Source: Chiloscyllium plagiosum (taxonomy: Eukaryota). From it: a DNA stretch of 64,000 nt. The stretch lies in contig NC_057718.1 of the NCBI RefSeq assembly GCF_004010195.1, positions 64,715,123 to 64,779,122 of the forward strand, given 5' to 3'. The translations under genes and the position numbers were made by a program. The notes below the pieces were generated by a model, which made no database searches, was not told the origin of the DNA, and saw nothing but the letters and a program-made list of their open reading frames with translations. How positions within the stretch are numbered: position 1 is the stretch's first letter; every line of letters starts with the position of its first letter. This document shows, piece after piece, positions 1 to 64,000 of the stretch.

Positions 1-309
1 CTCTCTTGGCCTAGGTCAATCTACATGCCTAGTAGAAATAAAGGCAGTCACCTTTTTTTCTTTATTTCTAGGTAATAAAAAAAAATATCTTGTTTTCAGT
101 AGGTATTGATCTGAGCCCCTTGTCTCCCTGGTATCCAGATCACAAGGACTTATGGGTATAAATAGTAGAAGGTCACAGTTCCTCTCTGCTAATGCATTTT
201 ACTGTGATTTAGATGAACCAGTTTAAAGTATAGCCAACTTATACTGCCTTATATTTGTAACAAGTGGTGAAGAAGATATGTGGGAGACATCCAATTATGA
301 ACTAAGACA

Positions 310-630
310 TAAATGTATGATAGAGATTATGCTAGATGCATGTAAAAGGTATAGAAGGCTAAAGCTGGAGTGTACACAATTCTGGTTATTGCATGACAAA
401 TAGGATGTGGTTACACTCGAGAGTACAGAGCAGATTTAGAAGGATGTTGCACCAAACTGAAGATTTCAGTGATGAGGAAAGATCAGATAGGTTGGGTTTC
501 ATTTCTTAGGACAGAGGAAGCCAACTCAACTTAGGTATGAAAAATTATGAAAGGCCCAGTTAGAATTGAGGGAAGAACTATTTCAACTCAATACAGTTTG
601 ATAGCTAGGAGGCAAAGATTTTAAGTAATT
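310..630 (+). mobile_element. Old, heavily decayed CR1-type LINE 3' fragment
   Basis: Degenerate match to the RT C-terminal region seen in younger CR1 copies in this window. Confidence 0.55.
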
Positions 631-3600
631 AGAGTCATAGATAGAGTCACTAAGATGTACAGCACAGAAACAGACCCTTCGGTCCAACTTGTCCATGCCG
701 ACCAGATATCCCAACCCAATCTAGTCCCACCTGCCAGCACCCGGCCCATATCCCTCCAAACCCTTCCTATTCATATATCCACCAAAATGCCTCTTAAATA
801 TTGCAATTGTACCAGCCTCCACCACTTCCTCTGGCAGTTCATTCCACACATGTACCACCTTCTGCGTGAAAACGTTGCCCCTTAGGTCTCTTTTATATCT
901 TTTCCCTCTCACCCTAAACCTATGCCCTCTAGCTCTGGACTCCCCCACCCCAGGGAAAAGACTTTGTCTATTTATCCTATCCATGCCCCTCATGATTTTG
1001 TAAACCTTTATAAGGTCATCCCTCAGCCTCTGACACTCCAGGGAAAACAGCCCCAGCCTATTCAACTTCTCCATATAGCTCAAATCCTCCAACCCTGGCA
1101 ACATCCTTCTAAATCTTTTCTGAACCCTTCAAGTTTCTCAACATCTTTCCGATAGGAAGGAGACCAGAATTGCATGCAATATTCCAACAGTGGCCTAACC
1201 ATGTTCTGTACAACCGCAACATGACTTCCTAACTCCTGTACTCAATACTCTGACCAATAAAGGAAAGCATGCCAAACGCCTTCTTCACTATCCTATCTAC
1301 TTGCTACTCCACTTCAAGGAGCTATGAACCTGCACTCCAAGGTCTCTTTGTTCAGCAACACTCCCTAGGACCTTACCATTAAGTGTATGAGTCCTGCTAA
1401 GATTTGCTTTCCCAAAATGTAGCACCTCACAGTTATCTAAATTAAAGTCCATCTGCCACTTCTCAGCCCATTGGCCCATTTGATCAAGATCCTGTTGTAA
1501 TCTGAGATAAACTTCTTCCCTGTCCACTACACCTCCAATTTGGTGTCATCTGCAAACTTACCAACTATATACCTCTTATGTTCACATCCAAATCATTTAT
1601 GTAAATGATGAAAAGTAGTGGACCCAGCACCGATCCTTGTGGGACTCCACTGGTCACAGACTTCCAATCTGAAAAACAACCCTCCACCACCACCCTCTGT
1701 CTTCTATCTTTGAGCCAGTTCTGTATCCAAATGGTTAGTTCTCCCTGTATTCCATGAGATCTAACCTTGCCAACTGGTCTCCCATGGGGAACCTTGTTGA
1801 ATGCCTTATTGAAGTCCACATAGATCATGTCCACCATTCTGCCCTCATCAATCCCGTTACTTCTTCAAAAAACTCAATCAAGTATTGTAGGACATGATTT
1901 CCCACGCACAAAGCCATATTGACTATCCCTAATCAGTCCTTGCCTTTCCTAATACATGTGCACCCTCATTATCCTTTTGTCCCTGAATGTATTTGTAAAA
2001 ACCCTTTGGATTCTCCTTAACTCTATTTGCCAAAGCTATCTCATGCCCCCTTTTTGCCGTCCTGATTTCCCTCTTAAGATAAACTCCTACTGCCTTTATA
2101 CCCTTTTAAGGATTCACTCGATCTATCCTGTCTATACCTTACATATACTTCTTTCTTTTTCTTAACCAAAACCTCAATTTCTTTCGTCACCCAGCATTCT
2201 CTATTCCTCTCAGCCTTTCCTTTTACCCTAACAGGTATATACTTTCTCTGGACTCTCATTATCTCATTTCGGAAGGTTTCCCATTTTCCAGTCATCCCTT
2301 TACCTACAAACATCTGCCCCCAATCAGCTTTTGAAAGTTCTTGCCTAATACCATCAAAATCAGCCTTCCTCCAATTTAGAACTTCAACTTTTAGATCTAG
2401 TCTATCCTTTTCCATCACTATTTTAAAACTAGTAGAATTATGGTCGCTGTCCCCAAAGTGCTCCCCCACTGACATCTCAGTTCCTGCCCTGCCTTACTTC
2501 CCGAGGGTAGGTCAAGTTTTGCACCTTCTCTAGTAGGTACATCCACATACTGAATCAGAAAATTTTCTTGTACACACTTAACAAATTCCTCTCCATCTAA
2601 ACCCTTAACACATAGTCCCAGTCTATGTTTGGAAAGTTAAAATCCCCTACCATAACCACTCTATTATTCTTACAGATAACTGAGATCTCCTTACAAGTTT
2701 GTTTCTCAATTTCCCACTGACTATTAGGGGGTCTCCTGAGCAGCTCTAGTAAATCTCCCTGCCAGCAAGTTAGTCCCCTTCCAATTTAGGTGCATCCGTC
2801 CTTCTTGTACAGGTCACTTCTACCCCAAAATAGCTTCTAACGATCCAAAAATGTGAATCCTTATCCCATACACCAGCTCCTCAGCCATGCATTCATCTGC
2901 TCTATCCTCCTATTCCTGCCCTCACTAGCCTGTAGCACCGGGAAGAATCCAGATATTACTACTCTCAAGGGCCTCCTTTTTAAATTCTTGCCTAACTCTC
3001 TGTAATCTCCTTTCAGAATCTCAACCATTTCCCTTCCTATGTTATTGGTTCCAATGTGTACAAGGACCTCCTGCTGGTCCCTCTCCCCCTTGAGAACATT
3101 CTGCACCCTCTCTGAGACATCCTTGATCCTGGCACCAGGGAAACAACACACCATTCTGATTTAGATTAGATTAGATTACAGTGTGGAAACAGGCCATTCG
3201 GCCCAACAAGTCCACACCGACCCGCCGAAGCGCAACCCACCCATACCCCTACATTTACCCCTTACCTAACACTACAGGCAATTTAGTATGGCCAATTCAC
3301 CTGACCCGGCACATCTTTGGATGGTGGGAGGAAACCGGAGCACCCGGAGGAAACCCACGCAGACACGGGGAGAACGTGCAAACTCCACACAGTCAGTCGC
3401 CTGAGGCGGGAAATGAACCCGGGACTCTGGCGCTGTGAGGCAGCAGTGCTAACCACTGTGCCACCGTGCCGCCCACTACAGAAATATCTGTGGTGGCCAC
3501 AGAAATATCTGTCTGTACTTCGGAGTAGAGTGTCCCCTAAGACAATCGATCGCTTGGAACCCGACATGCCTCTTATTACATTAGAGCCGGTCTCAATACC

Positions 3601-4600
3601 AGAAACTTGGCTGTTCGTGCTACGTTCCCCTGAGAATCCATCACCCCCTACATTTTCCAAAACAACATACTTATTTGAAATAGGGATAGCCAAAGAAAAC
3701 TCCTACACTTCCTGCCTACCTCTCTTACCTTTCCTGGAATTAACCCATCTATGTGACTGTATCTGAGACTTACCCCCCCCTTCCTAGAACTGCCATCCAT
3801 CACATCCCCTTGTTCTTATGTATTCCTCATTGCCTCTAACTACCTCACCAACTGATCCATTCGATCTGATAGGATTCGCAACCAATGGCATTTATTGCAG
3901 ACATAATCCTCAGTAATCTGTAAACTCTCCCTTATCTCCCACATCTGACAAGAAGAGCATATCACTCTACTAAGGGCCATTTTTGCTTCTTTCAATCTAC
4001 AGACCCAGAAACTAGCACTGTCTTATTCCTCTTACAAAACACTGCTCCAGATTAAATTAATACCTATGGCTTATATTTTAAGTTTAATCAAGAGACATAG
4101 CTCAATAGAACATATAATCAAGAAAGAACCAAATCTACTCAGTACTGCAGACTTATTTTAAGGCCACGTTTAAAACATCTACTTGTCTGTTTTTGTGCTG
4201 TGACCTCTCCCAACAGGTTCCTCCAAAATCAGTTGTGAATCCCACTGTTTTTTAAATTTTCCCAGACGCACTCCAGTGTCCAGTGATACATGAATTCAAC
4301 AGCAAAGGCAGTAACTGCTAACTCTGTCAGTTAACAATATGGCTTTCTTTCTCTCGCTCTCTCCTGCATTTACCTCACCGTGTGCTTCCTTTGTCAGTTC
4401 TACTTCCTTTTAAAAGTGCTGTTGTTTTGACTTTTTTATCTCCAAAATTCCAAAACAATGCGACAGCATATAAAACAGCACTTGCTGCTCCTGGAATTTG
4501 AGGAAATCACCTCCAACACCTAAAACACCTCAAAAAAGGAGCAGCTGTTAGAGCCAGAAATTTTTCCCGTCCTCCATCTTGGATTACCCAGAATCCTCTC
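631..4600 (-). mobile_element. Near-full-length decayed CR1/HER1-type LINE (5' region, ORF1 with esterase-like domain, endonuclease, RT, 3' tail) with internal deletions
   Basis: ORF fragments CCFPGARIKDVSER..VHIGTNN (ORF1 SGNH-like), GDSDHN (EN), [24 protein letters not shown] (RT); 3' tandem tail near 631-650. Confidence 0.93.
3160..3474 (-). mobile_element. HE1-type tRNA-derived SINE inserted in CR1 ORF1
   Basis: GGGCGGCACGGTGGCACAGTGGTTAGCACTGC head on the - strand, (TCTAA)n tail. Confidence 0.92.
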
Positions 4601-5660
4601 CTGCCAAAAGCATTAGAGGGGATTGAGAGAAAAGCTGTTCATCTAGATGGTAGTTGGGATCTGGAACTAGCTGAATGATACATTGATAGATGCAGAAGCT
4701 GGCACTGTAAACAATAAATGCTTGGACATGTACTTGAAGTTATGTAACCTATAGTGATACTGACCAAGTCCTGGAAAGTGTGGTTAGACCAAATAGCTCT
4801 TCTTTAACTGCTGCATGATCATAATGGACTCAATGCAACTTTCCGTTTAGTGCCTTTATTCAATGTTAATATTCTGGTGTTCCATGGAGGTTTGTTTTTG
4901 TGAGCTGTGTTGAGTTATCTCACACAATTCTCCAATGCAAACCTCGTTATGGATGCACCAGGCTCAATGGTAGTTCCCACACTATTGCATGCTCACTGCT
5001 GGGGGTACTCACCACTACTAGGACCTTCCAGGATTTCTGTCACTGGTGCCATTTTTAAAGCCCAGTTCTGTACCAGGCCAATCATTGGTAGCCATGAGTA
5101 GCCAATCACAGTAGGCATAATTGGAGGGAATTGTAAAAGAATAGCTACAGAAGGGACATGAATGACATCCTGCTGGAAACAAAAGCTGACACAGCTGCCC
5201 AGTGCATAACATCTTCCCAGCATTCAGAACTGATAATGGTCCAACTCTTCTGACTGACCTGGAAGGTCAGCCCCGAACAATAAGTGACCATACCTCTTAC
5301 TGGTCTCTGTGAAGCTACCTGATTGAGTCATCACTAATCCCTTGTCTGATTGCACTGAACCTGTAGGACTGACTGTGACCACTCTCCATCTGTAATGATA
5401 CAGACCCCCCTCACCAATCCTGAACATTTCTAATGGCCAAATGAGTGTGTCCAAGCCTCTGGACTAGTATCAGATGATGCCATTTACTTTGCTAATACCG
5501 CTGGCTGATAACAGTCTCCCTTAAATTTGACTGAGAATTGCTCATGTTAGAATTTGAGATGTGGTCATTTGGTAGAGACACATGTCACGTATATGCTGCA
5601 TGAGGTACTGGTGAATGCTGTAGCTGTATTAACATAACATAGTGCCACGCAGAAATTTAG

Positions 5661-5858
5661 GAGAAAATGAGGACTGCAGATGCTGGAGATCAGAGTCAAA
5701 AAATGTGTGCTGGCAAGGCACAGCCGGCCAGGCAGCATCCGAGGAACAGGAGAGTCAGCGTTTCAAGCATAAGCAGCTCATCAAGAATGAAGATCTTATG
5801 CTCGAAACAACGACTCTCCTGCTCCTCCGATGCTGCCTGACTGGCTGAACTTTTCCAC
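5661..5858. mobile_element. Penelope-type palindromic short insert (degenerate)
   Basis: Inverted arms caggcagcatccgagga / cctccgatgctgcctg; same family as 38152, 39302, 9793 and 17193. Confidence 0.7.
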
Positions 5859-6661
5859 ACAGAAGTTTAGTCAGTTCCCTTGAGTGATCATTGCTGGCAG
5901 CCATGCAATGGCTGCTTCGCTTTGTGTCTGTGTGAGAAAGCAAGACAAGTCAAAACTATGGTGAGCAAATATGTTCTGAATGCAGCAGAAAGCTGTAAAA
6001 GGCCAAGGCAATTCAGACCAGTCATGAGCATCTAAGTAGGTGCAAACTGAGTGAGGTGTAAAGAGAACACGCTAAGATCCCAGACATATACCGTGCTCTG
6101 ACCCATGAGACAGGTGCCTATCCCAGAGTAGAGGCATTTTGGTAGCAACATTATAATGCAACATGTCGATGGTCAAACTTGGATGCACAAAACCATTTTA
6201 TTTTTCTTGACATCAGCAATCTAATTGTTTCGATCTTGCCATTTTTCCCAATTGAGTTGCCAATGCCCATATTCTTCAGGGCCTTGGAAAATTCAGCCTG
6301 TGTTTTTAAATGTCTTTCAACTTGGACAGTTCAGTGTGTAGTGGTGTTACTAAGCAACTCTTGGTAATGGACATTGAATTCATTGAAAGAGAGTACATTC
6401 TGTGACCTTGTTACCCAAGTTGTGCTCAATGTAGAGCAGTATTAAATCATTAGTTTAAGGAGGTTAGGAGGTAGGAATCAGTAGAAGGTTTTTTTTGCCT
6501 GTGTTTGACCTAACAAATTAATGGAGTCTGGAATCAATTTAGAGGGCTCCAGGAGTGATCTAAGTGTTGCTACCTGTGGTAGATCCATGTTGGTGATCAG
6601 ATGGGAAAACCCTAAAGGTTACAAAAGAAGGAATCTGGGTGTTGGCTGCAAGATCTTACTC

Positions 6662-7286
6662 TGTGAATATGTGAGAAACAAAGCTCACTCACTTCAATAA
6701 TTTCAGTCCGAGACAAGATCTGAATCAGTAGTATCGTTTATTACGCTCTTGCAAGAGGGCTGTGGTGTCCACTGTCCACAAGGCAGGCACACACACACAC
6801 TGAATTTAACGAGTACACAATATTGATGTCATTCGTTTCTCTTCCCTCCTCCCATTGCTCCTCCCCTGTTTACATCTGTTTCTAATCTAAACCTGGCTGT
6901 TTATCTCTGAACTCATCCGGCCTTGTCCGTGACAAAATGTTTATCTCTGGCCTCACAAGACTGTTTGACCACCTCCCTCTGTGGTCTTATTGTTATTTAT
7001 CCTTCTTCACTGCCATCTGTTTCCGTGCTTTCCAAAGTAATATTTCCTTTTATTCTTTATTTACACAGAGCCTTATGACCTCTTGATGGTGTTTTTTTTT
7101 GTTTTTGCTGAAGCGGAAAATAGATGCTTGTAACTGTTTGTACAGGCAGATCTAGCTTAACCTACACCCCCTCCCCTCACAGCACCTTATCTATTTGTCT
7201 GTAACATCTACCATTGTTTGCAGGCACATTTCATGCTTGTGTGCACATTTTAGCTAATGCAAAAACAATTATATATTTCCTTCACA
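6662..7286 (-). mobile_element. Possible solo LTR (ERV/LTR-like)
   Basis: TGTGA...TCACA ends and AATAAA on - near 6737; no target-site duplication found. Confidence 0.3.
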
Positions 7287-7657
7287 TAGTTTTCATTCTT
7301 GTTAACTCAGCTCTTGGCTGAAACAATTATGCACTGGTGTGAGTTCATTTACCTTGCATACGCTATTATGATTGCAGAAGTAACACTGCTTTACCTATAT
7401 CCCACAGAATATAACTGTGTTGGGCTATTGCTTAAGTAGGTTGTGAGAACTTCCATAATTTTGGCACAAGTCCCTGGATTAGTGAAGAGGACTTTGTAGG
7501 GTTGATTGGGCCTGGTGGAGAAGAGAGGTTAGCTGGGAAAACATTGCAATAATCAATAATCTAAAGGTATGGATGATGGTTTCAGCAGCAAATGTACTGA
7601 CAAACTGTTGATGGTAAGATTTTCCTGATTGCATTTGTTTGTTAACGGTTTGTACAG

Positions 7658-7834
7658 ATTCAGGGAAAAACATAGGAAGCTTGCAAACCAAAGTGATGAC
7701 ACCTTTGATCTTGAAGTTCACATTGTACTTGATGATGTCTTCAAGAATGTTCCAGATAAAGGAGCGCGCACCAGAAAGGGGGTTCTTAATGATCATGTTT
7801 TGTCACTTGTTGAAGCAATAAAGAAAACATGCAG
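7658..7834 (+). pseudogene. chs: Chitin synthase exon A (open, 177 nt, phase 2-2): (R)FREKHRKLANQSDDTFDLEVHIVLDDVFKNVPDKGARTRKGVLNDHVLSLVEAIKKTC(R)
   Basis: Acceptor ggtttgtacag, donor AG|gtatag. Resembles the 'DYYEFE(T/A)HIFFDDAF...VN..V..LV..I' block of animal chitin synthases. Confidence 0.85.
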
Positions 7835-9791
7835 GTATAGTCATTGAAGTTCACACTTTTAGGTATGAGCACCAAACAATGTCCTTAAATTATTCTGGTG
7901 CACAGGAAATGAGTTAACCTCAATATGTGAATCTTTCTCTGTAAAAAAATTGTTGAAATATTTAATTGCAGATGTGAGCTGATAGTGATGACAGGGAAGT
8001 GTACCCTGCAGGCTTTACCAGTCCACTTCAGGTATCTTCAAATTCCTTTTGCCTCCCCCTTTCATTTCCAATATATTTTCTACACTTCAGTTGTGACTAC
8101 TAACCCATAGTTTGTCCTCCCTCAGCAATCTGTCTATGTTGAAGTACTCCCTCTTTCACCCTCACTCCTTGCTGCACTGATCACACTATTGTGTACAAAT
8201 CAAGTGTCCAATCGGTGGTTTCCCATCATGGTCAGTTTCCAACAAGAAACATTAAAAGACTGAGTTTATGAAAAACGGATGGCTATTGAAAGCAAACAAG
8301 AGACCTGTTGTTTGCAACTTGTTCACAGTTTGTGCACAGTTAGATCCTGCTCACAGCTGGTTAATAGAAAGAAAAGTATATGGAGAGGTGTTGGGCCCAG
8401 GATCTTACGGGAAGTCCTGCAAGGCCAGCCAGCTCAAGGTGAGACGAAGCAATGATCAATTAGAGAAGAGTTTTGGAAGCATCAACAGGTGAATATATTT
8501 TAATCAAAAAAGAAAGCAAACCAAAGTGAAACCCACCCACAGCAGCAGGGAATATAAAATAAATTAAAATTTAAAATCCACTCGATGGGAACAAAGTCAT
8601 TTAAAAAATGAGTTCCAATATTATATAGAGAGACCAGACTTTGAGACATGACTTAAAGAGCATTGTTGAGACGACTGAAAGGTAAGCAATAGACATGGTC
8701 ATGCTTTAGATGTGACAGTCATTGCATAACATTTAAGAAGGTAGGGACAAAAAGATTGCAACAAAGTTACTATGATTGATATACCTTAGCCTCAAGATGG
8801 AAGACAGACCCTTAACATATTACAATTAAAGCATGTATTTACATTGTTCAATACTTGAGTATGAACATGTGAACTATAGTAATATGTCACTTGGTTTTAA
8901 AAATGTTAAAGAAAGTAATTTATTTACTTGGCATCTTCTTCCTCCTTCAATTTACTTGAATCAGAGATAACATATCACTTCCAGCTTCACAATTCCACTC
9001 TCTCCGCTCCTGTTCCTGGAATGCTCAGATCAAACAGATGTCTTTGAGACATTTTGATCTTTCTAGCCTTATTATATTCATTCTCAATGCAAACATTTGT
9101 ACCCAAATTGATTGTATGCATTAATAACAGGTATGAACATGGGGGTTTATAGTACATAATATTCTCTGCCACTGTTGACACAGCACAGTGATATTAATAA
9201 GAGCACTTCCACATATAACAGAATGGCATACATATGCATCTCAACTGATATATTTTCAAATATATTACTGATTTCAACTGGATTGACTTTTGCCTTTAGG
9301 GATAGATTAAACCCTGACCTGAAAATGATTTATGGGAACTTCTTTGATAATTGATCTTTTCAAAATACTTCAATGTGTTTGCAGCAATTTAAAAATATTG
9401 ACAAATTTTCTTAATTTTATTAGTAAAATTAGTAACTATTAGTTACAATCGTTAGTAAAATTAATTGAATCAGACCAACCCTGGTAATTGATTAAAATTG
9501 GTTTTACTCTGTTGCCATTGAATATTTACCAAAATGTTGACCTGAATTTTTTTTTCTCTTGTGTGTTGGAAGTTCAGTGAAACGGTACTCATATCCATTG
9601 TTCCTGGTCTTGCCTTCAGTCAAAGTAATTTTCTTGGAATGAACCTCATAAGGTATTCCTTTTAACCAGCACTCTGGGTGAGAGAATGCTTGTAGATCTA
9701 ATCATGTTACTTCAGAGAGGTCTGGACTCAGGCAACACTCTCCCACTGCAACCAGAGCAGGGAGTAGGCAACAGTGGACCCAGTGTCAATA

Positions 9792-10090
9792 GGTGAAAGT
9801 GAAGATTACAGATGCTGGAGGTCAGAGTTGAGAGTGTGGCACTGGAACAGCACAGCAGGTCAGGAAGCATCCGAGGAGCAGGAAAATCGAGGCAAAAGCC
9901 CTTCATCAGGAATGAGCCTGGGAACCTCGGGGTGGAGAGATAAATGGGAGGGGTGTGGGGCTGGGGGGAAGGTAGCTGAAAGTGCGATAGGTGAATGGAG
10001 GTGGTGGTAATGGTTCGAGTCTGTTTGAGGATGCGGCTGAAGAGCTTCAGGGCAGTGGAGATGATCTGGGGGTTGCAGTGAGAATAGGGA
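9792..10090 (-). mobile_element. Penelope-type element fragment
   Basis: Same terminal unit as the other Penelope-type inserts plus adjoining internal sequence; truncated CTGATGAAGGGC motif on -. Confidence 0.65.
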
Positions 10091-10366
10091 CAATATATCT
10101 CAATTGATGACGGGTGGGCAGTAGACACTACCTGTATTATCTGTTATTTAGTTGATTTCAAACATGATTGTGGAAGAGAATTGCCCCCTTCTTATATCTG
10201 TGTCGCAATTTTCATTTTTACCATTTAACCCCTAGCCTGCCAGATATGGCATTGTACTAAGGCAACTGCAAAGTGTCTGTTCAGCAATAAATTAGCTGCT
10301 TCCTTATTTACCAACAAAGTTGGTTTTGACTTGAAAACTTAAAATTAATAGGATTTCTTCTGTTAG

Positions 10367-10534
10367 AGTTTTTCAAGATGACAATCCAATGGTTTCTTCT
10401 AATGAAAATGAAAGAGGCTACAATAACAAAAGTGATCACAACTCCTTAGGAAGGAAAACTGTCTTACATGTTCCTTCATGGAAGTGGTCTACATGTTCAC
10501 CTGAAAGATAAACATCTTACCCAAAAGGTCACAG
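10367..10534 (+). pseudogene. chs: Chitin synthase exon B (disrupted): ...KVITTP*EGKLSYMFLHGSGLHVHLKDKHLTQK/SQ
   Basis: Acceptor ttcttctgttag. Homologous to TPYGGRL..TLP.G..L.VHLKDK..IRHKKRWSQ. TAG at 10447-10449 replaces the Tyr of TPYGG; two frameshifts; KKRW largely deleted before TCACAG|gt. Confidence 0.88.
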
Positions 10535-11612
10535 GTTGTTATGTTTTGTGTTCTTGATGCATCAGAAAAGCAGATTGAAGTGCCATTGAAGTGCCTCAAA
10601 GAACCAGTGACATTTGTAAATTATGTACATTAGCTTATATATAGCCAAGTTCCACAAAACAGCAATGACAGGAATAACAAAATAGTTGGATGTCTTCTGT
10701 ACATCTGCAAAATCTTTTACACCCATCTTTAGTAGGTAGATGGTTTAATGTGTCATCTGTAAGTCAGCACATCTGGCAATGCATCACTAACCCAAGCTCC
10801 CATTACACTGGAATACCATCTAATGATTGCATTAACAAGATGACATTTTCACTTGATGTGTTTTAATTTATTTGTGTTCCTTTTTGTTTTATTGTCAGAA
10901 GTGAGCAGATTTTATGCCACTGTTTTCCAAGACCGACCTGTACTGCTATGTGCTGATCTCAAGAGGGATGATTAATGCAATATGGAAAACTGCTGTGACT
11001 GAAATCTGTGTGCCAGCTTGAATGTCTCTTAAATCAGAGTAAATTAGAACATTTTCTTCCTTTTCCAGAGACATTGTGCAATGGCAGCATTTTAATCTGC
11101 CTCATGATACTTTCAACATTGAATAGATGATTAAGACTCCACTATGCATTGTAGCCAACAGTGGCCATGCAAGCTCATTTGAATGGTGTTTCTTTAAAAA
11201 CTGGCAAAACTCAGATTGTGTTACTTATTGATTAATACTCCTTTTAAAGGCTGCAATGTTGGAAATATTTCTATAGGTGATGTTGGGCATTGAATCATTG
11301 CACCTACATAACAATCAAACCCAGGTCCCTGATTTTTTTTCAGAAAAGTGCTTTTTCTTCCCAGTGACCCTGCTGGCTGAAAAGGAAAATGAGAAAGAGA
11401 ACAAGAAAACAGCAGGGAGATAGTGTGTAGAATGAGAAACAAAATAATGAATGGGGAGTTTGGGTAAGTCCTATATCTGCAATGGTAATTTCACTTTTAT
11501 GCTTAGCGTTTGTCAGTCCCCATCTGTGGAGGGTAGTTTCAGAGCTTCAAAGGATAACATGTAGGGTATTTACACTTATACCTCCATTTTAACTGATGTA
11601 TGTTTTATTTAG

Positions 11613-12054
11613 GTGATGTATATGTACTATCTTCTGGGGTGGAAACTATACAGAAAGCACTTGATTTTGATTACTTACAGTGTGGAAACAGGTCCTTCGG
11701 CCCAACAAGTCCACACCGACCCGCCGAAGCGTAACCCACCCAGACCCATTCCCCTACATTTACCCCATCACCTACCCCTACGGGCAATTTAGCATGGTCA
11801 ATTCACCTAACCTGCACATTTTTGGATTGTGGGAGGAAACCGGAGCACCCCGAGGAAACCCACGCAGACACGGGGAGAATGTGCAAACTCCACACAGAGA
11901 TTCGCCTGAGGCAGGAATTGAACCCGGGTCTCTGGCACTGTGAGGCAACAGTGCTAACCACTATGCCACCGTGTCACCCATGCCACCGTGTCGCCCACTT
12001 ATAGCCCAAAAATTGCATTCAGAGATCTGAGATAAACTTCAGAAACATTTGGAG
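11613..12054 (+). pseudogene. chs: Chitin synthase exon C (VMYMYYLLGWKLYRKH / IAQKLHSEI*DKLQKHLE), split by an HE1 SINE
   Basis: Acceptor tgttttatttag, phase 0, follows ..SQ of exon B; donor GAG|gtgaga. SINE at 11663-11995 flanked by CACTT duplication; in-frame TGA in the distal half. Confidence 0.9.
11663..11995 (-). mobile_element. HE1-type SINE inside chitin synthase exon C
   Basis: CACTT duplication at 11658-11662 and 11996-12000; short duplication of the SINE 5' end. Confidence 0.93.
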
Positions 12055-13659
12055 GTGAGAAAGGTTTTTCAATAAGCTCGTGAAATATGAAAACAATCTG
12101 AATCTCACTCCAATCAATGTCCAATATGAATTAAAAAGTTGTTTAGGTCTGGAGCACAATTTTGATCACTGGCATGATTTCTCTCTGATCTCTAAAACAA
12201 CAAAGAAAAGCCAAGCATATTCATCAGCCCCCATCTCCAGTATTTAAACCTGTCCATCCACAAGTGACATCTTGTTTCATTTGTGAACTGGCAATAAATT
12301 GCAACAGGATAGAAGGCAAAAGACTTTTAGGTGTGTTTATATTGCGTAATTCAAACCCAAGATACCCCCAAGTAATTTACAGAAAACAAAATAGTTGTGA
12401 TGTGCAACCACTGTTTTATTTTATGAAGCATGGCAGCCAGTTGGCACAATGCGAAACTCACCAATACGATAAAGATCGAATAGCTTTATTTTGATATTGA
12501 TTCAAGGATAGAGAACCATAGAAAAAGTGTCATTTCTTTCTCAAAACCATGGCATGGAACCTTGTTACATTCAGCTGAGAAGACAAACAGGGCTTTGATT
12601 TAATGTCTCATCTGCAGGCTCCCTCAGTATTGCATTGGAATGTTCGCCTTGGTCTTTGTTCTCAAGTCTAAATAGAGCTTGAATTCTGAATTTTCTGGGT
12701 CTGAGACAAATGTTGTACATTTTTGCATACTTATGGAGTGAATATAAATGTTATTTATACAGCCAAAGCTTATATCACGAAAGAAATAATACATTTCAAA
12801 AAGCATTTAATCTATTTATGCTTAGCCCTGAGCATTCAGTGACCCATCTGACTAGATATTTATTGCCCTAAAGTTGTTAAACCTGTATTTGTGTCTTCTA
12901 AAGCTGCACTCTCATTTCAAGTTATTGCTTATGTTACAGAGCGGAGGTTGATCCTGCCTCTGTGAGCTAAAAGCCAAAACACCCAAAAGGAGCATCTCTC
13001 CACTTAATTTGTTATAAAATGGAAGTAGTTAAATGAAATGAAATCCTTTCACTCACTCTACAATCAACAACTAACAATTTATTTACCTAACAGTGAACAA
13101 TTTAACAGAACTATTAGCAAACTGACCAATTCCCCTCTAACTACTAACTATTCCCTAATAAAGCAGTCCTAATGGTATGCTGTTTCAATAAAATATAAGT
13201 CACACATGTATAACAAAACAATAGAATTTAGTCTCAAAATTAAGCTGGGATAAGACTTCTGGAATGTTCCTCCTCCTCTCCACTGACCTTCCACCAGGAA
13301 CACCTTTCTCTATCGAATTCTTGGGTCAGGAATATTAGTTAAGAGTGCCAAAGTACATTTTTATATGGTGCTTAATCAGAGAGCTTAAAGATTTGTGAGG
13401 GCCAGACATTTACTCTTCAGTTCGCTCTCACATCAATTTTCAAAAAACCCTCTTCGTATATTCCCTTGATGACTTGTCAATTTTCTTATGATTGTTTTGA
13501 CTACCTGGAACCAATCAGATTTAAATGTAATTGGGTTTTGATATAAAGGGCCTGGTTTAAATTAATTGGCTAATATTCAAGCTGGTTGCCTTAATCATCT
13601 GCAGACCTCACTTTCTCCTTTAATATCAAAACAAGCCTAGGTTGCCAACCACACAGCCA

Positions 13660-14695
13660 ATTAGAGTCATACAGTAATACAACATGGAAACAGGCTCTTC
13701 GGCTCAAATTGGTCCATGCTGACCATGGTTCCCACTCAGCTAGTTCCAATTGCCCGCATTTGGTCCATATCCCTCTAAATTCTTCTCATCCATGTACCTG
13801 TCCAAATGTCTTTTAAATGTTGCTATTGAACCTGCCTCAACCATGGCCTCTAACAGCCCATTCCATATACACATCACTCTCTGTGTGTAGAAGTTGCCTC
13901 TCAGGCCCTTCTTAAATCTTTCCCCTCTCACCTTAAATCCATGCCCTCCAGTTTTCAATTTCCCATCCCTGGGAAAAAGACTATATGCATTCATCCTATC
14001 TATGCCCCTCGTGATTTTATATACTTCAATAAGGTCACCCCTCATTCTCCCATGTTCCATGGAATCAAGTCCTATCCTGGCCAAACTGTCCCTGTAACTC
14101 AGGCCTACTAGTCCAGGCAACATCCTCGTAAACCGTCTTTGCACTCTTTCCAGTTTCGCTATGTCTTTCCTATAACAGGGTGACCAAAACTATATACAAT
14201 ACTCCAGTGCAGCCTCATCAACAACTTATACAACAGTAAAAATTATGTCCCAATTCCTATACTCAATTACTTTGACCAATGAAGGCAGGATGCTAAATGC
14301 ATTCTTCACCACTCTGTCTAGCTGTGATGCTGCTTTCAAAGAACTATGTACTTGTGCTCCTAGATGCCTCTGTTCCCCAATACTCCTCAAGACCTTACCA
14401 TTTGCTGAATAAGTCCTCCCTTGGTTTGACTTTCCAAAGTGCAACACTTCACACTTATCTGTCTTGAACTGCATTTGCCCATCCTCAGCCCACTTCCCCA
14501 TTTGATCGGGATCCCTCTGTAATTTTTGATAACCTTCCTTGCGATCTTAATTTTGTATCATCCACAAACATACTCATCAGGCCTTGTCCATTCACATCCA
14601 GATCATTTCGGTAAATAATAAATAACAAAGGCCTCAGCATCAATCCCTGTGGCACACCACAAGTCACAGGCCTCTAGTCAAAGAAACAACCTTCA
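13660..14695 (-). mobile_element. 5'-truncated CR1 LINE
   Basis: RT fragments GVPQG, VDDTKL, QRRFTRMLPG. Confidence 0.9.
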
Positions 14696-15427
14696 ATTGA
14701 TACATGTGTTTCAATTTCAGAACTGTCTATGCAGCTACAGCTGCTTGCAGACATTATTGTTTGTGAGTCACTGTGCATTTCCAAGTTGCTTTAGCATTGA
14801 GCAGTAGTGTAGTTGAAAAAAAATCACAATTGTACATTTGGTGATTCACCTTGATTCTTGCAGGTGTCTTACAGATATCTTGAAGTGTTAACTAACCTGA
14901 ATTTAGGTGCTGCTATTAATACAGCAAGAGATAGCTTACGTTCCTCAGTCATATCTAATTTTAACCAGAAACTTTTGACATAGATTCAGATGTTTCTGTG
15001 CCCTCATGCCAATAAAAAGGTAGAATAAGTCCTTCATCACATCAAAAGATTTATGGAGCACTGACATTTTAAGAACCTTTTAATTACCAACACACTCCTA
15101 TGAAGATGAATAGTACAGATGACCGCAGAAAGTAAAGTTACTTCTCGTACCATGGAATAGCTAATAATAAACCCGGCTCTCTTGGAAAAAGGAAGAGAAG
15201 GTAATGCCCAAAAGAAAATCCTAATGTAATTTGTTAAAGAACTCCCATTTGGTCTGTGTCCCCTGTCATGTGTTTATTTAAAGTAATATTCTTAGAGTCA
15301 GTCTTACTCTGATGAAATATTGCACATAAATCAATGGGCAGTTCTGTTTGCTTGAATGTTTTATACACAAAATGGCAAGTATACAGTGGAAGATGATCCC
15401 AAAGGAGCTCTGCTTAAGAAACATTTT

Positions 15428-16788
15428 AAAGAAAACTCAATTATAGGATATGGATGGATATTGATCCATCTTCTTTATTGCACATTATGTGATTTGAAAT
15501 TGATGGAAAGTATTGGGAGGTCTTAGTCTGTCAGTTTTCCACAGTGGTTGGCATCATCTGTCCTGTAGGTAAGAAAACAGTCCTGAATGCATTGGTTTCA
15601 ATCTTTCCTCACTTGGCAGGATCGATTTCTGTCTTGGGAGTATTCTTCCTAAATACATGACAAAAATTAACCATGGCCAGCAAAAGCAGGCTCAGCACTT
15701 GGCAAGCTCACTCAAAAACTTTGGAAAGAGCACAGAGCTTGTCACAGAACAAAGATCAAAGTCTCCCTGGAATTGTTTCATATATCACTTCATTATTGGA
15801 GCAAAACATGGCATCACAAAGTAGCTAGAAACATTTCAGCTACCCTCTCTCTGAGATATATTTGCAACATCTTAAATCTGAATCTGTTCTGGAACCAAAA
15901 TATTAACTCTGTTCTCTGCTTACAAGGGCTCAGCATTGCTGGGTCAGTCAAGTGGTTTGTATGAAAGATTCCTGGATACTCTCCCTTCAGTTGAGCAGTA
16001 ACCCACATCACAGGATATGCCTAACTTAGATATAAAGACAATCTGAAACCCAATCTCTATTTGCAAGCTGGATCCCAATACATGGAATAAAAATTAACCT
16101 TAGACAGACCCAAATGGAGAAATCACTATCATCTAGTGATTTTGACTCTGAGAAGGACACAGTCATGTTATTTCATGATATATAAGCCTGTGCAAAGCCA
16201 ATGCCCTCATCCATAAGTTCACCTCTATTGTTCCATTTGGTCTGTAAACTGATCTTTATGCTTTGCTGAGCATTCAACAGTTGAAACGATGGAAGAATTC
16301 CACACTCACCATTCCATTTTACAGTCTCTAGATCATATGCAAATAATGTAAACGCAAATGAGTAGTTGACCCTTACAAACCAGGAAAATCCAAGGTTCAC
16401 TGGACAGTCTGTGTTAATTTTATTGACATACCAAACCTAGTTGGATACATTCGACCATGTGCAGCTCCTACATTTGGATATCTTTGAAGTCTATCAAATA
16501 GAAGAGTTAAAGCTGATGGCTAGAATTCTGTGTCTCCATCTAGAGCTAAAATGTATGTGTTCATTTTCTCTGTCTACAAAATACAAAAGAGAACAGCATG
16601 AATAAATGCAAATGTGCTTACTTCTCTTTCCTTTTGGGAAGCCTGTGTTCACACAGAAGTTTGCTTCTGTAGACACCAGTAGAACAAATGATCTAGTGTT
16701 GAGTTTTAATCATTTATTCTTTGGGTGGCAACCCAAATTCAGTGACAGCCTACATCTTGAAAATCAAGACCTACTTCAAAATTTAAAG
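15428..16788 (+). pseudogene. Possible heavily eroded catalytic-core exons of the chitin synthase (~15428-15568, ~15785-15880, ~16606-16788)
   Basis: Weak in-register resemblances in the expected order: KENS..MDG..GIICPVG|gtaag vs KENT..LDGD..GRIHP(T/V)G; HYWSKTWHHKVARNI vs EYAVGHWLQKTAEHV; MCLLLFPFGKPV..T..FNH..W.P..DLL vs LCTLLLQQGWRV..T..YNQRRRW.P..DLL. Could be chance. Confidence 0.3.
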
Positions 16789-17019
16789 GTGTAGTCAGCT
16801 CAATTTAATGCAGCATTGGGAGAGTGCTTCACCATTCGACCTGGTACTTTACAGTTGAAATGTTAAAGCGAGATCCCATCAGCCTTCTGCTTAAAATGAT
16901 CGGATAATACTATGTGTAGAAGAACAATGGAGTTCACCCACACAATATTAATGAAAATACCAACAAAATCAGATTACCTGATATGTTGTCTCACTGTTGT
17001 TTCTGTATATAAAATAACT

Positions 17020-17940
17020 ATACATTAATATGGAAAAGTGTGAGGTGATTCACTTTGGAAGGAACAACAGGAATGCAGAATACTGGGCTAATGGTAAGAT
17101 TCTTGGTAGTGGAGATGAGTAGAGAGATCTGTGTCCATGTACATGGAACCCTGAAAGTTGTCACCCATGCTGATAGGGTTGTTAAGAAGGCAGCTGAAAC
17201 TTTATTGCTGGTTTCGGGCACATGCCCTTCTTCAGAAACGTCGAATCTTCTGTTCCCTAGATGCTGCCTGACCTGCTGTGCTGTTCCAGCAATAAAGTTT
17301 CAGCTTTGATCTCCAGCGTCTGCAGACCTCACTTTCTCCTTGTTAAGAAGGCATACAATGTGTAGCTTTTATTAGCAGAGGGATTGAGTTTTGAAGCCAC
17401 AAGGCCATGCTGCAGCTGTACAAAACTCTGGTGCGGCCGCACTTGGAGTATAGCGTACAGTTCTGGTCACTGCATTCTAGGAAGGATGTGAAATCTTTAG
17501 AAAGTGTTCAGCAGAGATTAATTAGGATGTTGCCTGGCATTGAGGGAAAGTCTTGTGAGGAAAGGCTGAGGGACTTGAGGTTGTTTTTATTCGAGAGCAG
17601 AAGGTTGAGAGGTGACATAATTGAAACATATAAGATTATTAGAGGGTGGACTGTGAGAGACATTTTTCCTTGGATGGGGATGGCGAGCATGAGAGGACAT
17701 AGCTTTAAAATGTGGGGTGATAGATATAGGAAAGCTGGCAGAGGTAGTTTCTTTACTCAGAGCAGTAAGGATATGGAATGCCCTGCCTGCAACAGTAGTA
17801 GACTCACCAACTTTAAGGGCATTTAAATGGTCATTGGATAAACATATGGACATAAATGGAATAGCATAGAATAGATTCCATGAGTCAGCACAACATTGAG
17901 GGCTGAAGGGCCTGTACTGCGCTGTAATGTTCTATGTTCT
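17020..17940 (+). mobile_element. 5'-truncated CR1 LINE interrupted by a Penelope-type insert
   Basis: LYKTLVRPHLEY motif; tail aatgttctatgttct. Confidence 0.9.
17193..17339. mobile_element. Penelope-type hairpin insert with 14-bp TSD and hammerhead core on -
   Basis: TTGTTAAGAAGGCA at 17179-17192 and 17340-17353; inverted arms gctgaaactttattgctgg / ccagcaataaagtttcagc; CTGAAGA-AGGGC-ATGT-GCCC-GAAAC on -. Confidence 0.8.
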
Positions 17941-19385
17941 AAGCTAATCATCTGTCAGTTACCAAGAAGGTCCTGATAGCTTATACTATGTGAACAGATA
18001 GAGTAGGAACAGATTTAGCTGTGTGCCTCTGTGTTTCACAGAGGACATAAACTCATGTGTGAAGGACAGGCACTCCAGCAAGAAACTGAAGTGCCACTAA
18101 CACTGATTATTTCATGCCCTGGCTTGACTCAATACTTTCAGATGAAGACCAGTGGAATATTGAAAATTGTAAGGAAATTTTTCAGCAATCTTTTGGACGA
18201 GCCTGAGCTTCTGGAAGCTGTAGACCATTAGGCTGGATTCCTTGTTCAGGCAGGCCCAGAGCCTGGACTCCCAGCAGCAGCAGCAGGGCAACCTGGCAGC
18301 AGGAGATCTGGAGCCCGAATTCTTGGCAGTGGTGGTGGCAGTGCGGGCAAGTGGCAGCAGAGCTGGAGTCTCCTGGGGTATCGGCGTGAACTTTACTGTT
18401 CCCAGAACGGGAAACCTTGAGGACTGAAACAGTTTGCAGAGACCACACAAGCCCTGATGCAGTGCTTGAGACTCAGTTTGAACTCAGTTTGAAGGTGAAG
18501 TCTTATTTAAGTAATTTATTTTCATCCTATTCTAATTCAAAATGGTGCAGATATATCTTGTCAAGATATATGTGACAATAAATATAAATATTATCAAAAT
18601 AATACAAATGAACTGAATCAAAACCCGATCAAAAATGGGTCTTAAATCTTGGCATGAGTAAAACCTTCCAAGATTATTAATCCGGACAGCACATTTACTT
18701 GCCTCACTGGTAGCACTCTTCCTCCGAGTCAGGAGGTGATGGTTTAGGTCCCCTCCACATAATGCTGGTTAAAACCACAGTGCAGTGCTGAGAAGGTGCT
18801 GCTCTGCAGAGGGTGTCATCTGTTGACTGAGGAGCTGAGGCTGTACTCAAGTGGACATAATGAATTCCATCACATTTGTTGAAGATGATAGAGCAAAGTC
18901 CTTGTTAAAGGATTAACAATTCCTTTAAGCTTTTCTTCTGTAATTTTTGGGAAGTATTGTTGTTAAAGTTTGTTATTCTAACTTTTTCTAATTAACTGTC
19001 ATAAAGATCAAAACTAAATAAAGGTAAATGTTTTTTAAAATTTCTCCTGAATTACAGTACAATCCTGCTGCTCCAACTAGTGTGAACAGTTTGAAAAACC
19101 AGTTACATATTAGATGTGGATTCTTCAAATAAATTGCACACAAAGGAAGAACCGATTGGAGAAATGATTATTTACTAAGTCTATTCTAGTCAGTAATCAC
19201 ACTGACAATCTTATATGTGCATTGTAAGGCAGACATGTGCAGGTTTATGTATATAAAAGGCAGATTATAGAAAAGACAGTGTGCAAAAATGTATAAGTGA
19301 ATCTGTGCAAATTGCAATACTAAAGGAAAAATTGCTTAAACATGTTTTCTCAGCACTCAATAATTGTCCCCATCTGATTTTACAG

Positions 19386-19563
19386 CTGTCGTGATATATG
19401 TATTTCACTGGAATCCTATTGACGCTTTTGGTATTTTCAACAGCCCCTACGTTCTACATAATTGCCAGTTTTGTGACAAAACCAGACACAGATAAATGTG
19501 CGAGCATTTCTAAGCTTGCTGTATGCCTTTTTCTCATGGCTTCAGCCTTTTTCACTATAATAG
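19386..19563 (+). pseudogene. chs: Chitin synthase post-catalytic TM exon: (A)VVIYVFHWNPI/TLLVFSTAPTFYIIASFVTKPDTDKCASISKLAVCLFLMASAFFTII(G)
   Basis: Acceptor tgattttacag, donor G|gtgaga. Length 178 nt, i.e. one +1 frameshift for a phase 1-1 exon. Resembles the 'PP.FY..VCF.TKPDTQ...FLM.A.F.IIG' TM block. Confidence 0.8.
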
Positions 19564-21064
19564 GTGAGAGCACAATTTTTATTATTCTTCCCCTTAATCT
19601 TCCATTTGTTTCCATTATATTATTTCATTTTGTGCCTTTTAATGAGTCCAGAATGCCATTTCTCTCCTCCCTAGAGAGCACATTCCGATCAGGATCTCAG
19701 GCTACGAGGCCACTTTGACAATAGTCCAATAACTTGTTGCATAAAATATGGAATCTCCAAGAAGCTGCTACACCACACATTCTTGAAAAAAGTGATATTT
19801 CATTTTCTAAATAGCATCTGGAACAAAAAGAACAAAGAGCAATGCAGCTTAGGAATAGGGCCTTCAGGCTACCAGGAATGCACCAACATATGATGACTTT
19901 CTAAACTAAATCATTTTGCCTCAATGCTGACTGTATTCCTCTACAGGTAGTTCTCCAATAACAGCGTTTATTAAACACGATTTGTCTGTGATGCAATTTG
20001 TGAATTGCTAAACTTTTATTATTAAGCGAACTCCACTGAAACGAAATTCTCATCCCGATGTGTCAATGCGCGGAGGACTGGATTCCACATTGGCATCAGG
20101 TGATCAGTCATGAAGAGCTTCGTGAAAGGTATTGTGAAATGTTTGTGCTTATGGATATGGAAACACATTGTGAAAATGTCTCCACAGCCTGAGGACAAGA
20201 AACTGGGAGCAATACATTAATTTAAAAGCTTAAAGAGTTGAGATAAGAGTGAAGTTTCACTGGAATTGACTCACAGTAAAAGCACAGTGTTGGGGAGCAG
20301 TTTGAAACTTGGCTTTGTTTATATTAAGAGCTTTTTTTTCTCTCTCTTCCTGTTTAAAAAAAATATGTTTAATTGTTTAAAAAATATCTGCAGGCTCATG
20401 CGAATCTGTTTCAATGACTAACCACTATGGTAACCAACTGCAAAAAAAAATGCCAGAACATGGTTAGGTACCTAGTCAGGGTGGTCAGAGTCAGGAAACT
20501 CTGCACATAGTGGGTGAGGGCTAGAAAGGTGGGTTGCACACTTTCACTTTTGGTGCATGTGTGGAGATGTCCTGAGGGGGTGTGGAGGCTGTGCAGAACA
20601 GATTCAGGGTTAGTCAGGGCCAGATATTAGTGAGGATGAGAGTAAGCAGGGAAAATGTTGCAAGAAATGGTGGGTACAGTGGCAGAGAATAAGTATGAGG
20701 TATCAACGAGAAGATGGTGGCATTTTCACTGGCAGAGTGGAGAAGGGCACTGATCATCTTCACACATTCTGTGCACCCCTTCAGAGGGTTGAGACTGCAC
20801 TGGCCTGGATGGTAGCTCTGGTTCAGGTTGACGTGGTTCCTGTAGAATGGCATCTTCTGTTGGCCTGAGAGAACAGGATGTCTTGCCTTTCCATTACCCA
20901 TCTTAGACTGCTATTGTTTGTGTTAGGCTAGCTACTATTTTTATTTTTATTTTTACTAATATTTCTGGTGGTTTGCCCCTAACCCTGTTTTTCCCATAGA
21001 CTCCATTATTTCTATTGCATTATTTTGTATAACATGGCATCGCACGGGAACACAACTACGGCAT

Positions 21065-21530
21065 TCTAGGAGGAATACCTGTATTTCCTGCCTATTCATA
21101 TATCTGTCAAGATACCTCTTAAACATTGCTATTGTTTCTGCTGCCACCACCACTTCCTTTGGCAGTGCATTTCAGGCACTTACCATCCTTAGCGTAAAAA
21201 AACTCTGCCTCTCTCATCTCCTGTAAACTTATCCCCACTATCTTAAACCTCTTGTCCCCTATTAATTGACATTTCTCCTCTGATTAAAATACTCTGTCTA
21301 TCCATTCTGTCAATGCCTCTCATAATTTTGTAAACTTTATCAACTTGCCTTTAATGCTCAAGTAAAAACTAACCAAGTTTATCCAATCTCTCCTCATAGT
21401 TAATAACCTCCAAATTAGGCAACACTCTGGTAAACCATTTCTATATCCTTTCCAAAGCCTCCACATCCTTCTGGTTGTGTGGCGTTATTCCAAATGTGGC
21501 CTAACTAAAGTTCCATACAGCTACAACATC
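21065..21530 (-). mobile_element. Old CR1 3' fragment
   Basis: MVVAAETIAMFKRYLDRYMNR; matches CR1 ORF2 C-terminus. Confidence 0.8.
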
Positions 21531-24500
21531 TAGGACAACCATTGAGTGTATCTGCAGTCTTACATCAGTCTGAGATTTTTTTTTGCTTTCTTGGTGACAG
21601 TAATCAAAGTTAGGGCCAATATTAAGAACACAAAGGAGGGAGGGTCAGGAGTTTTGTTTCTTGCATTTTATGCTCGGAATAATTAAATATGAAAGAGGCT
21701 AATAGAATTCAGACATCTACAGCAGTTTGAAAAAAATCATAAATATTTAGAGGAAGTCATTGAGCCCTACAGCAAGGAGACAGATCCTTTGGCCCCAAAC
21801 TGGTCCATGCCAACCAAAATGTCCACCAATGCTAACCTCATTGCCCTGCACTTCGCTCATACCCTTCTAAACCTTTTCTATCCATGTACTTGTCCAAATT
21901 ATTTTTAAATGTTAATGTATCCACCTCAACCAATTCTGCTGGCAGCTAATTCCATATACATATTACTCTCTATGTAAAAAAATTTTAAAAATTGCCTCTT
22001 AATTTCCCTTTTATTCTTTCCACTCTAACCTTAAACTCACACCCTCTACTCAGGGATTCCCCAACCCCGGGAAAAAGACCGAGTGCATTCACTCTATCCG
22101 TGCCTCTAATGATCTTATGCACTTCTATAAGATTCCCCCCATCCCCAAGACTCCTAAGCTCTAAAGAAAAATGTCCTAGCTTGCCCGACCCCTCCTTATA
22201 ACTCAGACCGTTGAGCGCAAGCAACATTCTTGTAAATTTTTTGTGCACTGTTTCCGGTTTAGTAACATCCTTCCTGTAGCAAGGTGACCAAAGCTGAACA
22301 TTCTATATGCAGCCTCACCAATGCCCTGTCCAACTGCAACATAACTTCCCAACTTCTGTACTCAATGCCCTGATGAAGGCCATTGTGCCAAAAGCCTTCT
22401 TCATTGCCCTGTCTACCTGTGACTCCATTTTAAAAAAAAACTGTGAACCTGAACTCCAAGGTCCCTCTGTTCCACTACACACCTGAAGGCCTTTATATTT
22501 ACCATGAAACTCCTATCTTGATTTGACTTTCCAAAATGCAAAACCTTGCACTTATCTATATTAAGCTCCATTTGCCATTTCTCCGCCCACTTCCCTAGTT
22601 GATCAAGATCCTGCAACAATTTCCGATAACCTTCCTCATTGTCCATAATACCCACTAATTTGGTATTGTTATGACATGAGCTAAACTCCCCTCCCACTAA
22701 TTTGAAACAGCAACACAGAAAAGATTTAGCCCATGCAGTAATCTGTGAAAATTCAAGAAGCAAAGATTTATCCCAGAGGTCACTATTTAAAGTAAAAATT
22801 AACAAATTTATTCTTTAAGTCCAACAGAGAATATTAAAACCAACAGCTATTTACAACTCCTTTCTCTTAAACCTATCTTTTACCTCCCATTCTACAATGC
22901 TAGTCTGATAAATCCCCCAATTAAGATTTACCAAAAAATTCAAATTTCAAAACCAGCCAGTTAGGGCCTTCTCTTTGTATCTTCCTCTGTCTTCTTTTCT
23001 TCTTTTGGATTCTGTTTCACAGGTCATTGATAGATAAAGTTACCTTTTTAAGAGAGCTATTCTGCAGGCAGTCTGCATATGTTGGTGCTTGGCAGTTCTC
23101 CTCAAACAGTTCAATTTTTTTTTTGGTTTTACACCCCAAAGCATCGGATTATTTCATTGGTTTTTATATTGTCAAAATACCAAATTCAAATTTGATTGAA
23201 GTTTAGTATCTTGGGGCATAATTAAACTGTTTGGCTAAATTTGCATTTGTTTTTGTCTCATAGCAACCCAGGTATTGGTAGCTGCTGGATTAAATGTTAC
23301 ATTGTAAATTTTCCAGAACTCTGTGTGCTTGCTAAGTTCTTTAATTTCTTAAAGGTCCAGTACCTCTCTACACTTTCATAACACCTCTCCCCCAAAAGAA
23401 AAGAACCACCATAATGAAAAGATGGCTTCATTTCTTTCTATTCTTTAAACACATTAGCATAGCTAATCTAACTTTAATCTAAATTCACCATAACTTCTTC
23501 CTATATATTATGTATATGTATACACTGGATAAATGCAAATCTCATCTAAACATTATTAATTAAAATCCACGATAACGCAACTGTGATTATATTCTTATGA
23601 TTGGCAACATGTACAATTTTTAAATTAAACATCTGTAACATAAGACTCCAATGAAGTAGTCTCATATTCTTGTCTTTAAAACATTCTAAGAAGGTAAGCA
23701 GATTGTGATCCATGTACGCAAACATCTCTGACACATTGGTTGTGACATAAATATTATAATGTTGTAAGGCCAATACCAAACTCAATAGTTCTTTTTCAAT
23801 CGTGGAGTATTTCTTCTCGTGGCTGTTAAGTTTCTTTGAAAAGTAACCAATTGACAATTCAATCCCATCCCCACCCTCCTGAAGCAGTACACCAATATGT
23901 TCACATGACATACCAGATACCTTTTTTTCTCTATCTGGCATCTTTTCTAAATAGTTCACCTGACTCAACCTTTTCTCAATTTGATAGGGACCACTAAACC
24001 TGGCTTTGAAGAGATCTCCTATCATTGGTAACTGTACTATCATGTTATCCCCTCAGGAAAGTGTCCAAGTCTCAGAGCTTTTATCTGCCACCTGCTTCAT
24101 TCTACACTGTGCCCTCTTTAGGTGCTGTTTAGCTAACTCATCTACTCAATTTAGTTTCTCCCTCACCTCCAATACATAATCTAAGTGTGAGATCTCTGAC
24201 TGTGGTCCTGTCAATTTTTCTTTAATTACTTTCAAAGGGCCTCTCACTTCATGCCCGAGTATTAACTTGAAGGGAGTGAACTGAGTAGATTCATTTGGGG
24301 CATCCCTAATGGCAAACAATATGAATGGGGTACCTTTATCCCAATCATTTGGGTAATCCTGACAGTACACTCTCAACATGGTCTTCAAAGTCTGGTGCCA
24401 CCTTTCTAAAGCTCCCTGGGATTCAGGAGGATATGCACTGGATTTAAAGTGCTGTTTGCTGAAGCTATACATAACCTCCTTAAACAGCCTAGCAGTAAAA

Positions 24501-26579
24501 TTTGACCCTTGATTCAACTGAATCTCTATGAGTAGCTCATACTGTGTGAGAAAGCTACTAACACCTCTATCACCTTTATTGCCTTGATACTCTGTAACGG
24601 AATTGCCTCCGGAAATCTGGTAGACACATCCATTATGGTTAACAAGTACTGGTTCCTATTTTTAGTTCTTGGGAGGGGACCTACACAAACAATTCTAATC
24701 TGTGTGAAAGGTTCTTCAAATATGGGAGTTGGCAACAAAGCTGCTGGTTTTATTAACGCCTGTGGCTTACCTACCATTTGGCATGAATGACACGTACAGC
24801 AAAAGGTAATCAATCCTTGTGTGCATTCCAGGCCAATAAAAATGTTTTTGTACCTTAGCCTGAGTCTTTCGTACCCCTAGGTGATATCCTGCAGGTAGCT
24901 CATGTGCTATCTGTAACACCTCCTGTCTGTATGCTACTGGCAACACAATCTGGTGCACTTCGGCCCATTCCTCCTCTGCACTAACCAGCCATGGTCTCCA
25001 TTTCCACCTTAGGATTCTATCTTTCAGCTAGTAAACCTCCAGAATATAATCTGCCTCCTTTTCAGAGTACGTATCCATATATATATAACTTTTATTGTCT
25101 TGTCTTGCTGTTGCAAGTCCCTCAGCCTTTTAGGACTAAACACTTCTGTCTGACCCTCTGCCTGTTCAGGTTTTTCCTGCACCATTATGTCAAACAAGGT
25201 ATCAGCTAACTGAACCTCAACTCCCTCATCTTTCTCTCTACTTTTCACTTTGTGCTGTGACTTATGATAGTGGTATCTGGTTACTACACAGTGTGGGAAA
25301 ATCCCAGGATTTCTATTTTAACTCCTCAGTTTCTTGGTCTTCCTTGGGCTTCTCCACAACAGGGGATGTCACTCCACCAAATCATTCCCAAGAATAAACT
25401 GAATTCCTGCAACTGATACTCTGTCAATCACTCCCGTTGTCATTTCCCCAGTCTTAAGTTGGCACTCCAACCTGATCTTACATAGGGGAATGTCTATCTA
25501 TCCCACAAATTACTACACTCACAGGTAGCAGATCAGAAAGAGTGCATAGGCGCTCATCTCTTACTATCAGCGACTGGTTAGATCCTCTATCTCTCAAAAT
25601 TATGACTTCTTGTCCTTCTCCCCTGGTGTTTCTGAGTAAACTTTACTCACACAGGTGAATTCTTTGTAGAGATCAATACTAACTCAATACACATCCCCTG
25701 CCTAGGCTGTGCAGTCAAATGCAGTTCCTCGGCTCTTCTTGGGGTCTCCTTTACTACCATCATTCATGTCACTGGCTTAGCTTCTTCTCCCACAGTGTCT
25801 TTCTTGAACAACCAGCACTGTGACTTTATGTGTCCCACTTTACCACAGTGGAAACCATTCACCTCCTTTCCACCCTCTTGGGCTTCTTTTTTATCCTGTG
25901 GTAAATTCTTACCAGTGCTCACTACTCTTGGTTTTGTAGTGTAGAGTCCCCTTCTCCCAACTTCTATCGCTCAGGATGAAATTCTGGCCGGAAGCTTTAC
26001 TTATGCACCAACATGTATTCATCTGCTAATTCTGCTTCCCTTCTCACGTTCTGAACTTTCTGTTCCTCCACATGAATTCTTACCATCTCTGGAAGTGAAT
26101 TTTTAAACTCCTCCAGCAGAATAGTCTCTATTAGAGCCACAAAGGTCTTATCTACTTTCAAAGCACGCACTCATCTATCAAAATGATTATGTTTAATTCT
26201 TTTGAATGCAAAGAAGTCTGACCTGGTACCTTCTTTATGTTTCTGAACTGCTGTCTATATGCTTCTGGTACCAATTCATAAACACTTAAAATAACCTGTT
26301 TAACCTTTTCTTAACCTCTTGATCTCACACCTGACAGTGCAGCAAACACCTCACTAGCTCTGCCAACCAGTTTAGTCTGAACTAGCATTACCCATAAATC
26401 CTCAGACCACTCCATCTGCCTAGACAATTTTTCAAATGAAATAAAGAAGGCTTCAGCATCTTTCTCATCACAATGTGGCAGAGTTTTGATATATTTGTAT
26501 ATATCACTATCTTCTCTTTTAAACTCCATCCATTAACTTAACTTTGCTGATTAAGTCACAGCTACTCAAGTTCAAATTC

Positions 26580-26670
26580 TCTCTCTTTTTGCTCAGTTGA
26601 GAACCTTCTCTCTCTGTCCCACTCTCTGTCCCTCTCTCTCTTCCTTCTCCCTCTCTTTGCTCAGCTAAGA

Positions 26671-26709
<39 letters not shown>

Positions 26710-26712
26710 CTC
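26580..26712. repeat. (CT)n-rich tract inside the Gypsy gag region
   Basis: Direct observation; reads as Glu/Arg-rich on -. Confidence 0.85.
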
Positions 26713-27355
26713 TTCTAACTCCATTTTCCTCGATTGTAATTTCAGTTTTTCTACCTTTATTGGACTTGTCTGTTTCTCTGACACATCTAATTATTTGAGA
26801 CTTTTGCCCTTGGTTAAACTTATTTGCTAATTCTGAAAGTATGAACCTTTTTCTTTCCTTCTAAACTTTCTTGGCAAATTTGAGAATCATTTTCAAATCC
26901 CAGAACCTCTTTAGCAATTTTAAGAGCCATTTCTCTCACTTTTAATGTAATCAACCACAAGTCACCTAAATTAAACAAATTGTCTCACCTATGTGTTATT
27001 TAAAGATCTAACCTACAAGTATTTACATCTACTGAGATTTTTTGTAGCCCAGCCCCAAATCTATTCAAATCTGTCTAAAACTGTTCAAATCCTGGACAAA
27101 AGCCCCCAAATCTGTGATGACACGGGGTAAGCACCCTTCCTAATTTGAAGCAGCAACACAGAAAAGATTTATTCCGTGCTGTAATCTGTGAACATTCGAG
27201 AGGCAAGGACTTATCCAAAGGTCACTATTTAAAGCAAAAATTAACAACTTTATTCTTTAAGTCCAACAAAGAATGTTAAAACCAACAGCTATTTACAACT
27301 CCTTTATCTTAAACCTATCTTTTATCTCCCACTCGACAATACTAGTCTGATAAAT

Positions 27356-29437
27356 TTTGAAGGTATTAGGCAAGAACTTTCAAAAGCTGACTGAGAGCAG
27401 ATGTTCGCAGGTAAAGAAATGGCTGGCAAATGGGAAGCCTTCAGAAATGAGATAATGAGAGTCGAGAGAAAGTATATTCCTGTTAAGGTGAAAGGAAAGA
27501 CTGGTAGGTATAGACAATGCTGGATGACTAAAGAAACTGAAAGTTTGGTTAAGTAAAAGAAGGAAGCATATGTCAGGTATAGTCAGGATAGATCGAATGA
27601 ATCCTTCGAGTATAAAGGCAGTAGGAGTATACTTAAGAGAGAATTCAGGAGAGCAAAAAAGGGACAGGAGATAACTTTGGTGAATAGAGTTAAAGAGAAT
27701 ACAAAAGGTTTCTACAAATGCATTAAGGACAAAAGGGAAACCAGGGAGAGAATAGGACCCCTCAAAGAACAGCAAGGCGGCCTTTGTGTGGAGCCACAGG
27801 AGATGGGGGAGATAATAAACGAGTATGTTGCATCAGTATTTACTGTGGAAAAGGACATGGAAGATAGAGAATGTAGGAAAATAGATGGTGACATCTTGAA
27901 AAATGCCCATATTACAGAGGAGGAAGTGCTGGATGTCTTGAAACACATAAAAGTGGATAAATCCCCAGGACCTAATCAGGTATACCCTCGAACTTTGTGG
28001 GAAGCTAGGGAAGTGACTGCTGGGCCCCTTGCTGAGATATTTGTATCAAGGATAGTCACAGGTGAGTCAGAAGACTGGAGGTTGGCTAACAATGGTACCA
28101 CTGTTTAATAAAGGTAAGGGCAAATCAGGGAACTATAGACCAATGAGCCTGGCATTGGTGGTGGGCAAGTAGTTGGAGAGAATCCTGAGGGACAGAATGC
28201 ATATGTATTTGGAAAGGCAAAGACTGATTCGAGATAGTCAACATGGCTTTGTTCGTGGGAAATCATGTCTCATAAACTTGATTGAGTTTTTTGAAGAAGT
28301 AACAAAGAGGATTGATGATGGCAGAACAATAGATGTGATCTATATGGACTTCAGTAAGGCATTCAACAAGGTTCCCCATGGGAGACTGATTAGCAAGGTT
28401 AGATCTCATGGAATACAGGGAGAACTAGCCATTTGGATGCAGAACTGGCTCAAAGGTAGAAGACAGAGGGTGGTGGTGGAGGGTTGTTTTTCAGACTGGA
28501 GGCCTGTGACCGGTGGAGTGCCACAGGGATTGGTGCTGGGTCCTCTACTTTTTGTCATTTACATAAATGATTTGGATGTGAGCTTATGAGGTATAGTTCG
28601 TAAGTTTGGTGAGGACACCAAAATTGGAGGTGTAGTGGACAGTGAAAAAGGTTACTTCAGATTACAAAGGATCTTGAACAGATGGGCCAATGGGCTGAGA
28701 GGTGGCAAATGGAGTTTAATTTAGATAAATTTGAAGTGCTGCATTTTGGGAAATCAAATCTTAGCAGGACTTATATGCTTAATGGTAAGGTCCTAGGGAG
28801 TGTTGCTTAACAAAGAGACGTGGAGTGCAGGTTCATAGCTCCTTGAAAGTGGAGTCGCAGGTAGGTGGGATAGTGAAGAAGGCTTTTGGAACGTTTTCCC
28901 TTATTGGTCAGAGTATTGAGTACAGGAGTTGGGAGGTCATGTTGCGGCTGTACAGGACATTGGTTAGGCCACTGTTGGAATATTGCATGCAATTCTTGTC
29001 TCCTTCCTAAGGGAAAGATGTTATGAAACATGAAACGGTTCAGAAAAGATTTACAAGGATGTTGACAGGGTTGGAGGATTTGAGTTATAGGGAGAGGTTG
29101 AATAGGCTAGGGCTGTTTTCCCTGGAGCATTGGAGGCTGAGTGGTGACCTTATAGAGATTAATAAAATCATGAGGGGCATGGAGAAGATAAATAGACAAA
29201 GTCTCTTCTTTGGGGTGGGGGAGTTCAGAACTAGAGGGCATAGAATGAGCTGCCAGAGAAAGTGGTGGAGGCTGGTACAATTGTGACATTTAAAAGGCAT
29301 TTGGATGGGTATATGAATAGGAATGGTTTGGAGGAATATGGACCGGGTGTTAGTAAGTGGGATATCTGGTCAGCATGGACGGGTTGGACTAAAGCGTCTG
29401 TTTCCTTGCTGTAAATCTCTATGATTATGACTATGAC
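27356..29437 (+). mobile_element. 5'-truncated CR1 LINE inserted in the Gypsy 5' LTR
   Basis: TAAAT duplication at 27351-27355 and 29438-29442; RT motifs [21 protein letters not shown]; (ATGACT)-like tail. Confidence 0.93.
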
Positions 29438-31778
29438 TAAATCCCCCAATTAAGATTTACCAGAAAATTCAAATTTCAAAACCAGCCAGTTCTCGAATCT
29501 TCTCTTTGTATCTTCCTCAGGCTTCTTTTCTTCTTATTAGAGTTTCTGTTTCATAGGTCATTGATAGGTAAAGGTACTTTTAAGAGAACTATTCTGCAGA
29601 CATTCTGCATATGGTGGTGGCTTGGCAGTTCTCCTCCAACTGTTCAATTTTTTGGGGGGTTTTATACCCCAAAGCATCGGATCGTTTCATTGGTTTTAAT
29701 TTTGTGAAAATACTAAATTCGAACTTGATTAGAGTTTAGCATAGTGGGGCATAATTTAAACTGGCCAAACTTGAATTTGTTTTTGTCTCATTGCAACCCA
29801 GGTACTGCTAGCTGCTGGACCACATGTTACATTATAACCTCTTCAGCACTGTGTGCTTGCTAAGTCCTTCAACTCTCTTAAAGGTATAATACCTCTCTAC
29901 ACCTTCATAACAGTATCATCAGCAAGCTTACTAATCATGCCTTGTACATTCATATCCACATCATTGATGTAATTAAGAAGTAGCAATGGGCCTAGCACCG
30001 ACTTCTGAGACACTCCACTAGTCACAGATCTCCAGTCCGACAAGCATCTTTCCATATTACCTTGTTCTTCCTACCATCAAGCCAATTGTGTATCCAATTT
30101 GCCAGATCCTAGATTCCATGTGATCTGACCTTCCAGAGCAGCCTTCCATGAGGAACCTTATCAAAGGCCTTACTGAAATCCATACAGACCACATATACCC
30201 CCCTGCCTTAATCAATGTTCCTGGTCAATTCATCAAAAAACTTTAACAAATTTGTGAAGCATGATTTCCCTTGCACAAAGCCATGCTGACTACTCCTAAT
30301 CAAACCCTGTCTTTCCAAATGCATGTATGTCTTTCAGAATCTTCTCATGTAACTTACCTACCACAGATGTTAGGCTTACTGGTCCATAGTTTGTGCATTT
30401 TTCTTTGCAGCCCTCCTTGAATAAAGGCACAACATTCGCTATCCTCCAGTCTTCCTGGACCTCAAGCTTGGCTAACGATGATGCAAAAATATCAGCCAGG
30501 GTCCCCACAATTTCTTCTCTAGCCTCTTGCAGTATTCTTGGATATATTTGATCAGGACCAGGAGATTTCTCCACCTTCATAAATTCTAATACATCCAACA
30601 CCTCCTCTATGATATGGACTGTCCCCAAGATATGATCACTAACTTTCCCGAGCTCCCAAGTCTTCATGTCTTTCTCCACGGTAAACGCAGTGGAGAAATA
30701 TTCATTGAGGACCTCGCCCATCTTCTGCGGTTCTACACATACTTGTCCACTTTGGTCCTTGAGAGGCCTTGTTCTCCCTCTAGTTATACATTTTCCATTT
30801 CATGTACTTGAAGAACCTCCTTGGATTCATCATAGTCTTCTCAGCCAAGGCTATCTCATGCCCCCTTTTTCACCTTCCTGATTTCCTTCTTCAGTAAACT
30901 CCTGTATCCCCTATATACGTACAGGAATTCCCTTGATCCCAGCTGCATGTACCTGAGCTATGCTTCCTCCTTTTTTTCTGGTCAAAACTTCAGTATCTCT
31001 TGTCCAAATGAAGGTATTAGGGATAGCTGCAAGGTAAATTGAGATCATTAGAGAGGTCCAGTGTGGAATGAGCACAATGGGCTGGATTTGTCTTTATGTT
31101 GGAATTTCTAATTACTGTCGTGAAGAAAAGTGTATCTCAGGCGAAGCAATTGTGGAGCACAGAAATTCTTCCTGAATTTCAGTCCAGTTAAGATTTGTAA
31201 TTAGCCAAAGTTATGCGTGTGATTCTCTTGCCTATCCTTATATCCACGGTTGGGTTTGGGATGAGATACGAGAGTTTTTGTAGGATACCTTTGGGTTACT
31301 GGCCATCATTCCCTTCAATCGACCTACTGAAAACAGGTTCAGATATTAAACTTGGCCTTCTGATGTCTTAATTGAGCAAACATAATGAATTTCACAAATC
31401 ATTATGATTTGTTTTTTGTTAGTGGAAACAATTTTTATTTTAATTTCAGAGAGCTCTTTTTGGGACCTATAACTCCACTGTATCTCTCCAATTTCCTGGA
31501 ATGTCCTCAAAGTAGGCTTCTCTACATTATGGTCTATCACCTTGACAATTCAGAATGACTCTGTACATGGGATTTGGGATGAGGTTGATATCCTCAGCAG
31601 AAGGTGACTGAAATTCTGTCTAACTGGCCTTCCCAACCCCACCAGAGGTGGGGGTCTCCAGGATTTACTGCCAGGTGATTCCAGGAATTCAGAACAATTC
31701 ATGGGCCCATTTAGGTAGTGGTTACAGAAATATCGTCAAAACATATTAAGTCTTGTGAAAATGCAACACTATATTGGT

Positions 31779-32060
31779 GGGTGGCACGGTGGCACAGTGG
31801 TTAGCACTGCTGCCTTGCAGCACCAGAGACCCAGGTTCAATTCCCACCTCAGGCGTCTGACTGTGTGGAGTTTGCACGTTCTCCCCGTGTCTGCGTAGGT
31901 TTCCTCCCACAGTCCAAAGATGTGCAGGTCAGGTGAATTGGCCATGCTAAATTGCCCGTAGTGTTAGCTGTAGGGGTATGGGTGGGTTGTGCTTCAGCGG
32001 GTTGGTGTGGACTTGTTGGGCCGAAGGGCCTGTTTCCACACTGTAAGTAATCTAATCTAT
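31779..32060 (+). mobile_element. HE1-type SINE
   Basis: tRNA-like head with A/B boxes (tggcacagtgg, ggttcaattcc); taatctaatc tail. Confidence 0.92.
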
Positions 32061-32104
32061 AATAGGAAAGTTTTAAAAATGGTAAATATAATGGTTAAGC
32101 AGCT

Positions 32105-32602
32105 TAGAACATTGAACATCACAGCACAGTACAGGCCCTTCGGCCCTCAATGTTGCGTCAATCTATAGAACCAAACTGAAGCCCATTTATCCTACACTTT
32201 TACATTTTCATCTATATGTTTATCCAATGACAATTTAAATGCCCTTAAAGTTGGCGAATCTACTACTTTTGCAGGCAATGTTTTCCATGCCTCTACTACT
32301 ACCCCCTGACATCTTTCCTATATCCATCAGCACTCAGCTTAAAACTATGTCCCCTATGTCCCATCACCATCCAAGGAAAAAGGCTCTCACTCTCCGCCCT
32401 ATCTAACCCTCTGATTATCTTGTATATCTCAATTAAGTCACCTCTCAACCTTCTTCTCTCTAACGAAAACAGCCCCAAGTCCCTCAGCATTTCCTCATGC
32501 GACCTTCCCTCCTTACCAGGTAACATCCTAGTAATTCTCCTCTGAACCCTTTCCAAAGCATCCACATCCTTCCTGTAATGCAGTGACCAGAACTGTACAC
32601 AA
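32105..32602 (-). mobile_element. CR1 3' fragment
   Basis: CVQFWSLHYRKDVDALERVQRR. Confidence 0.9.
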
Positions 32603-34106
32603 TTAAACAACATCTTCCTGCTGACCACTCCATTGACAGGCTTAAGGTTACTGCAGGCTTTTGTTGGTACAGATTCAGTTGGTGTAGAACAAGATGTTAC
32701 ATTTTTTACAGGGACAATAAGAGGAATAGCCTGTTTACCCACAAGTATTGGGCACCTCATTATATAGTATGATAAACCTGAGAGCATAAAACATGGATTG
32801 ACCAGGAAGATTTGAGAATGCAAACTGCGAAGAGATTTGAGATAAGGAAACTATACCCCATGGAAAAGAGAAGAGGATTGGGACTTTTAATGGAGTTTTC
32901 CAAAATTATGAAATTTTGACAGAGTGAATCTGGAAAAATTATTTGTCTGTTTAGGAAGCCACATGGTATAATATATTGATTAAATAAAAAATGAGTAATG
33001 AGTGAGATTAGGAGAAAAGTCATTACAGAGGTGTAGAACATGGCACAATGACTGCTAGAGATCGAGATCATTGAGCTTTTCAAACAAAAAGTGGATAAAC
33101 ATTCAAAGAGATACAGCCTTATGGGATGAGAACAAGTCAATCAGAATAATGTGGCTCAGTAGGCACACTGCATTCCGCATCAGAAGGTTATGGGTTCAAA
33201 CCTCACTTGAGGATGATAATTCAATGCAGTACTAAGAAGTACTGCAATGTTAAATGCACTTTTGAAATATCTCTTGTCTGCTTCCTAAAGTAAACAGCAG
33301 AGATCAGTGGCGTTCCTCAGCAGGAATGATTTGCTGTTCCTTTTTGCTGATCAATATTTATCCTTGACTGACAGACTTGGCTCCCTCTCAGGTATAGAAT
33401 ATTCTAGAGAAAGCCATAATTCCAGGGGCAGATTGAGAATGTGCTACAGTTTTAGTAGGAGGGTTAGAGGAAGTGTGTGGATCATTTGTGAATGGTTGGT
33501 GAGCTCTTGGGAATATCTGACAGAGAACGTGGTTTTAAACCTGCTCTCCTAGGATAGTTTACGTTTTTGATCTCAGGGAGGGAGTGATCTTACGTGTCCA
33601 GTTCCCAATCCAGGCATTGATCCTTGTTCCAGGAAGTTTGCTTGTGGTGTGGAGTTAATAGTATGCCCTTGAATTTTGTGGAGATGTCTGATGGCTCGGA
33701 CAGAAGGTAATGTGAGTTGAGCGAAAAGATGTCTGCTCCTCTTCTTCTATAAACTGTGTTGAAAGGCACTTAATTATTTTACGTCTTTACCTCCCTTGGA
33801 TTTCCCAAGGCTGGTAGAACCTAACCATCTAGGGTAAAATCTGTAAGATAAGATAACCATGAGGTATCATGCTTCACTACATTACTTCTGAACTTCGTCA
33901 CCCCAATCCCTCCTCTATTATTAAATAGAAGTGGGTGGCTTGAAGACAGACTGGGATTAGGTTTGAGCTTTTATACCCTTCCACATCCCACTACTGCCAA
34001 ACTGATCCTTCTTTGTGGTTGTGTTTACTGCTTTTGAGTAAACACGTAGCTATCTTGTAACTGATTCATTAACATCAACATTATTTAATGTCTTTTGCTT
34101 TTACAG

Positions 34107-34502
34107 GTATGTTATATACAGCAGGAACTAATGTCTCTCCAGCTGTAATTTTTCTTACTTTGATGTGTCTTGTTTTTTTATCGTGGCACTACTAGAACCC
34201 ATTAAATTGCCACTTATGGTGTATGGCCCACTCTACATGACAGGTATTCCTGCTGGATGCTTATCCTGATTATATGTACACTTGTAAATTTGAATGTCAC
34301 ATTTTGGGGCACAAGAGAGACTGTAATGAAGATTCAAAGTAAAGATGGAGAAGATAATAGCTCATCAATTCAAGCAAAAATCCACAAGCAGTGGAAATGC
34401 AACTCCTGCTTAATTCAATGTGCAGTTCATAACTGGACTGTAGGAAGTCATACTGTAGGAAACTCCAGAAAGATATTTTCTATTGAGATATTTTTCATTT
34501 GA
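34107..34502 (+). pseudogene. chs: Chitin synthase exon carrying the WGTRE motif (34305-34319); 3' boundary uncertain
   Basis: Acceptor tcttttgcttttacag, phase 1, joins the 19563 donor. Reads GMLYTAGTNVSPAVIFLTLMCLVF/IVALLEPIKLPLMVYGPLYMTGIPAG/LILIICTLVNLNVTFWGTRET with two frameshifts. Confidence 0.9.
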
Positions 34503-35657
34503 CTATCTGCAGAAAAGTGGTGATTCCTAGTTAGTGATCAAGCAGTTGAAGCATCCTCAGTCCCTTCTCACTGAATCCTTAGAATGCCAACACAAACGTT
34601 TTAGGCAGAGAATTACCGAGCATGTCCCAGACTCATGGTAGTCAGAGCCTCAAGACTGAACACTTTCTCCTTGCCTTCACCATCAACTTCCACAGCTCCA
34701 TATCCAAGTAATTGAGCAAGCAACAAAGTGGAATAAATATTGGAGTCTTAGTTCCCAACACAGCAGATGGGTGCCACCATTACAAAATGACTACCATGGT
34801 CCATCGGCACAGGTGTATTTTCATCAGTCCTCACATTATTCAAGAGAAACGCAGTCCTTTATGTACGATTCACATGGCTCCCCCTCTAAATTGGGAGTAA
34901 ACTTCAAGTGCTGAGTGTGCACAGGAGTAAATGCACAACTGTTTGTTTGATCTCTAAACAGTTAAAGAGTGGAGATTGGACTCGAAGCAGCCAAACGGTT
35001 GCCTACCTAGCCAGAAAAGTAAAAGAATAAAGTTTGGACTGCGTTGGACTAATGTTGAATGCTTCTTGTGTCCACAGCTCTAAATATTATTGGCTACCAT
35101 CAACCTTAATTAATGTTTTATGTGCTGATAAATTACTGAGAGATGGCTTCTTAGTAGTAAATCTGCAACACACCATGAGGACTGAGTTTCCAGGTGGCAT
35201 TCCAATATTGTGCCCTGTTCACAAGGTGCTGGCCAAAACAACAGGCATTCTCTATCTTCTTGCCATGCCCTTCTCATTCACAACTTTGTCTTCTTTCCCA
35301 TCTTTATACTAGTTTTAATTAGCATTACTTGCATTTTACTGATTATAACTCTGGCTCTAAGGCCACAAACCTCAGTGGTGTGGCATCCTTTTTTTTGAAG
35401 TAAATGTCATTTCTTTGCTTCACATAGCTGAACATGAATTCATCAGATGAGGCCCAACCCACTCCCCAACCACCAACTTTACCTAAAGGGAGCATCATTT
35501 GTTTTCAGGTTAATTGCTGATCCAGTCAAAGTATTTGGTGTTTTTCTTTGCTTTTTCATGTTGTTGAAGACAGCAGGGAATGTTTGGGTATGTGATGAGG
35601 GACTTGGTTCTGACTTCAGATCCCTTTGCTCTCAGTCGTGTGTTAAGTAGTTTGCAT

Positions 35658-35857
35658 CTATCCAGGTTTTTGCATGACGTGGAGAATGAGCAGAAGTAAC
35701 AGAGTCAAAGCAAAGCTGTTCGAAGTGAGAGGAGGTGGGTGAGAAGGGCACTCAACCGGAGGCCATATCTGTCCAGATAGCACTTCTGTTCGATAAACCA
35801 TAGTACAGAGCATTTCCGCAGGTGTCTCTCCTTCACTGATGATCAATTCATTGAAAT
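35658..35857 (-). CDS. Terminal coding exon: FNELIISEGETPAEMLCTMVYRTEVLSGQIWPPVECPSHPPPLTSNSFALTLLLLLILHVMQKPG*
   Basis: Acceptor gactgtcag, phase 1. Non-repeat ORF ending in small residues (TSNS) plus a hydrophobic tail, resembling a GPI signal. Confidence 0.65.
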
Positions 35858-36736
35858 CTGACAGTCACAGTCTAAACTATATCATTACAGCAGGGTAAGA
35901 ATGTGAATGCTAGTGGCTATCAAAGTGGTTGTAGCCATGAAATTCGAAGCATGTGACTCCTTCCATCTTTCAGTAGGCAAGTGATATCTCGCAGTTCATG
36001 CACTGATGCATGAAAGGGGTTAATGATGTTCCATATCTCTGTGTTTCTGTCACTCTTTTTATAAAGCCAATTGTAAGGTTTTCTGCAGGGCATTTTTATT
36101 CACTCCCACCCCAATCCCCTTTCTAAGCACCTACTGATTGGCAGAAGTGTTTTGTCATTTGAAATTCTACTCCTGTGCATCAGAGTTTGTTGGGGCTTAG
36201 ACAATCAGACTGAATTTCCTCACATTTTGACAAACAGCTTCCTGACACTTTTCCCCCTGCCCACGCAATGTGAGAATGATTAGAGAGACATGTAATGTGT
36301 GGCCAATCCTATTTAAGCTGCTTTACAACATTGAACAAAATTATAATTTGCCCCTGTATGAGTTTTATCTCGAATCAAGCAAATAGAATAACTCAAACAA
36401 CAAGATGCATGCAAGTTATTTGCTTTGTTGCAAATATTTTCAATTGACATATTCTCCTGCTTTTCCAGTCCTCTTCACTGTGTACAATCAAATATTCAGT
36501 GGAAGAGGACCCACCACTGCAACACTGTGAGTGAAGAATAACTTCAATATTCTTTGAATTTTTAAACTGATCTGGTAGGGGGAATGATCTCATTTTTCAA
36601 GGGCAAACATCCATGGTACTTCATTTTGTGTTGTCCTTTTATGACAGAAGTTGGACTTGTACACTACAGTGATTATTTCTGAATCTCAGGCCACTTTGAT
36701 CAGTCCATAGGCATTGACTTTGAAAATGTTTCTTAC

Positions 36737-36780
36737 CTGTTGAATGGTACCTGACATCTTTAACGAGGTTTATTATGCTT
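36737..36780 (-). CDS. Exon 8 (44 nt, phase 2-1): SIINLVKDVRYHST(D)
   Basis: Acceptor cttattttcag, donor CAG|gtaaga; both near consensus. Confidence 0.65.
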
Positions 36781-37094
36781 CTGAAAATAAGTGCTGAAGT
36801 TCGAGCTTCTCCTGTTTCAGATGATTAATCAGCAGCTTGACTGGCTGGTTAAAGGACATGTCCAGGCTAGATATTGATGTGAAATATCCATTTGGCTAAG
36901 CCAGGAAATGAGTAATTAATCTCAAAACCAGAGTTTTCCAAAGTTAAGTCACAAACAAAAATTTTGTGCTACAAGACCTGAGACTGTGGTGCCTGTCACG
37001 GAGCTCGATGAAATTAGAAATGATGTTCCCAAACTGAGCATGCCTTGCTCCCATACTTCTTCCATTGGGGTCACAACAAATTCCAGCCTTCAAA

Positions 37095-37502
37095 ATCAAG
37101 TCATGGAGGTCTGCAGCACACCCCCAAAGACCCTTTGGCCCATCAAGTCTACGCCAGTCAAAAACCATCATGTTAACTATTCTAATCCAATTTGCTAGCA
37201 CTTGGTCCACAGCCTTCTATGGCTTGGCATCACATCCAACTACTTCTTAAATGTTATGAGGGTGTCTACTACTACCAACCTTTCAGACAGTGCACTCCAG
37301 ATTCTTACTACCCTCTGGATGAAAATATTTTTTCTCACATCCCTTCTAAACCTCTGCCCTTTACCTAAAATATGTAACCCTAGTCACTGGTATCTCCATC
37401 AAGGGGAAAGATTTCTTCCTGTCTACACTATCTATGTCCCTCATAATTTTATACATCTCTATTATGACCCCCTCAGCCTCCTCTGCTCCAAGGAAAACAG
37501 CT
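37095..37502 (-). mobile_element. Old CR1 3' fragment
   Basis: Similarity to the other CR1 3' ends in the window. Confidence 0.75.
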
Positions 37503-38151
37503 CAACCACAAATGGGGCCACCATCGGAAAAGGTTTGGAAGGGCATTGATCATGACCAAACCAACCTCACTGGGGGGTGGTGTGTTATTTCTCTGCATTA
37601 TGAATCAAATAGACAAATAAAACCACAATGATTGCACATTCTTAAATTTTTAAAGTATCATTTATGGGATGGGGGCATTGTTGCTAGAGAATAATTTATT
37701 TCCCCTGCCTCAATGCCTAGAAGATGTTTGAGAGTCAGCCACATTGCTGTGGGTCTGCAGTCATGCTGTCATCATTCGGGCAACTTTTAATTCCACAATT
37801 TTAAGTGAATTCAAGTTTTACTATCTACTATGGAGCGATTTAAACCTATATCTTAGAGCATTAGCTTGGGTTTCTGGATTACTAACCCAGTGACATTATC
37901 ACAATGCTACTGGATTGAAATTGCATATTTGGGCTATTAACATTTTTTAAAAAGTTGTTCAAATAAAATATGCAGACACACAATATAATGGCAACTCAGT
38001 AAGTTACAATCCCACTACCTTTAATAAATAATGTAAAAGAGTGTACTATTCCAGTAAGCAACGCTAGTCCATTTGAAACAAATTGAAATGTAAGTAAACT
38101 GAAGTAACCTGAAATGTGCAGAAATCGTTGTTTGACTATTATATTTTCTAG

Positions 38152-38323
38152 GCAAAAGTGAGGACTGCAGATGCTGGAGATTAGAGTCGAGAGTGTGGTG
38201 CTGGAAAAGAACAATAGGTCAGGCAGCATCCGAGGAGCAGGCTTTCTGATGAAGGGCTTTTGCCTGAAACGTCAATTCTCCTGCTCCTTGATGCTGCTGT
38301 GCTTTTCCAGCACTACACTCTCT
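38152..38323. mobile_element. Penelope-type hairpin insert with imperfect 17-bp TSD
   Basis: actattatattttctag (38135-38151) vs actattgtattttccag (38324-38340); inverted arms. Confidence 0.78.
38240..38285 (+). ncRNA. Minimal hammerhead ribozyme-like motif
   Basis: CTGATGA (38246-38252), stem AGGGC-TTTT-GCCT, GAAAC, GTC: the canonical core order. Confidence 0.6.
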
Positions 38324-38384
38324 ACTATTGTATTTTCCAGGTTGGATCTCTAACTTACAGACAAACACAGTGTCAAGAACATAC

Positions 38385-38422
38385 TCCAGTGATGATGCAA
38401 TGGAAGAGGTATAGCAGTGTTT
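38385..38422 (-). CDS. Exon 7 (38 nt, phase 0-2): KHCYTSSIASSL(E)
   Basis: Donor GA|gtatgt, weaker acceptor aatgcaaacag. Bridges the phases of exons 6 and 8. Confidence 0.45.
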
Positions 38423-39301
38423 CTGTTTGCATTCAAATGTGTTTTTTCAAACATGTAACAGACGATATCCAGAACCTATTAGCTTTTCAGCTTATCAAAA
38501 ACTTTGGATTCTTTTATATTTACCAAATTTTCTGCGGTAAACATGGAGAAGAAGAATTTTATAAACCTATTCTACTTGTTCATTTCTCTCATTGGCAGAC
38601 ATTTTTAGAAAATTGCACACACACTCTAAAACCAAGTTATAATGCAAAAAAATGGTAATTGCTTATCCAGCAATTAGGTGCCACTAAAGAACAATATTTA
38701 TTATCGTCAAATGAATAAATCTGGGGGCTGAAACCAGTCAGCTTTAAGTCATATTTTTGTAGATTCACTAAATTTATGCAAAATGACTAACATAATTTGA
38801 AAAAAAAGTTGCCATAAAATACACAAGGTAGCTATAGTCCAATTACATGAATATTTGTTGTAGAAAAAGCCATTGAATCATATTGAAATCTACTGAATGA
38901 TCATGTTGGAATATTTATAGAACTTTCTGGATTTTCAAACCATTAGTGGCCCTGCCTAGTCTCACTTCCTGGGATCCTTTAATTAACGTTTCTACCTTTT
39001 TCTTCTTCTTTAAGTCTCTTCTTAAATCTATCTTCATTTTTGACCAAACTTTTGATCACCTTGCCTATTTATGATGTAGATGAAATAATAAAACCAGTTA
39101 TAAGTTAGTTCAAAAAGGAAGATAATATAAAGTAAACTTGATAGAATTATTTGAGGAGATAACAGAATTGGTAATTTGAAGAAATGTGGAAATGATGTAT
39201 ATGGACTATTAAAAAGCCTTTGAGGAATTGTTTGGGAGATTCTTGGAGAAAGTCGATGGAAAAAGGGGTTTGGCAGGAAATCAGATTAAAAACTGATTAG
39301 A

Positions 39302-39470
39302 GTTGAGAGTGTGGTACTGGAAAAACACAGCAGGTCAGGCAGCATCCGATGAAGGGCTTATGCCCGAAACATCAATTCTCTTGCTCCTTGGATACTGCCT
39401 GATCTGCTGTGCTTTTCCAGCACCACACTCTCGACTCTGATCTCCAGCATCTGCAGGCCTCACTTTCTCC
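39302..39470. mobile_element. Penelope-type hairpin insert with perfect 15-bp TSD
   Basis: TAAAAACTGATTAGA at 39287-39301 and 39471-39485; loop has CCGATGA-AGGGC-TTAT-GCCC-GAAAC. Confidence 0.82.
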
Positions 39471-39887
39471 TAAAAACTGATTAGAAAGACACAAAACATC
39501 CTTGAACATTTTCTTACAATATATCATTGCTGTTTTGTGATAAACTTAAAGAACATGGTTACAGTAGCGATGGACAGATATGTTTGCAAAAGCATTGGGC
39601 ATAAGTTAAAGATAGAGAGGTATTCATATCTTAGGAATGGAGAAACATTCATGCAGAACAAGAAATACCAGTTTTACTTCCACAATAAGATGATAGTCTA
39701 TGTCATAAAGAGGTATCCAACACAAACCTAGTGACAGATTGATGACATTGCTTTCAAGATTTGCAATAAATATATAGAAGGCTGACAACTTGCAAAAGGA
39801 ATTATTGTTGTATAAAAGCTTAATCATGTTCTGTGTGAGCGTCTTGAAAGTGTTATGCAAACAAGTATCAAGGAAGGTACTGCTTAC

Positions 39888-39942
39888 CTCTCTTGTAGTA
39901 TAGAATGAAACATTATTTTGGAATGAAATGATTGAAGCATAC
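39888..39942 (-). CDS. Exon 6 (55 nt, phase 2-0): YASIISFQNNVSFYTTRE (alternative frame MLQSFHSKIMFHSILQER is also open)
   Basis: Acceptor ggtttcag, strong donor GAG|gtaagc. Confidence 0.58.
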
Positions 39943-40517
39943 CTGAAACCTCTCAAAGAAGATAAAGTCCAAATAGAGCAGACCAAACAAGGCCTCTTGG
40001 CTTTGAGGAGCAAGATAGGTCCAGTAAAACATTTACTGTCTGTTCAATTGGATCAGAATGAGTAATATTTGGCATTTCAACGTGTAGTTTCTAAAGTAAG
40101 CTCTCAGTACCAATTCATTGTCACTTGAGGATCTCCTACTGCCAATGCTGAGTGTCACCTCCTGTCCCGGCATGTTGTCTCCAACAGAGGACTAGCCAAA
40201 GTGAAGAACCCCCTTCCTCAATCCACCATGAGGTCCGACCTCCATCATTGTTTGTCATGTGGAAATGCCGCATATTCAGCCATGAACACCACTGGTGATG
40301 GTACCAAACTAACTGACATCTCTAGGAAGCAGGGCATCCAGTTACATGCAAATGTAAGCCTTCATCTCAAGCAGTTAACAACCTGACAACAATAGAGTTT
40401 GGTTGTGAATTATTGGCCCTGTGCAGATAGTCTTGCCCTGATTTTTTCAGTGAGGGGGTTGAGACTATTACTTCTGTGAAAAATGCATACTTGATAATAC
40501 TATATATAGATTGATTT

Positions 40518-40518
<1 letters not shown>

Positions 40519-40542
<24 letters not shown>
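40519..40542. repeat. (TA)n microsatellite
   Basis: Direct observation. Confidence 0.95.
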
Positions 40543-40548
<6 letters not shown>

Positions 40549-41112
40549 CTACTTTTTTTAAACCATCTTTTTCACCAGGCTGGTTTCACATTCATCATGA
40601 TTAACTTGATATACTTATTGCGAACCTTTGTCGTACAACTGATTGCCTCTCCTATTAGAATCTCTATTCCAAGGTTCTTTATAGCAGAGAGATCGCATCT
40701 GATCAATATGTTCAGATAGATCCTTGAAAGTAGCACCATACATACACACAAATTCAGAGCAGAAATAGGCCTTGAAGCCCATTCAATATGATCACGGCTG
40801 ATCTGATTGTGACCTCAACTCCATTTTGCTGCACAACCTTTAAGTCTCTTGTTAGTCAAGAATCTATCTACCTCTGCTTTAACCATACAGGTAGTTCTCC
40901 TATAATGTTGTAGCTGTGTTCCAGCAAAGCCTTACTTAATAGAAAATAGTGTAATAGAAATAATGGGACCTATGAGAAAAGTGGGGTTGGGACAGACCAG
41001 CAAAAAATACCAATTACAATTGTTCAAAAATCACCCAAAGGTCTAATACAAGGTATAGCACAGCCTGAATGAAGGCTGAAATCATATTTATGAACAAAGC
41101 AAAAGTAAGATT

Positions 41113-43112
41113 GGGTGGCACGGTGGCTCAGTGGTCAGCACTGCTGCCTCACAGTGCCAGGGACCTGGGTTCAATTCCAGCCTTTAGTGACTTCTTGTGT
41201 GGAGTTTAGATATTCTCCCTGTGTCTGCATGGACTTCCTCTGGGTGTTCTGGCTTATAGAACAGTACAGGCACTTCAGCCCTTGATGTTATGCTGACCTG
41301 TTGAACCAACCTGAAGCCCATCTAACCTATACTATTCCATTTTTGTCCATATGCCTATCCAATGACCATTTAAATTCTCTTAAAGTTGGTCAGTCTACTA
41401 CTGTTGCAGGCAGTGTGTTCCATACCCCTACCAATTTCTGAGTAAAGAAACTACGTCTGACATCTGTCCTATATCTATCACCCCTCAATTTAAAGCTATG
41501 TCCCCTCCTGCTAGCCATTGCCACCTGAGGAAAAAGGCTCTCACTGTCCACCCTATCTAACCCTCTGATTATCTTATATGTCTCAATAAAGTCACCTCTC
41601 AACCTCTCTGATGAAAACAGCCTCAAGGCCCTCAGCCTTCCCTTGTAAGACCTTCCCTCCATACCAGGCAACATCCTAGTAAATCTCCTCTGAACCCTTT
41701 CCAGAGCTTCCACATCCTTCCTATAATGCGGTGACCAGATCTGTCCACAATACTCCAAATGTGGCCGCACCAGAGTTTTGTAAAGCTGCAGCATGATCTC
41801 ATGGTTCCGAAACTCAATTCCTCTACCAATAAAAGCTAACACAACATATGTCTTCTTAACAACCCTATCAACCAGGGTGGCAACTTTCAAGGATCTATGT
41901 ACATGGACATCGAGATCTCTCTGCTCATCTCCACTGCCAATAATCTTACCATTAGCCCAGTACCTGCATTCCTGTTACTCCTTCCAAAGTGAATTACCTC
42001 ACACTTTTCTGCATTAATCTCCATTTGCCACTTCTCAGCCCAGCTCTGCAGTTTGTCTATGTCTCTTTGTAATCTACAACATCCTTCGTCACTATCCACA
42101 ATACTACTGACCTTAGTGTCATCCGCAAATTTACTAACCTATTCTTCTACACCCTCATCCAGGTCATTTATAAAAACGACAAACAACAGTGGACCCAAAA
42201 CAGATCCTTGCGGTACCCCACCAGGAACTGAACTGCAGGATGAATATTTCCCATCAACCACGATCCTCGTTCTTCTTTATGCTAGCCAATTTCTGATCCA
42301 AACCATTAAATCACCCTCAATCCCTCTGCATTTTGTGCAATAGCCTACCATGGGAACCTTATCAAATGCCTTACTGAAATCCATACACACCACATCAACC
42401 ACTTTACCCTCATCCCTTTTTGGTCACCTTCTCAAAGAACTCAATAAGGTTTGTGAGGCACAATCCATTCTTCACAAAACCGTGTTAACTATCCTTAATC
42501 AACTTATTCTTCTCTAGACGATTATAAATCCTATCTCTTATAACCATTTCCAACACTTTACCCACAACTGATGTAAGATTCACAGGTCTATAATTTCTAG
42601 GGTTATCGTTACTCCCCTTCTTGAAAAAGGGAACAAATTTGATATCCCCCAGTCTTCTGTCACTATTCCTGTAGACAATGATGACATAAAGATCAAAGCG
42701 AAAGGTTCGACAATCTCCTCACTGGCTTCCCAGAGAATCCGAGGATAAATCCCATCCGCCCCAGGGCACTTATCTATTTTTACACTTTCTAGAATTGCTA
42801 ACACCTCCTCCTTATGTACCTTAATCTCATCTAGTCCAGTAACCTGTATCTCAGTATTCTCCACAACCACATTGTCTTTTTTAAGACAATGGTCCGTGGT
42901 TTCCTCCCACAGTCCAAAGATGTGCAGGTTAGGCGAATTGGTGATACTAAATTGCCCATAGTGTCCAGGGATGTGTAGGTTAGGTGCATTAGTCAGGGGA
43001 AATGTAGGGTAATATGGTAGGGGAATGGGTCTGAGTGAGATATTTTCAGAGGGTCGGTATGGGTTTGTTGGGCCAAATGGCCTGTTTCCACACTATAGGG
43101 ACTCTATGATTT
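41113..43112 (+). mobile_element. HE1-type SINE split by a CR1 (halves ~41113-41255 and ~42893-43112)
   Basis: The SINE sequence resumes ggtttcctcccacagtccaaag after the LINE. Confidence 0.85.
41256..42885 (-). mobile_element. 5'-truncated CR1 LINE
   Basis: LYKTLVRPHLEYC, WQMEINAEKCEVIHFG, DGIYPRIL. Confidence 0.92.
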
Positions 43113-43589
43113 TACGAGAAATTTAACACAGTACATCTTTAAAAATGTAAGAAAGCTTCTGTCTGTGCAGTACTTCTCACAGAATGCTGCTGTGTTGTCA
43201 GCTGACATCGGTGCATGCGTGGCCCAGCGCGAATATCGGAGCTCACATCGCACATGCACAGAACAGTACATAGACTTCGGCACATGCGCGTAATGGCATG
43301 AAGACTGGCACTGACATCATGCTTGCATGAACAGAGGCGCATGCCCAGAACAGCAAGAACACTAGCGCATGCGCAGAATGAAGCGCACAAACTGTTCCTC
43401 ACTGGAATCGCGCTATTGACAATAGAGGTAAGCGTTCTCCAAAATACCGTTCCCTAATTCTTCAGCAATGTTATAGCCAAATCATGCTGCTGAAACACAC
43501 GTTATCTCAGACTACCTGTATTCAATATCACCATGCCCCAAGGAAGAGAATTCCAAACACTCAAGACTTATCTTTCTCTCTTACCATAA

Positions 43590-44880
43590 AATACAAAAGC
43601 AGAAGAAGGCTATTTAGCCCATCAAGCCTACTCCTCGTTCAACATGAGCATGTTTAATCCTCTATCTCTATGCCATATTTACACTCTCTCCCCATACTCC
43701 TTGATGCCTTTAGTCTCTGGAAGTTAATCTTATTTTTAAAAGTATATTTCGTGACTTCATTTACACAGCGTACTATGGTAGAGAGTTCCACAGGGTCACT
43801 ATGATCTAAGGGAAGAAATGACCTATCCTGTATCTTGAGACCATTACCACTGATTTAGGGTCCCCAGCCAAGTAAAACATCACCTCTGCATCCAGTCTGT
43901 CCTGTCAGAACTTAAATGCTACATTGAGATCCTCTCTAATGCACACAGTCCTTGTCGACCCAACTTCTCCTCAAATGTCAATCCTGACGCCCCAGGGATT
44001 GGTCTGGTTAACATTTGCTGAATCCTGTCTATGGCAAATATAGGAGACAAGGAGATCAAAATCACACACAATACTCCAAGTATTGATCTCACCAAGGCCA
44101 TGTACCAGCTGCAATATGACTTCTTTCCACCCTCCTACAAAGTAGGTCAACACATCATTTGTCTTCCTAATTGAATGCTGCATGCTTACTTTCAGTATCT
44201 GGTGTATAAAGACACACAGGTCCTTTTGTTCATCAAAGTGGAAGACCCTTTTGTTTCAAACAGTGTCTCCTAATTTTAGTCTGTCTCACAAAGGAAAACA
44301 TCCTTTCAACTTCACCTTGTTACGTCATCTCTGGATCTTAACTGTTTCAAATAGATCACATCTTTTTCCTGCACACCAATACAGTATAGGCCCAAAGTAT
44401 CCAAAATCCCTCAATCCAGGTATCCTCTTTTCTGAACTGGTTCTAATGCATCTGCCCTTCCTTTAATAAGGAGCTCAAAACTGTTAAAAGTACAGGGATG
44501 TGGCCATATTGACACCCTATACAAATACAGCAAAATATCCCTACTTTTACAGTATATACCTCTTTCAGTAACAACAACATCAATTTGACTGAATCACACA
44601 TTAGACCCACATGCTAATTATATGTGATTCATATACCAGAACACCCAGATCCCTTTGTATCTGAGTTTTGTGAACTCTTACCATGTAAATAACATTTTTT
44701 TGTTGTTTCTGCCAAAGTTACGAGTTCAAATTGTTTTATATTTTACTCCATTTGTCAACGTTTTGTTTACTCATTTAACCTAGCTATCTCCCTTTGAAAA
44801 TTCAATATATCACCTTCACAATTTATTTTCTGACCTATCATGGTGTTATTAGCAAGTTTAGCAAACTCACATTTGGTTCA
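43590..44880 (-). mobile_element. Old CR1-like LINE remnants
   Basis: Degenerate RT C-terminal similarity (QMLTRPIPGASGLTFEEKLGRQGL). Confidence 0.6.
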
Positions 44881-45774
44881 TTCATTCAAGACATTAACAT
44901 TGAGATAAAATTAAAATAGGGGTACAAGGATAATGGAATCCTTTCACTTGGACATGAGAGGGCAGATGGTTCTTGTGTGTAACTTCACATCTAAGTAACA
45001 GTATTTCTGATAGCATTGTATTACATCACTGCCTTTACTGTCGAATCAATTTGGGATGTTCAAATCTCTGGTATGGGGCCTGAACCCTTCACCACCTGAC
45101 CCCGTCACAGGAAAGTTATCACTGAGCCATAACCAATCTAAACCAATTTGCTTTAGCACTTCCTTTGTTCAAGAAAAAGGTGTTAAGTCTTGCTGTAATT
45201 GCAATCTATTATAATTACCCAGAAGCTGGATGGAAGACCGATGAGATACATTGATCAGAATGATTGATAGTAATTGTCCTGATCACCCCTTCAATGGATT
45301 GCTACAGTTCATATTTAGTTTCAAGGTTTGAATCAATGCAAAAGACTGACTTCTGCTTTGTGAAAATTCTGTCCAACAGTCATTAGGTTACAGTTTTTAA
45401 AAATGTATTCTTTAATATCAGATTTACCAACAATCTACTAAAAAATTTACTTCAATTTACAGAATTCACACTCTCATCCATTTGCTATCATTAGCAATAG
45501 CAGAAACAACACCAAGACAAGGCGAGAAACATCTGGCTAACGACAAAAAAAAGTAAAGCCCTCCTGATTAGTCCACTGTAAGGATCTGAAAGGATTGCAA
45601 CACTTCTCCATGTACAGATGTCATGATGCAAGACTCAAAATGTGTTCAACACAGGTGTTTGCACTTTTTCCCACCCTCAACCCTCCTTCAACCCATTGTT
45701 ATAACTCGTACAAAAGACTTGAGACTTTGTCATAATGAAAATGTCAGCAATAGGAAATCACACAGAAATGTGAT

Positions 45775-46320
45775 CAGGTTGGTTTGCAGGGAAGATACTG
45801 GAGACTGGTGGGAAAGAACTGTAGCTCAATGGATCTGGAGGTCAGGACAGTGGCGAGAGAATACGGGGTCCTGGAAGTAGAGGCTGGGTGAAGGGATTTG
45901 AGGGGTAGGGAGCAAAGGGTGGTGGACGGGGGAGCGCGGTCATGGCAGCCATAAAGCTTAGAGCTGGCAAATAGTGTAACTGAGCTTGAGAGAGTTTTGG
46001 ATATTGACAAGAGTGAGGCTGGACGAAGAATGGGGTGTTTGGGGGGTGGGTGGGTGGAGGTTGTGGAGTCAGTAGAGATGAAATATTGGTGTCCTGATGG
46101 TTGGGGCTGTGGAAGGAGAGAAATTCAGCCATTGGAGGATGAGTGAGTTTGAGGTGGAAGGAAGGTTATGGGGCTTGAGGTGGGGGAGCAGCGAAGGAGG
46201 GAGGTTATCTTAGAGGTGAGGAATGATGTTGATCTTTCAGAAGGAAGTTTTGGATCAAGACCTGAATATTGGAGACGAAGGATCTGGGGACCAGGAGCAG
46301 TGGCTGGTGTGGCAAGAACC
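45775..46320 (-). mobile_element. Old L2/CR1-clade LINE internal remnant
   Basis: Purine-rich decayed coding-like stretch; family assignment tentative. Confidence 0.4.
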
Positions 46321-46480
46321 AAGTATTTATTACTTATTTGCTGTTTAGTCCTGATTTTCCAGAGGCCATACTTACTCTGGGAAAGTGATTTTGCAATAGG
46401 GATTTTCAGCCTCTTGCTTGCATTTCATATTAGACCACTATCAATGTCAAGGAAAGCTAAAGGTCTTCTCAAACTTGTCC

Positions 46481-47207
46481 TGTTATGGACCAGGCCAGAC
46501 TCCCTCTAAACATTTCAAGAAAGTCGCCTAGACCCTAACTTTGTTAGTTGCTTTAAGCAGGTGTAATGCGGATATTCCAGGAGGGATGCAATTGGTCAAA
46601 CCATGTAGTTTCAAACAAATCTGAATTTATTTACAAGATAACTGAATGAAACACAAACAAAAAAGAACAGAATACTGAATAACTTAGCCTATCCGAAAAC
46701 CAAACAGATCTTCCCAACTTAGTGATGCTGTTCCAAATACTTGCAACAATCCCCATAAACACCCCCTGTCACAAAGGTAAAATCAAACACAGCGTCTTAT
46801 GGGAGAGAAGTCAGAGAGAGAGGAGTATCAGCATGAACCTGCTTCTTTGGGCCCAGCAGCTTTTAAACTGCCTGACTGCATTCAGTGAATAGCCAGACTG
46901 CCAAAGACCAAATCAAACCAGAGAAAAGCTGAGCTGACAGATCTGGTCTCTCCCCTTTCACTGCATAGAACATAGAACAGTTCAGCACAGAACAAGCCCT
47001 TCAGCCCACGATGTTGTGCCGGCCATTATGCACAAGTGTTCTTTCTAAAAACTTGAAAGCCTTTTATCTGAGGCAGTATCTGGTAGCTATACTCAAATTG
47101 GCCCCTAAAACACATTCAAGCCCAGACTTTTCAGAACCAGTGTTTTAAAAATTTCCTGAAAAAAAACAAGGACAACATAACTTTGTTAAAGGAGTAGCAT
47201 TATCACA
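46481..47207. mobile_element. Solo LTR with GTCC target-site duplication
   Basis: TGTTATGG...TATCACA ends; GTCC at 46477-46480 and 47208-47211; small LINE-tail insert near 46965-47025. Confidence 0.85.
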
Positions 47208-47466
47208 GTCCTTATCCAAAATAACAAGAGTCATACTTCTAGTCATTATTTTGAGGTCTTAGGAACTCTGTTGTACCTGAAAAATGCACAATAAGAGACT
47301 CAATTCCAAATATTTGCAAGATTGTTAAGGATCCAATAAAAATACTCACAGATGATCCCTCAGAGAATATATAGGAATTTAAGAGGTCACTCATTGTAGT
47401 CTAATTTTCTAAATCTAATCTAAAGTCAGATCCACTGATTTTTGGATAATCAGATACCAGACATAC

Positions 47467-47513
47467 CATGAATGATGAACATTTTGGATCTTAGGGAAGT
47501 TCCAACACATTGA
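47467..47513 (-). CDS. Exon 5 (47 nt, phase 0-2): SMCWNFPKIQNVHHS(W)
   Basis: Acceptor ttttaaacttcccacatag, donor TG|gtatgt; 114-nt intron to exon 4. Confidence 0.52.
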
Positions 47514-47627
47514 CTATGTGGGAAGTTTAAAATCCTAATTGACAGTTATGTGGTATCTGGAACCCTCTAAGGAAATCCCCAGCTCTGAGTTCGAGTCAAG
47601 CACTTTGAAAAAATACAACTTTCTTAC

Positions 47628-47676
47628 CTTAAAGCTAGCCAGGACAAGATAGCAGAATGAAAACATGTTTAAACTT
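47628..47676 (-). CDS. Exon 4 (49 nt, phase 2-0): SLNMFSFCYLVLASFK
   Basis: Acceptor tttcatagtttctcag, donor AAG|gtaaga. The only open frame is the required one. Confidence 0.6.
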
Positions 47677-47789
47677 CTGAGAAACTATGAAACTGACTTT
47701 CTTACCACTAACTGTAAACGCTGCAATGAGTCATGACCCTGCCCCAAACACCCAACCACCCCCTCCAAAGTCGAAGATCCCTCAATTCT

Positions 47790-50640
47790 CTAGCTGCAAG
47801 AGAGGTGTCAGAGTACTGGTGGGCAGCCAATATGCTACCATTATTCAGGAAGGGAAGAAGAGATAAACCAGGAAATTACAAGTCAGTCAGCCTAATCTCA
47901 GCGATAGTTAAATTATTGGCAACAATTCTGTGGAAAATAATTAATCTGCACTTAGATAGGCAGGGATTAATCAGGAACAGTCAGCATGGATTTGTTCAAT
48001 GGAGGTTATGTCTGATCAACTTGATTAAATCTATTGAAGTGGTGACCAGGTGCATGGATAAAGGTAATGCTTTCATGGAATCACAGAACCATCAAAGTTT
48101 ACAGTATGGGAAGAGGTCATTTAGCCCATTAGTTTGTACCGGCTCCTGAAACAGTTATCCAGTTAGTCCCATTCTCCAGCCCGAGCTGCATTGCCCTTTA
48201 AATTCATCGCTTGCAAATGAAATGCATCTCACTTTTGAAACTCGCTGTGGAATCTGCTTCCACCACTATGCCAGCAGCATATTCCAAATGCTAACAACTC
48301 TCTGAGTAAAGAAGTTTGTCTTCATCTCATTTCTGGGTCTCTTGCTGATGATCTTGAAATTATGACCTCGAGTTACTGACATTTGGACTAGTGGAAACAG
48401 GGTATCCTTCTTAACCCCGTCAAAATTGTTCAAACGTTTGAACACCTCAATAAAGTCTCCTCTTGATCTTCTCTGCGCCAAGGAGAATAAGCCCAATATC
48501 TCAAATCTTTCCTTGAATTGAAAATCAGTCATTCTTTGTATCATTCTGTCCTATCTTATTTGCACTCTCTCCAGGACTTTAACATCCTTCCTTAAGCTTC
48601 CCAGAACTGAACACAATACTCTGAATATAGTCTGAGCAATGATTTATATCCTTCTTTTATACTCTGCGCCTGTGTTTATAAAACCAAGGATCATAAAAAC
48701 CTTATTAACAATAGTTCCAACTTGCCTGGGCATCTTCAGTAAATTGTGCACTTGAACCCAGAGGTCCCTCTTCTCCTGTACACCCCTCACAGTTAGACCA
48801 TTGCTTCTTAGTCATAGAGTCATAAAGATGTACAACACGGAAATAGACCCTTCGGTCCAACTTGTCCATGCCGACTAGATAACCCAACCCAATCTAGTCC
48901 CATTTGCCAGCATTCAGTCCATATCCCCCCAAACCTTTCCTATTCATATACCCATCCAGATGCCTTTTAAATGTTGCAATTGTACTGACTTCCACCACTT
49001 CCTCTGGCAACTCATTCCATATAGTACCACCCTCTGAGGTCTCTTTTATATCTTTCCCCCCTCACCCTAAACCTACACCCTCTAGTTCTGGACTCCCCTA
49101 CCCCGAGAAAAGACTTTGTCTATTTATTCTATCCATGCCCCTCATGATTTTATAAACCTCTATAAGGTCACCCCTTAGCCTCTAACACTCCAGGGAAAAC
49201 AGCCCTAGCCTATTCAACCTCTCCCTATAGCTCAAATCCTCCTACCCAGGCAACATCCTTGTAAATCTTTTCTGAACCCTTTCCAGTTTCACAACATCTT
49301 TCCTGTATTGTTTATCGATGTTTCTTCCACAAAAATGCATTATCTCACTTTTTCTGCATTGTAGGGATTAGATTCCCTACAGTATGGAAACAGACCCTTC
49401 AGCCCAACAATTCCACACTGACCCTCCAAACAGTAACCCGCCCACACTCATTCCCCTACCCTATATTTACCCCTGACACTATGGGCAATTTAGCATGGCC
49501 AATCTACCTAACATGCACATCTTTGGATTGTGGGAGGAAACCGGAGCATGTGGAGGAGACCCATGCAGACACAGGGGGAACGTGCAAACTCCACACAGAC
49601 AGTCACCCGAGGCAGCAATCGAACCCAGGTCCCTGGCACCCTGGGGCAGCAGTGTTAACCACTGAGCCATTCATCTGCCAGGTGTTCGCCCTTTTGGCCA
49701 ACTTGTTAGTAGATCTCCCTAACTCATCAGTATCATCCTTACATTTCACTGTTCTCCCCAGTTTAGTATCATCTGCAAATCCAAAGGTTTTTCCCTCAAT
49801 GCCGATCTCCAAGTCATTTATATAAATCAGAAATAATAAGGTTTCCAGCAGTGATTCCTGTGGAACACTACTTTCAATGCCATAGAGTTAGGGTTAGGTC
49901 TCTCGTCTAAAAAATGCCAATCTATACCTACTCTCTGTTTCCTATCTCTTAGCCAATTTATAATCTATGCTGCCAAGGATCCATCAATCCCAAACATATT
50001 TCTGATTTGCTAACCAACCTGCCATGTGGTTGACTCAAGATGTCAGCAATGCTTTTGATAAGGGCCAACATGGGAGACTGATAGTGAAGGTAAAAGCTAA
50101 TGGGATCCAGAATGGGCTGAATGGCAGGAAGCAGAGAGTGATGGTCAAGAGGTGATTGTGTGACTGGAAGCCTGTCTACCCTCTCTATGCCAACCAAAAT
50201 CCTTATAAGACTCCAATAGCTTTGTTAAGCATGATTTGCCTTTCATAAACTTCTGCTGGCTTTGTCCTATCCCATTAAAACTTTCCAAATATTCTATTGT
50301 CACATCTTTTATACTAGATCCTAGGATTTTTCCCAACTGAAGTCAGGCTAACTGGTCTATATTCTCTGTTCCTTTTCTCTCTCTCCTCTTTTATTTTAAA
50401 ATAATCAGGTTATATTTGCCACCCTCTAAATTATAGGAACTTCTCTAGAGTCTTTTGAATTTTGGAAGGTGACTGACAATGTGGTCAATATTTCCATGAC
50501 CACACCCTGATGCACACTGGGATTATTAGACCCTAGTGATTTGTCAGACCTTAAGCTCATTAACTTACCCAGTACCAATTTCTTACTGACACTGATTTCC
50601 TTCAGTTCTGCTCTCTCAGTAGATTCTTGTTTCCTGAAAA
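47790..50640. mobile_element. Cluster of CR1 fragments in both orientations
   Basis: QHGFVQWRLCL (+, ~47790-48075), FADDTKLG (-), younger 3' fragment at 48811-49305 (-). Confidence 0.85.
49365..49670 (-). mobile_element. HE1-type SINE
   Basis: Same body as the other copies. Confidence 0.9.
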
Positions 50641-50687
50641 CCTCTGGAAGAAAATTTAAAAAGGCAGCTAAAGTATTCATAACCTCT

Positions 50688-51705
50688 GTAGATATGATCT
50701 ATATGGACTTCAGTAAGGCGTTTGACAAGGTTCCCCATGGGAGAATCATTAGCAAGGTTAGATCTCACGGAATACAGGGAGAACTAGCCATTTGGATACA
50801 GAACTGGCTCAAAGGTAGAAGACAGAGGATGGTGGTGGATGGTTGTTTTTCAGACTGGAGGTCTGTGACCAGTGGAGTGCCACAAGGATCGGTGCTGGGC
50901 CCTCTACTTTTTGTCATTTACATAAATGATTTGGATGTGAGCATAAGAGGTACAGTTAGTAAGTTTGCAGATGACACCAAAATTGGAGGTGTAGTGGACA
51001 GCGAAGAGGGTTACCTCAGATTACAACAGGATCTGGATCAGATGGGTCAATGGGCTAAGAAGTGGCAGATGGAATTTAATTCAGATAAATGCGAGGTGCA
51101 GCATTTTGGGAAAGCAAATCTTAGCAGGACTTATACACTTAATGNNNNNNNNNNNNNNNNNNNNNNNNNNNNNNNNNNNNNNNNNNNCTATCGGAAAGAT
51201 GTTGTGAAACTTGAAAGGGTTCAGAAAAGATTTACAAGGATATTGCCAGGGTTGGAGGATCTGAGCTACAGGGAGAGGCTGAACAGGCTGGGGCTGTTTT
51301 CCCTGGAGCATCGGAGGCTGAGTGGTGACCTTATAGAGGTTTACAAAATTGTGAGGGGCATGGATAGGATAAATAATCAAAGTCTTTTCCCTGTGGTCGG
51401 GGAGTCCAGAACTAGAGGGCATTGGTTTAGGGTGAGAGGGGAACGATACAAAAGAGACATAAGGGGCAACTTTTTCACGCAGAGAGTGGTACGTGTATGG
51501 AATGAGCTGCCAGAGGATGTGGTGGAGGCTGGTACAATTGCAACATTGAAGAGGCATTTGGATGGGTATATGAATAGGAAGGGTTTGGAGGGATATGGGC
51601 CGGGTGCTGGCAGGTGGGACTAGATTGGATCGGGATATCTGGTCGGCATGGACAGGTTGGACCGAAAGATCTGTTTCCATGCTGTACATCCCTATGACTC
51701 TATGT
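50688..51705 (+). mobile_element. Young 5'-truncated CR1 LINE spanning an assembly gap
   Basis: Intact [25 protein letters not shown]; no stops in the sequenced part. Confidence 0.95.
51145..51187. other. Assembly gap (43 N)
   Basis: Run of n. Confidence 1.
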
Positions 51706-51780
51706 CTCTGAGAATTGTCAAATTAACTGAATTCAGAACCCTGTGATAAAGATAGGTCATTGAAGGATGCAAGCAGAAAT

Positions 51781-52091
51781 GATTAGATTAGATTACTTAC
51801 AGAGAGGAAACAGGCCCTTTGGCCCAACAAGTCCACACCGACCCACCGAAGCAAAACCCACCCATACATTTACCTCCTTCACCTAACACTACAGGCAATT
51901 TAGTATGGCCAATTCACCTGACCTGCACATCTTTGGACTGTGGGAGGAAACCGGAGAACCTGGAGGAAACCCACGCAGACACGGGGAGAATGTGCAAACT
52001 CCACATAGTCAGTCGCCCTGAGGCAGGAATTGAACCTGGGTCTCTGGCGCTGTGAGGCAGCAGTGCTAACCACGGTGCCACTGTGCCGCCC
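51781..52091 (-). mobile_element. HE1-type SINE
   Basis: (GATTA)n tail on +, tRNA-like head on -. Confidence 0.92.
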
Positions 52092-52138
52092 ACAAATAAT
52101 AATATAATGAGAGGACTTAGTGATGATATCAACAAATG

Positions 52139-53609
52139 CAGATAGTTCTGGCAGCACGATTTAGCTGTAATGTCACTGAAGAATTAGGTAACAGTATTTT
52201 GGAGAATGTTTACCTCTGTTGACAATAGCACAATTTCAGTGGGGATCGGTTTGTACACTTCGTTCTGCCCATGCGCCAATGTGCATGCCAAAATCTCTGC
52301 GCCGTTCTGCACATGCGCCGGTGTTCTTGCTGTTCTGTTCATACTCCCATACAGCGTGATGCCTGTGCTGGTCTATGCGTGCGTCGAAGTCTATGTGCCG
52401 TTCTGCGCATGCGCGATGTGGGCTCCAGTCTTCATGCCGTTCTGCACATGTGCTGATGTCAGCTGCCAACACAGCCGTTTTCTGTGAGAGATAGACAATA
52501 GACAATTGGTGCAGGAGTAGGCCATTCGGCCCTTTGAGCCAGCACCACCATTCATTATGATCATGGCTGATCATCCACAATTAGTATTCTGTCACTGCCT
52601 TATCCCCATCACCCTTGATTCCACTATCCCTAGGAGCTCTATCCATCTCTTTCTTGAAAGTATTCAGAGACTTGGCTTCCACTGCCTTCTGGGGCAGAGC
52701 ATTCCATACACCCACCACTCTCTGGGTGAAGAAGTTTCTCCTCAACTCTGTTCAAAATGGTCTACCCCTTATTTTTAAACCGTGTTCTCTGGTTCTGGCC
52801 TCACTCATCAGCGGAAAAATGCTTCCTGCCTCCAGAGTGTCCAATCCTTTAACAATCGTATACATCTCAATCAGATCCCCTCTCAATCTTCTAAACTCAA
52901 GTGTATACAAGTCCAGTCGCTGCAATCTTTCAACATATGATAGCCCCGCCATTCCGGGAATTGACCTCGTGAACCTACACTGAACCCCCTCAAGAATTCC
53001 TCAAATTTGGAGACCAAAACTGCACACAATCCTCCAGGTGTGGTCTCACCAGGGCTTTGTACAGCTCTAGAAGGACCTCTTTGCTCCTGTACTCAATTCC
53101 ACTTGTTATGAAGGCCAGCATGCCATTAGCTTTCTTCACTGCCTGCTGTACCTGCTTGCTTGCTTTCATTGACTGATGTACAAGAACACCTAGATCTCGT
53201 TGTACATCCCATTTACCTAACTTGACTCCATTTAGATAGTAATCTGCCTTCCTGTTCTTGCCACCAAAGTGGATAACCACACATTTATCCACACTAAACT
53301 GCATCTGCCATGCATCCGCCCATTCACCTAGCCTGTCCAGCTCACAGGTACTGTATAGAGAACAACTTTCTTGCATTTTTTAAATGTTTGTGTTAAAGTT
53401 ATTTTTGTTAATAAATATAATTTTAATCTTCATTCATACTATACTTTGCGTAACACTTTTGGTTGATTTTTGCATGACTGTAAGTGATTTTTTTTGCTGG
53501 TCTGTCCCATGCCCTGCTTTCCCCATAGACCTCATTATTTTATTAAGCGATTTTCTATTAAGCGAGGTTTTGATGGAACACAGCTATGGCATTATAGGAG
53601 AACTACCTG
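52139..53609. mobile_element. Second Tigger-like DNA element copy, with a CR1 fragment (~52490-53345, -) inserted
   Basis: CAGATAGTTCT...GGAGAACTACCTG termini; body is the reverse complement of the 40888-43518 flanks. Confidence 0.7.
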
Positions 53610-53833
53610 TCGCTATCAAAATTGCAAAAATGTTTTTTTTAAATTGAGAGACACAGCAGGCTGCTTTCTTTTATTTCAAACTTTGAAAGGTGGGGATATA
53701 AATAATTGATCAGCTTGATAGTTCAACAAACTTTATGACTAATCTTCTACGACCATCATGCCCATTCTTGATCTTTGTAAGTCACAAATTGTGGAAACTG
53801 GACTTCACCCCAGCAAGAATGGAATCTATTTAC

Positions 53834-53908
53834 CTCAGTGCTGAGTACAAATGGGGCCTACTCATTTCAGATTTCTCAATGTGTGAGTCACAACCTGTCC
53901 ACTTTCCC
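53834..53908 (-). CDS. Exon 3 (75 nt, phase 2-2): GKWTGCDSHIEKSEMSRPHLYSAL(R)
   Basis: Strong acceptor tcctctttctgctgttag, donor AG|gtaaat, open frame. Confidence 0.62.
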
Positions 53909-55156
53909 CTAACAGCAGAAAGAGGACATGTTGAAAATAAGGACAGGGCTTTCTGATCTGGAGTCCGGCATCATTTTGGATTAGGCGTGGGTATCCTTGA
54001 ATCCATAAAAATCCAGGCCCAGAGAACTGAAGTCATTGCTCTTGCTGAGGCCTGTTATAGTTGACATACATCATGCTGCATGGTAATCATATTACTGTAT
54101 CTCAAAAATTCAATACTGAGCACAGATACAAACACCAGAACCTCACAGATACCATCTGATGCTACACAAACTGTCCAATTCAGATGAACTCTTTGTTAAT
54201 ATTGGACACACTGCAATATTATTGTGGTCAAGTGATCACGGACCCAAAGTTGGTCCTTCTAAATTGACTTTATTCAGAGAAATCCAGCCTGCCTGAAAAT
54301 TAGCCAAATGAAATTAAACTTCAGCCAGCAACTATCAGCTCCAGAGAACGGTGGAAATCAAGGTCAAAGAGGTCAGAAAGATTCTGAGGGACCAGTTACG
54401 ATCAGGCGAGGGTTGTGTATTGGAACAGTATTAATCAGACTTTCTGTCAGTCCCTGAAACCATGCACTGCACACCTCCCTGGCATGACAACAATGAAGGG
54501 CATTGGCTGGACCCCACTGGATGCTTTGAACCTAACTCATGACCCTATTGGCCAAAGGCCATACACTGTTTGGGGAGATCAGGAGATATTCACAACTGGT
54601 GAACATACACTGCTCAAAGAAAGAAAACTTCTGATGTTAAAATAACAAGAGATTGGTGGTCATTGTTCTTGAAAAGAGAAGAGTAAAAGATGACATATTA
54701 GAGACCTTTCAAATTATAAAGAATTTTGGTGGAGTAGATGTAGAGAAAATGCTTCAACTTGGGGGGAATTCAAATCTAGGGATCATACATTTATAAAATA
54801 GAAAATACTGAAGTCAATAAACAATTTAGAAGGAACTGGGTAAGTCCAAAACAAAAAAAACAAGAAAGTGCTGGCAAAACACAGCAGGTCAGGGAGTAGC
54901 TATTAAGGGAGAAACAAAATCACCATTTAAGGTAAATGCCGTCCAATGTTTTAATTAGCCTGGGATACTGCCTCTAATATACAAATTCTAACTCAGAAAT
55001 TGAGTAAATGGTGATCTCTGACTTCGCTGCTCCAAAAAATTCTTTGGTTTTACTTTTCATGAGAAAGTTATGGGTTAAATTAGAAACCATTTCACAGCTT
55101 ATTGTGGTAGTCAAGTGAATGCAGCCAAATCCTTGTTAGGATGTTACATGATCAGG

Positions 55157-55880
55157 ATGTTACATGATTGCTACCATTCTTTGAAATGATTTCTTAAGAA
55201 AATTAATTTATTGTAGGGATGTAAGTTAACAATTAAATTTTGATTAAATATTTCTTGTATTAAATTATGTCACAATGCTGGTCTGGTACAAGATTACTTT
55301 GCCCATGAGCATGTTTTTCAGACAGGGGGTAATTGACCAGGCTCCATCATGTCTGAAATTTGAATGGTTCACTCGGGCCTTGTTGTTCACCCTAACAGAT
55401 AGTGCTTCAGACCAAAAGCTTGAAAGGTCTTTTGAAAAACTGGTATGGTCAAGGTGGTGTGGCCAGCTCTCTAGCTGTGCAGTTCAATTCGGTTTGGAAG
55501 TGAGTTGAGTAAGAGTCACAGGGGAAACTGGAAGTCTTCTCTCTGTCCTTCTGCTCTTATGATTTTGAAATGTAAGATGCCTGTGCCATTATTTACTGTT
55601 TGTGCTAACGGATGTGTGTATTGGGACTGTTGCAAGTTTTTTTCAGAACAGCCTCACTAAATCAGGTTGGGATAGGATAAGTTATCTGGTATTTTGTTTT
55701 CTGTTCTTTGTGTTTCATTCCGTAATTTGGTAAGTAAATTTTATTTGTTTAAAACTTGGCAGTCAACCCAGCTAATTTACTCTGGGAATATCAACCATAC
55801 GCCTAGCTAAACAAATAGTATCGTTACGGTCTGAGCTACCTGCTTAAAGTGTTTTGAGGGGTATGGCTTCGTCCATAACA
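55157..55880. mobile_element. Older solo LTR related to 46481-47207, opposite orientation
   Basis: Ends GTCCATAACA, the reverse complement of TGTTATGGAC; colinear similarity along the terminal part. Confidence 0.6.
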
Positions 55881-56142
55881 ATTGGATGAGAATATCTCAG
55901 AGGGATGTAGCATACAAACTTGTAGGAAATCAGAAAAATTACAACAGAGTAGGTTGATGTTTGCCTTCTAAGATACTGCATTGGATATTTCCAACAGCCT
56001 CATAGTAAAGTGGCCAACTATAAATAACTAAAGGTTTTAAAAAAAAAATTGTTTTTTCATGTGCCATCTCCAGCTAGGCCAACACTTATTGCCCATCTCT
56101 AAATAACAATTTAAAAACACAATGACTTCACTCATATATTAC

Positions 56143-56205
56143 ATGGCTCCACTCCTATGGCTTGCTTGGCATTCTTCCTTCGTTAATGAGTTCATGTAGA
56201 TTGTT
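56143..56205 (-). CDS. Candidate exon 2 (63 nt, phase 2-2): TIYMNSLTKEECQASHRSGA
   Basis: Acceptor ctttatttcaactgatgcag, donor AT|gtaata. Open in the required phase; symmetric, so the model also works without it. Confidence 0.4.
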
Positions 56206-57952
56206 CTGCATCAGTTGAAATAAAGTTAATTGCTCTGAACATTACATATTATCACATTTGATCAACACATATAGGTGTATGGGTTGTTTGCTCTTATTGT
56301 TGCATCTCACAGTTGCAGTTACATTTTCTTGGTATAGTTAGAAAACATGCAAAATGTTCAGTCAGAAAATAAGAAAGAATTTAGAAGAAGCTTCACTCTT
56401 ATTAATATACCAGATTGTGCAATGAAACTCATCCTCCTCTTTTGTTCCTTAAACCAAAATCTAAAATGTATGCACTGGTCATTCTCCAAGTGTATGTTTT
56501 GATTTCAGAAATTAAATCCTGTTACACTGCCATCCTGCTAATGACATTGATGACTGACTATTGTGATACCATATACTGTATCCAATATATGAATGATTTT
56601 GTTTTGAAATGATTTCCTGTATTAAATGTCAAACATAGTGGAACTCTAGAGCTCCTGTACTGAATTATTTTGCTTTATAGTGGGATTGCTTTTTGTCAAT
56701 TGATTTGAAGCAGGATTTCACCAAAAGAACGTAAGTATAAATATAAATCCAAAATCAGCTCACAGAGTTCATTACAAAGCAGTTTCACTATGCCTTAAAT
56801 TCTAAAGTGCATGTACCTTTTCCCAAGTGATTAAAGATCCATTTATAATATGCATTAGGCTTATCAAGTATTGAGTAGAAAATAATTTCAAATGAGATGT
56901 TAAAAAGCTTTTATTGCATAAATACTTATTACTCTTGGGAGATTTAGAATTATTTCATTTAACCAACTGATATTGGAGTCGGTGATTCTTAAATCAATTA
57001 TTTTCTATCTTGCTGTTAAAATAAGTCTTAAATTAAATTACTGCATTGAAAAAAATAATCACATTAATGTTTCATTTCTACTATTTAAATGTTTGGGGCT
57101 CGGGTTTCACAGTTACCTTGAATTAGACTGTTGACTCTTCAAAATTAATATTAAGTTACTTTGTTAAGAAACAGCAATTTAAATATGACCGTTGAGGGCA
57201 GTTCACTGATAGCAAAGGACAAATGGATGGTTGACAAAGTGTCTGTCAATTTCAGTTGGAAGGTAAGATATGTCTGGGGGTTTGTGGAGGGTCTTGGGAG
57301 CTGTATAACTTACAGGGGTGTTCGAGCTTATCTGGGCTGAGGTTATGATTTTAGATTCAGCATGATGGGGTAGTGCTGCTGGGGCGATGTCCCATCTAGG
57401 GGATACAAGGGTTCTGGTGATGTTAGTTGGGAAGCGTCAGTGGTGACTTTGCAGGAGAGGTCAGTTTAAATGTTACCCAGAGATTAATGCTGGCTATTAA
57501 TCCTCTAACCTTTCCTGGGTAAGTATTAAGCCACAGTGAGTTGTGGAACGTTCTGTATTCAACTATTTTAATAGACTTTTATGGTAGGGTCCTGACTTGA
57601 GGGAATTACCCATTGGAAAATTCAGTTTTCTGGACAACTCCCACAGAGTCAGCAGTATCAGGGATTCCACATTGTTTGATGTGTAACACCAGTCCATGCT
57701 ACTCCAATGACTACCTGGCCATTGGAATATCTGAGCTGAGCCAACTATCTGCTGTTTCGATACACAGAAACAACATGCTGTTTCTTGAAAATTATAATTT
57801 GTTTAATTTCAAGCAAATGTCCTTTTCAGCATTTGCAACGGCAGCTTGTATCAAGTTATTTTGTTAATTCCAATTGCAGAAACAATTGTAACAGGCTTGG
57901 TGGTTTTGAGTAGTTTTAATTGGAGACAGAACTATTTGCATCAGTGACATAC

Positions 57953-58101
57953 ACATCTCCCATTCTCAAACACATAGGGTGGAATTTTCCAGACAGGTTA
58001 ATGCCATTAGCAATAGTAAGAAGGTTGAGAAAACACAGCAAAAGTAGAAAATTTGGATTCTTGATATCCATAAAAAGTATTTCCAAGTTTAAATGGTCCA
58101 T
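57953..58101 (-). CDS. Exon 1 of unidentified secreted/GPI-like protein: MDHLNLEILFMDIKNPNFLLLLCFLNLLTIANGINLSGKFHPMCLRMGD(V); start may be the Met at 58071
   Basis: Signal-peptide-like hydrophobic core ending ANG; donor GT|gtatgt, phase 2. Confidence 0.6.
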
Positions 58102-59734
58102 TCTGAACCTTACTAATTTGGTGACTACTTTATTTCATTATTAGCTAAATTCACCTCTTCCCATTTTTTTTTCCTTTCCCATGAAACCCGATGGTACCAA
58201 TTCCTGACATGAATGACAGATCAGTTACCTGACCACAACAGCTCGAAGCTTCAGAGAACACTTTCTTCACAACAATGCTCCATCGACAATGTTCTTTTCC
58301 ATCTATCATCCAATCAAGTGGACATCACCAAACTACCAGCTCCACCACATCATAAAGGCTGCTTTTGAACCAACTCACATTCCACTTCAGCCCTTGAGGC
58401 CTTCACTTGGGAGCACAGGGGCACTTGTGATTTGAATGTTTCTGCCAGGTTAGAGTCCACAGCACAGAAAAAAGACCCTTCAGACGATTGAGTCAGTGCC
58501 AGTCAAAACAACTACCTAACTGTTCTAATCCCAGTTTCCAGCACTAGATCCATAGCCTTGTATGTCTTGGCCATTGGGGCACACATGCACCTCAGGTATC
58601 TACCCAGGATGCATCTCATGGTCCTGAGGACAATTTCTTAGCACTCACTCAATTTGTGTTTACTCAGATACTACAAGCCTCTGTGTCAAGCATTGCTTCT
58701 TAGTGCAAAGGGAGAGGCAGTCATCGTTTCATGAATAGTCAAGGGAATGGACATGTCACTGAATGGCATTATGTTACGTCAATGTATACAGGGTAAATGC
58801 GTTGTATGCACTTCAACCAAAAGGCCTTGTCTGGAAGTCAGTGTCTGAAAGCCAGACCTCAGTGCACTCAGGGGGCACGCAAACTCTGGAGACGACTTAT
58901 GATATGTGCAGTAAGGAACTAGGAAGCACAAAGGGTTTGTAGCTTGGGAGATTGAGGTGGGAGAGTGCAGTTGCGTGGACATGATGCATATAACACTGAG
59001 AATTGTAGTCCATGAGCCTTGTTGGGAGGTTTGTGAATTGGCAGAATTAGAGTGAGTGCGAGCACTGCAAATAGCAGGAGTAACTATGACTTTTGTGGAT
59101 GAGTCTCCCCTGGGGGCTTCACCTGACTGGTTATCTTTGTGAAAGTTTTTATTCGTTTTGGCTATCGTATTGTTGGTCATACCTCTGCACTGCCCACTGC
59201 AGAAATAGCAGCAATGATTTTTTCTGGCTGGCCAAATTGGCCAAGAGAATAAATGAGAGACGACCACTGATTTGCATGGATTGAGATAGCCCACAATGCT
59301 GAGTGTCAATCCAGGAAATTTCTCGAAACCCAGAGCCTATTTGATTATCAGTGGCGCAGGAAAGATCACCAAGAAGAAACATTTGTTTTACAAAATATTT
59401 ATTGCATGATATAATAGGTACAATTTACACCAACTTGCCAGGCATCATTGCTAAGTACTCTTGGGGACAGCACAGAATACATCTGCTCCCGTCAGGTACT
59501 TGCACAGACTGCAACTGTCTTCTCTGGAAGACTGTTTAACATCAATGTTATTCATAGAGTTCAATGAACCATGAATATGAACTCTTTCAGAACCATTTCC
59601 TTAAGAAATGTCTCCCCAAAGCTTTTCTACCCCCTTTGTTAGCCACTGTATACTCATGTATACAAATAGATTATGTTTACCAGTAACCATCTTCTCCAAA
59701 ATTTCTGACTTTACAAATGCTGGTGGACTGGATG

Positions 59735-60200
59735 TCAAACTGAATTGAATTTATTATCACCTGTACCGAGGCACAGTGAAAAGCTTTGTCTTGCGAGTAA
59801 TATAGGCAGATCACATATTAATTAGCATAGATAAGTAAATAATAGGTAAACAGCGGCAAAAACAAAAAACACAGGTATAGGCAAATGTTAAGAGTTTGTG
59901 AGTCCATTCAGTATTCTAACAACAGTAGAGTAGAATCTGTTTCGAAACCGGTTGGTGTGTGTGTTCAGGCTTCCGTACCTTCTCCCTGATGGTAGAAGTC
60001 GTAGAAAAACATTGCCAGGGTTGGATGGATCTTTGAGAATGCTGGTGGCCTTTCCTTGTCAGCAGATCTGGTAGATGAATTCTAGAGATGGGAGGGTGGT
60101 CTTTGTGATTGTCCGGGCCGAGTTCACCACTCTCTGTAACCATCTCTGATCTTGAATGGTACAGTTGTCATCTAGACAGAATGCTCTTGATGGCATCCCT
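59735..60200 (-). mobile_element. Rex1/Babar-like LINE 3' fragment
   Basis: Minus-strand LPSGRRYGSLNTHTNRFRNRFYSTVVRILN-like C-terminus and a gataataaattcaattc tail. Confidence 0.65.
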
Positions 60201-60299
60201 ACGTTTCACAACTTTCCCAGAATGCAATCTCTTCAGACTTGGAAGAATGATAGATCTTCTACTTGAGGACTTGATTCATATCTGTAAATGCAGAGGTGA

Positions 60300-60922
60300 T
60301 ACACACTGGTTGACTGACTGCCCAAAATCTTGCCAAATGTAAATGTGATTCTATGCACTTTAGCAGGAAGAATGGAGGAGTTGATTATTATTTAAATAGA
60401 GAAAGAATGCAAAAAAGCTGCAGAGATACTGGGATTGGAGACAGTCAGAGTAAGTTCACCAGGATGATTCTAGGTATGGAGGGATTTTCTAATGAAGAGA
60501 GTTGAGTAACCTGTACTCATCGGAGTTTAGAAAATGCAATGTGGCCTATTGAAACATATAAGATACTTAGAGGTCTTGGAAGGGTAGGTGCTGAGAGGTG
60601 GTTTCCCCTTATGGGAGACTCCAGGTCCAGAGTACATATTCTTAGAGTAAGGAGTCACTTATTTAAGACAGAGATGAAGAGTTTCTTCTCTCAGAGAATA
60701 GTGAATCTGTGGAAATGTTCATCACAGAGGGCTGTCAAGGTTGGGTTGTTAAGTATATTCAAGATTGAGACAGACAAGTTTTTAAAACAGCGAGGCAATC
60801 GGGAGTTATAGGGAATAGACAGGAAAGTTAAGTTGAGGCTTTCCAGATCAGGCATGATTTCACTGAATCGTAGAGCTGACTTATTGGGCCAAATGGCTAA
60901 CTCTGCTCCTACATCTTATGTT
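60300..60922 (+). mobile_element. Old CR1 3' fragment
   Basis: IETYKILRGL, FFSQRIVNLW. Confidence 0.85.
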
Positions 60923-60989
60923 CCATGAATCATTTCTCCATTGAAGGATCTTTTTTTTCTTGGCTATCCTTCACGGAGAAAGAAATTCC

Positions 60990-63445
60990 CAGTAGACACT
61001 GGTTATTAGTACATTACTTCATCTGGAGAACACTTAATCTCTTGAAATTCTTTGCACAGAAACTTTTCCTTGTTAATCCAGGATCTGGTATCCCACGAGA
61101 AGCAATTGGTGCAGTTACCATTGATGTTAGTAAAAGGCTTGGGCAGAGTGGGGCAGAATTGATTGAGGAAGATTAATCAAGATTGGCTCAATATTTTTTG
61201 ATTACAAACTGATTGTCTCAGTGAACATAGAATATAGAACAGTACTGCACATCACTGATTGCTGTTGTGCTGACCTTTTATCCTATGCTAAGAGCAAACT
61301 AACCTACATACCCTTCATTTTACTATCATCCATATGCCTATCCAAGAGTTGCTTAAATGTCTTAATGAAATACCCAGGGGTTTTTCAGAAAGGGCTTTGG
61401 ACTATCAATGGGGCCAAAGCCACTTTACATGTTGACCAGGAAGCAACTCTGTGATTTTAAAAGGCCTGTCCTGTGCCATTTGCTTTGCGGGCAAAAGTAG
61501 AGGTGAAAATCAGGAGGCTGGAGAGCGAACGAATCATCAAGCCAGTGCAGTTTCCTAAATGGGCAGCACTGGTCCTATCAATTCTGAAGCCTGATGGCCC
61601 AGTTCGCCTTTGTGGGGATTTTAAGCAAATAGTTTCTCGCAGCTGAATAAGTACCCAATCCCTCACAAAGAGGACTTGTGCCACAAAGTTGGCAGGCAGG
61701 CTGTCCTTTATGAAGCTGAACATGAGCCATGTCTATCTGCAATTGCAACTGGATGAGGAGTCCCAGACGTACGCCTGGGACGTACGCCCACAATTAAAAC
61801 CTGTAAGGGTTTATACCAATATACAAGACCAATATTCAAGACTACTATTTGGGTTATCATCAGCCTGCGCCCTTTTCCGGCAGACCATGGAGAACGTTTT
61901 ATAAGGACTACCCAAGATTGCTATTCATCTGGATGACATGCTAATAACAGGGAAGACCAATAAAGAGCACTTGGAGAACTTGTTCACAGTGCTTAACATT
62001 TCTCCCATGCAGCTGTACACCTTAGAAGGGAAAAATGTGTTGTCCACGCATCCCAAGTGACCTGCTTGGGTTATAGAATTGACAAAACCGGATTACACCT
62101 GTTGGGAGATAAAGCGAGGGCAATGAAAAGAGCCCTGGTTCTCATGTCCATACCAGAGCTTAGGTCTTTCCTTGGGTTAATAAATTATGACTTAAAATTC
62201 ATTCATAAGCTTGCTTCCATCTTGGCATGCTTACACCTGCTATTGAAAGTGGGTCAATCTTGGAACTGATCACATAGCCAAGAAGTAACCTTAAGGGAAG
62301 TGAAAAAGTGGTTTTCATCATCCAAAGTGTTGATCCACTACAATCAGAAGCGAGAGGCAGTGCTGATATGCGATGCCTCCCCATACGGTATTGGAGTGGT
62401 GTCAGCTCACTGGTGGCCCAATAGTGTATGCTTCCTGGGCTTTGGTTGATGCTGAACACAAACTGCCCAGTCAGAGAAGGAAGGTTTGGCAATCATATTT
62501 GAAAGATCCACCAGTACCTTTATGGATGGCAGTTTGTAATAGCAACAGATCACAAACCCTTGCTAGGGCTACTAAAGAAAGACAAGGTGGTGCCACCCAT
62601 AGCGTCTGGGAGAATTCAGCGATGGACTTTATTCTCAGCACATACAAGTACCAACTAGAACACCATCCAGGAAGGTAAGTGGCTAATACAGATGCCCTAA
62701 ACTCCTCCCACTAACAGATATTCCGCCGGTCGTGTCTCCCCTGGAAGAGTCCATGCTGGATTTAAATTTCCTGGACATCCTTCCGATCACCGCTGACAAT
62801 ATCTGACTGCGGACACAAAAAGATCCAGTCCTAACAAAACAAAAACAGCTGGTGGTAATTGGGGAGACAGAAGGGCCATCGCAACCAGAACTAAAACCTT
62901 TCTGGACCCAGTGAGACTAGATCACTGGAGAGGACAGCATATTAATCTGGGGAGCAAGAGTGATTGTCCTGAGTAAAGATTGCCATCAAATACTGGCTGA
63001 ACCCCACCAGGGTCATCCAGGGGTTTCTAAGATGAAGGTGCTAGCAAGAAGCTATGTCTGGTGGCCAGGGTTGAATACTGACATAGCTGTGTTGGTGGGA
63101 GAGTGCCCAAGTGCCAATAAGTGCAAACATTATCACCAGCGGCAGCCCACATTCATGGAAACTGCTGGGTAAACCCTGGACTCAGTAACGTGTCGACTAT
63201 GCCAATCTTTTCATGGGCTCAATGTTCTGGACATTGTGGATACCCATTCAAAGTGGTTCGATGTGCATAAAGTCCATTCAGCAAACTCAGGGATGATAAT
63301 TGAGAAGCATCGTTCGCGATACTTCTGGAAGTATTCGTCATGGACAATGGAATGTCATTTACTGGCAGGGAATTTGAGTATTCCTGAATTTGAACGGCAT
63401 TCGGTACTTAAGGACCACTCCGTACCATCCATCATTCAATGGTCG
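60990..63445 (+). mobile_element. Decayed Gypsy pol (RT-RNase H-integrase order), with a short LINE-tail insert at ~61224-61362
   Basis: RLCGDFK, LLFGLSSACALF, HLDDMLI, ELRSFLGLINY, CDASPYGIG, HQGHPGVSKMKVLARSYVWWPG. Confidence 0.9.
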
Positions 63446-63479
63446 AATGAGAGAGACAATTTTAATTCTCTGAAGATTT

Positions 63480-64000
63480 GGAAATGCCAGTGTTGGACTA
63501 GGGTGGACAAAGTTAAAAATCACACAACACCAGGTTATAGTCCAACAAGTTTATTTGGAAGCACTAGCTTTCGGATTGCTGCTCCTTCATCAGGTGATTG
63601 TCGAGTATAAGATTGTAAGACCCAGAATTTATAGCAAAAGTTTACAGTGTTATGTAACTGAAATTATATGTTGAAAAAGACCTGGATTGTTTGTTAAGTC
63701 TCTCATCTTTTAGAATGGACATGTTGGTTTCCATTCTTTCATATGTAAATCACAAAACCTTTTTAAAAGTTACATTTTCAAGTGAACTTTAACAATTGGT
63801 GTCATGTCAGCCCAGATAATGCATTGAAGGTGTGAGGTGCCCTGTGAGAGACTATCTGTGCCCCAATGGTCAGACTGATTCTAATCTAAAAAAGGGATTT
63901 ACAGAATCTTACATGGATTCATGCAGTTTTTGAGCAAAGTAAAATGTAATTCTGCGAGTACAAAATTCACCCCACAAACTTATACGTATACATGTACATG
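63480..64000 (-). mobile_element. Penelope-like element terminus with hammerhead motif; runs off the window
   Basis: On -: CACCTGATGA-AGGAGC-AGC-AATCC-GAAAGCTAG, then AATAAA. Confidence 0.65.

Follow-up and report, generated by a model that had tools for sequence, protein, structure and literature searches.

A probable unprocessed chitin synthase pseudogene of an elasmobranch, with an inverted exon and an absent catalytic core

The window analysed here is a stretch of 64,000 nucleotides (64 kb), and between its positions 7658 and 45556 lies a remnant of a chitin synthase (CHS) gene in 11 exon pieces, collinear with residues 494-1217 of the CHS of the stingray Hemitrygon akajei (XP_072907201.1), the reference for all residue numbers given below. 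Eight of the 11 pieces score 42-79 bits against the stingray protein, the maximum among 20 shuffled windows used as a control being 28.5 bits. An AG precedes all 11 and a GT follows seven of the ten internal exon ends (A, B, C, D, H, J and J2); the donor of exon K is AT instead of GT, and exons I and L are without one. The tally of lesions comes to three firm stops, nine firm frameshifts, one SINE and the one GT-to-AT donor, with small lesions numbering at least 12, and with either of two references the frameshifts of exons B, H and I come out at nearly equal positions. One frameshift falls within a T run. CHS residues 1-493, the part to which the CATMWHxT motif and the N-terminal membrane domain belong, were not found in the window and their exons may lie upstream of position 1; nor was a second CHS piece found elsewhere in it. 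The original prediction had placed here five ordered, splice-bounded segments of a dead CHS gene ending at 34502. Those five align significantly with CHS (71, 44, 42, 42 and 57 bits), and the four motifs named in them (HLKDK, MYMYYLLG, TKPDT and WGTRE) are all found on the plus strand where they had been placed, but the gene does not stop at 34502, since five further 3' exon remnants carry it to about 45556.

The 5' part of the remnant, on the plus strand, begins with exon A (7658-7834, residues 494-553), which has an open frame and intact AG and GT, matches the stingray protein at 71 bits (E 8e-15) and is identical at 34 of 58 positions to the gene of the sevengill shark Heptranchias perlo. 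Exon B (10367-10534, residues 554-612, TPYGG to HLKDK, 44 bits), also bounded by AG and GT and with its HLKDK motif at 10498, carries a TAG at 10447, a net +1 frameshift near 10410-10416 and an 11-nt deletion near 10525. Exon C (11613-12054, residues 613-647, VMYMYYLLGWK, 42 bits) has the MYMYYLLG motif at 11616 and keeps its AG and GT, and is split by a SINE-like repeat of 338 nt on the plus strand (11661-11998) that is 79-88% identical to four near-full-length copies within the window; the label SINE is based on its length, its repetition and the original prediction, with no library match. A -1 frameshift sits at the insertion and a TGA at 12028, and identity is 16 of 16 residues before the repeat and 9 of 18 after it. 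The stop and the two frameshifts expected in exon B, and the TGA, frameshift and SINE expected in exon C, are all present.

The 3' part, again on the plus strand, resumes with exon H (19386-19563, residues 858-917, 42 bits), bounded by AG and GT and with TKPDT at 19476. A single +1 had been proposed for it; that shift lies near 19427 but is one of three, the others being -2 at 19488 and +2 at 19528. Exon I (34107-34470, residues 918 to about 1040; 57 bits, combined E 9e-18; 71 of 118 residues identical to Heptranchias) has the two frameshifts foreseen there, both -1, near 34172-34178 and at 34258, with WGTRE at 34305 to the 3' side of both. Its tail is weaker and varies with the frameshift penalty, and seems to hold a further likely shift near 34431-34443 and a TAG at 34456, and to lack a GT where the exon should end. 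All five of the originally described segments start after an AG; the first four end before a GT. Exon J is a weak remnant (36469-36526, about residues 1037-1056, AG and GT present, 10 of 19 residues identical to Heptranchias) whose 24.6 bits are inside the shuffled range, and it is accepted because of its order and phase. Exon J2 (38341-38408, about residues 1056-1077) is likewise weak, scoring 33-35 against a control of 28, with AG and GT present and phases that match its neighbours. Exon K (39904-40014, residues 1078-1114) has an open frame and is clear at 54 bits (E 1e-9, 24 of 37 residues identical), and exon L (40579-40724, residues 1115-1162, 42 bits) carries a +2 frameshift at 40678, after which the similarity ends abruptly, residues 1163-1186 not being found in the window. 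The last remnant, exon N (45463-45556, residues 1186-1217), is weak, with 27.7 bits inside the shuffled range and a frameshift-scan score of 60 against a control of 47; it ends in a TAA at 45554 and may be near the natural end of the gene.

The segments are thus in order but are not consecutive, as the plus strand is short of about 210 codons that belong between exons C and H. The interval in which residues 648-857 should lie (12055-19385) has as its only content exon D (16432-16573, residues 648-695, TYILALDGD to GRxxP), which is inverted. On the minus strand this exon has an intact AG and GT and its own polypyrimidine tract. It matches the stingray CHS at 79 bits (E 5e-17), with 36 of 47 residues identical and an HMM E of 9e-14, and has a TAG at 16522-16520 after the LDGD motif. 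No plus-strand copy of exon D exists in the window, and the LDGD motif is present but inverted, not in the coding frame. With 47 codons inverted, the remaining 162 or so (residues ~696-857), to which the QKFEY, EDR and QRRRW motifs belong, are found on neither strand of the window; a published account describes EDR and QRRRW as universal among CHS (PMC10234404). A frameshift-tolerant scan for this missing core with seven vertebrate references gave best scores of 37-56, compared with 36-48 for reversed-query controls and 91-322 for simulated decayed exons used as a positive control. One candidate, KLNPSANKSYTLY at 17355-17394, was considered as a missing exon and set aside as chance, scoring 44-49 against the controls' 36-48 and lying within a LINE copy. 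The original prediction overlooked the most telling lesions, namely that an exon is inverted and that the catalytic core has been deleted.

The breakpoints can be placed within 12057-16431 and about 16600-19365. No clear inverted repeat pair surrounds exon D, and recombination between two opposed LINE pieces beside it, entertained as a cause, is unsupported because the pieces share only 113 nt at 70%. Strand skew in 12056-16431 is opposite to that of the two flanks (z -2.1 versus +1.4 and +2.1), a weak sign of inversion from a measure that is inconsistent along the gene (z -0.9 for 33000-45460). Given an interval rich in LINE pieces and breakpoints that are not pinpointed, one could suppose that point lesions killed the gene and that the inversion and the missing core are a local mis-assembly; this is decidedly unlikely, as there is no N gap within the gene, the missing exons are nowhere in the 64 kb, exon D has coherent flanks and a stop of its own, and an ancient decay allows time for rearrangements. 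Less probable still is that the minus-strand exon D is a stray fragment of another CHS copy in opposite orientation and that the plus-strand gene lost residues 648-857 by one deletion. CHS genes can be neighbours, two catshark models having consecutive locus tags and contigs of equal length, but no other minus-strand exon occurs in the window, and exon D is precisely the one due after exon C and bears the DGDTEF signature of the clade to which the rest belongs.

Metazoan chitin synthases belong to GT2 and to the Pfam family PF03142. Identification of the remnant depends on related proteins, as Pfam applied to single window segments returned no CHS family. For exon B the PDB yielded a single match, due to chance, the ESM Atlas nothing above 0.75 for exon A, and word-based protein searches no matches for exons I and B and one protein among four candidates for exon D; a motif scan of viral contigs and Rfam each returned zero matches. 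In 90 non-repeat frames outside the gene Pfam found four retroelement-type hits and one faint KA1, and no neighbouring gene.

In trees the remnant falls within an elasmobranch clade of the sevengill shark, stingrays and a skate (support 100/100, and 100 in another tree), as sister of the Heptranchias gene (95 in one tree, 85/85 in another), on an end branch of 0.42 versus 0.13 for Heptranchias, about threefold longer. The clade is of the QRRRW-DPSKIAN type, the DPSKIAN exon being absent from the window, and the DGDTEF signature seen in exon D is common only to rows of this clade. The closest relative, Heptranchias chs-2-like XP_067845654.1 (62% identity over 354 columns), unlike the remnant retains, within a single open frame, LDGD, QKFEY, EDR, QRRRW and WGTRE; this database model looks shortened at both ends. 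The stingray proteins (H. akajei, and Hypanus sabinus XP_059841336.1) are 57% identical over 435 columns, their residue order being that of the remnant's exons, and in contrast to it are full-length at 1249 aa with all motifs (Pfam Chitin_synth_2, E 1e-25). The skate Rhinoraja CHS of the same clade (XP_078261868.1) keeps EDR and QRRRW. Two catshark models (Scyliorhinus torazame scyTo_0004829 and scyTo_0004830) share HLKDK, MYMYYLLG and LDGD, both are without EDR and QRRRW, and they are only 40-44% identical to the remnant. They form a separate clade (100/100), so that elasmobranchs have at least two CHS lineages. A single chondrichthyan clade is not rejected by the AU test (p 0.077), which bears on the age of the two lineages. 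The proposal of an intron-retaining shark pseudogene therefore stands as far as an elasmobranch gene closest to a shark's; the birth and death of paralogues that went with it is plausible only, on the strength of the at least two elasmobranch clades and the two CHS genes of the whale shark in a published table.

Of the 86 alignment columns that do not vary among seven other vertebrate CHS, 15 are altered in the remnant, which in simulation fits 6-15% neutral change. Fast evolution that preceded the gene's death may have raised this estimate, because the skate model is nearly as changed (11 of 57 conserved columns, versus 13 of 57 in the remnant). In eight runs of one organism (five samples, one of which may be the source, from two studies) the share of sampled words of 7400-13000 that is present is 0.59-0.91; no RNA record is listed for that span, which weighs neither way. 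The lower shares in a second organism (0.30-0.39, nine runs) and a third (0.26-0.27, three runs) would imply a divergence of roughly 3-4%, which hints, as a lead only, that the gene died before they split. The inversion and single lesions could be assembly errors. That the gene is intact and every lesion a sequencing error can be given next to no weight, for base-calling errors cannot account for 12 or more small lesions, a repeat of 338 nt in an exon, a threefold longer branch and changed invariant residues, and most words of 7400-13000 recur in several samples.

The best reading of the remnant is an old pseudogene, and with good confidence the locus can be taken as an unprocessed, intron-retaining CHS pseudogene of an elasmobranch, likely a shark, in which exon D is inverted, the catalytic core absent and other exons lesioned. 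With an inverted exon, absent motif exons, stops, frameshifts and an inserted repeat, no enzyme is to be expected from it. In one step or in two, a rearrangement spanning a few kilobases would have flipped exon D and removed the exons that follow. If exon C were then spliced to exon H, the entire active site would be bypassed and the reading frame shifted (phase 0 to phase 1), and once selection had lapsed, substitutions, small indels, the SINE and retroelements would have built up. The first lesion may have been either the rearrangement or a point lesion, but the inversion with the loss of the catalytic core likely made the loss irreversible. A second CHS lineage, like that of the two catshark models, is assumed and would likely persist elsewhere in the genome, which would have made this copy dispensable. 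A sevengill shark and stingrays keep the gene copy whose loss the remnant likely records; the copy lost may have been a duplicate or the only one of its lineage. ENAM in toothless mammals is reportedly an intron-retaining pseudogene that marks the loss of a trait; pseudogenes of that type share with the remnant the kept exon-intron layout, stops, frameshifts and loss of splice sites, and differ from it in that exon inversion and loss of active-site exons are the remnant's own and trait loss is no part of its case.

Chitin synthases of vertebrates are a recent finding, and a pseudogene in a known family is commonplace as events go. What the locus offers is a clear example of exon inversion combined with deletion of the active site, easily missed by gene models, and one CHS lineage that is dead in a shark-like genome and whole in stingrays. 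Neither the presence of at least two elasmobranch CHS lineages nor the death of one was found described in the literature searched, and the paper on ampullary chitin deferred the chondrichthyan CHS inventory to later work (10.1101/687301). That work showed the little skate LeCHS to be expressed within ampullae of Lorenzini, in the ampullary canals, and catshark ampullae to stain for chitin (10.1101/687301); LeCHS, an expressed gene, is likened to the remnant as an elasmobranch CHS by description and not by sequence. Through this locus one can compare the lineages by their expression in ampullae, gut or skin and ask whether ampullary chitin outlasts the loss. A speculative and rather improbable extension is that the elasmobranch lineage of the QRRRW-DPSKIAN type is itself the source of chitin in the electrosensory gel, and that a whole group of sharks long ago inverted and deleted its active site. 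Were this so, those sharks would be natural knock-outs, with ampullae either without chitin or served by the other CHS lineage, and would provide a direct test of the importance of chitin for electroreception.

The chitin synthase (CHS) feature is real, and richer than the original prediction had it. A motif search of the window placed the four proposed CHS motifs (HLKDK, MYMYYLLG, TKPDT and WGTRE) where they had been reported. Single window segments run against Pfam and in direct searches gave no CHS identification, and so reference CHS sequences were gathered; metagenome contigs scanned for a degenerate motif yielded 112 loci, and an HMM was built from the 34 frames of at least 700 aa among them. 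This HMM recovers all five predicted segments and three additional ones, its top match in the window being on the minus strand (16570-16436, E 9e-14). With that segment, exon D, as query, 367 representatives are found at E up to 0.001, and the stingray CHS P0003 (Hemitrygon akajei) at 80% identity (E 1.6e-12); names are present for 17 of 20 representatives looked up, all vertebrate, and 15 name chitin synthase in the cluster. The proposed comparison with a related CHS protein was run by tblastn, and P0003 residues 494-1217 fall collinearly on 7658-45556, with eight exons at 42-79 bits, whereas none of 20 shuffled windows exceeds 28.5. The short 3' exons J, J2 and N (the last at 45463) are weak on their own and were accepted through order, splice sites and phase; residues 1-493 were not found within the 64-kb window.

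Exon D (residues 648-695), which carries the LDGD motif and was overlooked in the original prediction, sits on the minus strand (16573-16432) between exons C (11613) and H (19386), where AG, GT and a polypyrimidine tract accompany it, and the window holds no plus strand copy of it. The 162 residues that should follow (QKFEY, EDR, QRRRW) are absent from the window, where seven vertebrate references score only 37-56, compared with 36-48 for reversed controls and 91-322 for simulated exons with 10-20% decay. The sole N run in the window (51145-51187, 43 nt) is within a LINE copy outside the gene. An inversion plus deletion most likely took out the active site; a C-to-H splice would additionally shift the frame, by phase, and neutral decay would have come afterwards. 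Breakpoints of this rearrangement were looked for in the window and not located, and a noisy strand skew at 12-16.4 kb (z -2.1) weakly fits a flipped block. An exact 23-nt direct duplicate (13598-13620 and 17319-17341) flanks the inverted exon on both sides. Its 17.3-kb copy opens a short element (about 150 nt) that lies within a LINE and has a target-site-like duplication, the 13.6-kb copy is the first 23 nt of that element only, and three further copies differ by 2-4 bases; the duplicate could be a young repeat that was truncated, or else the scar of a junction.

Firm small lesions were called from codon-level alignment to stingray, with exons A (7658), B (10367), D, H, I (34107) and J also aligned to the sevengill shark Heptranchias. 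These are stops at 10447 (TAG), 12028 (TGA) and 16522 (TAG), and frameshifts in B (two), C (one), H (three), I (two) and L (one; exon start 40579). The predicted stops at 10447 and in exon C and the shifts in B, C and I stand, and the single frameshift claimed for the 19386 exon becomes three. A SINE-like repeat of 338 nt is inserted in exon C, and the donor of exon K (39904) has changed from GT to AT. Weaker lesions comprise a further shift, TAG 34456 and a missing donor in the tail of exon I, an abrupt end of exon L at 40724, and TAA 45554. Words of 7400-13000 are present at 0.59-0.91 in eight runs of organism A, which shows presence of the stretch only.

Repeats of the window are called CR1, SINE or Gypsy here, names backed only by Pfam domain hits and self-similarity. 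The 14.5-kb intron between H and I holds Gypsy-like LTR retrotransposon remnants (23546-26860, minus strand; RT_RNaseH at E 5e-19, plus a weak match to Integrase_p58_C), and a second LTR remnant lies at 62270-63610 on the plus strand (RT_RNaseH_2, Integrase_H2C2). In a LINE remnant at 2600-3160 (minus strand) a GDSL-esterase-like frame (OSK, Lipase_GDSL_2) precedes an endonuclease piece, a layout we take to fit a CR1-type ORF1.

Death of the copy is likely old. Of 86 columns that do not vary among seven other vertebrate CHS, 15 are altered in the remnant; the simulated mean is 12.9 with 8% neutral change and 15.9 with 10%, with 15 inside the 95% range for 6-15%, and 3-4 stops per roughly 540 codons are compatible with 6-8%. 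Some of this change may predate death, because among 57 conserved columns the skate model has changed nearly as much (11, against 13 in the remnant, 4 in Heptranchias and 2 in Hemitrygon). The exon C SINE matches four other copies at 79-88% identity and so is not recent. PMC10587355 characterises sharks as slow-evolving.

The remnant is 62% identical to Heptranchias CHS; the figures are 57% for stingrays, 43% for Rhinoraja, 40-44% for catshark and 35-42% for amphibians and bony fishes. A mixture-model tree was built on 536 columns from 17 rows, 11 of the 28 in a larger alignment having been dropped. In it the remnant groups with Heptranchias, Hemitrygon and Rhinoraja (100/100) and adjoins Heptranchias (85/85; end branch 0.42 versus 0.13), and its assignment as a shark gene thus comes from the tree. 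The two catshark CHS models make another clade (100/100); the vertebrate base lacks resolution, and chondrichthyan monophyly was not rejected (p-AU 0.077). In the remnant's clade, QRRRW-DPSKIAN is common to P0003, P0004, P0005, P0008 (Heptranchias) and P0012 (Rhinoraja), where Xenopus, Amia and sturgeon instead have GPST(M/L)AN; the replacement adjoins the product-binding motif and may be a sign of altered enzyme properties. The manta (Mobula birostris) CHS of this same clade is annotated in two pieces, P0004 and P0006. The first 84 or so residues of the C-terminal piece are similar to LINE sequence in the window (35 bits), which is either a mistake in annotation or another instance of decay. 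The neighbouring catshark models P0015 and P0163 both lack the EDR/QRRRW region, through either draft-assembly gaps or further breakage of copies. Rhinoraja longicauda P0012, without WGTRE and on a long branch, falls outside stingrays and sharks, contrary to the species tree, and may be a third paralogue, or else a copy that evolves fast.

According to 10.1101/687301, the ampullary canals of a skate express CHS and chitin staining is positive in catshark ampullae; a CHS gene survey is postponed there to later work. PMC10234404 treats CHS motifs and gut expression and reports loss of CHS in mammals; the word chitin does not occur in the main text of PMC11979771. A literature search found neither a shark CHS pseudogene nor two elasmobranch CHS clades, either of which subscription papers or supplements may contain. 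The remnant is a pseudogene, of a kind and a family already known. It seems improbable that the dead lineage was the enzyme of the ampullae and that a whole group of sharks lost it. We infer from the catshark models, and from the two CHS genes that a Table S1 row of PMC10216261 lists for whale shark, that another CHS would cover the function.

Follow-up and report, generated by a model that had tools for sequence, protein, structure and literature searches.

Does the minus strand of this 64,000-nucleotide stretch of the Chiloscyllium plagiosum genome (the window) carry an overlooked gene for a cell-surface protein, split into a series of very short exons, or is the apparent gene a product of chance? 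The original prediction held that eight or nine small minus-strand exons with GT-AG borders join in phase without stops, and on re-checking in the window, all elements of this construction (coordinates, sizes, exon ends and product lengths) were reproduced. All eight introns are GT-AG, and the nine-exon reading of 720 nt translates into 239 amino acids with no internal stops, or 218 when the 63-nt exon e2 is omitted.

The chain, in which all exons are on the minus strand, starts with the ATG exon e1 (57953..58101, 149 nt), which encodes the predicted signal peptide and the first mature residues, including the sequon at N35 and C44. It is followed by e2 (56143..56205, 63 nt), an optional and uncertain exon of phase 2/2 that holds C62, by e3 (53834..53908, 75 nt), with strong splice sites, by e4 (47628..47676, 49 nt), also with strong sites and a phase that fits e3, and by the uncertain e5 (47467..47513, 47 nt). 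Further downstream are e6 (39888..39942, 55 nt), with strong sites and two open frames, e7 (38385..38422, 38 nt), which holds C149 and is the least supported of all the exons, and e8 (36737..36780, 44 nt), with the strongest donor in the model. The last coding exon, e9 (35658..35857, 200 nt), encodes C191, the W205-x4-C210 motif, a Pro/Ser linker, a hydrophobic tail of about 14 residues and the stop, that is, a predicted GPI-type signal. The nearest candidate poly(A) signal, ATTAAA (35314..35319, minus strand), lies about 340 nt beyond the stop; no AATAAA was found within 3 kb. None of the nine exons overlaps the repeats in the window. The 239-aa model contains two N-glycosylation sequons (35 and 138) and nine cysteines, eight of them after the signal peptide. 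The count of eight mature cysteines with the optional exon, as originally given, is thus true of the 239-aa join, but the sequence does not fix the precise make-up of the protein's middle or, hence, the cysteine count.

How good, then, are the inner exons? By splice-site scoring, e3, e4, e6 and e8 rank 9, 22, 13 and 24, respectively, among 922 candidate exons: the e3 acceptor belongs to the top 0.4% and its donor to the top 1.8%, the e4 donor to the top 0.2% and the e8 donor to the top <0.1%. At 16 bits or more, these four are the sole minus-strand candidates in 11,130 non-repeat bases, where the plus strand has none, and e3, e4 and e8 each have a single open frame, the one required by the model. 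The linking exons are a different matter: e5 combines a good donor (top 3.1%) with a weak acceptor, the acceptor of e7 reaches no more than the median AG score, and among the in-phase alternatives e2 is 2nd of 29, e5 12th of 38 and e7 9th of 11. An amphipathic helix over e7-e8 was considered as support for e7 and rejected, 5 of 10 alternative exons yielding a higher moment. We conclude that the likely core consists of e1, e3, e4, e6, e8 and e9, and that e2, e5 and e7 may be mistaken, which makes the middle of the printed protein unreliable.

A chain search that was given no exons recovered e1, e3, e4, e6, e8 and the e9 stop, although it picked the other e6 frame, different linking exons and an e9 acceptor at 35785. 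Under two penalties, the best minus-strand chains scored 54.7 and 29.1 compared to 8.8 and 5.8 for the plus strand, and the score of the recovered chain was reached by none of 60 shuffles under the first penalty and by one of 60 under the second. The outline of the model, namely a signal exon, four strong inner exons and a hydrophobic-tailed end on the proper strand and in the proper order, beats most shuffles, and therefore the idea of a gene is not empty. Nevertheless, the chain score was designed after the model was known and a rival chain of the same type, with scores of 22.7 and 30.5, is present in the left part of the window (9-15 kb), so this result can be considered suggestive only; given the post hoc score and the 241 noted windows in this genome, a P near 0.02 is weak.

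The two ends of the model stand out by their hydrophobicity. The start of e1 ranks third among 171 Met starts (12-residue mean of 2.68, with the core at residues ~18-31), and the tail of e9 ranks third among 220 frame ends. The initiator ATG has a purine at -3 and a G at +4, a context common to 129 of the 1211 ATGs, and the e1 donor, the sole one in frame, is weak, falling in the top 27% of GTs. The GC content of e9 is 46%, with 5 CpG, a combination equalled by 5 of the 516 background windows; its alternative acceptor at 35785 scores slightly above the chosen one. At the C-terminus, a polar Pro/Ser spacer leads into the ~14-residue tail, which is followed by 4 residues and the stop. The likeliest anchor (omega) site, S212, has a Pro at omega+2, which is atypical under the GPI signal rule.

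Homology searches yielded no relatives. Queried against longer proteins, e9 and e1 found none; in the Atlas, the same exons gave no usable match, with low recognition; there were also no usable matches among metagenome contigs or in an Rfam scan over 32600-49000, and an exact look-up of four single-exon frames returned nothing. The original prediction named no family, and we can name none either, single exons having no match in Pfam or among PDB sequences, searches in which pieces of 21-66 residues have little power. Folded alone from its single sequence (pLDDT 64), e9 shows no strands; a helix spans 13-27, at a low-confidence pLDDT of ~57-62, the tail is likewise helical, and a PDB structure search with this model gave no match. 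The sole e9 match among 1.84 billion representatives is the hypothetical protein P0001 of 129 aa, with 37% identical residues in a 44-residue overlap (E 4e-4); it is a singleton from one 2.5-kb contig, built from a 26-residue unit in three to four tandem copies over which the score was summed, and we judge it to be a chance match. A LINE stretch of the window, used as a control query, retrieved 183 proteins, of which the best 120 were 49-76% identical and none was named as a shark protein; the other LINE copies in the window are 36-86% identical.

We put the chance that the nine-exon model is a real gene at about even. The reading that we tentatively favor, at somewhat less than even confidence, is that of an unannotated, fast-changing spliced gene for a small disulfide-bonded glycoprotein, held on the cell exterior by a predicted GPI-type anchor. 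On the usual secretory route, the signal peptide would bring the chain into the ER and be cleaved near G33, N35 and N138 could be glycosylated and the cysteines would form pairs; the ~14-residue tail, too short for a usual membrane span, would be exchanged for GPI, and the ectodomain might act as a cell-recognition or adhesion ligand. The predicted topology, with a signal peptide, a disulfide-bonded ectodomain and a GPI-type tail, resembles that of the GPI-anchored egg factors Bouncer and JUNO (PMC13192892), although neither sequence likeness nor a Pfam match was found. The cysteine pattern is unlike those of the Ly6/uPAR or folate-receptor domains. Bouncer and zebrafish Fam187a were once overlooked by annotation (PMC13192892); if real, the shark gene would be another small, fast-changing recognition gene missed by pipelines, encoding a surface protein of an unrecognised family.

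The most serious competitor, which we deem quite possible although on balance improbable, is that the chain is intergenic or deep-intronic DNA in which a start resembling a signal peptide, a hydrophobic end and AG...GT pieces happen to be strung together in phase. The composition of the model is background-like and counts against coding: the 188-residue ectodomain has z = +0.6 relative to translated non-coding DNA and -4.0 relative to the average vertebrate proteome, and its coding-like score is below those of all 120 database RT proteins and, among 9 retroelement coding stretches from the window itself, below those of 8, although more than half of this deficit is due to the 8 cysteines. The lack of relatives in the searches, the rival chain at 9-15 kb and the abundance of in-phase alternatives for e2, e5 and e7 point the same way. 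So do the 18,126 bases outside the model, which hold 4 minus-strand candidates of strength equal to that of the four strong inner exons; compared with shuffled sequence, the latter reach P = 0.04 to 0.49, according to the threshold applied. Strong donors (at least 7 bits) in the model span show no strand bias (17 minus, 19 plus), and no strand skew was seen there as a sign of transcription. For 35200-35870, four data sets of a single study were listed, none of them recorded as RNA, which speaks neither for nor against transcription. What chance accommodates less readily is that in a blind search 59-60 of 60 shuffles fall short of this chain, that the four best inner exons lie, correctly ordered, between top-ranked first and last exons, and that the GC and CpG content of e9 is coding-like. 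If chance is nevertheless the answer, a signal-peptide-plus-GPI model with neat family echoes is easily assembled from 20 kb of AT-rich DNA.

It is unlikely, in our estimate, that the exons are real and the product is another one, that is, a spliced RNA that is non-coding, a gene in decay, or a protein read through other frames or extra exons. Such a scenario would account for strong splice sites alongside a background-like composition, and the blind search itself departed from the model in the e6 frame, the linking exons and the acceptor at 35785; indeed, the second open frame of e6 links to e8 directly, skipping e7. Further strong minus-strand exon candidates are present upstream of the model (59760-59681, 59196-59123 and 58228-58155). 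Against this stands the claimed chain itself, whose 720 nt stay open throughout, up to a hydrophobic tail that is intact.

Could the gene be a far-diverged offshoot of TMEM95, encoding a helical sperm-surface protein involved in gamete adhesion or fusion? TMEM95, too, is a small signal-peptide protein with a C-terminal anchor (predicted in the shark model) and small exons, and four short residue patterns of the model occur in the same order as in the numbered human TMEM95 residues. D26-x-S28-G29-R30-x4-C35 resembles N35-x-S37-G38-K39-x4-C44, the sole such motif in ~128,000 six-frame residues; C45..S48 resembles C62..S65, E102..C105 resembles E146..C149, and W129..C134 resembles W205..C210. The TMEM95 disulfides C35-C45 and C105-C134 would have candidate counterparts in C44/C62 and C149/C210, with altered spacing, and the partners of C109-C128 are both absent, so the missing cysteines would have gone as whole pairs. 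The tail begins 12 residues past C210, the spacing that the bovine membrane span and the length of the human protein would imply for TMEM95. However, PMC9482655 defines the IST superfamily (IZUMO1-4, SPACA6, TMEM95 and TEX51) by a double CXXC linking the N-terminal helix to the beta-hinge, and a search across the 239 residues of the model found no CxxC, which bears out the caution with which the TMEM95/IZUMO echoes were first put forward as speculative and lacking these pairs. With both motifs absent, we do not file the model as an IST member; nor can a missed exon provide the first CxxC, because e1 and e9, the expected motif sites, are contiguous. Other traits of the family are a distorted bundle of four helices with a triangular face, a beta-hairpin hinge ahead of the membrane anchor, and expression enriched in testis or spermatids. 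A cartilaginous-fish offshoot that lost both CXXC and a further disulfide, each as a complete pair, kept C35-C45 and C105-C134, and replaced the membrane span by a GPI anchor is decidedly improbable, considering that the offsets of 9, 17, 44 and 76 demand three long insertions in a model ~60 residues longer than TMEM95, that two of the four matches fall in the hand-picked e2 and e7 and all motifs were selected post hoc, that no clear counterpart is seen for K67, R70 and W90, which bind the egg and FIMP, that there are 9 exons instead of 7 and a ~14-residue tail instead of a 23-residue span encoded in exon 6, that single exons match nothing in Pfam or PDB, that the low-confidence e9 fold is a helix rather than a beta-hairpin, and that TMEM95 is reported only back to amphibians. 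If it were nonetheless correct, the TMEM95 line would move from amphibians back to the base of jawed vertebrates, with a bearing on the time at which accessory subunits joined the vertebrate sperm fusion complex, and the shark protein would be a natural test of the need for the double CXXC in the IST fold and function.

Likenesses to the Frizzled CRD, saposin, CSF1 and RNase T2 were also considered and dropped, as the cysteine counts or catalytic motifs do not agree; they illustrate how cheap such echoes are.

The original prediction proves accurate as a description: nine minus-strand segments of 149, 63, 75, 49, 47, 55, 38, 44 and 200 nt (exons 1 to 9) lie between 58101 and 35658, all eight introns have the claimed GT-AG boundaries, and the segments join in phase (end phases 2, 2, 2, 0, 2, 0, 2 and 1) into 239 aa with a single, terminal stop. 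The joined protein contains cysteines at positions 23, 44, 62, 77, 104, 115, 149, 191 and 210, sequons at 35 and 138 and, as had also been claimed, no CxxC; the shorter form that skips the 63-nt exon indeed has 218 aa and 7 mature cysteines. So does this chain represent a gene? With all gene readings taken together, the answer is close to a toss-up, and the reading that we favor, an unnamed GPI-type surface protein, falls modestly short of an even chance.

The outline of the model is moderately better than chance. Under splice-site scoring with a generic frequency matrix, exons 3 (53908-53834), 6 (39942-39888), 4 (47676-47628) and 8 (36780-36737) rank 9th, 13th, 22nd and 24th among 922 candidates drawn from the complete window with its repeats, and are the only minus-strand candidates of at least 16 bits in the non-repeat part of the model span (11,130 bases), the plus strand yielding none; outside the span (18,126 bases), the same scoring gives four candidates on the minus strand and one on the plus strand. 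Four candidates are reached in resampled sequences (n = 150) with P = 0.49, 0.19, 0.07 and 0.04 at thresholds of 14, 15, 16 and 16.5. By hydrophobicity, exon 1 (58101-57953) ranks third among 171 Met starts and exon 9 (35857-35658) third among 220 frame ends; exon 9 has a GC content of 46% and 5 CpG, which 5 of 516 background windows equal. A blind search, run at two penalties, looked for chains made of a first exon resembling a signal peptide, inner exons that keep the phase and a last exon with a hydrophobic tail; at both penalties it returned exons 1, 3, 4, 6 and 8 plus the exon 9 stop. Of 60 shuffles, none matched the score at one penalty and one did at the other, and the plus strand was well below. 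Three fairly strong minus-strand candidates (59760-59681, 59196-59123 and 58228-58155), all upstream of the ATG exon and no more than 1.7 kb from it, are possible 5' untranslated exons or chance occurrences.

The strongest rival, a chain assembled by chance, has a probability clearly below even and is still to be taken seriously. In the 4-21 kb region, the blind search found a chain of its own, scoring 30.5 and 22.7 vs 54.7 and 29.1 for the model region. This chain, on the minus strand at 15424-9147, combines a start resembling a signal peptide, small exon candidates with strong sites (15180, 11376) and a frame ending in a hydrophobic tail, and served as the in-window false-positive control. 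Because the chain score was devised with the model already known, and the window is one of 241 surveyed in the same genome, the blind-search result is suggestive, not decisive. When judged by average vertebrate amino acid frequencies, the ectodomain (188 residues) comes out at -11.7 bits, with z = +0.6 relative to background and z = -4.0 relative to coding sequence, and the five best exons alone give z = +1.2 and -2.6, respectively. Among the controls, all but one of nine coding stretches from retroelements of the window are positive, and none of 120 database RT proteins scores as low as the ectodomain. Given that 6.8 of the 11.7 bits of the deficit stem from cysteines and that fast-changing secreted proteins would drift towards background composition, composition weighs against the coding model without settling its status.

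The middle exons are the least certain, as the original prediction warned: exons 2 (56205-56143), 5 (47513-47467) and 7 (38422-38385) rank second of 29, 12th of 38 and ninth of 11 in-phase alternatives, and these three choices are arbitrary. The acceptor of exon 7 is an average AG and the donor of exon 1 is weak; exon 6 is open in two frames, the second of which joins exons 8 and 9 without exon 7, and the blind search preferred this frame, together with different linking exons and an acceptor at 35785. Given these ranks, weak sites and the second frame, the protein middle and the cysteine count are not fixed. The exons might also be real and yield another product, which appears rather improbable. 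An amphipathic helix across exons 7 and 8 was rejected as support for exon 7 because 5 of 10 alternatives score higher. The exon 6 acceptor (39943) is also a 9-bit donor (CAG/GTATGC); such overlaps are found at recursive splice sites, and this one is either of that type or due to chance.

Could the protein be an offshoot of TMEM95, the sperm-surface protein of which a loose echo had been proposed? Four TMEM95-like patterns occur in the model in the same order (N35-x-S-G-K-x4-C44, C62-x2-S, E146-x2-C149 and W205-x4-C210), the first being unique in the six-frame window; two of the four sit in hand-picked exons, the patterns were selected afterwards, and W-x4-C and C-x2-S occur 51 and 389 times in the window. 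Human TMEM95 has disulfides C35-C45, C105-C134 and C109-C128 (PMC9546558) and numbered residues D26, S28, G29, R30, S48, K67, R70, R73, Y87, W90, E102, W129 and R131 (10.64898/2026.05.14.724122); both partners of C109-C128 are absent from the model, and the residue offsets require three long insertions. The double CXXC that, along with a distorted four-helix bundle and a triangular face, defines the IST family (PMC9482655; PMC12615630) was looked for in the model and is missing. Human TMEM95 is reported to have seven exons and the bovine protein a 23-residue span in exon 6 (PMC3879157), and the distribution of TMEM95 is described as scattered (PMC13192892) and as reaching back to amphibians (PMC9482655); the passages of another report that place TMEM81 in cartilaginous fishes leave TMEM95 there unmentioned (10.1101/2023.07.27.550750). 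Published distribution data may already include a shark TMEM95; our literature search found no publication on such a shark gene. Descent from TMEM95 appears quite unlikely.

Homology queries were single exons, not the joined protein. At E 10, none of 33 longer-protein candidates for exon 9 and none of 3 for exon 1 was retained; for single exons, Pfam, PDB sequences, Atlas, metagenome contigs and exact look-ups, as well as Rfam, gave nothing usable. The one match of exon 9 among 1.84 billion representative proteins, a tandem-repeat singleton, was rejected as a relative. The predicted fold of exon 9 (helices only, low confidence) has no PDB match. A LINE stretch queried as a coverage control had 183 matches; in the best 120, none was named as coming from a shark.

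If the gene is real, standard secretory-pathway knowledge suggests that the signal peptide would take the chain into the ER and be cleaved near G33, N-glycans would be added at 35 and 138, the cysteines would pair as disulfides, and the short tail would be replaced by GPI, so that some 180 residues, a putative domain for ligand function or adhesion, would remain exposed on the cell. A Pro at omega+2 makes a GPI signal imperfect, and we so rate this anchor signal because its best-placed predicted site has one. A function in recognition between cells, perhaps between gametes, would be compatible with the topology, the apparently fast change and the echo of TMEM95.

The window has a GC content of 40%, is 28% repeated within itself, carries short interspersed repeats that we take to be shark-type from their appearance, and has a single 43-N assembly gap (51145-51187), which interrupts an intronic LINE copy between exons 3 and 4. 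A Pfam scan of all 359 stop-free frames of at least 45 aa in the non-repeated part (exons below 45 codons fall outside this screen) recognized, at scores exceeding the domain cut-offs, retroelement domains only and no host gene, so a synteny comparison is out of reach. These comprise a LINE-associated esterase-like frame (2.9-3.2 kb); a decayed minus-strand LTR retroelement (23549-26170) that retains SCAN, zinc-knuckle, integrase zinc-binding and RNase H pieces, where integrase precedes RNase H in the reading direction; and pieces at 61.6-63.2 kb that belong to a second, plus-strand one (61647-63607), whose RT, RNase H and integrase zinc-binding remnants are spread over several frames. Three high-scoring minus-strand exon candidates cluster at 5169-5013, 4600-4511 and 4490-4379, their scanned frames giving no Pfam match. 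Two database proteins, P0005 and P0011, are vertebrate-type LINE reverse transcriptase fragments from 627-base contigs that are assigned to Proteus mirabilis, and host contamination of a bacterial assembly is the likely cause.
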